Source: Nemertoderma westbladi
Taxonomy: Eukaryota > Animalia > Xenacoelomorpha
Assembly (NCBI GenBank): GCA_032718475.1
Contig: JAUCBJ010002454.1
Span: forward strand, 43,521 to 107,520
Direction: 5' to 3'
DNA length: 64,000 nt
This document shows positions 1-64,000 of the stretch, one piece after another (positions within the stretch are counted from its first letter, which is position 1; each line of letters opens with the position of its first letter). Made by a program: the position numbers and the translations under genes. The notes beneath the pieces are model-generated. The model made no database searches. It saw nothing but the letters and a program-made list of their open reading frames with translations, and was not told the origin of the DNA.

Positions 1-499
1 ACAAAATAACATTTTTTTAAATGTTCTAGAACCAAAAATATCTGTTCTAAAACATTACTTTTTACAAAAATAGATAGATGAAATGTTCTAGAACATTAAA
101 AAAAATTTAAAAAATGTTTTTCTAATTATATTTTTTTTCACTAGCTAATAAAAAGTACTAGCTAACACAATGAAATTTACTAGCTACCATCTTACTAGGA
201 GAATGTTAAATATTTGTTCGAGAACAAAAAAACCTGATGATAAAAGCCATTTTCATATAAAAAAAATTGGTCAAAAAGTGGGTACCCATAACATAGTAAT
301 GCCAAAAATAGCTTTGATAACTTCAAAAATACCTAATTAATTAATTAATTAATAAAAAAAATGAATAAACAATATGTTCTAGAACACTAAAAAAAGTAAC
401 AAAAACTAGCTAGAATAAAAAATTTGATGGGGGGGGGGGGGGGGGGGGGTCTGCACAAAACACACTAGTACCCCTTAATACTGTATTAACACTTTGTAA

Positions 500-755
500 G
501 TCAGCAAGATGGCTTAAGAAGACCACCAGCCCCTAAGTACTGTAGCTTATTTCCAGTGCTGTCCCCCCAGAACTTTACTCCCCAGAGGAAACTCTAGTAC
601 TCATTTAGCTACCACTTAAGGATGCAAGGCAGAGATGCGTCCTGGTTGGTCCCTTTAAAGCATTCGTGCCGAAACGAAAACTGCCCTGGCCCATGTGAGG
701 ATCAAACCCACGACCTACAGATGTGAATTCAATGCAACCACTACACCAAGGTGGA
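500..755 (-). mobile_element. tRNA-derived SINE-like element
   Basis: The minus strand has an A-box-like TGGTGTAGTGG (738-748) and a B-box-like GGTTTGATCC (699-708) at tRNA-like spacing. The body segment tttaaagcattcgtgccgaaacg recurs at ~52000-52022. Boundaries are approximate. Confidence 0.55.
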
Positions 756-1841
756 AAATGTGGTACCTTAGATTTTTTTCAAATTTTAATCAAATGTTAC
801 GAAAGTTGGTACAGTAGTTCGACTTTCTTTATTTTTGAATATCTATAATTCAAGTTGCTGTTAGAAGTTGTCTATTTAGCACCACTTACACAAACCACCA
901 ACACACCATCTCACTTTATACAACAACCATTTGTAGAGGGTCGGAGCCCCCCCCCCCCCCCTAACTTTTTCAACTTTCAATTATATGCTACGAAATTTGG
1001 TATGATGATAGTTCGACAATTTTTCTTACTAAGATATTTTGATAAACATGCAGTTAAAAAAACGCCTTTTTTTAGAAACATTTAACCACTTCATCGCCTT
1101 TATTTTTCGTCTTTGGAATCATCATTTAAATCATAGGTAGCGAGCGATTTACGACTCAGAATATACATTTTAGTATTTTGGTAATATCTTTGGAAATTTT
1201 TGGTTAAATTTAAAACGGTTTTCAGATTCGGAATCTGCAGATGAAGGCGGCTCTAATAACATCGCGGCTCCAACAGAGATCTATATCTAATGATATGTAT
1301 ATATAATGATATATATAATGATATCTGGATGGATTTATATTACCATGACGAATAATAAAGCCGGCGAAGGTGGCTCAATATTTTATTTCCAAATAAACGA
1401 TTAATGGCTTGTTGTATCAAAATAGAAATAGAAATTGAAAAATCCGGCCAGGCCAGCAGTAAGACCAATGTTTATATTTGCCATTTTGGAACATTATCTA
1501 GAACTGTCTCCATCTCCATATTCCGAATGCGAAAACAGTTTTAAACATCCCAAGAATTCAAGGTGAAGGTGCTATCACCAAAATAAACGGCACACTTTTT
1601 ACGTCGTATATCGACATTTTTTACTATATCCTAAAATATTAACTAATATTAAGCCAACACTTGAAAACTCCTCCGTGTGATTCTTCATATTCTAGAATAT
1701 AGTAAAAAAAATATATCAAAATTAATTTTGAAAAATATTTGACAATTATTGGTACGTATATAACGCGAAAAAAGTAGGGTTGCATGTTCCTTGATAAATC
1801 AATATTTATGTTATTTTAGAACTGTTATAATGGTACAATAA

Positions 1842-2509
1842 CGCCACTAATAGAATGTCACCCCAAATTAGATTATGTGACACCAAAAAAATTATTTAGC
1901 ACCAAATATATATTTTTTAGTACCAATTTACATCCCCTAACTTTGAATATCTCTCTCACCGAAAACAATTATTTATACCCCAAAAACAATAATTATTCAT
2001 CCCAAAAAACAATTATTTATTCCCCTAAAAAAAATTCTTCAATTTCCCTGAAATAATTACTTGTCAACCAAAAACAATTCTTCAATTTCCCTAAAATAAT
2101 TACTTGTCAACCAAAAACAATTCTTCCAGCACCAAATATTTTATGGAAAATTTAACTATACAAATTCATTCATTATTTATTTCGATAAATCCAAAAAATG
2201 TTTAATCATATTATACCGACGATCCCCTTACCTATAGTCTGCAACTGAGAGTCTGTTTATTTTGGTGGAATATTTTATTATTTTGGGGATTATGTATTTA
2301 TTTTTGGGGACAATGTATTCATTTTGGGAAAATTTGTATTTATTTTGGGGGATTATGTATTTATTTTGGTGTAAATAATTGTTTTTGGTGTTTGAATAAT
2401 TTTATTTGGGGTAACTTTTATTTTATTTGGTGATGAATAATATTTTTGGGTAACATTATTTAAATTGGTGTGATATAATTTTTTTGGTGTGGACTTTAAT
2501 TGGTAGCCG
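1842..2509. mobile_element. MITE-like non-autonomous DNA transposon
   Basis: An 8-bp direct repeat tacaataa flanks both ends (1834-1841, 2510-2517). The termini are imperfect inverted repeats (cgccactaat / attggtagccg). The left half is rich in caccaaaa/ccccaaa motifs and the right half in their complements. Confidence 0.6.
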
Positions 2510-2570
2510 TACAATAATGCTTATTGACAATAGTTATGTAAACTAGTAAACCTAAATATAATCATATAAA

Positions 2571-3257
2571 ATGGCGCCACCATCAACACATGAAATCGTT
2601 TCACATTATGTTAAATTTTCTCTACTTGAACATGGCTACTTCTCTGATCTACCTGAATATAGAGCCATTCCCAAACATGTTGTGGGAGTACTTGGAGTAA
2701 TGAAACATGCAGTCCAATTGAATTTCGCCGACTGCCACCACGCACATGGATCTAAAATGTTTAAAACATTCGAAACAATGAAAAAAACTTTTGTTGAAAA
2801 CAACGATTTCAAGGAAGCGCTACGTGTTATCCGAGATTCCGAATGGCTGAACAAGGAAACGGACTGGCACAGAATTGTTGCTTTCATAGATTTCGGTGCG
2901 CGTCTGTCACTGGACTTGGCAGAGAAGGAATGTAACCAGAGAGTTATTACGGATGGGATCATTGCGGTTTCGGATTGTTTACAGGAAAGCTGTGGGAGAT
3001 GGATCGAAGCCCATGGTGGTTGGTATGATGGGTTCAAAAAAAGTGTGAAAGAATTCGAAGAGTTCAAGGACATGGTCACGACTTTAGGTGACGTGAATTA
3101 CGACGTTAGACATAGTGAATCAACTGGTAGACATAGTGAATCAACTGGTAGACATAGTGAATCAACTGAAAGAATAAAATTTATAATTGGATCTATTGCC
3201 GCAGCCATAGTAGCCGGTTTGGGAGTTGGTCTCATACGTCGAGCCTTCAGGAAATAG
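2571..3257 (+). CDS. Bcl-2 family protein, single exon, C-terminal membrane anchor
   Basis: 228-aa ORF with a BH1-like motif (ETDWHRIVAFIDFGARL), a BH2 motif (WIEAHGGWYDGF) and a hydrophobic tail followed by basic residues (FIIGSIAAAIVAGLGVGLIRRAFRK). Confidence 0.88.
   Translation: MAPPSTHEIVSHYVKFSLLEHGYFSDLPEYRAIPKHVVGVLGVMKHAVQLNFADCHHAHGSKMFKTFETMKKTFVENNDFKEALRVIRDSEWLNKETDWHRIVAFIDFGARLSLDLAEKECNQRVITDGIIAVSDCLQESCGRWIEAHGGWYDGFKKSVKEFEEFKDMVTTLGDVNYDVRHSESTGRHSESTGRHSESTERIKFIIGSIAAAIVAGLGVGLIRRAFRK
3108..3167 (+). repeat. 21-bp coding tandem repeat x3 (RHSESTG)
   Basis: agacatagtgaatcaactggt is repeated in frame just before the Bcl-2 transmembrane segment. Confidence 0.9.
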
Positions 3258-6200
3258 AGAAACAGCTGATGAGTCCGTTATTACGAGTCCTAATTAATTG
3301 TATTAATACTTAACAGAGAAAATTAATTTAGGATGGATTGATATTAAATAGCAACCCTTATTGAATCTCTCAGAGCCAATTAATTAAAATTATACACGTG
3401 GACGCAAGCAATATGGTTCTATTAACTGAAACGTTTTATCTTACAGAAAAGTTTTAATGGAATTGATGTCATATTAATTATATTTGTAGTATTAATGTAG
3501 TATGAAAAATATTGATACAATAATATTATGTTAATAAACCAACGTTTACCTTTGTAAGATTTAGTTAACAAGAAAAAAAGAGAAACAATCCTTGGGATAT
3601 GAATCATATCAAATTAAATATATAACAACATTAATTACAATTATAAATGCATAGTACCTAATGAGCCAAGTAATTTATAAAACTTTATGTTGAGTAAAAT
3701 GTTAGGCCGTTGAAGGGAAGTGACATAGAGAAAATGCTAAAGTTTCGTTTTCGTTTGAGGTTTGTTATAAATATATGTGCCCAACTGCCATCATTGAGGG
3801 TTTTTCTAAAAGTGATCAAATTCTACACCGAATCGACTTTATACGATTTCGTTCCCCCATGTGTTCGTTCCAGAACGTTTTTACTCACTATTATTCCAAT
3901 GGGAACAGCCTCGGATTCAAGTTATAAGTGCTATTATATTGTAACGATAATGGCAATGGGGATTTATACATTTAAATTGACTTTCAAAATTAATTCAAAA
4001 ACTTACCATTGAATCAAAACCAATCTTAAATTCCTGGTTTTATCTTTAAATATATTTTAAAAAACCATTCCACAATTGCAAAGAGTGTATTAAATTCAAC
4101 TTCTAACCAACCAAATGCATTCAGTAACCTCACTTCCATTATCGTCTCCAACAAGTTCTTGTGCGCCATAAGATGGGGATTACGGTGATGTAACTTTAAT
4201 TATAATGTAAACATATACAATTTGTTAATTTTCAACAGTAAAATTTATTACTAAAATATATGAAAGCAAAGGATGAATTAATTGTCTTAATTATTAATTT
4301 AATCGGATTATTTATTATACAATTTTTAGTCGGATTATTGATCACAATAAAATTCCCTACCAAAATCACCAAAACATTTACTATTATACTCCCATGCCAG
4401 TTTCAGTGCCGAACTATAAGTTCTGGTGAAATTTTCCCTAAATTTTAGCAAAAACTTTAATTCAAAGATAAGCGATAAGTTTAACTAACTGAACTCCTCA
4501 CTTCTGCGTAGTCACCATAGAGCAACAATAATTTGTGTTTCCAGCCGCGATCATAAATATTTCGTGCTAATAATACAGCAATACAAGCCAGTTACTAACA
4601 TTAGGCCTATTCTTCATTCTCTGAGCGGAGACAACTGTACAATTAAATTAATTAATTAATAATTAATTTATACCTTACCTAGTCGTGTTCCTTTGTATTG
4701 ATAATAAAATCATAATTTCATGTATAATTTGTTATAGAAGGGCCGATTTTGTATGATAAATTTATTTGTGAGTTGAAATAAATCTCAAACAAAAATGAAA
4801 CTATCGCAATCGTTCCCTCTCTAGTTCAGCCGGACGTTGGAAAGTATGGCATTATTTGTGGGACTAAAAACTCAATTCATAAAAATTACAAACACCACAA
4901 TTATTACAAATTAAAATTACTAAACGAGGAATCTAGTGTAATAATTTCGAAAATTCAAAACATAATAAATGACAACAAATTTTATATTTTCCTCATCTGG
5001 ATGACTTAGAAAACATAACTTCTAACCGCCCCTCTGAGCTCTCTTAACTCGGTAGAAAAATTATCAAAACCGGTAGACATATCGCACCCACATAGAAGTA
5101 TCTTATATATTTACTATTAGAAATGGATATGCCACAGTGATTATTGTTCTAAATGCACTGCCCTTATGCAATCCCAAATAAACCGAAAATATCACTGCAA
5201 TAAAAATTAAAAAAACAGAACATGTAAAATAATTCCACACACAGAGCACCTATAAACATTAACTAATTATACATCTGCCCCATAAAACTATTAATTATCC
5301 ATTAATTGTTAATTAAAAATTATTTTCACCAGTATTTATTACAATATATAAATAATTAATTAATAACTATAAATAAAAAAATTGTACATTTAGAATAGAG
5401 ATACAAACGTTATAATCGTAAAAATTGTGCCGCAATGCTGCATAACGTAAAATATTGAACACATTATTTTTGTAATCTATATACAATAATTATTATTAAT
5501 AATATTAAAACAATACTTAAATTAAAAAATCTAAGACACTTTACCACAAAATAAGAAGACCACTCTCTTTAATTATAAATTATTTAGGGCCACTAAATAA
5601 CTAGATTTATAAGTTACAAATAATTAAGACTAAAAAAAGCTATTTTCGTAAAAGCTTTTCCGCTAAAAACAATCTTTATTCATGCACTGTATAATTATGC
5701 TGCTGGCAATAACATAGGCGCTAGTCGTACAAAAATTTACATAAACCCCCCATGCAAACACACTAGTTGTTAGTTCAGTTATACGTCAACATGTCTATAC
5801 GAATGAATAGGCCTACATGAAAAGGGGTTTGGTAGTAAAAGGTTCGAAAACAAAAGGATTGAAAACAATTTTAGATAACACATCGAACCAACACCAACAT
5901 ATATGCCCCCATAATATAGTCTCGGAGATTTATAGAGCACTTCTGAGACCTAGAGATGCCATTTAAGATATTCATTGTCCTTTTATACTGCAACGTGGCT
6001 AGTTGTTTTAGTAAGCTCGTAGTTAATAGTCTCAACTCTGGGTTTTATTGTGCGATTATTGTGTTTCGTGATTTATTTAGCACATTGGCTCCATAATATT
6101 CTGCAACACACCCTACGCCATGGACTCCTCCATGGTTGGCGCAATATCCAGTTCCTGTAATCCAAAGAAGCATCAAGTAATAAATTAGTTTGTACCTTAT

Positions 6201-6288
6201 AATATTGCAGCACCTTTAGTATAGGCCATAACTGTAGTTACTTCTTACTTCCTTAAGTTTACAAAGTCAATATAGCTTTAATGGGCCA

Positions 6289-8869
6289 CTACTACTAGGA
6301 TCGGCATGCTGCATTGCAGCTGCATTTTTAAGAATGCTGTGCCGGCTTATCGACAAAATTGCACCGCCACAACTCCCTATCACCCATGACATTTGCTAGA
6401 TTATCCGCCAAGGCCAGTGTCCTTTAAGATGCGTCTCAAGAAAGTCATGGGCTGTCCACCATGCTTATTCACTCCATGAGGCTGCCAAAGTACAAGATTA
6501 TGCACTGGCTGGTCCTCACGGCGAAAGCAATGTCCTGCAAAGCGGAGGCGATTTTGTTCTAGTGTCAAGCTTGGGGGAACCAATGAGACACCTACAATGT
6601 TATATAGTGTCTGGTTGGAGATGTGTGCATTGTACTTGACACAATGAACTTGCGTAGCATTCTTGTGAATGTGCCATCCAGAGATTTGGTGTCCTCAGCA
6701 GTTAGAGCCCAGCATGGACTCCCATAGAGGAGTACTGGAACTAATGCTGCTCTAAATAACCGGACCTTAAGTTTCCGATTAATTATCGGTGACTTCCAAA
6801 TCCTGGAAAGCCTATTCAAGGCTGCCCATGCCTTTCCCTTACGTATTCGAAGGTCCTCACCTGACTTCCGGATCCATGATCCCAGGTAACAGAAGTCATC
6901 CACATGCTCAAGCATACCATCTTTTGAGCTTATGCTCATCCGATCAGAGACTTGCTGAGGACTTTCAAAGTTAACTGTCAAAATTTTGGTCTTTCTGGAT
7001 TTAATAAAAAGACCAACACTAGAAGCAGCATGTTCTAATGAGCTGAGGAGCCGTTGGGCTCCCTCTAGTGATTCTGAGAGTACTCCTAAGTCATCAGCAA
7101 AGTCTAGATCAGTTAGGTACTTGGCAGGATTTCCTCGACTTCTGGAGCCAGTAGGTGGAGTTATCATCACCCCATCATCATTATGATGATCTAAGGACAT
7201 GCGTAGAACATAGTCAACAACAATTATGAACAAGAATGGTGCAAGTGTGTCTCCCTGGAGGACGCCCCATTACACTTCAAATGGTTCTGTGTCACCGTCA
7301 ACAGTAGACACAAATGTTGTCGAACCATCGTATACTGATCTGATTGCTGCAATAATTTCATCAGGAATCCCATATAATGAAAGTATGCTGAACATACGTG
7401 AGCGAGAGACTGAATCAAAGGCCTTGAAGAAGTCAACAAAGATAACAGCCAGATGCCTGTCTTTCTTTTTTGATAACTCTTCAATTATCCTTCTAAGTGC
7501 CAAAATGGGCTCCATGGTCCCACGACCTTTACGGAACCCATTCTGATTTCCACGGAGCAGTCTCTCAATGGGATCACTGATGCGATTTAATAGAATTCTA
7601 TTGTATAGCTTTGCAGCAATCGAGATCAATGAGATTCCCCGGAAAGAACCATAGAGTGTTAGGTTGCCCTTCTTGGGAACTGGCACCAACTTATTTGTTT
7701 TCATTTCTTGTGGGACTCTTGTTGTTCGGTACATGTCTACTATGATGGGATAGATGAGCTTTAAACACTCAGGTATTTTAAAGACCTCAGGGGGAACACC
7801 ATCTACTCCACTGGCACGATTGGTCTTATGCTCTTTGCAGCAGCCTTCACTTCTGCAAAGGAGATATCACCAATGGGAATATCTGGGAGTACAGACTCAG
7901 ACACTTTTACTTCTATAAAGTTATCAGGCAATACCCTGTCATTATTGAGGAGCTTTTCAAAGTGGGCTTTCCAACCATTGAGGCGATCGGCTGGTGATTC
8001 AGCCTTAACCTTGGTGGTTGGTTGGCTTTTTCGACCAGCAAGCAAGTTGATCGATCTCCATGCCTGGGACGATTGCCTGCTGTCGTCAGCATCATTGATG
8101 GCCTCAACCTGTTGGTTTATTAGCTTATAATAAACTCCTTATAATAAGCTCCAACTCCAGAATCCCTCTCCCCCTCACAATCTGGCCTCCCTGGTGACCC
8201 AAGGGTTTGGGCCAGAAAGGTCATCAGGAAAGGGACTCAAAGAATTGTTTGCCGCTCTCCCTCCAGTAGGGGGTGAGACAGGCAGCCGGTCAGGAGATAA
8301 CTGACGCCTGTGAGGCCGATTGTGTCCAGTCATTCCACTGGCCTCTAGTGGCCAGACCACCGAATTACTAATGTAATCCATAGTGGGGGTTGGGGGGTGC
8401 TTTTTTTGCAGAGTCAGCTCTCGGGGCAAATACCACACCCTGGTTTGCCATTCCACAGGGTGGGTGTCGCAGTGGAGTCAGATATGAAGCCCATCACCCA
8501 TATCTACTCTGGCGCACATGACCCACCATTGGCTGTGCAGCTCATCTGCTGGGTCATGCCCTGTACCCCTGCTGCCAGGTGCAGGTCGCAGTGAAGTGCA
8601 CTCAGAGTGGACATGAGAACTCTCTACTCCTGACCAGCCATTGGTAGACCATCATCTGCCTGGCCAGGCCATATACCCATGCAGCCAAGTATATGGGTCC
8701 TTAATCCAGGACCAAAAGCGTCCTTATCCCAGAACGTAGGGGGTCCTAGTTACAGGACCAGATTTGCCCTAGTAAGAGGGTCTATGCAGCTACAGGTGGC
8801 ACCTCCTTTATGCTGCATGGAGGTGGCAAGTTTTCTTGATCAATGACCTAGAATACCTGACCTGACCGG
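6289..8869 (-). mobile_element. Degraded RTE-like non-LTR retrotransposon (frameshifted RT, no recognisable endonuclease)
   Basis: RT motifs lie across frameshifted ORFs: PKKGN..FRGISL, QNGFRKGRGT, FVDFFKAFDSV, GVLQGDTLAPFLF, DLDFADD, FCYLGS, LRFAGHCFR. The 3' end has a (TAG)n-like tail. A perfect 24-bp target-site duplication agtcaatatagctttaatgggcca is at 6265-6288 and 8870-8893. Confidence 0.9.
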
Positions 8870-9000
8870 AGTCAATATAGCTTTAATGGGCCAGCTGTGA
8901 CCGCAAACTTCATAAAACAAGTGGTCAGTGGAGTCCGAGCTGTAAAGGACAGTCGAGTTTAGGTAATATTACAGATCTCGGAGCTCTATAAATATTGGCC

Positions 9001-9947
9001 TTGGTACCATTGGATACTTACCCTGGGATATTATATCTCCTCGTTTTGGTACCATTGGATCCTTACCTGGGATATTGTATCTCCTCGTTTCGGTACCATT
9101 GGATCCTTACCTGGGATATTGTATCTACTCGTTTTGGTACCATTGGATCCTTACCTGGGATATTATATCTCCTCGTTTTGGTACCATTGGATCCTTACCT
9201 GGGATATTATATCTCCTCGTTTTGGTACCATTGGATCCTTACCTGGGATATTGTATCTACTCGTTTTGGTACCATTGGATCCTTACCTGGGATATTATAT
9301 ATCCTCGTTTTGGTACCATTAGATCCTTACCTGAGATATTATATCTCCAAAGTTATTCGTTTTGGAACCATTGGATCCTTACCTGGGATATTATATCTCC
9401 AAAGTTATTCGTTTTGGTACCATTGGTTCCTTACCTTGGATATTATATCTCCTCGTTTTGGTACCATTGGATCCTTACCTGGGATATTGTATCTACTCGT
9501 TTTGGTACCACTGGATCCTTACCTGGGATATTATATCTTCAAAGTTATTCGTTTTGGTACCATTGGATACTTACCTGAGATATTATATCTCCTCGTTTTG
9601 GTACCACTGGATCCTTACCGGGGATATTATACCTCCAAAGTTATTCGTTTTGGTACCATTGGATCCTTACCTGGGATATTATATCTCCTCGTTTTGGTAC
9701 CATTGGATCCTTACCTGGGATATTATATCTCCAAAGTTATTCGTTTTGGTACCATTGGATCCTTACCTTGGATATTATATCTCCTCGTTTTGGTACCATT
9801 GGATCCTTACCTGGGATATTGTATCTACTCGTTTTGGTACCATTGGATCCTTACCTGGGATATTATATCTCCTCTTTTTGGTACCACTGGATCCTTACCT
9901 GAGATATTATATCTCCAAAGTTATTCGTTTTGGTACCATTGGATCCT
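9001..9947. repeat. Minisatellite of mixed 44-bp and 52-bp units (~20 copies)
   Basis: Unit ttggtaccattggatccttacctgggatattatatctcc[aaagttat]tcgtt. The overlapping plus-strand ORFs are repeat artefacts. Confidence 0.95.
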
Positions 9948-9995
9948 TTTCGATTCACTATTTTGACTAAAGTTGTTTCATCACTCGAATGAATC
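9899..9995 (-). CDS. Candidate internal exon (IHSSDETTLVKIVNRKGSNGTKTNNFGDIISQ), scrib tail or an adjacent minus-strand gene
   Basis: Acceptor tatcaatttag (AG at 9997-9996), 97 nt open in phase 2 to phase 0, donor CAG|GTAAGG at 9898. The phase fits the candidate exon at 11885-11980. No homology support. Confidence 0.4.
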
Positions 9996-10637
9996 CTAAA
10001 TTGATATAAAACGTAACTTATATTAAGTTTATTCAATATACTTTGTGAGGATTAGTTGAATATTATAATGTAATGATTTGATTATTCCTTTCGATATAAG
10101 ATGGGAGTAAAATGGTGTAATTTTCAGCCGCGTCCGTTTTGGTCTCAAAAAAATAGAACTTAATTATTCACCTTAATATTGTCATGTTTATTAATATTAT
10201 TTGCTCCATAAATATTCGGCAATACAAATGTAAAAATGCAAATGTTAAATATTACGGAATAAAATAAATAACTTACACAACGTTTAGTCTAATAATTTAC
10301 GGTAATTATTTAGATAGCAAATCAAGTTTTAGGAAAATTTTCTGATTTATAGAGAATCAACAAAATATCAGTCACCAGGTGCAAATATTTTCGGGAAAGG
10401 TGTAACTTCGGGTGTTCGGCGCTCGGGGAAGCTCGGACTCAACATGACGCATCTGGGTGCGTCAATATTAATGTTAATTTAACTACTTTCGGTCACTTAT
10501 TCCTCACTTCGCACATAATAACTTTTACAATTACTGTAGCCGTATATCTCGAATTTCGAAAAATAGCGACAAAGTTATTTCGACAACATTTTTCAAACTA
10601 TTTCTATATTTTAGGTAGTATGCAGCATGCATTATAT

Positions 10638-11161
10638 ATACTGTCGGTAAAAAGGCAAAAGGGCATTTGGTAAAAGGTCATATGCATGCGGATTGCTGAC
10701 AATGTCCACTACATTCTGGCGAAATATTAATGCCTGATGTGATTTTTGTGTAAAATATAGAGTTTTTCGGCAATTATTCGAGGGCATTTATGTAAAATCA
10801 TGTCAAGGAAAAAGGGCGTACTGTATGCCTACTGCTGATGTACAGTCCCTACCGGTTGGTTGTTGAAATTTGAGTTGATCGAATCGTACACTGTCAGACT
10901 GACAGCGTAAATTGAAAACATTATTATTAGTATTATAGTCCAGTATAGTATCTGTTCACTCTAATAAAGGCAAAAGAGCATTAGATGGGCCTTTGATCAA
11001 TAATGATATTATAAGTAATGATATAAAACTGATAGTGGGATTTCACCAGATACAAAATATATTAAATTTGGTTGAACCAATAAAGACTTAAGGTTTTTAT
11101 TTTAGTGTCTCCTGAACAATAGTTTTCATCGAATGCCCTTTTGCCTAATAACTGACGATAT
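10638..11161. mobile_element. MITE-like element with terminal inverted repeats
   Basis: The left end ...gtcggtaaaaaggcaaaagggcatt is inverted relative to aatgcccttttgcctaataactgac at the right end. Confidence 0.45.
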
Positions 11162-11314
11162 GTAGTTTTAACTAAACAATAAACAACATTGAAACATTGA
11201 CTGTAAGAAACAAGTTACTTATTAAACTACCAGTCATGCAATTGTGGCCATTGTATGTGAAATAATGATTGTTTGATACGTGTAAGCAGCCTTCTAGAAC
11301 AATCAATATTATTA

Positions 11315-11532
11315 GGGTAGGTGTAAAACGCGGATCTGGATTCCAAAATTATCCATCAAGGGAAAGGAGCAGGTTACAGTGGCACGTTATTTTAACCAAA
11401 ACAATAAACTAAAGTCAATAGAACAGGTTATAGTTTTATTTTTGGGAGTTATAAAAATGTAAAAAAATCGACTTCCGTAGGGACAATGTTAAATATAGAA
11501 TCCGGATCCGGATCCGCGTTTTACTCAGACCC
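11315..11532. mobile_element. Short MITE-like element
   Basis: TIRs gggtaggtgtaaaacgcggatctggatt / atccggatccgcgttttactcagaccc. The internal segment aagggaaaggagcaggttacagtg recurs at ~49022 and, inverted, at ~14870-14897. Confidence 0.55.
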
Positions 11533-11884
11533 CATTATTATTACTAATTACCATAACAACTGAACAAAAATTAGGTTATTTTTCTTCCGAAATCCATGGC
11601 AGGTACCACCGGTGTTTTGTCTCTTCATTATATATAAAAAACAAAATTACAAACCCATAACGGGACCCGAACCTGTACCAAAACGAACCCTGAAAAATAA
11701 CCGAGTTTTACACTTACTCGCACTCGCACCACACAAACCAAACCCAATCCAATAAATATCCGAACAGGCTAAAACGTTTCGAGTTATGGTAATTAAAATA
11801 AGGATAAGTAATTAAATTCAATAATTCAATGACATCGAAAGAAGTGCACAATTAGCTAAAATCTAATCGAGCGAGGTAGATTAC

Positions 11885-11980
11885 CTAGGACGGACTGGTC
11901 TAATTGGTTCGGTCGTTGTACGACTACCGTCCATAGACCGTCGACGGTTGCTATGGTTACTATCCCCATCCTCGCGCCAA
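11885..11980 (-). CDS. Candidate internal exon (WREDGDSNHSNRRRSMDGSRTTTEPIRPVRP)
   Basis: A GC-richer 96-nt island bounded by cattcttcag and AG|GTAATC. It is open in the phase-2 frame left by exon 16601-16875, but also in a second frame, so the assignment to scrib is uncertain. Confidence 0.45.
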
Positions 11981-12789
11981 CTGAAGAATGTAAAAGTTGG
12001 CGATCTGGAAACCAAGATGTTGGGTAAATGTGGGTAAAACAGTCATTTTGGGTAAAATTATTAAAGTTCGTGTTTATTTAAAAGATTGCTATGGCAACCC
12101 GTTTAACTGGAATCTGTACAAGTAGGTAAAAGGAAATAATATAATAATATTCAATGAAATGACAAATTATTATTAATTAATTACCTAGTATTCCAATTCG
12201 TTAAGGCAGTAAGGGAGGGGAGGGGGGGTTGTTACAGGCTTGGAAGTCAACATTTTAAAATGCATACCTACTGCACCAAAAAGCGAATAAGGAGAACAAA
12301 AAAAGTGTAAGATACATTTTGGGTGGGCTATATTGAATTGTAATATTAAAAAAAATTAATTTTGAAGCCCCTTAGCGGCCAGAGCCAAAATTTACATTTT
12401 TGACTTTATATGCTTCTCCTTTGTTATGCTTTATTTTCAGAAGTTGTAACCTGTTTTTTGAATCAGCATGGTCGATTACGTGAAAAAATTCGAGCAGAAT
12501 TTTTGTTTTGTACTTTTCAAGGCAATAGCGCTAATTTTCAAAATAATTTTCAAATTTTCAAAAGTTTTTTTTTTATTAATTCGCGCAAAAACTGTCTGTT
12601 AATATGTGTGAATGTCTGTTAATAGCAACACGAAACCACAAAACATACTAAGATTTTTGCTATGGGGGTTTTCCTGGTCGCTGATTTTATTTCTGAGGTC
12701 AGATTTCACATTTAATGAAATCTAGTTAGTCTGTTTTTCTGACTGTCGGTCTTTCTGATTATCCGACAATATGTCTAGGCATGACATAC

Positions 12790-15355
12790 TAAATACGACC
12801 ATGAAAGCTGCATTCTACCTACTAAATTTAGTAGGCACACGTTTTTAAAATCATTTTTAATATATTGGAAGGATTTTATAATAGAAGTCTTCTAGAACAT
12901 TTTTTTATGATTAATTTCAATAGTAAGTATTATAATTTTGAAACAACTTATTTTAATAGCTATTTTTATATATTATTGGTAAATGCCAGTTCTACTTCTT
13001 TGGTGCGTTGCGTACCTACTGTACGCCATCTCCTGGAATATTGTGTCCTAATTCAGTGACTTAAAGGCCACCAATTATTCTAGAAATCTTAACGCGTCAG
13101 AATATTTATTTTCGCTTTTAATCCTAACTACAAGCGTTGGAAAAGTAATTAAATAGCCTCGAGACAATGCTAAAACTTGCCACTTCCGAATGCTAATATT
13201 GCACTCAATTTCATTAAGATTCAGATGGGGGTGGGGTTGTAATGAATTAAAACATAACAAATATCTTGTATTTTTGATATTATTTTTTGTTATTTATGCT
13301 AGCTACAGTGGTGTTTTTTCCAAGTATCTATTGTAAATAAAATTAGCTAAATTGAGATTTTTGGTCAACAAATCGAAGAAGATTCATGACCGGTAGATTA
13401 CAAACAGATCCATTAGAGCGGCGATTCTCGTGTTACCGACAAATGTGCTGAGGTCGATTTCTTGACAGTCTCAAAGAAATCTCACAATCAAAAAACCATC
13501 CCGCAGCTCCGATCCCTGATTAAAGAAAATATCGACGTTGATGAAGTTTTATCAATTGAACCAGAAAATGATTACGAATTAATTTGCATTGCTGCTGAAA
13601 GTCGAAATGAAATTGATCTTGATTTAGACACACGTGAAATTCTAAAATGAGTTTTGGGTTTTCTTCTTCATTAATTTGCTAGTAAAAACACAATGTTTAA
13701 AAAAAACACCGGCTTATAAAAAAAACACCAGCTATGGTCAATTGAAAAACCAATCTATCACATACAAAAAAAACTTTAAAATAATAATAAAATAATCTAA
13801 TCAGAGATTGGGAAACGACCAAAAATCTAAATTTAGCTAATTTCATTTACAATAGATACTTGGAAAAACCACTAGCTAGCACAAATAACAAAAAATAATA
13901 TCAAAAATACAAGATAATTTGGGGAACAGTTCCGTATGCAGTCGCATTTTCTAAAAATTTGTTATTAAATATATTGGCATATTATATTATAACTAATTTT
14001 TTTTATTTATTATATTTATATTATTTTTTTAATTTAATTTTTTTTAATTTGCTTTGCTTTGAGAACTAAATTACCATCATTGACTAAATTACCATCACAA
14101 CATTTATCAAAAAATATTGTGTTCTAGAACACAATAATAGCTAATTTCACAACATTTGCTACCGCTAATAAAAAATCAAGGTATTTTTTAATTAACTATA
14201 TGTTCTAGAACATTATACTTTTTATTTTATTTATGTTCTAGAATAGTATATAATGCTTTTCTATTGTTCTAGACCTCTTCAACGTTGCCATTGTAACAAT
14301 GATACCTGGTATATGTTTTAAAAATGTAGTGCTATACGGAGATCTAGCCTAAAAAAAGTAGAAAAACTAGCTTGTATAAAAAATAAAAATTGTGTTCTAG
14401 AACAAAAATATTTTTCAAAATTGATAGCCAAAAGGTGTTATATAATAATTTAAAAAAATTAGCAAAAACTAGCTTGTATAAAATGTTAATATTTAATAAA
14501 TCATGTTTTTAAAAATTACTAGCTAGTCGAATAGCAAATGTTCTAAAACACAATATTTATTTTGAGAAATGTTGCAATAAAGTCAGTGTTGATATTACTA
14601 TGCAAAAGTACAGAATTTCATTAATTAATATCAAAATATCAAATGCGACTGCATACGGAACTCTAGCCGATATTTTTTACGTATTAATTCATTACAACCC
14701 CACCCCCCTCTGAATCTTAATGAAATTGAGTGGAATATTAGCATTCTGAAGTGGCAAGTTTTAGTATCGTCTCGAGGCTATTTAATTGCTAAACAATCTA
14801 CTGTAGAACAATCTAAAAAATAATGTAATAAAAACTGTGTCCTAATAGCAGATAGGAGGGGTTAAATAACATGCCACTGTAATCTGCTCCTTTCCCTAAA
14901 TTGAGAATTTAACATTGAAGCGGGATATTAATTCGCCAAGGCGGGTTTTGCGTCGTTTCCCCCCTGTCTCCCTAAAAGATAGTAATTAAATAGGCTCATT
15001 AAAACACTTTTCAAACGATTGTAGTTAAAGATTGAAAACGAAAATAAATATTCTGACGCGTTAAGATTTGTAGAATAATTGGTGGCCTTTAAGTTACTGA
15101 ATTAGGACACAATATTCCAGGAGATGGCGTACAGTAGGTACGCACCAACAAAGTAGAACTGGCATTTACCAATAATACATACAAATAGCTATTAAAATAA
15201 GTTGTTTCAAAATTATAATACTTACTATTGAAATTAATCATAAAAAAATGTTCTAGAAGACTTCTATTATAAAATCCTTCCAATATATGAAAAATTATTT
15301 TAAAAACGTGTGCCTACTAAATTTAGTAGGTAGAATGCAGCTTTCATGGTCGTAT
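12790..15355. mobile_element. Foldback element with long inverted arms enclosing two further MITE-like elements
   Basis: ~12790-13250 is the reverse complement of ~14685-15355, and a near-identical pseudo-ORF (MEGFYNRSLL...) appears on both strands. Inner TIR pairs lie at ~13262/13916 (~110-bp TIRs) and ~13929/14662 (agttccgtatgcagtcgcattt / aaatgcgactgcatacggaact). Confidence 0.75.
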
Positions 15356-16600
15356 ATACAGTTAGGTCATGGTCTAGGTCAAATATATGAAATGGGCAGA
15401 CCATCTAGCTAAAAGTTTAGTTATGGGGGTTTTCCTTGTCGCAGAATTCATTTCGAGTGTCAGATTTAACATTTGATGATTTGCAAATTGTCTATTTCGC
15501 TTTCCGGCTGTCGGTTATATATTGACGGACCAGAGTGACAGGCATTGACAGAAAAGACGAGGCCAAATTTGAATACTGACATCAGAAATTAAGTCACGGA
15601 CCAAAACCCAGATAGGAAATTTTTTGACAGATACCGGTAAGTATGTTTTCTATTGTTTTGGAGACATGTCTGTAAGTCTCCAGTAAAGCTACAGTCTACA
15701 GTAAATCGGACAGACAGCCAAATCTCGAGAAGTACGACAGTTCTTGCTAAACGGTTTTCATATTTCATACACCCCCTGAAAGCATTGAGAAATACGAATC
15801 TGGCAGTATCTTTACTAACTCTTATCTGTAATTCAAACACTTTTAAATAGGCAATATCTCACCAATACAGGGGCCGGACAAAGTGATTGTCACATATACC
15901 TTGGTCTACTTAGAAGACGATTACTTGTACGGAAATTAAGCAAATGCGATGAAATTTTAACATATGGTCATCCTGACAAAATTTGCTTTCAAATGAACAT
16001 TTACTTTTAGGATTGCTCTTAAAAAGTTAAGATGAAATGAGCACCATTACAGGGTCGGACATAAAAATCAGAAAAGTGTCGGTCACGATGTTAAATGCAC
16101 GACACCAACTACATTGTATATATATATAAATACTGCTGAGAACGAATCTCCGTTTATCCAGCTTTCTAACGGTATGTTGGTTTACTGGATATGACCCTGG
16201 GTTGGAATTTTATAACAGTTTGTTCTACTAGCACTTTGGACCTGTGAGTAGCATGTGAAAATATCATTTTGACCATATTTTTGGCCATATTATGTTCTGC
16301 TACAGGAATACATGTCTGTTTGAGCTGAAATTAACTGTTCAAAATCTACGCTTCAGCAGCTTTCTTTGAAGCCATCAACCACTTTCTAGAACCGCCATAA
16401 ACAGAAGTTATTGCTTCAGGACACCCGTTTGGCCAATTTTGGTGAGAATGGCCCATTTGTAATCTTGATAAAAATCTGCTCTAGATGGAAAATAAAAAAT
16501 AGCCCCCGTAGCTCCGGGGGGCGGCATGCGAACACCTTCGCAACTAACATTTAGGGCATTTATTAGAAACTATAACATCAACACAAATAAAACAACACAC

Positions 16601-16875
16601 CTCGGTGCCTGTTGCTTAGCGGCGCACAGCTCCGTCTGTCTCTCCTGTGAGATTTCCTTCAACCGTTGTAATTCATTTAGGGACCCGTTGCTAAGGGAAC
16701 TGGATGAGTCATCTCCGTTCAAAGCGGTTTCTGCCACCACCGGTTTCCTATCTGAGTTCGTGGCTGCTCCGCTAGGTGGCGACGAATAGACCGATGCGTG
16801 GGTGTCTGGACCCGAAAGATCCACTGGTGGGTTATTGTTGCTAGTGGGGGATAATGATTCTTGTCTGGGTAGACC
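16601..16875 (-). CDS. scrib: Scribble C-terminal region exon (GLPRQESLSPTSNNNPPVDLSGPD...AKQQAP)
   Basis: Acceptor AG at 16877-16876, in phase 0 with the previous exon. The low-complexity Ser/Pro-rich frame is open. Putative donor AG|GTGTGT at 16600. Confidence 0.62.
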
Positions 16876-18289
16876 CTATTCGAGAAAATAAATAATAATC
16901 AATAGCAAATAGCCATGAATCAAGTGAATTTATGGTGGTTCGCTATTGTTGTATGAAAGCAGGGTAGACCACGCCTACCAGAGCAGCTGACTAAGTAGGC
17001 CAGCCACAACTGGGGGCGGCCTGTGCCCCAACACAAACTAGGTTGTACACCCCTAAAGGCAGTACATATGTTTAAGCCAGCTTCCACTGAGCTTTGTATT
17101 TTCCTTACTCATTAGTTTAAGGCATGTGTTTTCGATCATAATGTTGATTCATAAAGGTGATAATGTTACATATAAGTCGTAAGTAAAAAGTTTAATTGTT
17201 ACCCCAATATTATTCCTGTATATATATTTTGATAATAGTAAATCCATTATGTATTTCACAGTAATTATATTAATCGTTACTAAAAATATCTCAAATATTT
17301 GATGTTAAATATTTATTTTAATTATAAATGTGCAAATTAAACAAGAGTTAGAAAGTACGACACAATTAGCTATTGAAACGATGTATCCCATCCCATCCGT
17401 GGCGAATTCAAAATTATTTTGGCTTCAATTCGGAATTCCAACAATGTATCATAAAATATGTGGTTTTTGTTGAGATAGGTCAATGCCATTTATGTTAAGA
17501 TTTGCTTAATTTGAAACACAAAAAAAATGGCATATTAACATTATTGTAGTAATTTTAATACATATTATTAACTTGTTTAATAGGCCATTATTATTATAAT
17601 TTGTATTATAATTTATATTATTATAATTATTATTAGGGCTACTTAAACGACCTGGTTCAATTAAAGTTCAAATGAAATTATTGAATAAAATAAATTACAA
17701 TACAAGATGTAGAGACAGGCGATGGTCCCAATAATTACGACCATACATACCATTTATTCGTCTGGTATAATTGATCTCTGAATTTGTTCCAGTTTCTGTA
17801 TGTCCGCTAAGACAGTTGGATCCCACATCTGGCAGTAATACTGTAGTTTAGGGCGTATTAAGCTAGTGAAAAGTGTCATTAATGGCAACCTGTTGCTTGT
17901 GGTAAAAGTACGGAGCACCCATCCGCATAACTGAGATGCAGATTTCGAAATGGTTGCGTTGCGATGTGGAATGAGAAACTACAATTCTGGACGGATGGAT
18001 TTTGATTGCGGCGAAAGTCCCCCCCCCCCCCCCCCCTCACCCCTTTCAACCCCTATACGCAAATTTATATGGTATGAAATGAACAGTAGCAGTAGGCAGT
18101 AGCGACGATAGGACTACTAATTATTATCATGAAACTATAAACATTTGGTGGAAGAATCCCAGTATTTAATTACCTTATCACTATCGGACCGACTGAAGTT
18201 CATATTCTTCCATTTCCAAAATGAAGCCTAATTAATTAAATAATACATAATAATTAATATCCTCCATTAACGGAAAGAAAGGATTATAC

Positions 18290-20189
18290 GTAACGAACAC
18301 CCAATAGAGTACCGAACACCCAATAGAGTACCGAACACCCAATAGAGTACCCAACACCCAATAGAGTACCGAACACCCAATAGAGTACCCGACACCCAAT
18401 AGAGAACCGAACACCCAATAGAGTAACGAACAACCAATAGAGTAATGAACACCCAATAGAGTACCGAACACCGAATAGAGTACCGAACACCCAATAGAGT
18501 ACCGAACACCCAATAGAGTAACGAACACCCAATAGAGTAATGAACACCCAATAGATTACCGAACACCGAATAGAGCACCGAACACCCAATAGAGTAATGG
18601 ACACCCAATAGAGTAACGAACACCCAATAGAGTACCCGACACCCAACAGAGAACCGAACACCCAATAGAGTACCCAACACCCAATAGAGTACCGAACACC
18701 CAATAGAGTAACGAACACCCAATAGAGTACCGAACACCCAATAGAGTAACGAACACCCAATAGAGTACCGAACACCGAATAGAGTACCGAACACCCAATA
18801 GAGTACCGAACACCCAATAGAGTAACGAACACCCAATAGAGTAATGAACACCCAATAGATTACCGAACACCGAATAGAGCACCGAACACCCAATAGAGTA
18901 ATGGACACCCAATAGAGTAACGAACACCCAATAGAGTACCCGACACCCAATAGAGAACCGAACACCCAATAGAGTACCCAACACCCAATAGAGTACCGAA
19001 CACCCAATAGAGTAACGAACACCCAATAGAGTACCGAACACCCAATAGAGTAACGAACACCCAATAGAGTACCGAACACCCAATAGAGTACCGAACACCC
19101 AATAGAGTACCGAACACCCAATAGAGTACCGAACACCCAATAGAGTACCGAACACCCAATAGAGTAACGAACACCCAATAGAGTACCGAACACCCAATAG
19201 AGTACCGAACACCCAATAGAGTACCGAACACCGAATAGAGTAATGAACACCCAATAGAGTAATGAACACCCAATAGAGAAATGAACACCCAATAGAGTAA
19301 TGAACACCCAATAGAGTAATGAACACCCAATAGAGTAATGAACACCCAATAGAGTACCGAACACCGAATAGAGTACCGAACACCCAATAGAGTAATGAAC
19401 ACCCAATAGAGTACCGAACACCCAATAGAGTACCGAACACCCAATAGAGTAACGAACACCCAATAGAGTACTGAACACCCAATAGAGTACCGAACACCCA
19501 ATAGAGTAACGAACACCCAATAGAGTACCGAACACCGAATAGAGTACCGAACACCCAATAGAGTACCGAACACCCAATAGAGTAACGAACACCCAATAGA
19601 GTACTGAACACCCAATAGAGTACCGAACACCCAATAGAGTACCGAACACCGAATAGAGTAACGAACACCCAATAGAGTACCGAACACCGAATAGAGTACC
19701 GAACACCCAATAGAGTACCGAACACCCAATAGAGTACTGAACACCCAATAGAGTACCGAACACCCAATAGAGTACCGAACACCCAATAGAGTACCGAACA
19801 CCCAATAGAGTACCGAACACCCAATAGGGTAACGAACACCCAATAGAGTACCGAACACCCAATAGAGTACCGAACACCCAATAGAGTACCGAACACCCAA
19901 TAGGGTAACGAACACCCAATAGAGTACCGAACACCCAATAGAGTACCGAACACCCAATAGAGTACCGAACACCCAATAGAGTACCGAACACCCAATAGAG
20001 TACCGAACACCCAATAGGGTAACGAACACCCAATAGAGTACCGAACACCCAATAGAGTACCGAACACCCAATAGGGTAACGAACACCCAATAGAGTACCG
20101 AACACCCAATAGAGTACCGAACACCCAATAGAGTACCGAACATCCAATAGAGTACCTAACACCCAATAGAGTACCGAACACTCAATAGA
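18290..20189. repeat. 19-bp minisatellite (~100 copies), intronic
   Basis: Unit acccaatagagtaccgaac with point variants. It produces the spurious 19-aa-periodic minus-strand ORFs. Confidence 0.97.
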
Positions 20190-20200
20190 AAGCTACTTAC

Positions 20201-20260
20201 AGATTTAATCGCCTTGGCCTTCCAATCAAATTCCGCTATTTCTTGTTCAAGTTCAGCCGC
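20201..20260 (-). CDS. scrib: Scribble exon (AAELEQEIAEFDWKAKAIKS)
   Basis: Acceptor tattttag, 60 nt in phase 0/0, donor GTAAGT (20200-20195). It is in frame with both flanking exons. Confidence 0.7.
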
Positions 20261-21139
20261 CTAAAATAATAAAACAATTTAAATCTATTAAATTCTGAAG
20301 TTACAAACTTCAGTGATAGAGGTCTCTCTACCTAAGAGTTAACGCCCAAAGAGGCGATTCATCGCAAAGGATGCCCCATTCCCGAAACTTCGGGAAATAA
20401 TAAACCATTTCGTTTGTACTGGAATATGTTATAGGGTTATAGTTCGATGTGTATAACCTGAAAAACAAACAGTTCTTCATGATTTAGATGGATTAAGTTG
20501 CTGGAAAATACATTAGAACATCAACAGAGCAAGCAGTCAAATTTTATGGAGATCTGACAGGACTTATTAAGGACATAAGACGCAAAAAAACAGTACCTGA
20601 AACAGTAGCTTCCCCTATGCCCACAACAAACAAATTCTTACAACAATGAAAGACTTAACATAGAGTTTTAGTTCGGTCCAAATATGGGCATTGTTGACCC
20701 TGTTGAGTTGGGAAACTCAAGTAAGGGAGCACAAGGGGGGAAATATTGTCCAAAAAAGTGACGATGTGATGTATTTATTTATCATTACAAATTTATGGAC
20801 ATATCAAATGACAAGCGCCACGGTTTTCTTTAATGTTTTACTATTAAATAAAATGTTGTACCTCTCTGAGAGAACTCGTAAATAAAATTTCCTGAAATTT
20901 TGCAGGTAGTTGTAGCAACCATTCGGACATGAGCAAGACTTAAAAAATAATAACAAAAACATAAAAAAATTTTGTTTACGGCAATTTTTGTAAACAAATG
21001 TACCTTTATGTCTAAAAAAAACACCAAAAAATACTTTTAGAGAAAAACCATTCAAAGTTTTCAAACCTTCCCGTCATTTTACTGAAAATGGAGGGATTTT
21101 TCAAACTGCTGGACAAAAATAAAGAAGTACACCATCTGG

Positions 21140-22060
21140 CTAAAAGTTTCGTTAAGAGGCTTTTCCTGGTCGCCAATTTCAATTCCGCTGTTAGATTTCG
21201 CGTTTGACCTACTATAGACTGTCACTGTCTGTCTGTCGGGCTGTCTGTCTGTATGTTCCAATACAACAATATAAGCAAGATGACGACGACCTAATTTAAC
21301 ATTTAACACTATGGGGGTTTCCTTGGCAGGGGATTTCATTCTCATGTCAGATTTCATGTTTAACTTCATCTAGACTGTCACCCAGTGTGTCTGTCTTTCC
21401 TTTTGTCTGTCTGTCTGCCAGTCTTTCACAATATAAGCAAACAAAACCATCAAAATATATGTTTTCTATGGGTATTTCCCTGGTCAGTGATTACTTTAAT
21501 TGTTAATTTTTATGTTTCAAGTTATGTTTTCTGGTAGATGGTAGCGGTAGTAGGCCAAATTGACAGACTGTCAGAGAGTCAGTCATAAGATCTACCTTCC
21601 TTCAAACAAGATAGCTGACATCGGAAATGAAATCACAGCACCGGAAAATCTAGATTGAAAATTTTGGTTGTGTTGTGTGGGTCCAAATTTTTGACAGACA
21701 CACACAGACAAACTGACAGACATACATACAGGCAGTCTGAATACAAACAAACATTAAAACTGACATCAGAAATGAAATCACCACCCAGAAAAACCTAGAC
21801 TATGGTAATTTTACTTACGTGTCGTGCTTTATATTTAACTGACAATGAACTGACAACCCACATAAAGACAAGACAAACAGACCGACAGACTGACACACAA
21901 ACAGTCCAGATTTCGACAAACGTTAAAACTGACATTAGTAATGAAATCTTTGACAGGAAAACCCCCATAACTAAACTTATATTCATGTGGTATGCTTCCT
22001 ACATTTTTGCTCAGTCAGGCAAACTGGCAGACAGAAATACAGACAGACATTCACACAGTA
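21140..22060. repeat. Cluster of degenerate dispersed repeats in direct then inverted orientation
   Basis: The motif atgggggttttcc..gtcgc..tcagatttc plus (tgtc)n occurs at ~21160, 21310 and 21470, with complements at ~21610-21970. The same family is at ~12660 and ~15420. Confidence 0.6.
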
Positions 22061-22921
22061 AGGGCTTTGCTACGACTTTACAATTAGGATTTCTGAAATT
22101 TTTACAAAATTTTGATCTAGAAACGTGAAGAAAAATTTCCTAAAAAAAATATTTTTTTTACAAATTTTAAACCTTTTAAACATTTTGCACTAAAGCGACA
22201 CTTAGTGACCGACTGCCTCATAAACGACATTTTCGAGTTGAACAACTATGTTGTACAACTAAAAGTGCTTAAGGATGTCAAGTTCAGCATCGATATGAAT
22301 ATCCAGATTCACTAAAAATAACACTTCTTTCTAATTATGCCCCCGGGTCTAGTTGCTGTAAACACCTCAAAAATCAGGGCTAGAGTGGTCAGTTCAAAGA
22401 TAATGCCAGAGCAGGCCGGTTCCCAATGATCTATAAATTAGGTTTACAGTGAAACACCTGTCGAAGTTACAATAGGGCGATATGTTATCTAGTTGTTCCA
22501 CAAAAGGTGTCGACCAGTTCAGTCAGGTAATATGTGAAACATTGTTTTTGTGATATGCTTTGTATCGCTTTGACACTCCAACGGGATCTCTGGAACTCAC
22601 TTTAGTTCAAATTTTAAGGTGTCTAGATCAACTAAATCTATCATTACGGATTCAATGGGTCTATTATTGACGCTGTGGGATACTTTTTTATTGGACATGC
22701 ATAACTTTGATGCGACGATGTTGAGGTGAACATGACAAACCATTTTGTACAAAATCTCGCTTTAATGCGAATTGTTAAGGTGCTTGTGCTACATCCTCTA
22801 GATAATAACTTTTTACATTAATATTATACAAAATGACAATCGCCATTAAAATAAACATTTTGACTAACTTCTTTAAAAATTCTCAAACATTTTTGTTTTT
22901 GACCCAATTTTTCCTCCTCAC

Positions 22922-23113
22922 CTTGGCAAATTCCTCTAAATCAGCGTTACTGCAGTCGGTATCGGATTCCGAAGAATCCAGACTGGCGTTGCTGTCGTAC
23001 GCCGGCAACGATTGAAAACCGTCACATAGCAACAGCTGTAAACGAGGTCCAGACGAACGTAATGCTTGCACAGCGTGGGCGTGAGTGACTCCAAGCATAG
23101 AGACCCCGTTAAC
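22922..23113 (-). CDS. scrib: Scribble exon: C-terminal half of PDZ4 (VNGVSMLGVTHAHAVQALRSSGPRLQLLLCDGF...LEEFAK)
   Basis: Acceptor tttgtag (AG at 23115-23114), 192 nt in phase 0/0, donor AAG|GTGAGG. It completes LKVGQRLLE|VNG from exon 52405-52632. The CDGF ending is typical of Scribble PDZ4. Confidence 0.92.
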
Positions 23114-26100
23114 CTACAAAGTAAATATAGACGTGAGTGACTCCAACCAAAGAGACCCCGTTAACCTACAAAGTAAATATAGACGTGAGTGACTCCAACC
23201 AAAGAGACCCCGTTAACCTACAAAGTAAATACAGACGTGAGTGACTCCAACCAAAGAGACCCCGTTAACCTACAAAGTAAATATAGACGTAAGTGACTCC
23301 AACCAAAGAGACCCCGTTAACCTACAAAGTAAATATAGACGTGAGTGACTCCAACCAAAGAGACCCCGTTAACCTACAAAGTAAATATAGACGTGAGTGA
23401 CTCCAACCAAAGAGACCCCGTTAACCTACAAAGTAAATATAGACGTGAGTGACTCCAACCAAAGAGACCCCGTTAACCTACAAAGTAAATATAGACGTGA
23501 GTGACTCCAACCAAAGAGACCCCGTTAACCTACAAAGTAAATACAGACGTGAGTGACTCCAACCAAAGAGACCCCGTTAACCTACAAAGTAAATATAGAC
23601 GTAAGTGACTCCAACCAAAGAGACCACGTTAACCTACAAAGTAAATATAGACGTGAGTGACTCCAACCAAAGAGACCCCGTTAACCTACAAAGTAAATAT
23701 AGACGTGAGTGACTCCAACCAAAGAGACCCCGTTAACCTACAAAGTAAATATAGACGTGAGTGACTCCAACCAAAGAGACCCCGTTAACCTACAAAGTAA
23801 ATATAGACGTGAGTGACTCCAACCAAAGAGACCCCGTTAACCTACAAAGTAAATATAGACGTGAGTGACTCCAACCAAAGAGACCCCGTTAACCTACAAA
23901 GTAAATATAGACGTGAGTGACTCCAACCAAAGAGCCCCCATTAACCTACAAAGTAAATATAGACGTAAGTGACTCCAACCAAAGAGACCCCGTTAACCTA
24001 CAAAGTAAATATAGACGTGAGTGACTCCAACCAAAGAGACCCCGTTAACCTACAAAGTAAATATAGACGTGAGTGACTCCAACCAAAGAGACCCCGTTAA
24101 CCTACAAAGTAAATATAGACGTGAGTGACTCCAACCAAAGAGACCCCGTTAACCTACAAAGTAAATATAGACGTGAGTGACTCCAACCAAAGAGACCCCG
24201 TTAACCTACAAAGTAAATATAGACGTGAGTGACTCCAACCAAAGAGCCCCCATTAACCTACAAAGTAAATATAGACGTAAGTGACTCCAACCAAAGAGAC
24301 CCCGTTAACCTACAAAGTAAATATAGACGTGAGTGACTCCAACCAAAGAGACCCCGTTAACCTACAAAGTAAATATAGACGTGAGTGACTCCAACCAAAG
24401 AGACCCCGTTAACCTACAAAGTAAATATAGACGTGAGTGACTCCAACCAAAGAGACCCCGTTAACCTACAAAGTAAATATAGAGGTGAGTGACTCCAACC
24501 AAAGAGACCCCGTTAACCTACAAAGTAAATATAGACGTGAGTGACTCCAACCAAAGAGACCCCGTTAACCTACAAAGTAAATACAGACGTGAGTGACTCC
24601 AACCAAAGAGACCCCGTTAACCTACAAAGTAAATACAGACGTGAGTGACTCCAACCAAAGAGACTCCGTTAACCTACAAAGTAAATATAGACGTGAGTGA
24701 CTCCAACCAAAGAGACCCCGTTAATCTACAAAGTAAATATAGACGTGAGTGACTCCAACCAAAGAGACCACGTTAACCTACAAAGTAAATATAGACGTGA
24801 GTGACTCCAACCAAAGAGACCCCGTTAACCTACAAAGTAAATATAGACGTGAGTGACTCCAACCAAAGAGACCACGTTAACCTACAAAGTAAATATAGAC
24901 GTGAGTGACTCCAACCAAAGAGACCCCGTTAACCTACAAAGTAAATATAGACGTGAGTGACTCCAACCAAAGAGACCCCGTTAACCTACAAAGTAAATAT
25001 AGAGGTGAGTGACTCCAACCAAAGAGACCCCGTTAACCTACAAAGTAAATATAGACGTGAGTGACTCCAACCAAAGAGACCCCGTTAACCTACAAAGTAA
25101 ATACAGACGTGAGTGACTCCAACCAAAGAGACCCCGTTAACCTACAAAGTAAATACAGACGTGAGTGACTCCAACCAAAGAGACTCCGTTAACCTACAAA
25201 GTAAATATAGACGTGAGTGACTCCAACCAAAGAGACCCCGTTAATCTACAAAGTAAATATAGACGTGAGTGACTCCAACCAAAGAGACCACGTTAACCTA
25301 CAAAGTAAATATAGACGTGAGTGACTCCAACCAAAGAGACCCCGTTAACCTACAAAGTAAATATAGACGTGAGTGACTCCAACCAAAGAGACCACGTTAA
25401 CCTACAAAGTAAATATAGACGTGAGTGACTCCAACCAAAGAGACCCCGTTAACCTACAAAGTAAATATAGAGGTGAGTGACTCCAACCAAAGAGACCCCG
25501 TTAACCTACAAAGTAAATATAGACGTGAGTGACTCCAACCAAAGAGACCCCGTTAACCTACAAAGTAAATACAGACGTGAGTGACTCCAACCAAAGAGAC
25601 CCCGTTAACCTACAAAGTAAATATAGACGTGAGTGACTCCAACCAAAGAGACCCCGTTAACCTACAAAGTAAATATAGACGTGAGTGACTCCAACCAGAG
25701 AACCCGTTAACCTACAAAGTAAATATAGACGTGAGTGACTCCAACCAAAGAGACCCCGTTAACCTACAAAGTAAATACAGACGTGAGTGACTCCAACCAA
25801 AGAGACCCCGTTAACCTACAAAGTAAATACAGACGTGAGTGACTCCAACCAAAGAGACCCCGTTAACCTACAAAGTAAATACAGACGTGAGTGACTCCAA
25901 CCAAAGAGACCCCGTTAACCTACAAAGTAAATACAGACGTGAGTGACTCCAACCAAAGAGACTCCGTTAACCTACAAAGTAAATATAGACGTGAGTGACT
26001 CCAACCAAAGAGACCCCGTTAATCTACAAAGTAAATATAGACGTGAGTGACTCCAACCAAAGAGACCACGTTAACCTACAAAGTAAATATAGACGTGAGT

Positions 26101-29100
26101 GACTCCAACCAAAGAGACCCCGTTAACCTACAAAGTAAATATAGACGTGAGTGACTCCAACCAAAGAGACCACGTTAACCTACAAAGTAAATATAGACGT
26201 GAGTGACTCCAACCAAAGAGACCCCGTTAACCTACAAAGTAAATATAGACGTGAGTGACTCCAACCAAAGAGACCCCGTTAGCCTACAAAGTAAATATAG
26301 ACGTGAGTGACTCCAACCAAAGAGACCCCGTTAACCTACAAAGTAAATACAGACGTGAGTGACTCCAACCAAAGAGACCCCGTTAACCTACAAAGTAAAT
26401 ATAGACGTGAGTGACTCCAACCAAAGAGACCCCGTTAATCTACAAAGTAAATATAGACGTGAGTGACTCCAACCAAAGAGACCCCGTTAATCTACAAAGT
26501 AAATACAGACGTGAGTGACTCCAACCAAAGAGACCCCGTTAACCTACAAAGTAAATATAGACGTGAGTGACTCCATCCAAAGAGACTCCGTTAATCTACA
26601 AAGTAAATATAGACGTGAGTGACTCCAACCAAAGAGACCCCGTTAACCTACAAAGTAAATATAGACGTGAGTGACTCCAACCAAAGAGACCACGTTAACC
26701 TACAAAGTAAATATAGGCGTGAGTGACTCCAACCAAAGAGACTCCGTTAACCTACAAAGTAAATATAGACGTGAGTGACTCCAACCAAAGAGACCCCGTT
26801 AACCTACAAAGTAAATATAGACGTGAGTGACTCCAACCAAAGAGACCCCGTTAACCTACAAAGTAAATACAGACGTGAGTGACTCCAACCAAAGAGACCC
26901 CGTTAACCTACAAAGTAAATATAGACGTGAGTGACTCCAACCAAAGAGACCCCGTTAACCTACAAAGTAAATACAGACGTGAGTGACTCCAACCAAAGAG
27001 ACCCCGTTAACCTACAAAGTAAATATAGACGTGAGTGACTCCAACCAAAGAGACCCCGTTAACCTACAAAGTAAATATAGACGTGAGTGACTCCAACCAA
27101 AGAGACCCCGTTAACCTACAAAGTAAATATAGACGTGAGTGACTCCAACCAAAGAGACTCCGTTAACCTACAAAGTAAATATAGACGTGAGTGACTCCAA
27201 CCAAAGAGACCCCGTTAACCTACAAAGTAAATATAGACGTGAGTGACTCCAACCAAAGAGACCCCGTTAACCTACAAAGTAAATACAGACGTGAGTGACT
27301 CCAACCAAAGAGACCCCGTTAACCTACAAAGTAAATATAGACGTGAGTGACTCCAACCAAAGAGACCCCGTTAACCTACAAAGTAAATATAGACGTGAGT
27401 GACTCCAACCAAAGAGACCCCGTTAACCTACAAAGTAAATATAGACGTGAGTGACTCCAACCAAAGAGACCCCGTTAACCTACAAAGTAAATATAGACGT
27501 GAGTGACTCCAACCAAAGAGACCCCGTTAACCTACAAAGTAAATATAGACGTGAGTGACTCCAACCAAAGAGACCCCGTTAACCTACAAAGTAAATATAG
27601 ACGTGAGTGACTCCAACCAAAGAGACCCCGTTAACCTACAAAGTAAATACAGACGTGAGTGACTCCAACCAAAGAGACCCCGTTAACCTACAAAGTAAAT
27701 ATAGACGTGAGTGACTCCAACCAAAGAGACCCCGTTAACCTACAAAGTAAATATAGACGTGAGTGACTCCAACCAAAGAGACCCCGTTAACCTACAAAGT
27801 AAATATAGACGTGAGTGACTCCAACCAAAGAGACCCCGTTAACCTACAAAGTAAATATAGACGTGAGTGACTCCAACCAAAGAGACCCCGTTAACCTACA
27901 AAGTAAATATAGACGTGAGTGACTCCAACCAAAGAGACCCCGTTAACCTACAAAGTAAATATAGACGTGAGTGACTCCAACCAAAGAGACCCCGTTAACC
28001 TACAAAGTAAATACAGACGTGAGTGACTCCAACCAAAGAGACCCCGTTAACCTACAAAGTAAATATAGACGTGAGTGACTCCAACCAAAGAGACCCCGTT
28101 AACCTACAAAGTAAATACAGACGTGAGTGACTCCAACCAAAGAGACCCCGTTAACCTACAAAGTAAATATAGACGTGAGTGACTCCAACCAAAGAGACCC
28201 CGTTAACCTACAAAGTAAATATAGACGTGAGTGACTCCAACCAAAGAGACCCCGTTAACCTACAAAGTAAATATAGACGTGAGTGACTCCAACCAAAGAG
28301 ACCCCGTTAACCTACAAAGTAAATATAGACGTGAGTGACTCCAACCAAAGAGACCCCGTTAACCTACAAAGTAAATATAGACGTGAGTGACTCCAACCAA
28401 AGAGACCCCGTTAACCTACAAAGTAAATATAGACGTGAGTGACTCCAACCAAAGAGACCCCGTTAACCTACAAAGTAAATACAGACGTGAGTGACTCCAA
28501 CCAAAGAGACCCCGTTAACCTACAAAGTAAATATAGACGTGAGTGACTCCAACCAAAGAGACCCCGTTAACCTACAAAGTAAATATAGACGTGAGTGACT
28601 CCAACCAAAGAGACCCCGTTAACCTACAAAGTAAATATAGACGTGAGTGACTCCAACCAAAGAGACCCCGTTAACCTACAAAGTAAATATAGACGTGAGT
28701 GACTCCAACCAAAGAGACCCCGTTAACCTACAAAGTAAATATAGACGTGAGTGACTCCAACCAAAGAGACCCCGTTAACCTACAAAGTAAATATAGACGT
28801 GAGTGACTCCAACCAAAGAGACCCCGTTAACCTACAAAGTAAATATAGACGTGAGTGACTCCAACCAAAGAGACCCCGTTAACCTACAAAGTAAATATAG
28901 ACGTGAGTGACTCCAACCAAAGAGACCCCGTTAACCTACAAAGTAAATACAGACGTGAGTGACTCCAACCAAAGAGACCCCGTTAACCTACAAAGTAAAT
29001 ACAGACGTGAGTGACTCCAACCAAAGAGACCCCGTTAACCTACAAAGTAAATATAGACGTGAGTGACTCCAACCAAAGAGACCCCGTTAACCTACAAAGT

Positions 29101-32100
29101 AAATATAGACGTGAGTGACTCCAACCAAAGAGACCCCGTTAACCTACAAAGTAAATATAGACGTGAGTGACTCCAACCAAAGAGACCCCGTTAACCTACA
29201 AAGTAAATATAGACGTGAGTGACTCCAACCAAAGAGACCCCGTTAACCTACAAAGTAAATATAGACGTGAGTGACTCCAACCAAAGAGACCCCGTTAACC
29301 TACAAAGTAAATATAGACGTGAGTGACTCCAACCAAAGAGACCCCGTTAACCTACAAAGTAAATATAGACGTGAGTGACTCCAACCAAAGAGACCCCGTT
29401 AACCTACAAAGTAAATACAGACGTGAGTGACTCCAACCAAAGAGACCCCGTTAACCTACAAAGTAAATACAGACGTGAGTGACTCCAACCAAAGAGACCC
29501 CGTTAACCTACAAAGTAAATATAGACGTGAGTGACTCCAACCAAAGAGACCCCGTTAACCTACAAAGTAAATATAGACGTGAGTGACTCCAACCAAAGAG
29601 ACCCCGTTAACCTACAAAGTAAATACAGACGTGAGTGACTCCAACCAAAGAGACCCCGTTAACCTACAAAGTAAATATAGACGTGAGTGACTCCAACCAA
29701 AGAGACCCCGTTAACCTACAAAGTAAATATAGACGTGAGTGACTCCAACCAAAGAGACCCCGTTAACCTACAAAGTAAATATAGACGTGAGTGACTCCAA
29801 CCAAAGAGACCCCGTTAACCTACAAAGTAAATACAGACGTGAGTGACTCCAACCAAAGAGACCCCGTTAACCTACAAAGTAAATATAGACGTGAGTGACT
29901 CCAACCAAAGAGACCCCGTTAACCTACAAAGTAAATATAGACGTGAGTGACTCCAACCAAAGAGACCCCGTTAACCTACAAAGTAAATATAGACGTGAGT
30001 GACTCCAACCAAAGAGACCCCGTTAACCTACAAAGTAAATATAGACGTGAGTGACTCCAACCAAAGAGACCCCGTTAACCTACAAAGTAAATATAGACGT
30101 GAGTGACTCCAACCAAAGAGACCCCGTTAACCTACAAAGTAAATATAGACGTGAGTGACTCCAACCAAAGAGACCCCGTTAACCTACAAAGTAAATATAG
30201 ACGTGAGTGACTCCAACCAAAGAGACCCCGTTAACCTACAAAGTAAATATAGACGTGAGTGACTCCAACCAAAGAGACCCCGTTAACCTACAAAGTAAAT
30301 ATAGACGTGAGTGACTCCAACCAAAGAGACCCCGTTAACCTACAAAGTAAATACAGACGTGAGTGACTCCAACCAAAGAGACCCCGTTAACCTACAAAGT
30401 AAATATAGACGTGAGTGACTCCAACCAAAGAGACCCCGTTAACCTACAAAGTAAATATAGACGTGAGTGACTCCAACCAAAGAGACCCCGTTAACCTACA
30501 AAGTAAATACAGACGTGAGTGACTCCAACCAAAGAGACCCCGTTAACCTACAAAGTAAATATAGACGTGAGTGACTCCAACCAAAGAGACCCCGTTAACC
30601 TACAAAGTAAATATAGACGTGAGTGACTCCAACCAAAGAGACCCCGTTAACCTACAAAGTAAATATAGACGTGAGTGACTCCAACCAAAGAGACCCCGTT
30701 AACCTACAAAGTAAATATAGACGTGAGTGACTCCAACCAAAGAGACCCCGTTAACCTACAAAGTAAATATAGACGTGAGTGACTCCAACCAAAGAGACCC
30801 CGTTAACCTACAAAGTAAATATAGACGTGAGTGACTCCAACCAAAGAGACCCCGTTAACCTACAAAGTAAATACAGACGTGAGTGACTCCAACCAAAGAG
30901 ACCCCGTTAACCTACAAAGTAAATATAGACGTGAGTGACTCCAACCAAAGAGACCCCGTTAACCTACAAAGTAAATATAGACGTGAGTGACTCCAACCAA
31001 AGAGACCCCGTTAACCTACAAAGTAAATACAGACGTGAGTGACTCCAACCAAAGAGACCCCGTTAACCTACAAAGTAAATATAGACGTGAGTGACTCCAA
31101 CCAAAGAGACCCCGTTAACCTACAAAGTAAATATAGACGTGAGTGACTCCAACCAAAGAGACCCCGTTAACCTACAAAGTAAATATAGACGTGAGTGACT
31201 CCAACCAAAGAGACCCCGTTAACCTACAAAGTAAATACAGACGTGAGTGACTCCAACCAAAGAGACCCCGTTAGCCTACAAAGTAAATATAGACGTAAGT
31301 GACTCCAACCAAAGAGACCCCGTTAACCTACAAAGTAAATACAGACGTGAGTGACTCCAACCAAAGAGACCCCGTTAACCTACAAAGTAAATACAGACGT
31401 GAGTGACTCCAACCAAAGAGACCCCGTTAACCTACAAAGTAAATATAGGCGTGAGTGACTCCAACCAAAGAGACCCCGTTAACCTACAAAGTAAATATAG
31501 ACGTGAGTGACTCCAACCAAAGAGACCCCGTTAACCTACAAAGTAAATATAGACGTGAGTGACTCCAACCAAAGAGACCCCGTTAACCTACAAAGTAAAT
31601 ACAGACGTGAGTGACTCCAACCAAAGAGACCCCGTTAGCCTACAAAGTAAATATAGACGTGAGTGACTCCAACCAAAGAGACCCCGTTAACCTACAAAGT
31701 AAATACAGACGTGAGTGACTCCAACCAAAGAGACCCCGTTAACCTACAAAGTAAATACAGACGTGAGTGACTCCAACCAAAGAGACCCCGTTAACCTACA
31801 AAGTAAATACAGACGTGAGTGACTCCAACCAAAGAGACCCCGTTAACCTACAAAGTAAATACAGACGTGAGTGACTCCAACCAAAGAGACCCCGTTAACC
31901 TACAAAGTAAATATAGGCGTGAGTGACTCCAACCAAAGAGACCCCGTTAACCTACAAAGTAAATATAGACGTGAGTGACTCCAACCAAAGAGACCCCGTT
32001 AACCTACAAAGTAAATACAGACGTGAGTGACTCCAACCAAAGAGACCCCGTTAGCCTACAAAGTAAATATAGACGTAAGTGACTCCAACCAAAGAGACCC

Positions 32101-35100
32101 CGTTAACCTACAAAGTAAATATAGACGTGAGTGACTCCAACCAAAGAGACCCCGTTAACCTACAAAGTAAATATAGACGTAAGTGACTCCAACCAAAGAG
32201 ACCCCGTTAACCTACAAAGTAAATATAGACGTGAGTGACTCCAACCAAAGAGACCCCATTAACCTACAAAGTAAATATAGACGTGAGTGACTCCAACCAA
32301 AGAGACCCCGTTAATCTACAAAGTAAATATAGACGTGAGTGACTCCAACCAAAGAGACCCCGTTAATCTACAAAGTAAATATAGACGTGAGTGACTCCAA
32401 CCAAAGAGACCCCGTTAACCTACATAGTAAATATAGACGCGAGTGACTCCAACCAAAGAGACCCCGTTAACCTACATAGTAATTATAGACGTGAGTGACT
32501 CCAACCAAAGAGACCCCGTTAACCTACAAAGTAAATATAGACGTGAGTGACTCCAAGCATAGAGACCCCGTTAACCTACAAAGTAAATACAGACGTGAGT
32601 GACTCCAACCAAAGAGACCCCGTTAACCTACATAGTAAATATAGACGCGAGTGACTCCAACCAAAGAGACCCCGTTAACCTACATAGTAATTATAGACGT
32701 GAGTGACTCCAACCAAAGAGACCCCGTTAACCTACAAAGTAAATATAGACGTGAGTGACTCCAAGCATAGAGACCCCGTTAACCTACAAAGTAAATACAG
32801 ACGTGAGTGACTCCAACCAAAGAGACCCCGTTAACCTACAAAGTAAATATAGACGTGAGTGACTCCAACCAAAGAGACCCCGTTAACCTACAAAGTAAAT
32901 ACAGACGTGAGTGACTCCAACCAAAGAGACCCCGTTAATCTACAAAGTAAATATAGAGGTGAGTGACTCCAACCAAAGAGACCCCGTTAGCCTACAAAGT
33001 AAATATAGACGTGAGTGACTCCAACCAAAGAGACCCCGTTAACCTACAAAGTAAATACAGACGTGAGTGACCCCAACCAAAGAGACCCCGTTAACCTACA
33101 AAGTAAATATAGACGTGAGTGACTCCAACCAAAGAGACCCCGTTAATCTACAAAGTAAATATAGAGGTGAGTGACTCCAACCAAAGAGACCCCGTTAGCC
33201 TACAAAGTAAATATAGACGTGAGTGACTCCAACCAAAGAGACCCCGTTAGCCTACAAAGTAAATATAGACGTGAGTGACTCCAACCAAAGAGACCCCGTT
33301 AGCCTACAAAGTAAATATAGACGTGAGTGACTCCAACCAAAGAGACCCCGTTAACCTACAAAGTAAATATAGACGTGAGTGACTCCAACCAAAGAGACCC
33401 CGTTAGCCTACAAAGTAAATATAGACGGTGAGTGACTCCAACCAAAGAGACCCCGTTAACCTACAAAGTAAATATAGACGTAAGTGACTCCAACCAAAGA
33501 GACCCCGTTAACCTACAAAGTAAATATAGACGTGAGTGACTCCAACCAAAGAGACCCCGTTAATCTACAAAGTAAATATAGACGTGAGTGACTCCAACCA
33601 AAGAGACCCCGTTAACCTACAAAGTAAATATAGACGTAAGTGACTCCAACCAAAGAGACCCCGTTAACCTACAAAGTAAATATAGACGTGAGTGACTCCA
33701 ACCAAAGAGACCCCGTTAACCTACAAAGTAAATATAGACGTGAGTGACTCCAACCAAAGAGACCCCGTTAACCTACAAAGTAAATATAGACGTAAGTGAC
33801 TCCAACCAAAGAGACCCCGTTAACCTACAAAGTAAATATAGACGTGAGTGACTCCAACCAAAGAGACCCCGTTAACCTACAAAGTAAATATAGACGTGAG
33901 TGACTCCAACCAAAGAGACCCCGTTAACCTACAAAGTAAATATAGACGTGAGTGACTCCAACCAAAGAGACCCCGTTAACCTACAAAGTAAATATAGACG
34001 TGAGTGACTCCAACCAAAGAGACCCCGTTAACCTACAAAGTAAATATAGACGTGAGTGACTCCAACCAAAGAGACCCCGTTAATCTACAAAGTAAATATA
34101 GACGTGAGTGACTCCAACCAAAGAGACCCCGTTAATCTACAAAGTAAATATAGACGTGAGTGACTCCAACCAAAGAGACCCCGTTAACCTACAAAGTAAA
34201 TATAGACGTGAGTGACTCCAACCAAAGAGACCCCGTTAACCTACAAAGTAAATATAGACGTGAGTGACTCCAACCAAAGAGACCCCGTTAACCTACAAAG
34301 TAAATATAGACGTGAGTGACTCCAACCAAAGAGACCCCGTTAACCTACAAAGTAAATATAGACGTGAGTGACTCCAACCAAAGAGACCCCGTTAACCTAC
34401 AAAGTAAATATAGACGTGAGTGACTCCAACCAAAGAGACCCCGTTAACCTACAAAGTAAATATAGACGTGAGTGACTCCAACCAAAGAGACCCCGTTAAC
34501 CTACAAAGTAAATATAGACGTGAGTGACTCCAACCAAAGAGACCCCGTTAACCTACAAAGTAAATACAGACGTGAGTGACTCCAACCAAAGAGACCCCGT
34601 TAACCTACAAAGTAAATATAGACGTGAGTGACTCCAACCAAAGAGACCCCGTTAACCTACAAAGTAAATATAGACGTGAGTGACTCCAACCAAAGAGACC
34701 CCGTTAACCTACAAAGTAAATACAGACGTGAGTGACTCCAACCAAAGAGACCCCGTTAACCTACAAAGTAAATATAGACGTGAGTGACTCCAACCAAAGA
34801 GACCCCGTTAACCTACAAAGTAAATATAGACGTGAGTGACTCCAACCAAAGAGACCCCGTTAACCTACAAAGTAAATATAGACGTGAGTGACTCCAACCA
34901 AAGAGACCCCGTTAACCTACAAAGTAAATATAGACGTGAGTGACTCCAACCAAAGAGACCCCGTTAACCTACAAAGTAAATATAGACGTGAGTGACTCCA
35001 ACCAAAGAGACCCCGTTAACCTACAAAGTAAATATAGACGTGAGTGACTCCAACCAAAGAGACCCCGTTAACCTACAAAGTAAATATAGACGTGAGTGAC

Positions 35101-38100
35101 TCCAACCAAAGAGACCCCGTTAACCTACAAAGTAAATATAGACGTGAGTGACTCCAACCAAAGAGACCCCGTTAACCTACAAAGTAAATATAGACGTGAG
35201 TGACTCCAACCAAAGAGACCCCGTTAACCTACAAAGTAAATATAGACGTGAGTGACTCCAACCAAAGAGACCCCGTTAACCTACAAAGTAAATATAGACG
35301 TGAGTGACTCCAACCAAAGAGACCCCGTTAACCTACAAAGTAAATATAGACGTGAGTGACTCCAACCAAAGAGACCCCGTTAACCTACAAAGTAAATATA
35401 GACGTGAGTGACTCCAACCAAAGAGACCCCGTTAACCTACAAAGTAAATATAGACGTGAGTGACTCCAACCAAAGAGACCCCGTTAACCTACAAAGTAAA
35501 TATAGACGTGAGTGACTCCAACCAAAGAGACCCCGTTAACTCTACAAAGTAAATATAGACGTGAGTGACTCCAACCAAAGAGACCCCGTTAACCTACAAA
35601 GTAAATATAGACGTGAGTGACTCCAACCAAAGAGACCCCGTTAACCTACAAAGTAAATATAGACGTGAGTGACTCCAACCAAAGAGACCCCGTTAACCTA
35701 CAAAGTAAATATAGACGTGAGTGACTCCAACCAAAGAGACCCCGTTAACCTACAAAGTAAATATAGACGTGAGTGACTCCAACCAAAGAGACCCCGTTAA
35801 CCTACAAAGTAAATATAGACGTGAGTGACTCCAACCAAAGAGACCCCGTTAACCTACAAAGTAAATATAGACGTGAGTGACTCCAACCAAAGAGACCCCG
35901 TTAACCTACAAAGTAAATATAGACGTGAGTGACTCCAACCAAAGAGACCCCGTTAACCTACAAAGTAAATATAGACGTGAGTGACTCCAACCAAAGAGAC
36001 CCCGTTAATCTACAAAGTAAATATAGACGTGAGTGACTCCAACCAAAGAGACCCCGTTAACCTACAAAGTAAATATAGACGTGAGTGACTCCAACCAAAG
36101 AGACCCCGTTAACCTACAAAGTAAATATAGACGTGAGTGACTCCAACCAAAGAGACCCCGTTAACCTACAAAGTAAATATAGACGTGAGTGACTCCAACC
36201 AAAGAGACCCCGTTAGCCTACAAAGTAAATATAGACGTGAGTGACTCCAACCAAAGAGACCCCGTTAACCTACAAAGTAAATATAGACGTGAGTGACTCC
36301 AACCAAAGAGACCCCGTTAACCTACAAAGTAAATATAGACGTGAGTGACTCCAACCAAAGAGACCCCGTTAACCTACAAAGTAAATATAGACGTGAGTGA
36401 CTCCAACCAAAGAGACCCCGTTAACCTACAAAGTAAATATAGACGTGAGTGACTCCAACCAAAGAGACCCCGTTAACCTACAAAGTAAATACAGACGTGA
36501 GTGACTCCAACCAAAGAGCCCCCGTTAGCCTACAAAGTAAATATAGACGTGAGTGACTCCAACCAAAGAGACCCCGTTAACCTACAAAGTAAATATAGAC
36601 GTGAGTGACTCCAACCAAAGAGACCCCGTTAACCTACAAAGTAAATATAGACGTGAGTGACTCCAACCAAAGAGACCCCGTTAACCTACAAAGTAAATAT
36701 AGACGTGAGTGACTCCAACCAAAGAGCCCCCGTTAGCCTACAAAGTAAATATAGACGTGAGTGACTCCAACCAAAGAGACCCCGTTAATCTACAAAGTAA
36801 ATATAGACGTGAGTGACTCCAACCAAAGAGACCCCGTTAATCTACAAAGTAAATATAGACGTGAGTGACTCCAACCAAAGAGACCCCGTTAACCTACAAA
36901 GTAAATATAGACGTGAGTGACTCCAACCAAAGAGACCCCGTTAACCTACAAAGTAAATATAGACGTGAGTGACTCCAACCAAAGAGACCCCGTTAACCTA
37001 CAAAGTAAATATAGACGTGAGTGACTCCAACCAAAGAGCCCCCGTTAGCCTACAAAGTAAATATAGACGTGAGTGACTCCAACCAAAGAGACCCCGTTAA
37101 CCTACAAAGTAAATATAGACGTGAGTGACTCCAACCAAAGAGACCCCGTTAATCTACAAAGTAAATATAGACGTGAGTGACTCCAACCAAAGAGACCCCG
37201 TTAACCTACAAAGTAAATACAGACGTGAGTGACTCCAACCAAAGAGACCCCGTTAATCTACAAAGTAAATATAGACGTGAGTGACTCCAACCAAAGAGAC
37301 CCCGTTAACCTACAAAGTAAATATAGACGTGAGTGACTCCAACCAAAGAGACCCCGTTAATCTACAAAGTAAATATAGACGTGAGTGACTCCAACCAAAG
37401 AGACCCCGTTAACCTACAAAGTAAATACAGACGTGAGTGACTCCAACCAAAGAGACCCCGTTAATCTACAAAGTAAATATAGACGTGAGTGACTCCAACC
37501 AAAGAGACCCCGTTAGCCTACAAAGTAAATATAGACGTGAGTGACTCCAACCAAAGAGACCCCGTTAATCTACAAAGTAAATATAGACGTGAGTGACTCC
37601 AACCAAAGAGACCCCGTTAATCTACAAAGTAAATATAGACGTGAGTGACTCCAACCAAAGAGACCCCGTTAATCTACAAAGTAAATATAGACGTGAGTGA
37701 CTCCAACCAAAGAGACCCCGTTAGCCTACAAAGTAAATATAGACGTGAGTGACTCCAACCAAAGAGACCCCGTTAACCTACAAAGTAAATATAGACGTGA
37801 GTGACTCCAACCAAAGAGAACCCGTTAACCTACAAAGTAAATACAGACGTGAGTGACTCCAACCAAAGAGACCCCGTTAACCTACAAAGTAAATATAGAC
37901 GTGAGTGACTCCAACCAAAGAGACCCCGTTAACCTACAAAGTAAATACAGACGTGAGTGACTCCAACCAAAGAGACCCCGTTAATCTACAAAGTAAATAT
38001 AGGCGTGAGTGACTCCAACCAAAGAGACCCCGTTAACCTACAAAGTAAATACAGACGTGAGTGACTCCAACCAAAGAGACCCCGTTAACCTACAAAGTAA

Positions 38101-41100
38101 ATATAGACGTGAGTGACTCCAACCAAAGAGACCCCGTTAACCTACAAAGTAAATACAGACGTGAGTGACTCCAACCAAAGAGACCCCGTTAACCTACAAA
38201 GTAAATACAGACGTGAGTGACTCCAACCAAAGAGACCCCGTTAATCTACAAAGTAAATATAGGCGTGAGTGACTCCAACCAAAGAGACCCCGTTAACCTA
38301 CAAAGTAAATACAGACGTGAGTGACTCCAACCAAAGAGACCCCGTTAATCTACAAAGTAAATATAGACGTGAGTGACTCCAACCAAAGAGACCCCGTTAA
38401 CCTACAAAGTAAATATAGACGTGAGTGACTCCAACCAAAGAGAACCCGTTAACCTACAAAGTAAATACAGACGTGAGTGACTCCAACCAAAGAGACCCCG
38501 TTAATCTACAAAGTAAATATAGGCGTGAGTGACTACAACCAAAGAGACCCCGTTAACCTACAAAGTAAATACAGACGTGAGTGACTCCAACCAAAGAGAC
38601 CCCGTTAACCTACAAAGTAAATACAGACGTGAGTGACTCCAACCAAAGAGACCCCGTTAATCTACAAAGTAAATATAGGCGTGAGTGACTCCAACCAAAG
38701 AGAACCCGTTAACCTACAAAGTAAATACAGACGTGAGTGACTCCAACCAAAGAGACCCCGTTAACCTACAAAGTAAATATAGACGTGAGTGACTCCAACC
38801 AAAGAGACCCCGTTAACCTACAAAGTAAATATAGACGTGAGTGACTCCAACCAAAGAGACCCCGTTAACCTACAAAGTAAATATAGACGTGAGTGACTCC
38901 AACCAAAGAGACCCCGTTAACCTACAAAGTAAATACAGACGTGAGTGACTCCAACCAAAGAGACCCCGTTAACCTACAAAGTAAATATAGACGTGAGTGA
39001 CTCCAACCAAAGAGACCCCGTTAACCTACAAAGTAAATACAGACGTGAGTGACTCCAACCAAAGAGACCCCGTTAACCTACAAAGTAAATATAGACGTGA
39101 GTGACTCCAACCAAAGAGACCCCGTTAACCTACAAAGTAAATATAGACGTGAGTGACTCCAACCAAAGAGACCCCGTTAACCTACAAAGTAAATATAGAC
39201 GTGAGTGACTCCAACCAAAGAGACCCCGTTAACCTACAAAGTAAATACAGACGTGAGTGACTCCAACCAAAGAGACCCCGTTAACCTACAAAGTAAATAT
39301 AGACGTGAGTGACTACAACCAAAGAGACCCCGTTAACCTACAAAGTAAATATAGACGTGAGTGACTCCAACCAAAGAGACCCCGTTAACCTACAAAGTAA
39401 ATACAGACGTGAGTGACTCCAACCAAAGAGACCCCGTTAACCTACAAAGTAAATACAGACGTGAGTGACTCCAACCAAAGAGACCCCGTTAATCTACAAA
39501 GTAAATATAGGCGTGAGTGACTCCAACCAAAGAGACCCCGTTAACCTACAAAGTAAATACAGACGTGAGTGACTCCAACCAAAGAGACCCCGTTAACCTA
39601 CAAAGTAAATACAGACGTGAGTGACTCCAACCAAAGAGACCCCGTTAATCTACAAAGTAAATACAGACGTGAGTGACTCCAACCAAAGAGACCCCGTTAA
39701 CCTACAAAGTAAATATAGACGTGAGTGACTCCAACCAAAGAGACACCGTTAACCTACAAAGTAAATATAGACGTGAGTGACTCCAACCAAAGAGACCCCG
39801 TTAATCTACAAAGTAAATATAGGCGTGAGTGACTCCAAGCAAAGAGACCCCGTTAACCTACAAAGTAAATATAGACGTGAGTGACTCCAACCAAAGAGAC
39901 ACCGTTAACCTACAAAGTAAATATAGACGTGAGTGACTCCAACCAAAGAGACACCGTTAACCTACAAAGTAAATATAGACGTGAGTGACTCCAACCAAAG
40001 AGACCCCGTTAACCTACAAAGTAAATACAGACGTGAGTGACTCCAACCAAAGAGACCCCGTTAATCTACAAAGTAAATATAGACGTGAGTGACTCCAACC
40101 AAAGAGACCCCGTTAACCTACAAAGTAAATACAGACGTGAGTGACTCCAACCAAAGAGACCCCGTTAACCTACAAAGTAAATACAGACGTGAGTGACTCC
40201 AACCAAAGAGACCCCGTTAACCTACAAAGTAAATACAGACGTGAGTGACTCCAACCAAAGAGACCCCGTTAACCTACAAAGTAAATATAGGCGTAAGTGA
40301 CTCCAACCAAAGAGACCCCGTTAACCTACAAAGTAAATATAGACGTGAGTGACTCCAACCAAAGAGACCCCGTTAATCTACAAAGTAAATATAGACGTGA
40401 GTGACTCCAACCAAAGAGACCCCGTTAACCTACAAAGTAAATATAGACGTGAGTGACTCCAAGCATAGAGACCCCGTTAACCTACAAAGTAAATATAGAC
40501 GTGAGTGACTCCAACCAAAGAGACCCCGTTAACCTACAAAGTAAATATAGACGTAAGTGACTCCAACCAAAGAGCCCCCGTTAACCTACAAAGTAAATAC
40601 AGACGTGAGTGACTCCAACCAAAGAGCCCCCGTTAACCTACAAAGTAAATACAGACGTGAGTGACTCCAACCAAAGAGACCCCGTTAACCTACAAAGTAA
40701 ATACAGACGTGAGTGACTCCAACCAAAGAGCCCCCGTTAACCTACAAAGTAAATACAGACGTGAGTGACTCCAACCAAAGAGACCCCGTTAACCTACAAA
40801 GTAAATATAGGCGTAAGTGACTCCAACCAAAGAGACCCCGTTAACCTACAAAGTAAATATAGACGTGAGTGACTCCAACCAAAGAGACCCCGTTAATCTA
40901 CAAAGTAAATATAGACGTGAGTGACTCCAACCAAAGAGACCCCGTTAACCTACAAAGTAAATATAGACGTAAGTGACTCCAACCAAAGAGACCCCGTTAA
41001 CCTACAAAGTAAATATAGACGTGAGTGACTCCAACCAAAGAGACCCCGTTAATCTACAAAGTAAATATAGACGTGAGTGACTCCAACCAAAGAGACCCCG

Positions 41101-41975
41101 TTAACCTACAAAGTAAATATAGACGTGAGTGACTCCAACCAAAGAGACCCCGTTAACCTACAAAGTAAATACAGACGTGAGTGACTCCAACCAAAGAGCC
41201 CCCGTTAGCCTACAAAGTAAATATAGACGTGAGTGACTCCAACCAAAGAGACCCCGTTAACCTACAAAGTAAATATAGACGTGAGTGACTCCAACCAAAG
41301 AGACCCCGTTAACCTACAAAGTAAATACAGACGTGAGTGACTCCAACCAAAGAGACCCCGTTAACCTACAAAGTAAATATAGACGTGAGTGACTCCAACC
41401 AAAGAGACCCCGTTAACCTACAAAGTAAATATAGACGTGAGTGACTCCAACCAAAGAGACCCCGTTAACCTACAAAGTAAATATAGACGTGAGTGACTCC
41501 AACCAAAGAGACCCCGTTAACCTACAAAGTAAATATAGACGCGAGTGACTCCAACCAAAGAGACCCCGTTAACCTACAAAGTAAATATAGAGGTGAGTGA
41601 CTCCAACCAAAGAGACCCCGTTAACCTACAAAGTAAATATAGAGGTGAGTGACTCCAACCAAAGAGACCCCGTTAACCTACAAAGTAAATATAGACGTGA
41701 GTGACTCCAACCAAAGAGACCCCGTTAACCTACAAAGTAAATATAGACGCGAGTGACTCCAACCAAAGAGACCCCGTTAATCTACAAAGTAAATATAGAC
41801 GTGAGTGACTCCAACCAAAGAGACCCCGTTAACCTACAAAGTAAATATAGACGTGAGTGACTCCAACCAAAGAAACCCCGTTAACCTACAAAGTAAATAT
41901 AGACGTGAGTGACTCCAACCAAAGAGACCCCGTTAACCTACAAAGTAAATATAGACGTGAGTGACTTCATCCAAA
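23078..41975. repeat. 52-bp satellite, ~360 copies, derived from the scrib intron/exon junction
   Basis: Unit gacgtgagtgactccaaccaaagagaccccgttaacctacaaagtaaatata, period 52. The first copy overlaps the PDZ4 exon. Confidence 0.98.
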
Positions 41976-42907
41976 GGCTAAGTTAATCAACATTCACAGA
42001 TCATGACACTGAATTTATTTTCAATATGTTATACGATAATTGTATCCCATTAATAATACCACCAAAATGTATCTGGTACGGTCTACAGTAAGAGCCTAAA
42101 GGAACATCTATAAAAGATTTGTTTCGCTGTTCGCGTGACTTACCTTCGATATCAACTGCAATAAGTGCCTTAATTAACTGCATATCATTATTTGTATGAG
42201 CTAATAATTGATGTATCTAATTATTTGCTCACTATAACCTGTTCTTCTAGTGTAAACAGTGCAATCTATGATAGTCTACTTTAACTTATTGCCTTGTATA
42301 TTTGCTGAATATCCAAACCATATATATAAACCCAACTAATTCTCATCTAACACAAATATATCATAATTTTTATTATAATTACAAAACATAATCCTATCCC
42401 TGCAATTCCATTAAAATATTCGAATTGGGGGCAGTGGCCAGTATCTCAAAGTCAGAAAATAATTTATAAGAATCACTTTAAATAAAAGATTTTAATAAAC
42501 CTTGTTTCATAATTCTTAGGCTTATTTATTTCTTTAGTAGTAATTATTTTTTGAGCGACTTTTTAATCAGCAATTATTTCGACGAATTGTTTTACACACC
42601 CGACTCCCGTTTATTACTGTAAAACTCACTCGCTGCCCTACTGTTTCTACTATTCACACACAATGATATTTGTTTCTATTCTCGAAAATGAGGATAAAAT
42701 ATCAAACAAAATTGTAATTAATTTATCTGTCTAACAAAAAAATGTATACTTTTTAAAAAAATACTAATAGTTATTAACTGCTGCTAAATATTAAATAATA
42801 TATATATATTTTGAAGAAATTGAGTTGCATTATTGTACATTTTCCAAATTTCCCTGATATCTGTTTGCAGCTGCGATTCCAGGCGTAGCCTACTCTCTGT
42901 TACCTGT

Positions 42908-44483
42908 ATGTCTCTCAATCCTGCATTCGTATCTGGCAATGACCAAGAACCACCCCAAGTTAACTTACTCTATGTGGAAGAGAAAAAGAATGAGCCAATG
43001 CTTATTGATGAAATCTCATCTGAGAACTGCGCCGACAAGGTAAGAGGCGATTTCCATTTGAACAAGTTATTAGGGCGAGTAAATAATGCGAGCCATCAGC
43101 GAAATGTTATAATTATAATTAAATTGTTGGCTAGATGGCTTGCAGCTTTTGCTGCACGAAGCCACTCGGTCCGCATCCTCTGGCCTTCAACATTCAAGGA
43201 TGAACTCCGTGTAGGCTATGGGTACGTTCACACATAAACAGTAAACTTTCAATATGCAACTATCAAAATCCACATTTCCTGTTCTCTCTTACTTGAAAGT
43301 TGAAAGCTGGCATTTCTAGCTTTGATAACCAATCAGAAGTAACAACGATATACCTATTCCTATTGAATGAATATCGTAGTTATCTGAAAGTTAAAAGTTC
43401 ATGTGCGAATAAACCTCATATGTTTAAAAGCACATATAGGTATCTATATAGTTATAGCCCACCATAGATATTCGGTATGTGATAATTAATAAATGTCTAC
43501 AAACTGGAATGATGTAGCACCGAAGTTTTTTATTAAAACACCTTTTGATGGTCTTTTGTCTAATTTTTTTTCCTTAAAGTGTCTTATTTGTCCGCATTTT
43601 TGGGGATATAAAAGTGAATTTTTAAAAGTAAAAATAATTATGAACTGCCACTATTGCTGCCATTTATTTATTCTGACAGATATTTTATTTATGTTTTTAG
43701 ATTGTTTCCAAACTCCGCATAAATAATCCAACAATACGTGCATGTTTGTCTGAGTGTTTGGCGACCTTCATTCTCTTATTAATTGGCAATGGATCTGTGG
43801 CACAATCCGTTCTGAGCAGAGGGACACTTGGCTCGCCCCTATCTATACAAATATCTTGGGGTTTTGCAGTAACATTGGCTGTTTACTTCACAAATGGATT
43901 GAGTGGCGGCCACATAAACCCAGCGATATCCTTAGCAATGTTCGCTTTAGGGAAGATCAACTGGAGGCAACTAGTGGGGTACACGGTCGCGCAGTTTCTT
44001 GGTGCGTTCATTGCGTCACCACTATTATATGCAGTTTATTGGGACGCATTCAACGAGTTCGACGGCGGTATCCGTCAGGCTTTTGGACCAAACGGTACAG
44101 CTGGTATATTCGCCACCTATCCTACTGAGTGGCTAACTGTGGGAGGCGGGGTACTCGATCAGGTTGTAGCTACTGCGGTTCTAGCTGCGACTGTATGCGC
44201 GGTCACTGACCCTTCCAACAAGGTCCCTAAAGGGGTTGAACCCGTACTCGTTGGGTTCATGGTGATTCTACTTGGTACAGGTCTCGGTTTGAACTGTGGT
44301 TATCCACTCAACCCCGCTCGGGATTTCTCTCCCCGGCTGTTTATGTCGCTGGCCGGCTGGGGTTCGGAGGTTTGGATGACAGCCAATGGGGTACATTGGT
44401 GGTGGGTGCCAGTAGTCGGACCATACATAGGTGGTCTAGTAGGAGTATTCTTATATAAAGTCATTGTTCCTATGCATAATTAG
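42908..44483 (+). CDS. Aquaglyceroporin (AQP3/7/9/10-like), copy 1; exons 42908-43039 and 43701-44483, ~304 aa
   Basis: Motifs SGGHINPA and GYPLNPARD (Asp after NPAR is the glyceroporin signature), GIFATYP and WWWVPVVGP. The phase-0 intron runs AAG|GTAAGA...tttttag|ATT. Exon 1 has the same length in copy 2. Confidence 0.93.
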
Positions 44484-46119
44484 TTACATTTTAGAACAAT
44501 GCCATATTTTTAGCACATTAGGATATTTCCAAATGATATTTGTACACTCGAATTTGAAATAACAAAGCCTAAATAGACAGAAAACCTGAGAAATATAATC
44601 TGGGATACACGATAACCAACAAAGAAACCAAAATACCATTTTCAAATTGGTGCCAGATATTATTATTCGCTTTAATTATTTGCTTTTACTTTATACATAA
44701 CTTAGTTGCTACATAGTTGTTATTTAATTATAATAAGCATAAATATATTTAGAGTCATTAGATGTGGTGCAATTTGTAGAATATTGTAAACAAATTTCAA
44801 TTACAATGTAATTAAATGCAAACTTTGGACCTTCCACTTAGCTCCTAGTGTAACCAACCACATTCGCCCTCTAGTGTCCAATATGCTTCTACTTACAGAC
44901 ACTGAGTGAAACTCAGTCTCCTTCTTTATGTAACTGCTGCTAAGTTGACTGCGAAGTTGACTGTCTAACTGTCATACTTTTCCTACCGCTATCTTCTTCT
45001 CCAGAAACGTCCCCCATGAAACTGTTTTGTTGTGGAATATTTGATATCGATGTGGCAGTTTAATCTCCATAGCTTTCTAAAGTTTATATTTATAGAACTG
45101 GAATCATAGGTGTAATTTATTTCATACAGCCTCAAATATGATTCCAGCATATCCAATCTGCCACACACACCGCTTTTTGCTCATGACCTTTCTAAGGGTC
45201 CGTATGTTCCGCTAGTAATGCCCCAACCCATTTATTAACAGTTCGCTACTTATTATGTATAAAATGCTTTCGGCATGTTTAGAGGTTAGGTGCAACAGTG
45301 TGATTTCCGGCCAATTACACTTTTTTCCAATAAAATCAGGATTACCCTTTTTATGGATTACGTTTTTTTTTGTTATGGATTGCATTACAGCTAAAGGTTG
45401 CTCTCCTTTGAGCACAATTATTCGTCTCACAACATTCGTAACAATAACCTCGATGCATATTTTGGAAGGGATTCACAATGTAAACTTATCTGGATAGGAA
45501 CGCTTTTGGAGGCTTTGTATCGAATCGACACAATGAAATGATCACTCTTCGCCATCCACGGGAACGGTGAGTCCCACACGTGGTCTAAGACCCAGACGAT
45601 ATACCATCCCGAGGTTGTGGTAAATCAACTTACTCTAATATCTTACTCTAGCTTCATGACCTTTTTTTAACTTAGGACCATCAGCATACCTGCATAAGCA
45701 GCTGATACGAAAATGGTGCTACTGGAATAAGTAGCTTATCAATATGGCCTTGCTTTCAGCCAATAGGATCCATCTCTAGTATCCTGGCAACATATAATTT
45801 GTGATCAGCTATGAACCAGCTAGCAAAAAAAATGTTACCTACTGTGATGAATTAACTCAGGGAAGAGGGATAAGTTGAGTTCATAGGTATGAATTTCCCG
45901 GTGTTGAACACATAAAGTGCGTACTGATTTTAAGTTTAAATCAGCCGTTTGCTGCCAGACTGAATGGTGGTGCCTCGACAAACTGACAGCTTCAGCAGTT
46001 AGCTTGTAGGCCAATACATTGCGCATAGCTGCCCGATTTATTGATGTTATTTGATATTTTTTAGTTTGGCCAACAACTTGTTTTGCTCAGTTTACTTTTA
46101 TTATGACCTTTCAACACCA

Positions 46120-47030
46120 TATCCTGGAATATAGTGTCGTAATTCAGTAACTTGAATTCCCCCAAACCCCCCCCCCCCCCCCCCCCCCCCACCCACCCAC
46201 CACATTTTTCTGCAAATTTTAATGAGATTACAATTTGAAATACAGATAGTTTCACTTCCCGACCACTGACTGGGTGAGTCAGAATTTTTATTTTGCTTTC
46301 AATCTGTAGCTACAAGCGATTGAAAAAGGTGTCACGACGAAATTTCACCAGTTACAAATTACGCCGCAGTTATTCTTCAACCTCCTATTGATTTGTTAGT
46401 TGTTAGTACTGATGGAAAGCTGCCCCTGCAAGGATTCCAAATATGCAACACAATCTGAATTTCGTTGAAAAATAGCTGAGATATGAGCGTTCAAATGTTG
46501 GATGTTTTGCTTCTGCGCTTCTTCCTATTTAATTATTCACCATTATTTTTGAACATTTTGTTTATGTATGAATAGCTACCAGTTATTGCCTTGTTGCAGA
46601 AATAATGAAAATGCCCGAAACCAGAATATGGTACATTTATTAAATAAAATAAAATAGCCTCGCGCAGCTGCAAAACCATGCAACTTTCGAACGCTAATAT
46701 CTCAGCTATTCATCAACGAATTCTGATGGTGTTATATATTTGGAATCCTTGCATGGCCAGCTTTCTAACATTACCAACAAATGAAAAGGTTTAAGAATAA
46801 CTGCGGTGTAACTGGTGCAATATCGGAAGAGACACTTTCTTAAAAAGCTTGTAGCTACAGATTGAAAGCAAAAATAAAAATTGACCCACGGAGGAGGAGG
46901 GAGGTGATGCTATTTTTTTTCATGCAATATCATTAAGATTAATATAAAAAAATTAGGAGGGTGTGGGGGGGGGGGGGGGGGGTTGTGTGGGGCGGTATCT
47001 GACGAAGTCACTATATTCTAGGACATGGTG
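46120..47030. mobile_element. Palindromic (foldback) MITE-like element
   Basis: Symmetric inverted segments: tcctggaatatagtg/cactatattctagga, poly-C/poly-G, aatctgtagctacaagc/gcttgtagctacagatt, caaggattccaaatat/atatttggaatccttg, gctgagatat/atatctcagc. Confidence 0.75.
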
Positions 47031-47269
47031 TAAGTAGTATATATACAGTAGAAGATACCACATTACTGCGGCATTTTCAGTAGCGAAGTAATACAGTCTT
47101 TCCTGTAAAGCTCTGGCGAGTACCTTTACCATGAATAAGAACCTGAAACTTGAACACTAAGAAAACATGCAGCTGATATTATTATTATAATCGTAATTCC
47201 TCAGTTACTTCTAAGCCTAAGCGTAAGGTGGCTGGCTGATTGTAGAGTTTACGTTACGCTTTAGAGCAA

Positions 47270-47775
47270 TGGGTACAAAGGTTAATGGGTAGAACGAGTC
47301 AAAGGGAAGAAAACGAGTCAAATGGTACAACAGGAAATGGTACAACGAGACAAAGGGTAGAAACCAGGTGGTCAAAGGGTACAAAACAGGACGTCAAAGG
47401 GTACACAAAAACGAGTCAAAGTGTACAACATCAAAGGGTACAACGAGTCAAAGGGTACAAACAAGGCGGTTATTTAGTTTGTTTAATACTTTGGTTAAAG
47501 GGTTAGTTGGAATTTAGCAGAAATTAAGCGGAATTTCTTAGATTATGACTTAGGGTTACATGACAGTTTTAATTAGGTTTGAGGACGCGAGTAACCAGCG
47601 AGTTGTGTAACCAGCGAGTTTCATACAGTATCAAAATCCCTGTTGTTCACTTTGTCCTGTTGTACCCTTTCTATAATATTTGTACCCTTTGACGTGGTTT
47701 TTGTACCCTTTGACATGGCTGTCGGACCCTTTTTTCCATTTTTGTACTCTTTGACTCGATGTACCCTTTGACTCG
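47270..47775. repeat. Degenerate short repeats in inverted blocks (aaagggtacaa / ttgtacccttt)
   Basis: The block at ~47270-47465 is mirrored by the complementary motif block at ~47650-47775. This is probably a MITE remnant. Confidence 0.6.
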
Positions 47776-48622
47776 GAATCCTGCGTTGCGTTGAAGCGCG
47801 ATAGGATAGATAGGTACTGAGGTACCGGTTCCCGGAATCCACACAGACACTGATCAGTAAATTCGTAACCTCGATTTTGTCAGTCAGTGGGTGACATTGT
47901 GGTTGAGACGGTTAGCGTTAGTGTAATATCTCTTTGAGATAAGAATATATATTTACGGTTTGAAATGCTCCTTGGGCACCAACTCATGGAAACTTCCTGC
48001 AACCAATAGGGAAACACCAATGATGTCACCTGTAGGGTAGGTGTGGCATATTGGTCTACGAAAGTAAAACCATAAACATGCTGAATTCGGACGAGGCTAT
48101 AAATGCTTCAAATTGTAGACTTGAAATGATTGGCCGATATTTGGATAAGCCATGATTCTCTGGAAATTGCCACTGAAATTCCAGACAAATTCCAGACGCT
48201 GACATTCCTGCCTCATGCGACATCATTTTTTATGGTAGTTTTTATTGGCGTAGGCCTATTGCATTTAATTTTCCCATTGATGTTTCATGTTACATAAAAA
48301 TTTAATATGTTTTGGCTACATCAAGCTCCATTTTCCCTTCAAAACCTTGAGTTGATGAGAGAGGAACGTAAGAAATAGAAATAGAAAGGCATTTGACATT
48401 GTCCAGTCTGTCTGATTAAGAAAAGATGAATAGCAGAAGTTCAGCAAGCGAATCCAAATCATAACTATAACACCAGGTGAATAGAATATATTTACCCAAA
48501 TATTGGATATAATATTTATTTGTAACAAATAGTACGTATTTGTTCGTATTATTGTACATAGGTTGTCAATAAGTTACTAGCTACACTTTTAGCCGCACTT
48601 TTTCTCACCATAACTGCCGACT

Positions 48623-50276
48623 ATGTCTCTGACGCCAGTATTCGTATCTGACAAAGACCAAGAAGCAGCACAAGTTAACTTGCTACATGTGGAAGAGAAA
48701 AAAAGTGAACCAATGACTTTAGATGAAAACACTTCTAAGAACTGGGTCGACAAGGTAAGACTTAGGCTAATTATGTAAGGGATGTCCTTTAAGCCATGTA
48801 AGACACGACTATTAAATAGTGAGAGGAAACAGGCAGGTCAGCCAAAGACATTCCTGAAACATCTGGTAAAGATGGTGTTGATAATACAGTGGAGATATGC
48901 ATGGTGATCGCAAACCATATGTTTTTGTTTTACCTCATTTTCAGAGACTGGGGCTGGAATTGAAGCAAATCTCAAACGGTGATTAACATATCAGTGAATT
49001 AACTAACGGTATGTTAATTATAAGGGAAAGGAGCAGGTTACAGTGTCGCGTTATTCTAACCAAAACAATAAACGAAACTCAATAGAAGAGATTACTGACC
49101 AATTATTGGGCCCATGTGAAGAATACCAGACTTTCCGCTGTATATTTCTCTTTGCAGTTTACCCCATTCCCCATGTGAAGGTTTTCACTAAAAAACTAGG
49201 TTACAGAAGGGCTGAATGTAACCAAAACAATAAACAACTTAATATCTGTACAGGCTGTAAGATAGAAATGAGCGCTTTAAAGCACTTACTATGGAGAAAT
49301 TAAACAAAACACAAATTCTTCATATATAAAAAACAAATCCAATATAAAGTCGACCAAATATTCTTCAGATGGGCGATTTTTGCTCGCACCTAGCTGTTAT
49401 TTGCGACGATTTTCCATGGTGAGGGCCCACTCCATAACTGTATTCCGTTGTCCTTTATTATTACTGACAGAACTTCCTATTTTATTTTTTTAGATTGTTT
49501 CCAAACTCCGCATAAATAATTCAACAATACGTGCATGTTTGTCTGAGTGTTTGGCGACCTTCATTCTCTTATTAATTGGCAATGGATCTGTGGCACAATT
49601 CGTTCTGAGCAGAGGGACACTTGGCTCGCCCCTATCTATACAAATATCTTGGGGTTTTGCAGTAACATTGGCTGTTTATTTCTCAAATGGGTTGAGTGGC
49701 GGCCACATAAACCCAGCGATATCCTTAGCAATGTTCGCTTTAGGGAAGATCAACTGGAGGCAACTAGTGGGGTACACGGTCGCGCAGTTTCTTGGTGCGT
49801 TCATTGCGTCACCACTATTATATGCAGTTTATTGGGACGCATTCAACCAGTTCGACGGCGGTATCCGTCAGGCTTTTGGACCAAACGGTACAGCTGGTAT
49901 ATTCGCCACCTATCCTACTGAGTGGCTGACTGTGGGAGGCGGGGTACTCGATCAGGTTGTAGCTACTGCGGTTCTAGCTGCGACTGTATGCGCTGTCACT
50001 GACCCATCCAACAAGGTCCCTAAAGGGGTTGAACCCATACTCGTTGGGTTCATGGTACTTCTAATTGGTATGAGTCTTGGTTTCAATTGCGGTTTCCCAC
50101 TCAACCCCGCTCGGGATTTCTCTCCCCGGCTGTTTATGTCGCTGGCCGGCTGGGGTTCGGAGGTTTGGATGACAGCCAATGGGGTACATTGGTGGTGGGT
50201 GCCAGTAGTCGGACCATACATAGGTGGTCTAGTAGGAGTATTCTTATATAAAGTCATTGTTGCTATGCATCAGTAG
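48623..50276 (+). CDS. Aquaglyceroporin, copy 2; exons 48623-48754 and 49494-50276, ~304 aa
   Basis: Same structure and exon lengths (132 + 783 nt) as copy 1, with SGGHINPA and GFPLNPARD and canonical GT-AG sites. Confidence 0.93.
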
Positions 50277-50679
50277 ATAAGAATTAACTGGTGGAAGACT
50301 GTTAACATTATATTCAATATCTTTAGCATTATACTGCAGTACTGTATTTCAAATTTCGTAATATTTCCGAGATACCGAAATCTGGGACACGCGCTAAAAA
50401 ATCAGCCAATCGACACCGTTTCCAGATTTGGAATACCCAATGACGGGCCTCTCTGTACCACCAAAGCCCCTCAGAGACCAGTATCTCAATAATATAGTCC
50501 CCATAGGGGCTTCGTAAACGCCAAATAATAGATTATAATATTTGCATTTATTATATAAATTTGCTGCTACATAACTTTGCTGCTAGCCTTCTACATAGTC
50601 GTTTTTTAATATTTTCTATTTATACGCATAATTATTACTTAGTGTCATTTAATGTGTTGCAATTATAATAATAATAATA

Positions 50680-51085
50680 ATGTACTTTCACAAGAATGCT
50701 GCGCCGGGATCATTGTGTCAAGTGCAATGAAATGAACACATCTCCAAATCAGACTCTATACAACATTGGAGGTGTTTAATTAGACTTGAACGAAACCGCC
50801 TCCGCTTTGCAGGACATTGATTTCGCCGTGAGGACCAGCCAATGCATAATCTTGTACTTTGGCAGCCTCATGGAGTGAATAAGCATGGTGGACAGCCCAT
50901 GACTTTCTTGAGACGCATCTTAAAGGACACTGGCCTTGAAGATGCGAATGATCTATCAAATGTTATGGGTGATAAGGAGTTGTGGCGGCGGAATTTTGTC
51001 AACAAGCCGGCACAGCATTCGCAATATATAATATATGATATAAAATGCAGCTGCAAAGCAGCATGCCAATAGTAGTAGTAGTAGT
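50680..51085 (+). mobile_element. 5'-truncated copy of the same RTE-like LINE
   Basis: Closely matches the reverse complement of ~6290-6665 (HNLVLWQPHGVNKHGGQPMTFLRRILKDTGL) and ends in a (TAG)n tail. Confidence 0.88.
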
Positions 51086-51735
51086 AATTTAAATGTAATT
51101 AAATACAAACTGCGGACCGGCCATCCACTTAACTCCTATAGTTTAAACTATCGCCTTCTACTGTTCAATATTGCTTCTACTTATACACTAACATTTGTGT
51201 TGTGCTAATTTCAGCAATTGTGCTAATAATTACTACATATTACCTACATTATTTGTAATAATGTCCATGAAATTAAACAATAATTAACAGCTTTAGTAAA
51301 AGTAAAGTAAAGTTTTATTAGGCGTTAGGCCAAGGGGATTACGCACAAAGTCTGACGGCATATTTAAGTGCGGCCCCCAGAACTATAATACACCCCAGAG
51401 AAACTTCAGCCGTCAGTCGTCGTCTAATTTTTTATCGCACTGTCATTCCTTGATGAAATTTAACCAAATTTGGTACGGTACGTATAATATACTCCATCAA
51501 AAGTTTAGAAAGAATCTGAAGGTTGGTCAAAAATGAGACAGTCTGACAGTCGATACTGGTAGTTTCAGACTTTTGATAAAAACCGAAATAAGTCGGTCAA
51601 TCATTTATGAAATTAAACCAAACTTGGTACGTATGCAGTCATATGAAATTAAACCAAACTTGGTACCGGTACGTATGCAGTCATATGAAATTTGGTAGAA
51701 ATAACCTACGAACATTAGGGCTTAATAAATAATTT

Positions 51736-51895
51736 TGCGTACCAACAGACTAAGTAAGTTCCTATCCTCTGTCAGTCCCACGGCTGAGTGCGTACCAACA
51801 GACTAAGTAAGTTCCTATCCTCTGTCAGTCCCACGGCTGAGTGCGTACCAACAGACTAAGTAAGTTCCTCTCCTCTGTCAGTCCCACGGCTGAGT
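51736..51895. repeat. 53-bp tandem triplication
   Basis: tgcgtaccaacagactaagtaagttcctatcctctgtcagtcccacggctgag x3. Confidence 0.92.
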
Positions 51896-52404
51896 ATTAA
51901 TTGTAAATACAAACAAGTACTGGATTACAGTCTCGTGCTGCGCGAAGGCCCACGAACGCGTTTACGGATGCAAAACAGAGAAGCACCCTGGTTAGTCACT
52001 TTAAAGCATTCGTGCCGAAACGTAAACTCCCTTAGCCTCCTATTAATATAGGCAACCTACCACAAGGCCAAGCTAGCATAATCGTTTCGCCTTGCACAAT
52101 GGATTAATAGCGATGTTTGTAAGAAATTCGCATAGAGAAACACTTTTATTGGTTTCCCCCAAACTAATGTCATGTAAAACTTAATTAGAGCAGGTTAGTC
52201 CCCAAAGAAGTAAAAAGTATCATACGGGGTCATAACAGGAAAGTCTCTTTTAAGTTATTTGTGTACCTTCTGATAATTTATTTATTTGCGACACCCGGTT
52301 ACCAAGGTGATAACGAACGCAGGTTCGCCAAAGTAAACCCCAATGAATCTCATATAAGAACTCATCTACTACAGTATTATGTGTTATAATGCTATGAAAC
52401 TCAC

Positions 52405-52632
52405 CTCCAATAGCCGCTGTCCGACCTTCAGTCGACCCTCGTTGACTACAGTGTCTGATCGTGTTACCTTGGTAACGAATATACCGTCGTCCGAGTGCTC
52501 TAGCGGGTTGCCTGGCGACGGGGCTCCTACCCCGCCCCTGACAGCGAATCCCAGCTTCCGACCGGAGGCCCGGGGTAGAGTCAACTCAACCAGTCCTTTT
52601 GGAGGCGGGTCGTGTTGGACTACCAACTGCAC
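52405..52632 (-). CDS. scrib: Scribble exon: end of PDZ3, linker and N-terminal half of PDZ4
   Basis: VQLVVQHDPPPKGLVELTLPRASGRKLGFAVRGG...GNPLEHSDDGIFVTKV...GRLKVGQRLLE matches the Scribble PDZ3-PDZ4 tandem. 228 nt in phase 0/0, donor GAG|GTGAGT. Confidence 0.93.
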
Positions 52633-52877
52633 CTGGGGGGGGGGGGGGGGGGGGGGGGGGTATTGGGAGACTAACTATTATCAATAAGTAAGGAATAATG
52701 GAATACACGCCAAGGTTACCCAATCCATGGAAGCTGCGAGATGGAAATGTAACCGGAGGAGTAAAAGGAAAGATTAGGATAGTGAGAGTAATCAACCTAG
52801 GGAGCAAGAGGAGTGCCCATCTTGACTTTATCTTACTATGAAGGTAAAACAACGGAGCCCATATAATGATAACTTAC

Positions 52878-53236
52878 TGTTGATGAGGCTGACACTAAGG
52901 CCTGTACGGCCTGCTGGTGGGTCGCCCTGGCAACATTGATCCCGTTCACTTCTAGAATTCGATCGCCAATCCGCAACTGAGAGCGGGACGCGGAACCCCC
53001 GCGGACCACCTTGGAGATGAAGACCCCCGGCAGGCCGTCGCCGAAGGGCTGCGATGCGTGATCCACGCCCCCCACGATAGACAGACCCAAGGGACCCGCA
53101 GACTTTACCAGGGTCACCTCCTCCATGGTTGGCGTCTCGGACGTATCGCCGGGACTAGATCGGTCTACGCCGGGGCTACAACGTTTCAGTATAGATCGGC
53201 CCTCGGTGGAAGGTGATGGGGACACGATAGAGGCAT
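52878..53236 (-). CDS. scrib: Scribble exon: linker plus PDZ3
   Basis: EEVTLVKSAGPLGLSIVGGVDHASQPFGDGLPGVFISKV...LRIGDRILEVNG...ATHQQAV closely matches Scribble PDZ3 (GPLGLSIVGGxDH..PFG). Acceptor ccttccag, donor GTAAGT. Confidence 0.95.
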
Positions 53237-53396
53237 CTGGAAGGGAAACCAAGTCAATTAACTTTAAATTAAATATTTAAAGAATGCAAGAATGAACACA
53301 TAACTAAAAACTAAAAGGTTTGTATTTAAAATAATTTTGGTATTGTGTAAATGTAGTTGGTTCTTGAATTGAACATTTAATGAAATTAAAACTAAC

Positions 53397-53474
53397 CTTG
53401 GGCTCCAGGCGAAGTGTCGGAATCGCGAATTAGTTTAATTCTTCTAGAAACTTTAAGACTGACACCTTGGGTAC
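53397..53474 (-). CDS. scrib: Scribble exon: probable end of PDZ2 (TQGVSLKVSRRIKLIRDSDTSPGAQ)
   Basis: Acceptor tttgtttgcag, 78 nt in phase 1/1, donor AAG|GTTAGT. It is in frame with the PDZ3 exon, and VSLKVSR resembles a final PDZ beta strand. Confidence 0.72.
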
Positions 53475-53487
53475 CTGCAAACAAAGG

Positions 53488-56400
53488 CCCGGGTCACTCA
53501 TAAACGGATAACTACGTCCCGGGTCACACATAAACATTCAACTTTCGGATAACTACGTCCCGGTTCACACATAAACATTCAACTTTCGGATAACTACGTC
53601 CCGGTTCGCACATAAACATTCAACTTTCGGATAACTACGTCCCGGTTCACACATAAACATTCAACTTTCGGATAACTACGTCCCGGTTCACACATAAACA
53701 TTCAACTTTCGGATAACACGTCCCGGTTCACACATAAACATTCAACTTTCGGATAACTACGTCCCGGTTCACATAAACATTCAACTTTCGGATAACTACG
53801 TCCCGGTTCACACATAAACATTCAACCTTCAGATAACTACGTTCCGGTTCACACATAAACATTCAACTTTCGGATAACTACGTCCCGGTTCACATAAACA
53901 TTCAACTTTCGGATAACTACGTCCCGGTTCACACATAAACATTCAACTTTCGGATAACTACGTCCCGGTTCACACATAAACATTCAACTTTCGGATAACT
54001 ACGTCCTGGTTCACACATAAACATTCAACTTTCGGATAACACGTCCCGGTTCACACATAAACATTCAACTTTCGGATAACTACGTCCCGGTTCACATAAA
54101 CATTCAACTTTCGGATAACTACGTTCCGGTTCACACATAAACATTCAACTTTCGGATAACTACGTCCCGGTTCACACATAAACATTCAACTTTCGGATAA
54201 CTACGTCCCGGTTCACACATAAACATTCAACTTTCAGATAACTACGTCCTGGTTCACATAAACATTCAACTTTCGGATAACTACGTCCCGGTTCACACAT
54301 AAACATTCAACTTTCGGATAACACGTCCCGGTTCACACATAAACATTCAACTTTCTGATAACTACGTCCCGGTTCACACATAAACATTCAACTTTCGGAT
54401 AACACGTCCCGGTTCACACATAAACATTCAACTTTCTGATAACTACGTCCCGGTTCACACATAAACATTCAACTTTCAGATAACTACGTCCTGGTTCACA
54501 TAAACATTCAACTTTCGGATAACTACGTCCCGGTTCACACATAAACATTCAACTTTCGGATAACACGTCCCGGTTCACACATAAACATTCAACTTTCTGA
54601 TAACTACGTCCCGGTTCACACATAAACATTCAACCTTCAGATAACTACGTTCCGGTTCACACATAAACATTCAACTTTCGGATAACTACGTCCCGGTTCA
54701 CATAAACATTCAACTTTCGGATAACTACGTCCCGGTTCACACATAAACATTCAACTTTCGGATAACACGTCCCGGTTCACACATAAACATTCAACTTTCT
54801 GATAACTACGTCCCGGTTCACACATAAACATTCAACTTTCGGATAACACGTCCCGGTTCACACATAAACATTCAACTTTCTGATAACTACGTCCCGGTTC
54901 ACACATAAACATTCAACTTTCAGATAACTACGTCCTGGTTCACATAAACATTCAACTTTCGGATAACTACGTCCCGGTTCACACATAAACATTCAACTTT
55001 CGGATAACACGTCCCGGTTCACACATAAACATTCAACTTTCTGATAACTACGTCCCGGTTCACACATAAACATTCAACCTTCAGATAACTACGTTCCGGT
55101 TCACACATAAACATTCAACTTTCGGATAACTACGTCCCGGTTCACATAAACATTCAACTTTCGGATAACTACGTCCCGGTTCACACATAAACATTCAGCT
55201 TTCGGATAACTACGTCCCGGTTCACACATAAACATTCAACTTTCGGATAACTACGTCCTGGTTCACACATAAACATTCAACTTTCGGATAACTACGTCCC
55301 GGTTCACACATAAACATTCAACTTTCGGATAACTACGTCCCGGTTCACACATAAACATTCAACTTTCGGATAACTACGTCCCGGTTCACACATAAACATT
55401 CAACTTTCGGATAACTACGTCCCGGTTCACACATAAACATTCAACTTTCGGATAACTACGTCCCGGTTCACATAAACATTCAACTTTCGGATAACTACGT
55501 CCCGGTTCACACATAAACATTCAACTTTCGGATAACTACGTCCCGGTTCACACATAAACATTCAACTTTCGGATAACTACGTCCCGGTTCACACATAAAC
55601 ATTCAACTTTCGGATAACTACGTCCCGGTTCACACATAAACATTCAACTTTCGGATAACTACGTCCCGGTTCACACATAAACATTCAACTTTCGGATAAC
55701 TACGTCCCGGTTCACACATAAACATTCAACTTTCGGATAACTACGTCCCGGTTCACATAAACATTCAACTTTCGGATAACTACGTCCCGGTTCACACATA
55801 AACATTCAACTTTCGGATAACTACGTCCCGGTTCACACATAAACATTCAACTTTCGGATAACACGTCCCGGTTCACACATAAACATTCAACTTTCGGATA
55901 ACTACGTCCCGGTTCACACATAAACATTCAACTTTCGGATAACTACGTCCCGGTTCACACATAAACATTCAACTTTCGGATAACTACGTCCCGGTTCACA
56001 TAAACATTCAACTTTCGGATAACTACGTCCCGGTTCACACATAAACATTCAACTTTCGGATAACTACGTCCCGGTTCACACATAAACATTCAACTTTCGG
56101 ATAACTACGTCCCGGTTCACACATAAACATTCAACTTTCGGATAACTACGTCCGGGTTCACACATAAACATTCAACTTTCGGATAACTACGTCCCGGTTC
56201 ACATAAACATTCAACTTTCGGATAACTACGTCCCGGTTCACACATAAACATTCAACTTTCGGATAACTACGTCCCGGTTCACACATAAACATTCAACTTT
56301 CGGATAACTACGTCCCGGTTCACACATAAACATTCAACTTTCGGATAACTACGTCCCGGTTCACATAAACATTCAACTTTCGGATAACTACGTCCCGGTT

Positions 56401-59400
56401 CACACATAAACATTCAACTTTCGGATAACTACGTCCCGGTTCACACATAAACATTCAACTTTCGGATAACTACGTCCCGGTTCACACATAAACATTCAAC
56501 TTTCGGATAACTACGTCCCGGTTCACACATAAACATTCAACTTTCGGATAACTACGTCCCGGTTCACACATAAACATTCAACTTTCGGATAACTACGTCC
56601 TGGTTCACACATAAACATTCAACTTTCGGATAACTACGTCCCGGTTCACACATAAACATTCAACTTTCGGATAACTACGTCCCGGTTCACACATAAACAT
56701 TCAACTTTCGGATAACTACGTCCCGGTTCACACATAAACATTCAACTTTCGGATAACTACGTCCTGGTTCACACATAAACATTCAACTTTCGGATAACTA
56801 CGTCCCGGTTCACACATAAACATTCAACTTTCGGATAACTACGTCCCGGTTCACACATAAACATTCAACTTTCGGATAACTACGTCCCGGTTCCACATAA
56901 ACATTCAACTTTCGGATAACTACGTCCCGGTTCACACATAAACATTCAACTTTCGGATAACTACGTCCGGGTTCACACATAAACATTCAACTTTCGGATA
57001 ACTACGTCCCGGTTCACATAAACATTCAACTTTCGGATAACTACGTCCCGGTTCACACATAAACATTCAACTTTCGGATAACTACGTCCCGGTTCACACA
57101 TAAACATTCAACTTTCGGATAACTACGTCCCGGTTCACACATAAACATTCAACTTTCGGATAACTACGTCCCGGTTCACATAAACATTCAACTTTCGGAT
57201 AACTACGTCCCGGTTCACACATAAACATTCAACTTTCGGATAACTACGTCCCGGTTCACACATAAACATTCAACTTTCGGATAACACGTCCCGGTTCACA
57301 CATAAACATTCAACTTTCGGATAACTACGTCCCGGTTCACACATAAACATTCAACTTTCGGATAACTACGTCCCGGTTCACATAAACATTCAACTTTCGG
57401 ATAACTACGTCCCGGTTCACATAAACATTCAACTTTCGGATAACTACGTCCCGGTTCACACATAAACATTCAACTTTCGGATAACTACGTCCCGGTTCAC
57501 ACATAAACATTCAACTTTCGGATAACTACGTCCCGGTTCACACATAAACATTCAACTTTCGGATAACTACGTCCCGGGTTCACACATAAACATTCAACGT
57601 TCGGATAACTACGTCCCGGTTCACACATAAACATTCAACTTTCGGATAACACGTCCCGGTTCACACATAAACATTCAACTTTCGGATAACTACGTCCCGG
57701 TTCACATAAACATTCAACTTTCGGATAACTACGTCCCGGTTCACACATAAACATTCAACTTTCGGATAACTACGTCCCGGTTCACACATAAACATTCAAC
57801 TTTCGGATAACACGTCCCGGTTCACACATAAACATTCAACTTTCGGATAACTACGTCCCGGTTCACACATAAACATTCAACTTTCGGATAACTACGTTCC
57901 GGTTCACACATAAACATTCAACCTTCAGATAACTACGTTCCGGTTCACACATAAACATTCAACTTTCGGATAACTACGTCCCGGTTCACACATAAACATT
58001 CAACTTTCGGATAACACGTCCCGGTTCACACATAAACATTCAACTTTCGGATAACTACGTCCCGGTTCACATAAACATTCAACTTTCGGATAACTACGTC
58101 CCGGTTCACACATAAACATTCAACTTTCGGATAACTACGTCCCGGTTCACACATAAACATTCAACTTTCGGATAACACGTCCCGGTTCACACATAAACAT
58201 TCAACTTTCGGATAACTACGTCCCGGTTCACACATAAACATTCAACTTTCGCATAACACGTCCCGGTTCACACATAAACATTCAACTTTCGGATAACTAC
58301 GTCCCGGTTCACATAAACATTCAACTTTCGGATAACTACGTCCCGGTTCACACATAAACATTCAACCTTCAGATAACTACGTTCCGGTTCACACATAAAC
58401 ATTCAACTTTCGGATAACTACGTCCCGGTTCACATAAACATTCAACTTTCGGATAACTACGTCCCGGTTCACACATAAACATTCAACTTTCGGATAACTA
58501 CGTCCCGGTTCACACATAAACATTCAACTTTCGGATAACACGTCCCGGTTCACACATAAACATTCAACTTTCGGATAACTACGTCCCGGTTCACATAAAC
58601 ATTCAACTTTCGGATAACTACGTCCCGGTTCACACATAAACATTCAACTTTCGGATAACTACGTTCCGGTTCACACATAAACATTCAACCTTCAGATAAC
58701 TACGTTCCGGTTCACACATAAACATTCAACTTTCGGATAACTACGTCCCGGTTCACACATAAACATTCAACTTTCGGATAACTACGTCCCGGTTCACACA
58801 TAAACATTCAACTTTCGGATAACTACGTCCCGGTTCACATAAACATTCAACTTTCGGATAACTACGTCCCGGTTCACACATAAACATTCAACTTTCGGAT
58901 AACTACGTCCCGGTTCACACATAAACATTCAACTTTCGGATAACTACGTCCCGGTTCACACATAAACATTCAACTTTCGGATAACTACGTCCCGGTTCAC
59001 ATAAACATTCAACTTTCGGATAACTACGTCCCGGTTCACACATAAACATTCAACTTTCGGATAACTACGTCCCGGTTCACACATAAACATTCAACTTTCG
59101 GATAACTACGTCCCGGTTCACACATAAACATTCAACTTTCGGATAACTACGTCCCGGTTCACACATAAACATTCAACTTTCGGATAACTACGTCCCGGTT
59201 CACACATAAACATTCAACTTTCGGATAACTACGTCCCGGTTCACACATAAACATTCAACTTTCGGATAACTACGTCCCGGTTCACACATAAACATTCAAC
59301 TTTCGGATAACTACGTCCCGGTTCACACATAAACATTCAACTTTCGGATAACTACGTCCCGGTTCACACATAAACATTCAACTTTCGGATAACTACGTCC

Positions 59401-62400
59401 CGGTTCACACATAAACATTCAACTTTCGGATAACTACGTCCCGGTTCACACATAAACATTCAACTTTCGGATAACTACGTCCCGGTTCACACATAAACAT
59501 TCAACTTTCGGATAACTACGTCCCGGTTCACACATAAACATTCAACTTTCGGATAACTACGTCCCGGTTCCACATAAACATTCAACTTTCGGATAACTAC
59601 GTCCCGGTTCACACATAAACATTCAACTTTCGGATAACTACGTCCCGGTTCACACATAAACATTCAACTTTCGGATAACTACGTCCCGGTTCACACATAA
59701 ACATTCAACTTTCGGATAACTACGTCCCGGTTCACACATAAACATTCAACTTTCGGATAACTACGTCCCGGTTCACACATAAACATTCAACTTTCGGATA
59801 ACTACGTCCCGGTTCACACATAAACATTCAACTTTCGGATAACTACGTCCCGGTTCACACATAAACATTCAACTTTCGGATAACTACGTCCCGGTTCACA
59901 CATAAACATTCAACTTTCGGATAACTACGTCCCGGTTCACACATAAACATTCAACTTTCGGATAACTACGTCCCGGTTCACACATAAACATTCAACTTTC
60001 GGATAACTACGTCCCGGTTCACACATAAACATTCAACTTTCGGATAACTACGTCCCGGTTCACACATAAACATTCAACTTTCGGATAACTACGTCCCGGT
60101 TCACACATAAACATTCAACTTTCGGATAACTACGTCCCGGTTCACACATAAACATTCAACTTTCGGATAACTACGTCCCGGTTCACACATAAACATTCAA
60201 CTTTCGGATAACTACGTCCCGGTTCACACATAAACATTCAACTTTCGGATAACTACGTCCCGGTTCACACATAAACATTCAACTTTCGGATAACTACGTC
60301 CCGGTTCACACATAAACATTCAACTTTCGGATAACTACGTCCCGGTTCACACATAAACATTCAACTTTCGGATAACTACGTCCCGGTTCACACATAAACA
60401 TTCAACTTTCGGATAACTACGTCCCGGTTCACACATAAACATTCAACTTTCGGATAACTACGTCCCGGTTCACACATAAACATTCAACTTTCGGATAACT
60501 ACGTCCCGGTTCACACATAAACATTCAACTTTCGGATAACTACGTCCCGGTTCACACATAAACATTCAACTTTCGGATAACTACGTCCCGGTTCACACAT
60601 AAACATTCAACTTTCGGATAACTACGTCCCGGTTCACACATAAACATTCAACTTTCGGATAACTACGTCCCGGTTCACACATAAACATTCAACTTTCGGA
60701 TAACTACGTCCCGGTTCACACATAAACATTCAACTTTCGGATAACTACGTCCCGGTTCACACATAAACATTCAACTTTCGGATAACTACGTCCCGGTTCA
60801 CACATAAACATTCAACTTTCGGATAACTACGTCCCGGTTCACACATAAACATTCAACTTTCGGATAACTACGTCCCGGTTCACACATAAACATTCAACTT
60901 TCGGATAACTACGTCCCGGTTCACACATAAACATTCAACTTTCGGATAACTACGTCCCGGTTCACACATAAACATTCAACTTTCGGATAACTACGTCCCG
61001 GTTCACACATAAACATTCAACTTTCGGATAACTACGTCCCGGTTCACACATAAACATTCAACTTTCGGATAACTACGTCCCGGTTCACACATAAACATTC
61101 AACTTTCGGATAACTACGTCCCGGTTCACACATAAACATTCAACTTTCGGATAACTACGTCCCGGTTCACACATAAACATTCAACTTTCGGATAACTACG
61201 TCCCGGTTCACACATAAACATTCAACTTTCGGATAACTACGTCCCGGTTCACACATAAACATTCAACTTTCGGATAACTACGTCCCGGTTCACACATAAA
61301 CATTCAACTTTCGGATAACTACGTCCCGGTTCACACATAAACATTCAACTTTCGGATAACTACGTCCCGGTTCACACATAAACATTCAACTTTCGGATAA
61401 CTACGTCCCGGTTCACACATAAACATTCAACTTTCGGATAACTACGTCCCGGTTCACACATAAACATTCAACTTTCGGATAACTACGTCCCGGTTCACAC
61501 ATAAACATTCAACTTTCGGATAACTACGTCCCGGTTCACACATAAACATTCAACTTTCGGATAACTACGTCCCGGTTCACACATAAACATTCAACTTTCG
61601 GATAACTACGTCCCGGTTCACACATAAACATTCAACTTTCGGATAACTACGTCCCGGTTCACACATAAACATTCAACTTTCGGATAACTACGTCCCGGTT
61701 CACACATAAACATTCAACTTTCGGATAACTACGTCCCGGTTCACACATAAACATTCAACTTTCGGATAACTACGTCCCGGTTCACACATAAACATTCAAC
61801 TTTCGGATAACTACGTCCCGGTTCACACATAAACATTCAACTTTCGGATAACTACGTCCCGGTTCACACATAAACATTCAACTTTCGGATAACTACGTCC
61901 CGGTTCACACATAAACATTCAACTTTCGGATAACTACGTCCCGGTTCACACATAAACATTCAACTTTCGGATAACTACGTCCCGGTTCACACATAAACAT
62001 TCAACTTTCGGATAACTACGTCCCGGTTCACACATAAACATTCAACTTTCGGATAACTACGTCCCGGTTCACACATAAACATTCAACTTTCGGATAACTA
62101 CGTCCCGGTTCACACATAAACATTCAACTTTCGGATAACTACGTCCCGGTTCACACATAAACATTCAACTTTCGGATAACTACGTCCCGGTTCACACATA
62201 AACATTCAACTTTCGGATAACTACGTCCCGGTTCACACATAAACATTCAACTTTCGGATAACTACGTCCCGGTTCACACATAAACATTCAACTTTCGGAT
62301 AACTACGTCCCGGTTCACACATAAACATTCAACTTTCGGATAACTACGTCCCGGTTCACACATAAACATTCAACTTTCGGATAACTACGTCCCGGTTCAC

Positions 62401-64000
62401 ACATAAACATTCAACTTTCGGATAACTACGTCCCGGTTCACACATAAACATTCAACTTTCGGATAACTACGTCCCGGTTCACACATAAACATTCAACTTT
62501 CGGATAACTACGTCCCGGTTCACACATAAACATTCAACTTTCGGATAACTACGTCCCGGTTCACACATAAACATTCAACTTTCGGATAACTACGTCCCGG
62601 TTCACACATAAACATTCAACTTTCGGATAACTACGTCCCGGTTCACACATAAACATTCAACTTTCGGATAACTACGTCCCGGTTCACACATAAACATTCA
62701 ACTTTCGGATAACTACGTCCCGGTTCACACATAAACATTCAACTTTCGGATAACTACGTCCCGGTTCACACATAAACATTCAACTTTCGGATAACTACGT
62801 CCCGGTTCACACATAAACATTCAACTTTCGGATAACTACGTCCCGGTTCACACATAAACATTCAACTTTCGGATAACTACGTCCCGGTTCACACATAAAC
62901 ATTCAACTTTCGGATAACTACGTCCCGGTTCACACATAAACATTCAACTTTCGGATAACTACGTCCCGGTTCACACATAAACATTCAACTTTCGGATAAC
63001 TACGTCCCGGTTCACACATAAACATTCAACTTTCGGATAACTACGTCCCGGTTCACACATAAACATTCAACTTTCGGATAACTACGTCCCGGTTCACACA
63101 TAAACATTCAACTTTCGGATAACTACGTCCCGGTTCACACATAAACATTCAACTTTCGGATAACTACGTCCCGGTTCACACATAAACATTCAACTTTCGG
63201 ATAACTACGTCCCGGTTCACACATAAACATTCAACTTTCGGATAACTACGTCCCGGTTCACACATAAACATTCAACTTTCGGATAACTACGTCCCGGTTC
63301 ACACATAAACATTCAACTTTCGGATAACTACGTCCCGGTTCACACATAAACATTCAACTTTCGGATAACTACGTCCCGGTTCACATAAACATTCAACTTT
63401 CGGATAACTACGTCCCGGTTCACACATAAACATTCAACTTTCGGATAACTACGTCCCGGTTCACACATAAACATTCAACTTTCGGATAACTACGTCCCGG
63501 TTCACACATAAACATTCAACTTTCGGATAACTACGTCCCGGTTCACACATAAACATTCAACTTTCGGATAACTACGTCCCGGTTCACACATAAACATTCA
63601 ACTTTCGGATAACTACGTCCCGGTTCACACATAAACATTCAACTTTCGGATAACTACGTCCCGGTTCACACATAAACATTCAACTTTCGGATAACTACGT
63701 CCCGGTTCACACATAAACATTCAACTTTCGGATAACTACGTCCCGGTTCACACATAAACATTCAACTTTCGGATAACTACGTCCCGGTTCACACATAAAC
63801 ATTCAACTTTCGGATAACTACGTCCCGGTTCACACATAAACATTCAACTTTCGGATAACTACGTCCCGGTTCACACATAAACATTCAACTTTCGGATAAC
63901 TACGTCCCGGTTCACACATAAACATTCAACTTTCGGATAACTACGTCCGGTTCACACATAAACATTCAACTTTCGGATAACTACGTCCCGGTTCACACAT
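53488..64000. repeat. 41-bp satellite, >250 copies, runs off the window; probably intronic in scrib
   Basis: Unit ggttcacacataaacattcaactttcggataactacgtccc, with 39-bp deletion variants. It is nearly invariant beyond ~59 kb. Confidence 0.98.

Follow-up and report, generated by a model that had tools for sequence, protein, structure and literature searches.

Tandem arrays that repeat a splice junction are known from lancelets, in which the "mirage" minisatellites of Adh3, BflGb6, BflGb9, troponin C, and PGBD5 occur at either border of an intron and, in the available text of the two reports, leave splicing undisturbed (PMC3087553, PMC3902484); the unit length given for Adh3 ranges from 10 to 72 bp. 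For donors, the 37-bp VNTR in intron 7 of human F7 has been described, of whose repeated sites the most upstream alone is reported to be used (PMC1557585). Satellites have also been traced to the ends of transposons, as with Xstir, derived from the MITE Xmix, and TIR-220, derived from Tetris (PMC9659126).

The window analyzed here (the whole stretch of 64,000 bases) carries a predicted acceptor mirage and a predicted donor mirage together in one conserved polarity gene, a combination that distinguishes it from the lancelet cases as described; the locus is a very large case of a known type, and its effect on splicing is predicted to be harmless.

Results

The predicted exons identify the host gene as Scribble, on the minus strand. 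Eight exons, predicted from the sequence, splice into one frame without stops:

53397 to 53474, minus strand: exon A, 78 nt, predicted, weakly resembling the end of PDZ2
52878 to 53236, minus strand: exon B, PDZ3
52405 to 52632, minus strand: exon C, first part of PDZ4
22922 to 23113, minus strand: exon D, remainder of the fourth PDZ domain (PDZ4)
20201 to 20260, minus strand: exon E, 60 nt, aligned inside the Scribble blastp match
18174 to 18227, minus strand: candidate exon F, 54 nt, from splice signals and frame
16601 to 16875, minus strand: candidate exon G, 275 nt, GC content 0.53, from splice signals and frame
9899 to 9995, minus strand: candidate exon H, 97 nt, phase fitting G, from splice signals and frame

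Exon D was matched in tblastn by all 120 Scribble queries, while tblastn and blastp with 59 Scribble C-termini, drawn from 64 of 150 representative matches scoring >150 bits, returned no homologue of candidate exons F to H or of any exon beyond them. The signals of candidate exon H are rare in themselves: a good acceptor together with a stop-free frame of the required phase was found at only 48 of 3,014 control GT sites, and donors as strong as its own number 3 in 57,200 nt. A further possible exon (43137 to 43215) was dropped, since it is not followed by GT and the junction of exons C and D lies inside a single PDZ domain. A run of 26 C residues precedes the exon C acceptor. Introns A-B and B-C are short (160 and 245 nt), the largest complete intron is 29,291 nt, and three introns consist largely of tandem repeats. 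The host organism is without a close relative in protein collections, the best aquaporin identity being 55%.

Tandem Repeats Finder (TRF), run on the full window, yielded four large arrays, which sum to 32,263 bases, about half of the stretch; they are listed here with a short element related to one of them:

9001 to 9946, minus strand: 44/52-bp array, predicted donor mirage, 19 decoy donors (TRF, 9001 to 9916)
18290 to 20189, no strand assigned: 19-bp array, 100 copies (TRF)
23080 to 41976, minus strand: 52-bp array, predicted acceptor mirage, 363 copies, 18.9 kb (TRF and sequence)
53486 to 64000, no strand assigned: 41-bp array, about 257 to 258 copies, running off the window end
43221 to 43412, no strand assigned: MITE-like element, ends approximate, inverted arms matching the 41-bp unit

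The unit of the 52-bp array joins the last 18 nt of the intron to the first 34 nt of exon D, an exon supported by homology, and thus lies across an intron-exon boundary. The authentic acceptor of exon D is the last copy (intron end at 23114), leaving 362 copies as decoys; exon D is identical to the array consensus at 32 of the 34 exonic positions, the authentic junction at 23113 departs from that consensus at unit positions 16 and 19, and both exon D alleles are present in three copies within the array. On this evidence, the array is read as tandem copies of the exon D border, born at the locus. Divergence averages 0.6 per 52 bases, with 36 distinct units among 358. Variant blocks recur along the array, multi-base haplotypes repeat in blocks here and in the 19-bp array, and the distal edge is decayed, a pattern of concerted evolution with diverged edge copies; across 12 bins (0.13 to 1.03), there was no gradient of divergence toward the exon. 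Like the lancelet mirages as described, the array is a tandem duplication across a boundary, with repeated splice-site dinucleotides and decayed edge copies, and its 52-bp unit falls inside the range given for Adh3. The 363 copies over 18.9 kb are unlike the 3 and 6 reported for BflGb6.

The AG is kept in all 362 decoy acceptors, each preceded at about 21 nt by a branch-point-like motif, and it is directly followed by GT at 310 of the 362 anchors, the GT being lost from the other 52. Selection for decoy AGs was considered and rejected as unproven: only 20 of the 52 unit positions vary, and the chance of an intact AG is about 0.37. Use of a decoy would bring a stop within 19 codons.

In the 44/52-bp array, the 52-nt unit consists of the last 48 nt of candidate exon H and the first 4 nt of the intron, and the 44-nt units are the same unit minus 8 nt (deletion). 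Its first copy is the donor of candidate exon H, at 9898. Five 52-nt donor units differ by 1 to 3 bases from the final 48 nt of the exon, GTAAG is intact in all 20 donor copies, and the first extra donor, if used, would lead to a stop within 12 codons. This array, too, reads as locus-born tandem copies, here of the candidate exon H-intron border. As so few differences point to a young mirage, the adjacent G-H intron was probably not tiny. The likeness to the F7 VNTR, as far as that case is described, lies in a first unit that crosses the exon-intron junction and in a repeated donor; the differences lie in the number of donors (20, compared with 5 to 9), in a unit made up largely of exon sequence (48 of 52 nt), and in its two length classes. 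The F7 report, in its available text, says nothing on acceptors.

The other two arrays are not mirages, in that each stops 11 nt short of a splice site. The 19-bp array begins 11 nt past the donor at 20200 and accounts for 1,900 nt of intron E-F (1,973 nt in all), which shrinks to 87 nt once the array is collapsed. The 41-bp array lies in an intron that runs past the window end. TRF places its edge at 53505, 30 nt from the exon A acceptor (intron end at 53475), and a decayed copy extends the array to 53486, 11 nt upstream of that acceptor. The 41-bp unit matches the opposite arms, i.e., the terminal inverted repeats, of the MITE-like element at 31 of 35 and 22 of 25 positions, with a score of 27 against a best of 17 among 300 dinucleotide shuffles, while the other three units score inside their shuffle ranges. 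Hence, the 41-bp array is probably transposon-derived rather than locus-born, in the manner of Xstir and TIR-220, whose units, in the available account, likewise match both inverted arms of a short noncoding element; the difference from those satellites is that a single related element, in the same window, is seen here. That element, about 10 kb from the array, has one copy in the window, and its flanking bases give no clear target-site duplication. A degenerate motif shared by the 41-bp unit and the arms had no matches in metagenome contigs, nor did a 24-nt SINE-like motif, found at two places in the window, in a metagenome scan.

The sequence-only reading had placed each of these four arrays at a splice junction, with an acceptor in the 52-bp array, a candidate donor at 9898 in the 44/52-bp array, and distances of about 12 and 10 nt for the 41- and 19-bp arrays; the measurements bear this out, each array overlapping a predicted splice site or stopping 11 nt from one. 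Its statement that the units are mutually unrelated also stands (none of six pairs exceeded shuffle scores). It had further taken the units to be locus-specific, with dispersed satellite or TE families as the contrary case: the 52-bp and 44/52-bp units are indeed copies of their own exon borders, while the 41-bp unit recurs in both arms of the element at about 43221 to 43412, which goes part of the way toward the contrary case.

Placement was compared with a uniform null on the window with every array reduced to one unit (31,902 bases). With thresholds on distance chosen post hoc, a window selected for this pattern, and splice sites that are predicted, the probability that all four arrays lie within 12 nt of a site was 6e-7 (16 sites) or 1.5e-6 (20 sites), between 1.4e-6 and 3.4e-6 when the threshold was 30 nt, 1.7e-5 with the 44/52-bp array omitted, and 4e-6 with exons A to E only. 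The uniform null rises to 0.06 only if seedable DNA is confined to 1.6 kb of the 31.9 kb; recognizable repeat or retrotransposon, as judged within the window, occupies only 8.8 kb of it. Small TRF clusters were within 12 nt of a site in 1 of 15 cases, compared with 4 of 4 for the large arrays (Fisher P = 0.0013), and 14 of the 15 were >500 nt from any site; small repeats lying deep within introns have not grown large. The nonrandom placement of the arrays within the window, as claimed earlier on sequence alone, is therefore real at a uniform-null probability of about 1e-6. Contact with junctions survives from the claim of same-strand anchoring; the shared strand was dropped as independent evidence, as the sites belong to one gene. 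Since 16 of the 20 candidate internal splice sites are on the minus strand, four arrays on the same strand are expected with a probability of about 0.4 (0.8^4).

Discussion

We favor, with a probability of roughly 0.6, the reading that these are four unrelated, internally uniform minisatellites of three origins (two mirages, one amplified transposon end, and one filler of a tiny intron), present as neutral by-products that splicing tolerates. The three origins are likely each of a known kind rather than the outcome of one new mechanism, and the single seeding process proposed in the sequence-only reading is not supported, given the presence of the 41-bp unit in the arms of the MITE-like element and the 87 nt of intron E-F without its array. 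The events may be ordered as follows: (i) 52-bp pieces across the exon D acceptor and the candidate exon H donor appear to have been duplicated in place, as seen in two arrays, possibly through slippage or microhomology repair, a route suggested by short similar border sequences; (ii) unequal exchange would then have enlarged and homogenized the copies, giving rise to variant blocks and decayed edges; (iii) by precedent, the spliceosome would choose the copy nearest the exon, which is probably the one used, and RNA spliced at a decoy would be degraded, because the decoys bring stops; (iv) in what is the weakest step, clustering at exon edges may reflect opportunity and survival with no dedicated mechanism, in that no array in a short intron can be far from a site, the intron is the only direction in which a border-spanning array can expand, deletions across the exon-side flank would be lost to selection, and the choice of window was guided by the pattern itself. 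Three observations stand against such a survival filter, namely, the uniform-null value of about 1e-6, the small size retained by repeats inside introns, and the youth of the donor mirage, beside which the G-H intron was probably not tiny. Mammals are reported to keep transposons out of the zone next to acceptors (PMC3088655, available text), and because of this, the 41-bp array at 11 nt from its acceptor counts against the explanation that we favor. The silent skipping of 362 decoys is likewise an extrapolation, since the precedents, as described, have far fewer copies (5 to 9 in F7; 3 and 6 in BflGb6).

A different account of the clustering is that one transcription- or splicing-coupled process, such as R-loops, polymerase pausing, or edge breaks and recombination, favors repeat expansion at exon borders in this lineage, whatever the seed. 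The contrast between large arrays and small clusters points this way, as does the excess of G over C on the sense strand of all four arrays (joint probability, 0.044), with a GGG run per unit in three of them against a background of 0.11 to 0.26 per unit-sized window; in 31 plants and algae, tandem repeats are reported to lean toward intron ends (PMC3887541, available text). However, the combined skew gives P = 0.17, the sense strand of the 44/52-bp array has CCC instead of GGG, the seeds are of three kinds, and the case comes from a single window picked for its pattern, with thresholds set afterwards; we regard a coupled process as possible but rather unlikely. For the R-loops, exon-edge nucleosome boundaries, and delayed transcription suggested in the sequence-only reading, the sense-strand G excess is the sole hint, and neither giant introns nor a transcription delay gains support from this locus. 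Its fullest form, in which exon edges of the lineage are hotspots that inflate any tandem seed (splice-site copy, transposon end, or plain intron) to several kilobases, the transcript carrying the G-rich strand, by way of a process coupled to splicing or R-loops, while the spliceosome finds one acceptor behind 362 decoys, is a shade more doubtful still. It is considerably less probable that part of the pattern is an artefact, either because array lengths are assembly errors or because exons F and H are unreal and fewer arrays lie at true sites. The failure of F, G, and H to match any Scribble C-terminus would suit that view, but the haplotype blocks recurring along the 52- and 19-bp arrays, the rarity of the signals of H, and null probabilities that stay low without H or with exons A to E only speak against it.

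A functional role for the 52-bp array, either as a series of sites for recursive splicing, each unit running from the GT of one unit to the AG of the next (52 nt) or as a means of tuning the Scribble level through decay of missplicing products or delay, strikes us as the least probable of all. A recursive splice (ratchet) site is an acceptor with a strong donor immediately after it. The invariant AG, the frequent AG|GT, and the branch-point-like motif resemble one, and a duplicated AG|GT site is reported to yield a working intron at 6 to 16% efficiency (PMC3265369, available text). The regenerated donor, though, scores −0.04 or −1.5 compared with 1.9 to 8.0 for eight gene donors, and so below all of them, on a rough scale from an approximate matrix, and it is without the +5 G seen in 9 of 10 donors in the window. 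Exon D opens with the same six bases, where an active donor would be expected to excise the real exon; GT is gone from 52 anchors, and the intact AG is unremarkable given its chance of about 0.37. A literature search with subscription journals mostly outside its reach gave neither a report of recursive splicing through a tandem array nor a test, across an invertebrate genome, of where minisatellites lie relative to splice sites.

The locus could serve to probe, in nature, how 3' splice sites are selected: should RNA show that the last acceptor alone is used, the 362 intact ones upstream would argue against simple first-AG scanning. One window is insufficient to establish a genome-wide excess at exon edges; such an excess, if it withstood comparison with a matched null, would link the expansion of satellites to splicing or transcription and account for the growth of introns in invertebrates rich in repeats. 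The satellite-filled introns of Drosophila Y genes, invoked at the outset as a precedent, are reportedly megabase-sized. The present locus resembles them in that tandem repeats dominate three introns, but its units are complex and its largest complete intron, at 29.3 kb, is far below the hundreds of kilobases to megabases of intron gigantism, and the lancelet mirages and the F7 VNTR are the closer parallels.

Placement of the arrays

The four large tandem arrays account for 32,263 of the 64,000 bases of the window, and the claim of the sequence-only reading that they lie at splice junctions was borne out. Two of them overlap a predicted splice site, namely the 52-mer (at the acceptor of exon D) and the 44/52-mer (at the donor of candidate exon H), while the 19-mer (in intron E-F) and the 41-mer (beside acceptor A) end 11 nt from one, a distance that for the 41-mer includes a decayed edge copy (30 nt from the TRF edge). 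With each array collapsed to one unit, uniform placement gives p = 6e-7 to 3e-6 for all four being near sites, and 1.7e-5 without the least secure array; since the test was post hoc and the window was chosen from a very large scan, the true significance is below that given by these values. Unlike the large arrays, only 1 of 15 small repeat clusters lies near a splice site, that one being the C run of 26 nt (sense strand, 52633-52660) that makes up the entire pyrimidine tract of acceptor C. The units are unrelated to one another, as had been proposed (0 of 6 pairs exceed shuffles); the arrays do share a strand, although this reflects their single host gene and is not separate evidence.

The host gene

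The minus-strand host gene encodes PDZ domains, and among the best 120 matches of exon B the named rows are all Scribble, the others being unnamed products with the same domains. Exons A-F share a single reading frame whose alignment to vertebrate Scribble spans 305 residues with 42% identity, and the predicted A-H model, including candidates G and H, is stop-free over 1,343 nt. Exons B, C and D are matched directly by tblastn, exons A and E are weakly supported inside the blastp alignment, and candidates F, G and H are based on splice signals and phase, all junctions of the model being predicted. Candidate exon H is likely to be real, because its phase matches G, a comparable exon occurs at only 48 of 3,014 control GT sites, and donors as strong as its own number 3 per 57,200 control bases under an approximate scoring matrix. 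The closest matches to the nested aquaporin in protein collections have 55% identity, and the window is animal DNA without a close relative in these collections.

Features of the window beside the arrays and Scribble exons
42908-44483 and 48623-50276, plus strand: two aquaglyceroporin (MIP) genes of two exons each, nested antisense in intron C-D
16961-17125, minus strand: candidate gene, full length, for the U12 snRNA of the minor spliceosome (80.1 bits against a gathering threshold of 53)
2571-3257, plus strand: Bcl-2-family ORF without introns; a 21-bp sequence is triplicated in frame close to the C-terminus
6288-8480, minus strand: broken non-LTR retrotransposon, reverse-transcriptase pieces in separate frames
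46114-47031, 47281-47772, 1880-2490 and 12790-15358: several foldback/MITE-like elements, whose inverted arms are long or which carry short repeats near their ends
616-691 and 51962-52037: two repeat copies, 84% over 76 nt

Anatomy and origin of the units

The 52-mer, which is very large, and probably also the 44/52-mer are new cases of the known mirage type, in which the minisatellite unit spans an exon-intron border. The 52-mer unit joins the final 18 intron bases to the initial 34 bases of exon D, and the array carries 362 decoy acceptors, with AG present in every one; use of any of these would lead to a stop at codon 19. Among its full-length units, 192 of 358 equal the consensus (mean 0.6 differences), which mismatches exon D at 2 of 34 positions. 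Both exon D alleles recur in three inner copies (40481, 32783 and 32575) and one of them in a single inner copy (39857), which suggests that exon and array have a common ancestry or have exchanged sequence, in either direction. Copy 39857 reads SLL, against SML in exon D and SLV in the array, and SLL is the state in 47 of 56 scored homologues. The 44/52-mer unit comprises the final 48 bases of candidate exon H and four opening intron bases; five of 19 units have 52 nt, each differing from exon H by 1-3 bases, 13 have been shortened to 44 nt by an 8-base deletion, one has 45 nt, and GTAAG is kept in twenty donor copies.

The 19-mer and the 41-mer are ordinary arrays. The former makes up 1,900 of the 1,973 bases of intron E-F and has no match elsewhere within the 64-kb window; it adjoins the donor, with the following acceptor also only about 60 nt away, because the collapsed intron measures only 87 nt. 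The 41-mer unit matches both arms of the inverted-repeat element of about 190 bp in the first intron of the nested aquaporin gene (31/35 and 22/25 bases), scoring 27 against a maximum of 17 in 300 shuffles, and the other three units score within their own shuffles. The simplest reading of these matches is that the 41-mer is an amplified transposon end inserted into the pyrimidine tract of acceptor A. No target-site duplication was seen, and the far end of the array lies beyond the window. The two exon-nearest copies (53497 and 53527) carry a variant, seen in 0 of 254 others, that improves a branch-point-like motif lying 20 nt from the AG; this motif may supply the branch point.

Why exon edges

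The proposal of a single seeding process was partly supported: its placement part stood, and the arrays point to three probable origins in place of one. We propose that these three origins would converge on one outcome: (i) local duplication would start the arrays; (ii) unequal exchange would, judging by precedent, expand them; and (iii) they would be tolerated since the exon-nearest splice site would be chosen. The anatomy of the arrays is established, and we infer the mode of expansion and the splice choice from precedent. Just the most upstream among 5-9 identical donors is used in human F7 (PMC1557585), lancelet mirages at both border types leave the mRNA undisturbed (PMC3087553, PMC3902484), and satellites derived from MITE ends are tabulated (PMC9659126).

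Clustering at edges could also follow from introns being tiny once collapsed, which covers the 19-mer; for this to erase the placement signal, the sequence able to seed arrays would have to be no more than about 1.6 kb of the 31.9 kb collapsed window. Recognisable repeats within the window amount to only 8.8 kb. That a coupled process biases expansion toward exon edges seems unlikely. Weak hints in its favour are that sense-strand G exceeds C in all four arrays (joint 0.044; combined skew p = 0.17), that three of the four contain GGG runs, and that plant repeats lean toward intron ends (PMC3887541). Recursive splicing out of GT-to-AG 52-mer units is possible in principle (PMC3265369), but the regenerated donor scores below all eight gene donors.

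Other features

The U12 candidate lies in Scribble intron F-G and has the orientation of the host gene, with acceptor G 85 nt downstream of it; its Sm-site region deviates from the model consensus. The MIP genes are 95.8% identical in their second exons and about 81% in their first, and a gap of about 930 nt separates the start of the first gene from the distal edge of the 52-mer array. The window yielded no terminal exon for Scribble, so that the Bcl-2-family ORF may lie inside a further Scribble intron. A 3' fragment related to the non-LTR retrotransposon occurs at 50684-51082. Small TRF clusters may mostly be part of the foldback/MITE-like elements, among which that at 46114-47031 has arms also marked by long G/C runs. 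The repeat pair at 616-691 and 51962-52037 resembles a tRNA-derived SINE, judging by a B-box motif, and a 53-bp triplication (51736-51895) adjoins the second copy.

Follow-up and report, generated by a model that had tools for sequence, protein, structure and literature searches.

A 363-unit minisatellite across the scribble PDZ4 intron/exon boundary of Nemertoderma westbladi, probably neutral and spliced at its last copy

The window analysed here, a stretch of 64,000 nt of Nemertoderma westbladi DNA, carries part of a scribble gene on its minus strand. Three exons encode PDZ domains, and the PDZ3-PDZ4 tandem is most similar to Scribble (LAP4). The boundaries of the PDZ3 exon (53236-52878) were placed by reading frame and splice consensus, and a protein search with this exon returned at least 120 matches, mostly named vertebrate Scribble. 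PDZ4 is split: its first half lies on a 228-nt exon (52632-52405) that ends at the donor GAG/GTGAGT, a junction taken from an RNA contig, and its second half on a 192-nt, phase 0 exon (23113-22922) assigned by RNA and protein similarity. The exons flanking the array described below have structures of human Scribble PDZ3-4 as their best match (E = 1.5e-21 and 3.3e-7), and the two halves of PDZ4 abut at the same residue of that chain. The next exon (20260-20201, 60 nt) has a start set by RNA and a predicted donor, and a candidate additional exon from 16875 to about 16600 on the minus strand is in phase with it and has no Pfam match. The N-terminal leucine-rich repeats and PDZ1-2 would fall past the end of the window. 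Read on the transcribed strand, the acceptor tract of the exon with the first half of PDZ4 consists of 26 uninterrupted C (52635-52660).

The two halves of PDZ4 are separated by a phase 0 intron of 29,291 nt (23114..52404, minus strand), which consists to 64% of a 52-bp array and, upstream of it, of 10,417 nt of non-array sequence. Within this intron lie an 826-bp direct repeat pair (43663-44486 and 49454-50279, 95.8% identity), a self-inverted stretch (46173-46982) and a diverged piece (50684-51082) of a broken, multi-frame reverse-transcriptase element. The larger copy of the latter (6400-8138, minus strand; RVT_1, E = 1e-14 and 1.4e-9) is presumably of the non-LTR type. An inverted pair occupies 12790-13159 and 14992-15358.

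Tandem Repeats Finder also reports unrelated arrays in the same gene, with periods of 41, 19 and 44 bp, which show that this genome is prone to local amplification. A 19-bp array of 100 copies (18290-20189, minus strand) begins about 12 nt past the predicted donor of the 60-nt exon. The 41-bp array (53505-64000+, minus strand) has at least 258 copies and continues past the window; it stops some 30 nt short of an acceptor-like TTTGTTTGCAG at about 53475, which lies 269 nt upstream of the PDZ3 exon and marks a possible 9-nt micro-exon. Other arrays lie at 9001-9916 (44 bp, 20 copies) and 51736-51895 (53 bp, three copies). Two of seven array ends fall within 35 nt of an exon boundary (a rough, after-the-fact P of ~0.006), hinting that arrays start at exon edges.

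Tandem Repeats Finder places the 52-bp array at 23080-41976, counting 363.4 copies and giving 98% matches. Counted backwards from the true acceptor at 23114, it divides into 363 units (41987-23114, minus strand): 359 of 52 nt, two of 50 nt and two of 53 nt. There are 40 sequence types, the exact consensus accounts for 193 of the 363 units, and mean divergence from it is 1.1%. Variant units cluster locally, and one 10-unit block occurs repeated. Homogeneous units number 362 (23114..41937), each made of the first 34-36 nt of the exon and the last 16-18 nt of the intron, so that the tandem unit spans the intron/exon boundary of its host gene. The remaining unit, at the 5' edge (41938..41987, 50 nt), follows the consensus exactly from unit position 24 onwards and is decayed 5' of that point; the same edge is found in samples S1 and S2. 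The low divergence, the local clusters and the degenerate edge together describe a pattern of concerted evolution from which the boundary unit is exempt.

The sequence-only reading had described about 360 copies of an acceptor in scribble PDZ4, spread over 19 kb, with the real acceptor last in transcript order, and the segmentation back from 23114 agrees on both counts. It had also counted three substitutions between the unit and the exon start. Indeed, 33 of 36 positions match, with differences at 16, 19 and 35, and a partition into 34 nt of exon and 18 nt of intron, with two differences, fits equally well. TAG closes all 363 units (in one, segmentation leaves an extra letter), and the last TAG (23116-23114) is the functional acceptor according to the RNA contig. 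With stops in all six frames, the array was judged not to code for protein. The array is a 'mirage', that is, a junction-spanning minisatellite of a class already described; its special features are its size and its difference in length between samples.

Long arrays of near-identical units are hard to assemble, and an artefact had already been raised as a possible objection. Seven of eight candidate sequencing runs (all but X8), none of them recorded as RNA, were aligned to the locus. X6 and X7, from other organisms, match neither the exon nor the unit at 80% similarity, and X5 gives no aligned contig; these blanks carry no weight as evidence. Run X1 is identical to the window and may be its source. 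Its unit contigs reach depths of 6357 and 6540 and its exon contig one of 29.1; the resulting ratios, 218 and 225, agree with mean 31-mer counts of 206 and 262 in the assembly. Far fewer copies in sample S2 would favour an artefact; against one stand the matching depth, the 40 unit types in local clusters and the presence of both array edges in two samples. That the scribble copy is dead is countered by three exons spliced together with an open frame. An artefact or a dead copy is thus largely refuted and, in our estimate, extremely improbable. The array is real and not a product of assembly.

The depth ratios in S2 are 9-19 (run X2) and 24 (run X4). Scaled, the depths correspond to 312-384 units in X1 and about 16-36 in S2, rough values since contig depth is no copy number; the S2 estimate rests on the X1 calibration and on the agreement of the two S2 libraries. 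S2 carries a divergent allele. Across 22082-23127, about 840 intronic nt of S2 show 14 substitutions and five gaps relative to the window, and the exon shows one substitution; these differences mark the species as highly polymorphic. The array looks orthologous between the samples and appears to vary roughly 10-20-fold in length. The degenerate edge common to both suggests that it is not recent, and the depth difference suggests that its length is still unstable and fits weak constraint on that length. Somatic instability has reportedly been seen in one other array of this class, the Adh3 mirage.

Splicing was followed in run X3, which is catalogued as guessed DNA yet behaves as RNA. A contig of 1741 nt and depth 182 covers the genome at 22921-23119 only and leaves most of the flanking intron uncovered. 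Its loose ends exactly match 52411-52440 in the upstream exon and 20230-20259 in the next exon; therefore, 52405 is joined to 23113 and this exon in turn to 20260. The contig differs at two letters, one an allele at 22978 and the other, we infer, an overlap of exon ends near 23116. The canonical junction 52405 to 23113, which was to be set against junctions into repeat units, is thus present, and no contig in this one RNA set, represented by contigs from which rare forms are dropped, bears any of the 362 upstream acceptor copies (hereafter decoys). Depth is 0 in bin 23131-23165, and the two adjoining bins are fully explained by the canonical contig alone, so no decoy contig lies there. The X3 individual likely carries the array, judging from the same old edge in both DNA samples. 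The canonical junction alone is seen in one contig set from one individual, and if that animal resembles S2, the contig reflects a short allele and not the 363-copy one.

The signals upstream of the decoys do not set the working copy apart. A yUnAy-type CTCAC has its A at -21 of the unit AG, as the sequence-only reading had noted, and further yUnAy matches lie at -48 and -9. The polypyrimidine tract of the real site is mediocre (9/13 pyrimidines), and 361 array AGs have the same score; the ordinary 10.4 kb upstream of the array contain 42 YAGs of equal tract quality. An upstream context identical to the real one had been ascribed to every unit. This holds for 190 of the 362 decoys over 60 nt and for 241 over 40 nt, and not for the remainder. 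An upstream feature peculiar to the working copy was ruled out, since decoys share its upstream sequence. Nor does predicted RNA folding give the real acceptor an advantage, with a paired probability of tract and AG of 0.58 versus 0.54 for a decoy. Only the downstream context distinguishes the last AG: the entire exon comes after it, and a donor lies 192 nt on.

What follows each decoy TAG bears on a second possibility, that the units are recursive splice sites through which the 29-kb intron is removed stepwise. The earlier claim that every unit reads TAG/GTTAAC is correct for 307 of the 362; the others read ATTAAC (36), GCTAAC (16) or GTTAAT (3), so that GT is missing from 52. The 307 units with TAG/GT and the length of the intron speak for recursion, as does the AG/GT core around which known recursive sites are built (PMC6110457). 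Fly recursive sites are described there as 3' and 5' motifs set side by side, which score strongly and are conserved. The scribble units share with these the AG/GT core and the setting in a long intron, but they have neither a strong nor a downstream donor, their GT is unconserved and they stand in hundreds of adjacent copies. The regenerated GAG/GTTAAC would match five of nine consensus positions in a simple count, whereas the four real donors match 6-8 and are all GTRAG. The array contains no GTRAG and no GTRA, against 12 GTRAG in the 10.4-kb non-array part of the intron, and the intron contains no YAG/GTRAG. No strong 5' splice site lies right after the 3' site, and a within-array test does not find AG/GT conserved above background. 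Recursive splicing, which the sequence-only reading had offered as one option, is accordingly poorly supported, and we regard it as very unlikely.

A third possibility is that copy number tunes the dosage of Scribble between individuals, either through leaky decoys that feed NMD or through sequestration of 3' splice-site factors by the array. In silico, 359 of the 362 decoys, if used, lead to a stop after 18 codons, as had been proposed for all of them, and the other three to one after 33-34 codons; a premature stop is predicted for all 362 products. This outcome, the 361 AGs with a tract equal to that of the real site and the roughly 10-20-fold length difference between two samples would suit such a system, and in the steady-state X3 contigs, which come from one study, decoy products degraded by NMD would be hidden. 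On the other hand, no decoy contig accompanies the canonical contig of depth 182, and the X3 steady-state contigs give no positive evidence of NMD-based regulation. A donor is within exon range for only the last few decoys, so added upstream copies would change little. Furthermore, the array shows no significant selection on its splice signals: variable columns number 4/18 in the intron part versus 16/34 in the exon part (P = 0.13). The invariance of the AG does not exceed chance (P = 0.37) and is uninformative because 32 of the 52 unit columns are invariant. No unit of the 363 lacks TAG, so the decoys are not visibly purged by selection (again not significant). We think it improbable that a hypervariable set of some 20 to 360 intact acceptors acts as a dial on Scribble output, although somewhat less so than recursion.

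The reading we favour, and hold to be probable, is that of a neutral 363-unit minisatellite across the scribble PDZ4 intron/exon boundary, with RNA spliced at the last copy. The skipping of the decoys, one of three options put forward from the letters alone, is the one backed by the X3 contig, and that interpretation as a whole is partly supported. The extra copies are probably passed over, since a complete exon and a real donor come after none but the last. The exon-definition model is well established. Under it, upstream decoys with no donor in reach would not be defined as exon starts during transcription, and once the donor at 22921 is transcribed, it would pair with the nearest acceptor that gives the full 192-nt exon. 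Real competition would then be confined to the last few decoys, which would give exons of 244, 296 and 348 nt, all with an early stop. Some pseudo-sites are used in donor-side arrays (6-16 gene, CBS intron 13), so leakage is plausible. Classic experiments with duplicated acceptors conflict, and the proximal copy was favoured in some, as summarised in PMC1557585.

The first 34 nt of the 192-nt exon are the source of the exonic part of the unit. The array presumably began as a local tandem duplication of 52 bp that spanned the acceptor, followed by expansion and homogenisation via slippage or unequal exchange. Comparison of units identifies four with exon-type alleles (span 32524..40481, minus strand). 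In three of them (40481-40430, 32783-32732 and 32575-32524) the first 34 nt are identical to the exon. A proposed diagnostic to tell the canonical junction from decoy junctions, TTGGTT versus ATGCTT, would consequently fail at these three units. The fourth, unit 42 (39857-39806), has the exon letters at 19 and 35; it reads VNGVSLLGVTHA, nearer to vertebrate Scribble (SLLG) than the exon itself (SMLG), and may keep an older exon state. The array's 21 variant alleles include all three exon-specific letters (chance P = 0.002), so the array may trade sequence with its own coding exon. These alleles deep in the array support, at the level of sequence comparison, a unit derived from the exon, where either founder states have persisted or exchange took place later. 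As another possible origin, we considered an 11-nt microhomology of the exon with the former end of the intron. The edge unit resembles the repeat further 5', a resemblance equalled by 15 of 1960 overlapping control windows, and it shares unit letters 16 and 19; for these two reasons it is preferably read as a decayed copy.

Although the sequence-only reading implied that this architecture is without precedent, the literature describes several relatives. Mirages in the described cases have units of 10-160 bp (PMC3087553), a range into which the 52-bp unit falls, and the splice signal is kept in 363 of 363 scribble units. The BflGb6 mirage joins the 3' intron end to the 5' part of exon 2 and has six and three units in two haplotypes; its boundary units lie outside homogenisation and regular splicing is unaffected (PMC3087553). 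PMC3902484 presents the lancelet PGBD5, Adh and TnC mirages as similar to BflGb6, and the BflGb6, Adh3 and TnC mirages leave splicing undisturbed (PMC3087553, PMC3902484). The lancelet mirages (Adh3, troponin C, BflGb6/BflGb9 and PGBD5) resemble the scribble array in that splice signals are kept, copy number varies, and homogenisation affects the inner units but not those at the boundary. They differ in scale: BflGb6 has 3-6 units of 150-160 bp and PGBD5 has 2-7 units, whereas the scribble array has 363 units in 18.9 kb.

Human genes provide further parallels. In CBS 844ins68 the junction between intron 7 and exon 8 is duplicated, with strong preference for the distal site and a normal mRNA; the passage says 'donor', while the title of the paper it cites concerns 3' splice-site selection (PMC2630376). 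Unlike the scribble array, this case, as described there, has two copies and is tied to c.833T>C. Junction minisatellites are described in F7 intron 7, the 6-16 gene, CBS intron 13, LMNB2 and PDGF (PMC1557585). Here too the unit spans an exon/intron boundary, identical pseudo-sites are mostly silent and the exon-adjacent site wins, as in the scribble RNA contig. In contrast to the scribble array, these lie on the donor side and have 5-25 copies, and in the 6-16 gene and CBS splicing also occurs at the nearest pseudo-sites (PMC1557585). Boundary repeats can create new introns (PMC2812944), a route that does not fit the scribble array. Intron gain by AG/GT tandem duplication was likewise rejected, as the donor bears no relation to the unit and is separated from the array by 10,417 nt of other sequence upstream of it. 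An array of hundreds of acceptors was not found in the literature searched, which is weak evidence given its incomplete coverage. The scribble array is likely a harmless and unusually large case of a known repeat type.

The value of the locus lies in its scale, as the class and the likely outcome, use of the exon-adjacent copy, are already known. It has 190 decoys with the same 60 nt upstream as the real site, all transcribed before it, and its alleles seem to differ 10-20-fold in copy number. It thereby offers a natural test of 3' splice-site choice, for which 5'-to-3' scanning predicts use of the first copy and exon definition use of the last. Clean splicing in a carrier of the 363-copy allele would mean that the spliceosome is not committed by branch point, tract and AG alone. 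Were output instead to fall with copy number, the array would represent a new kind of dosage control.
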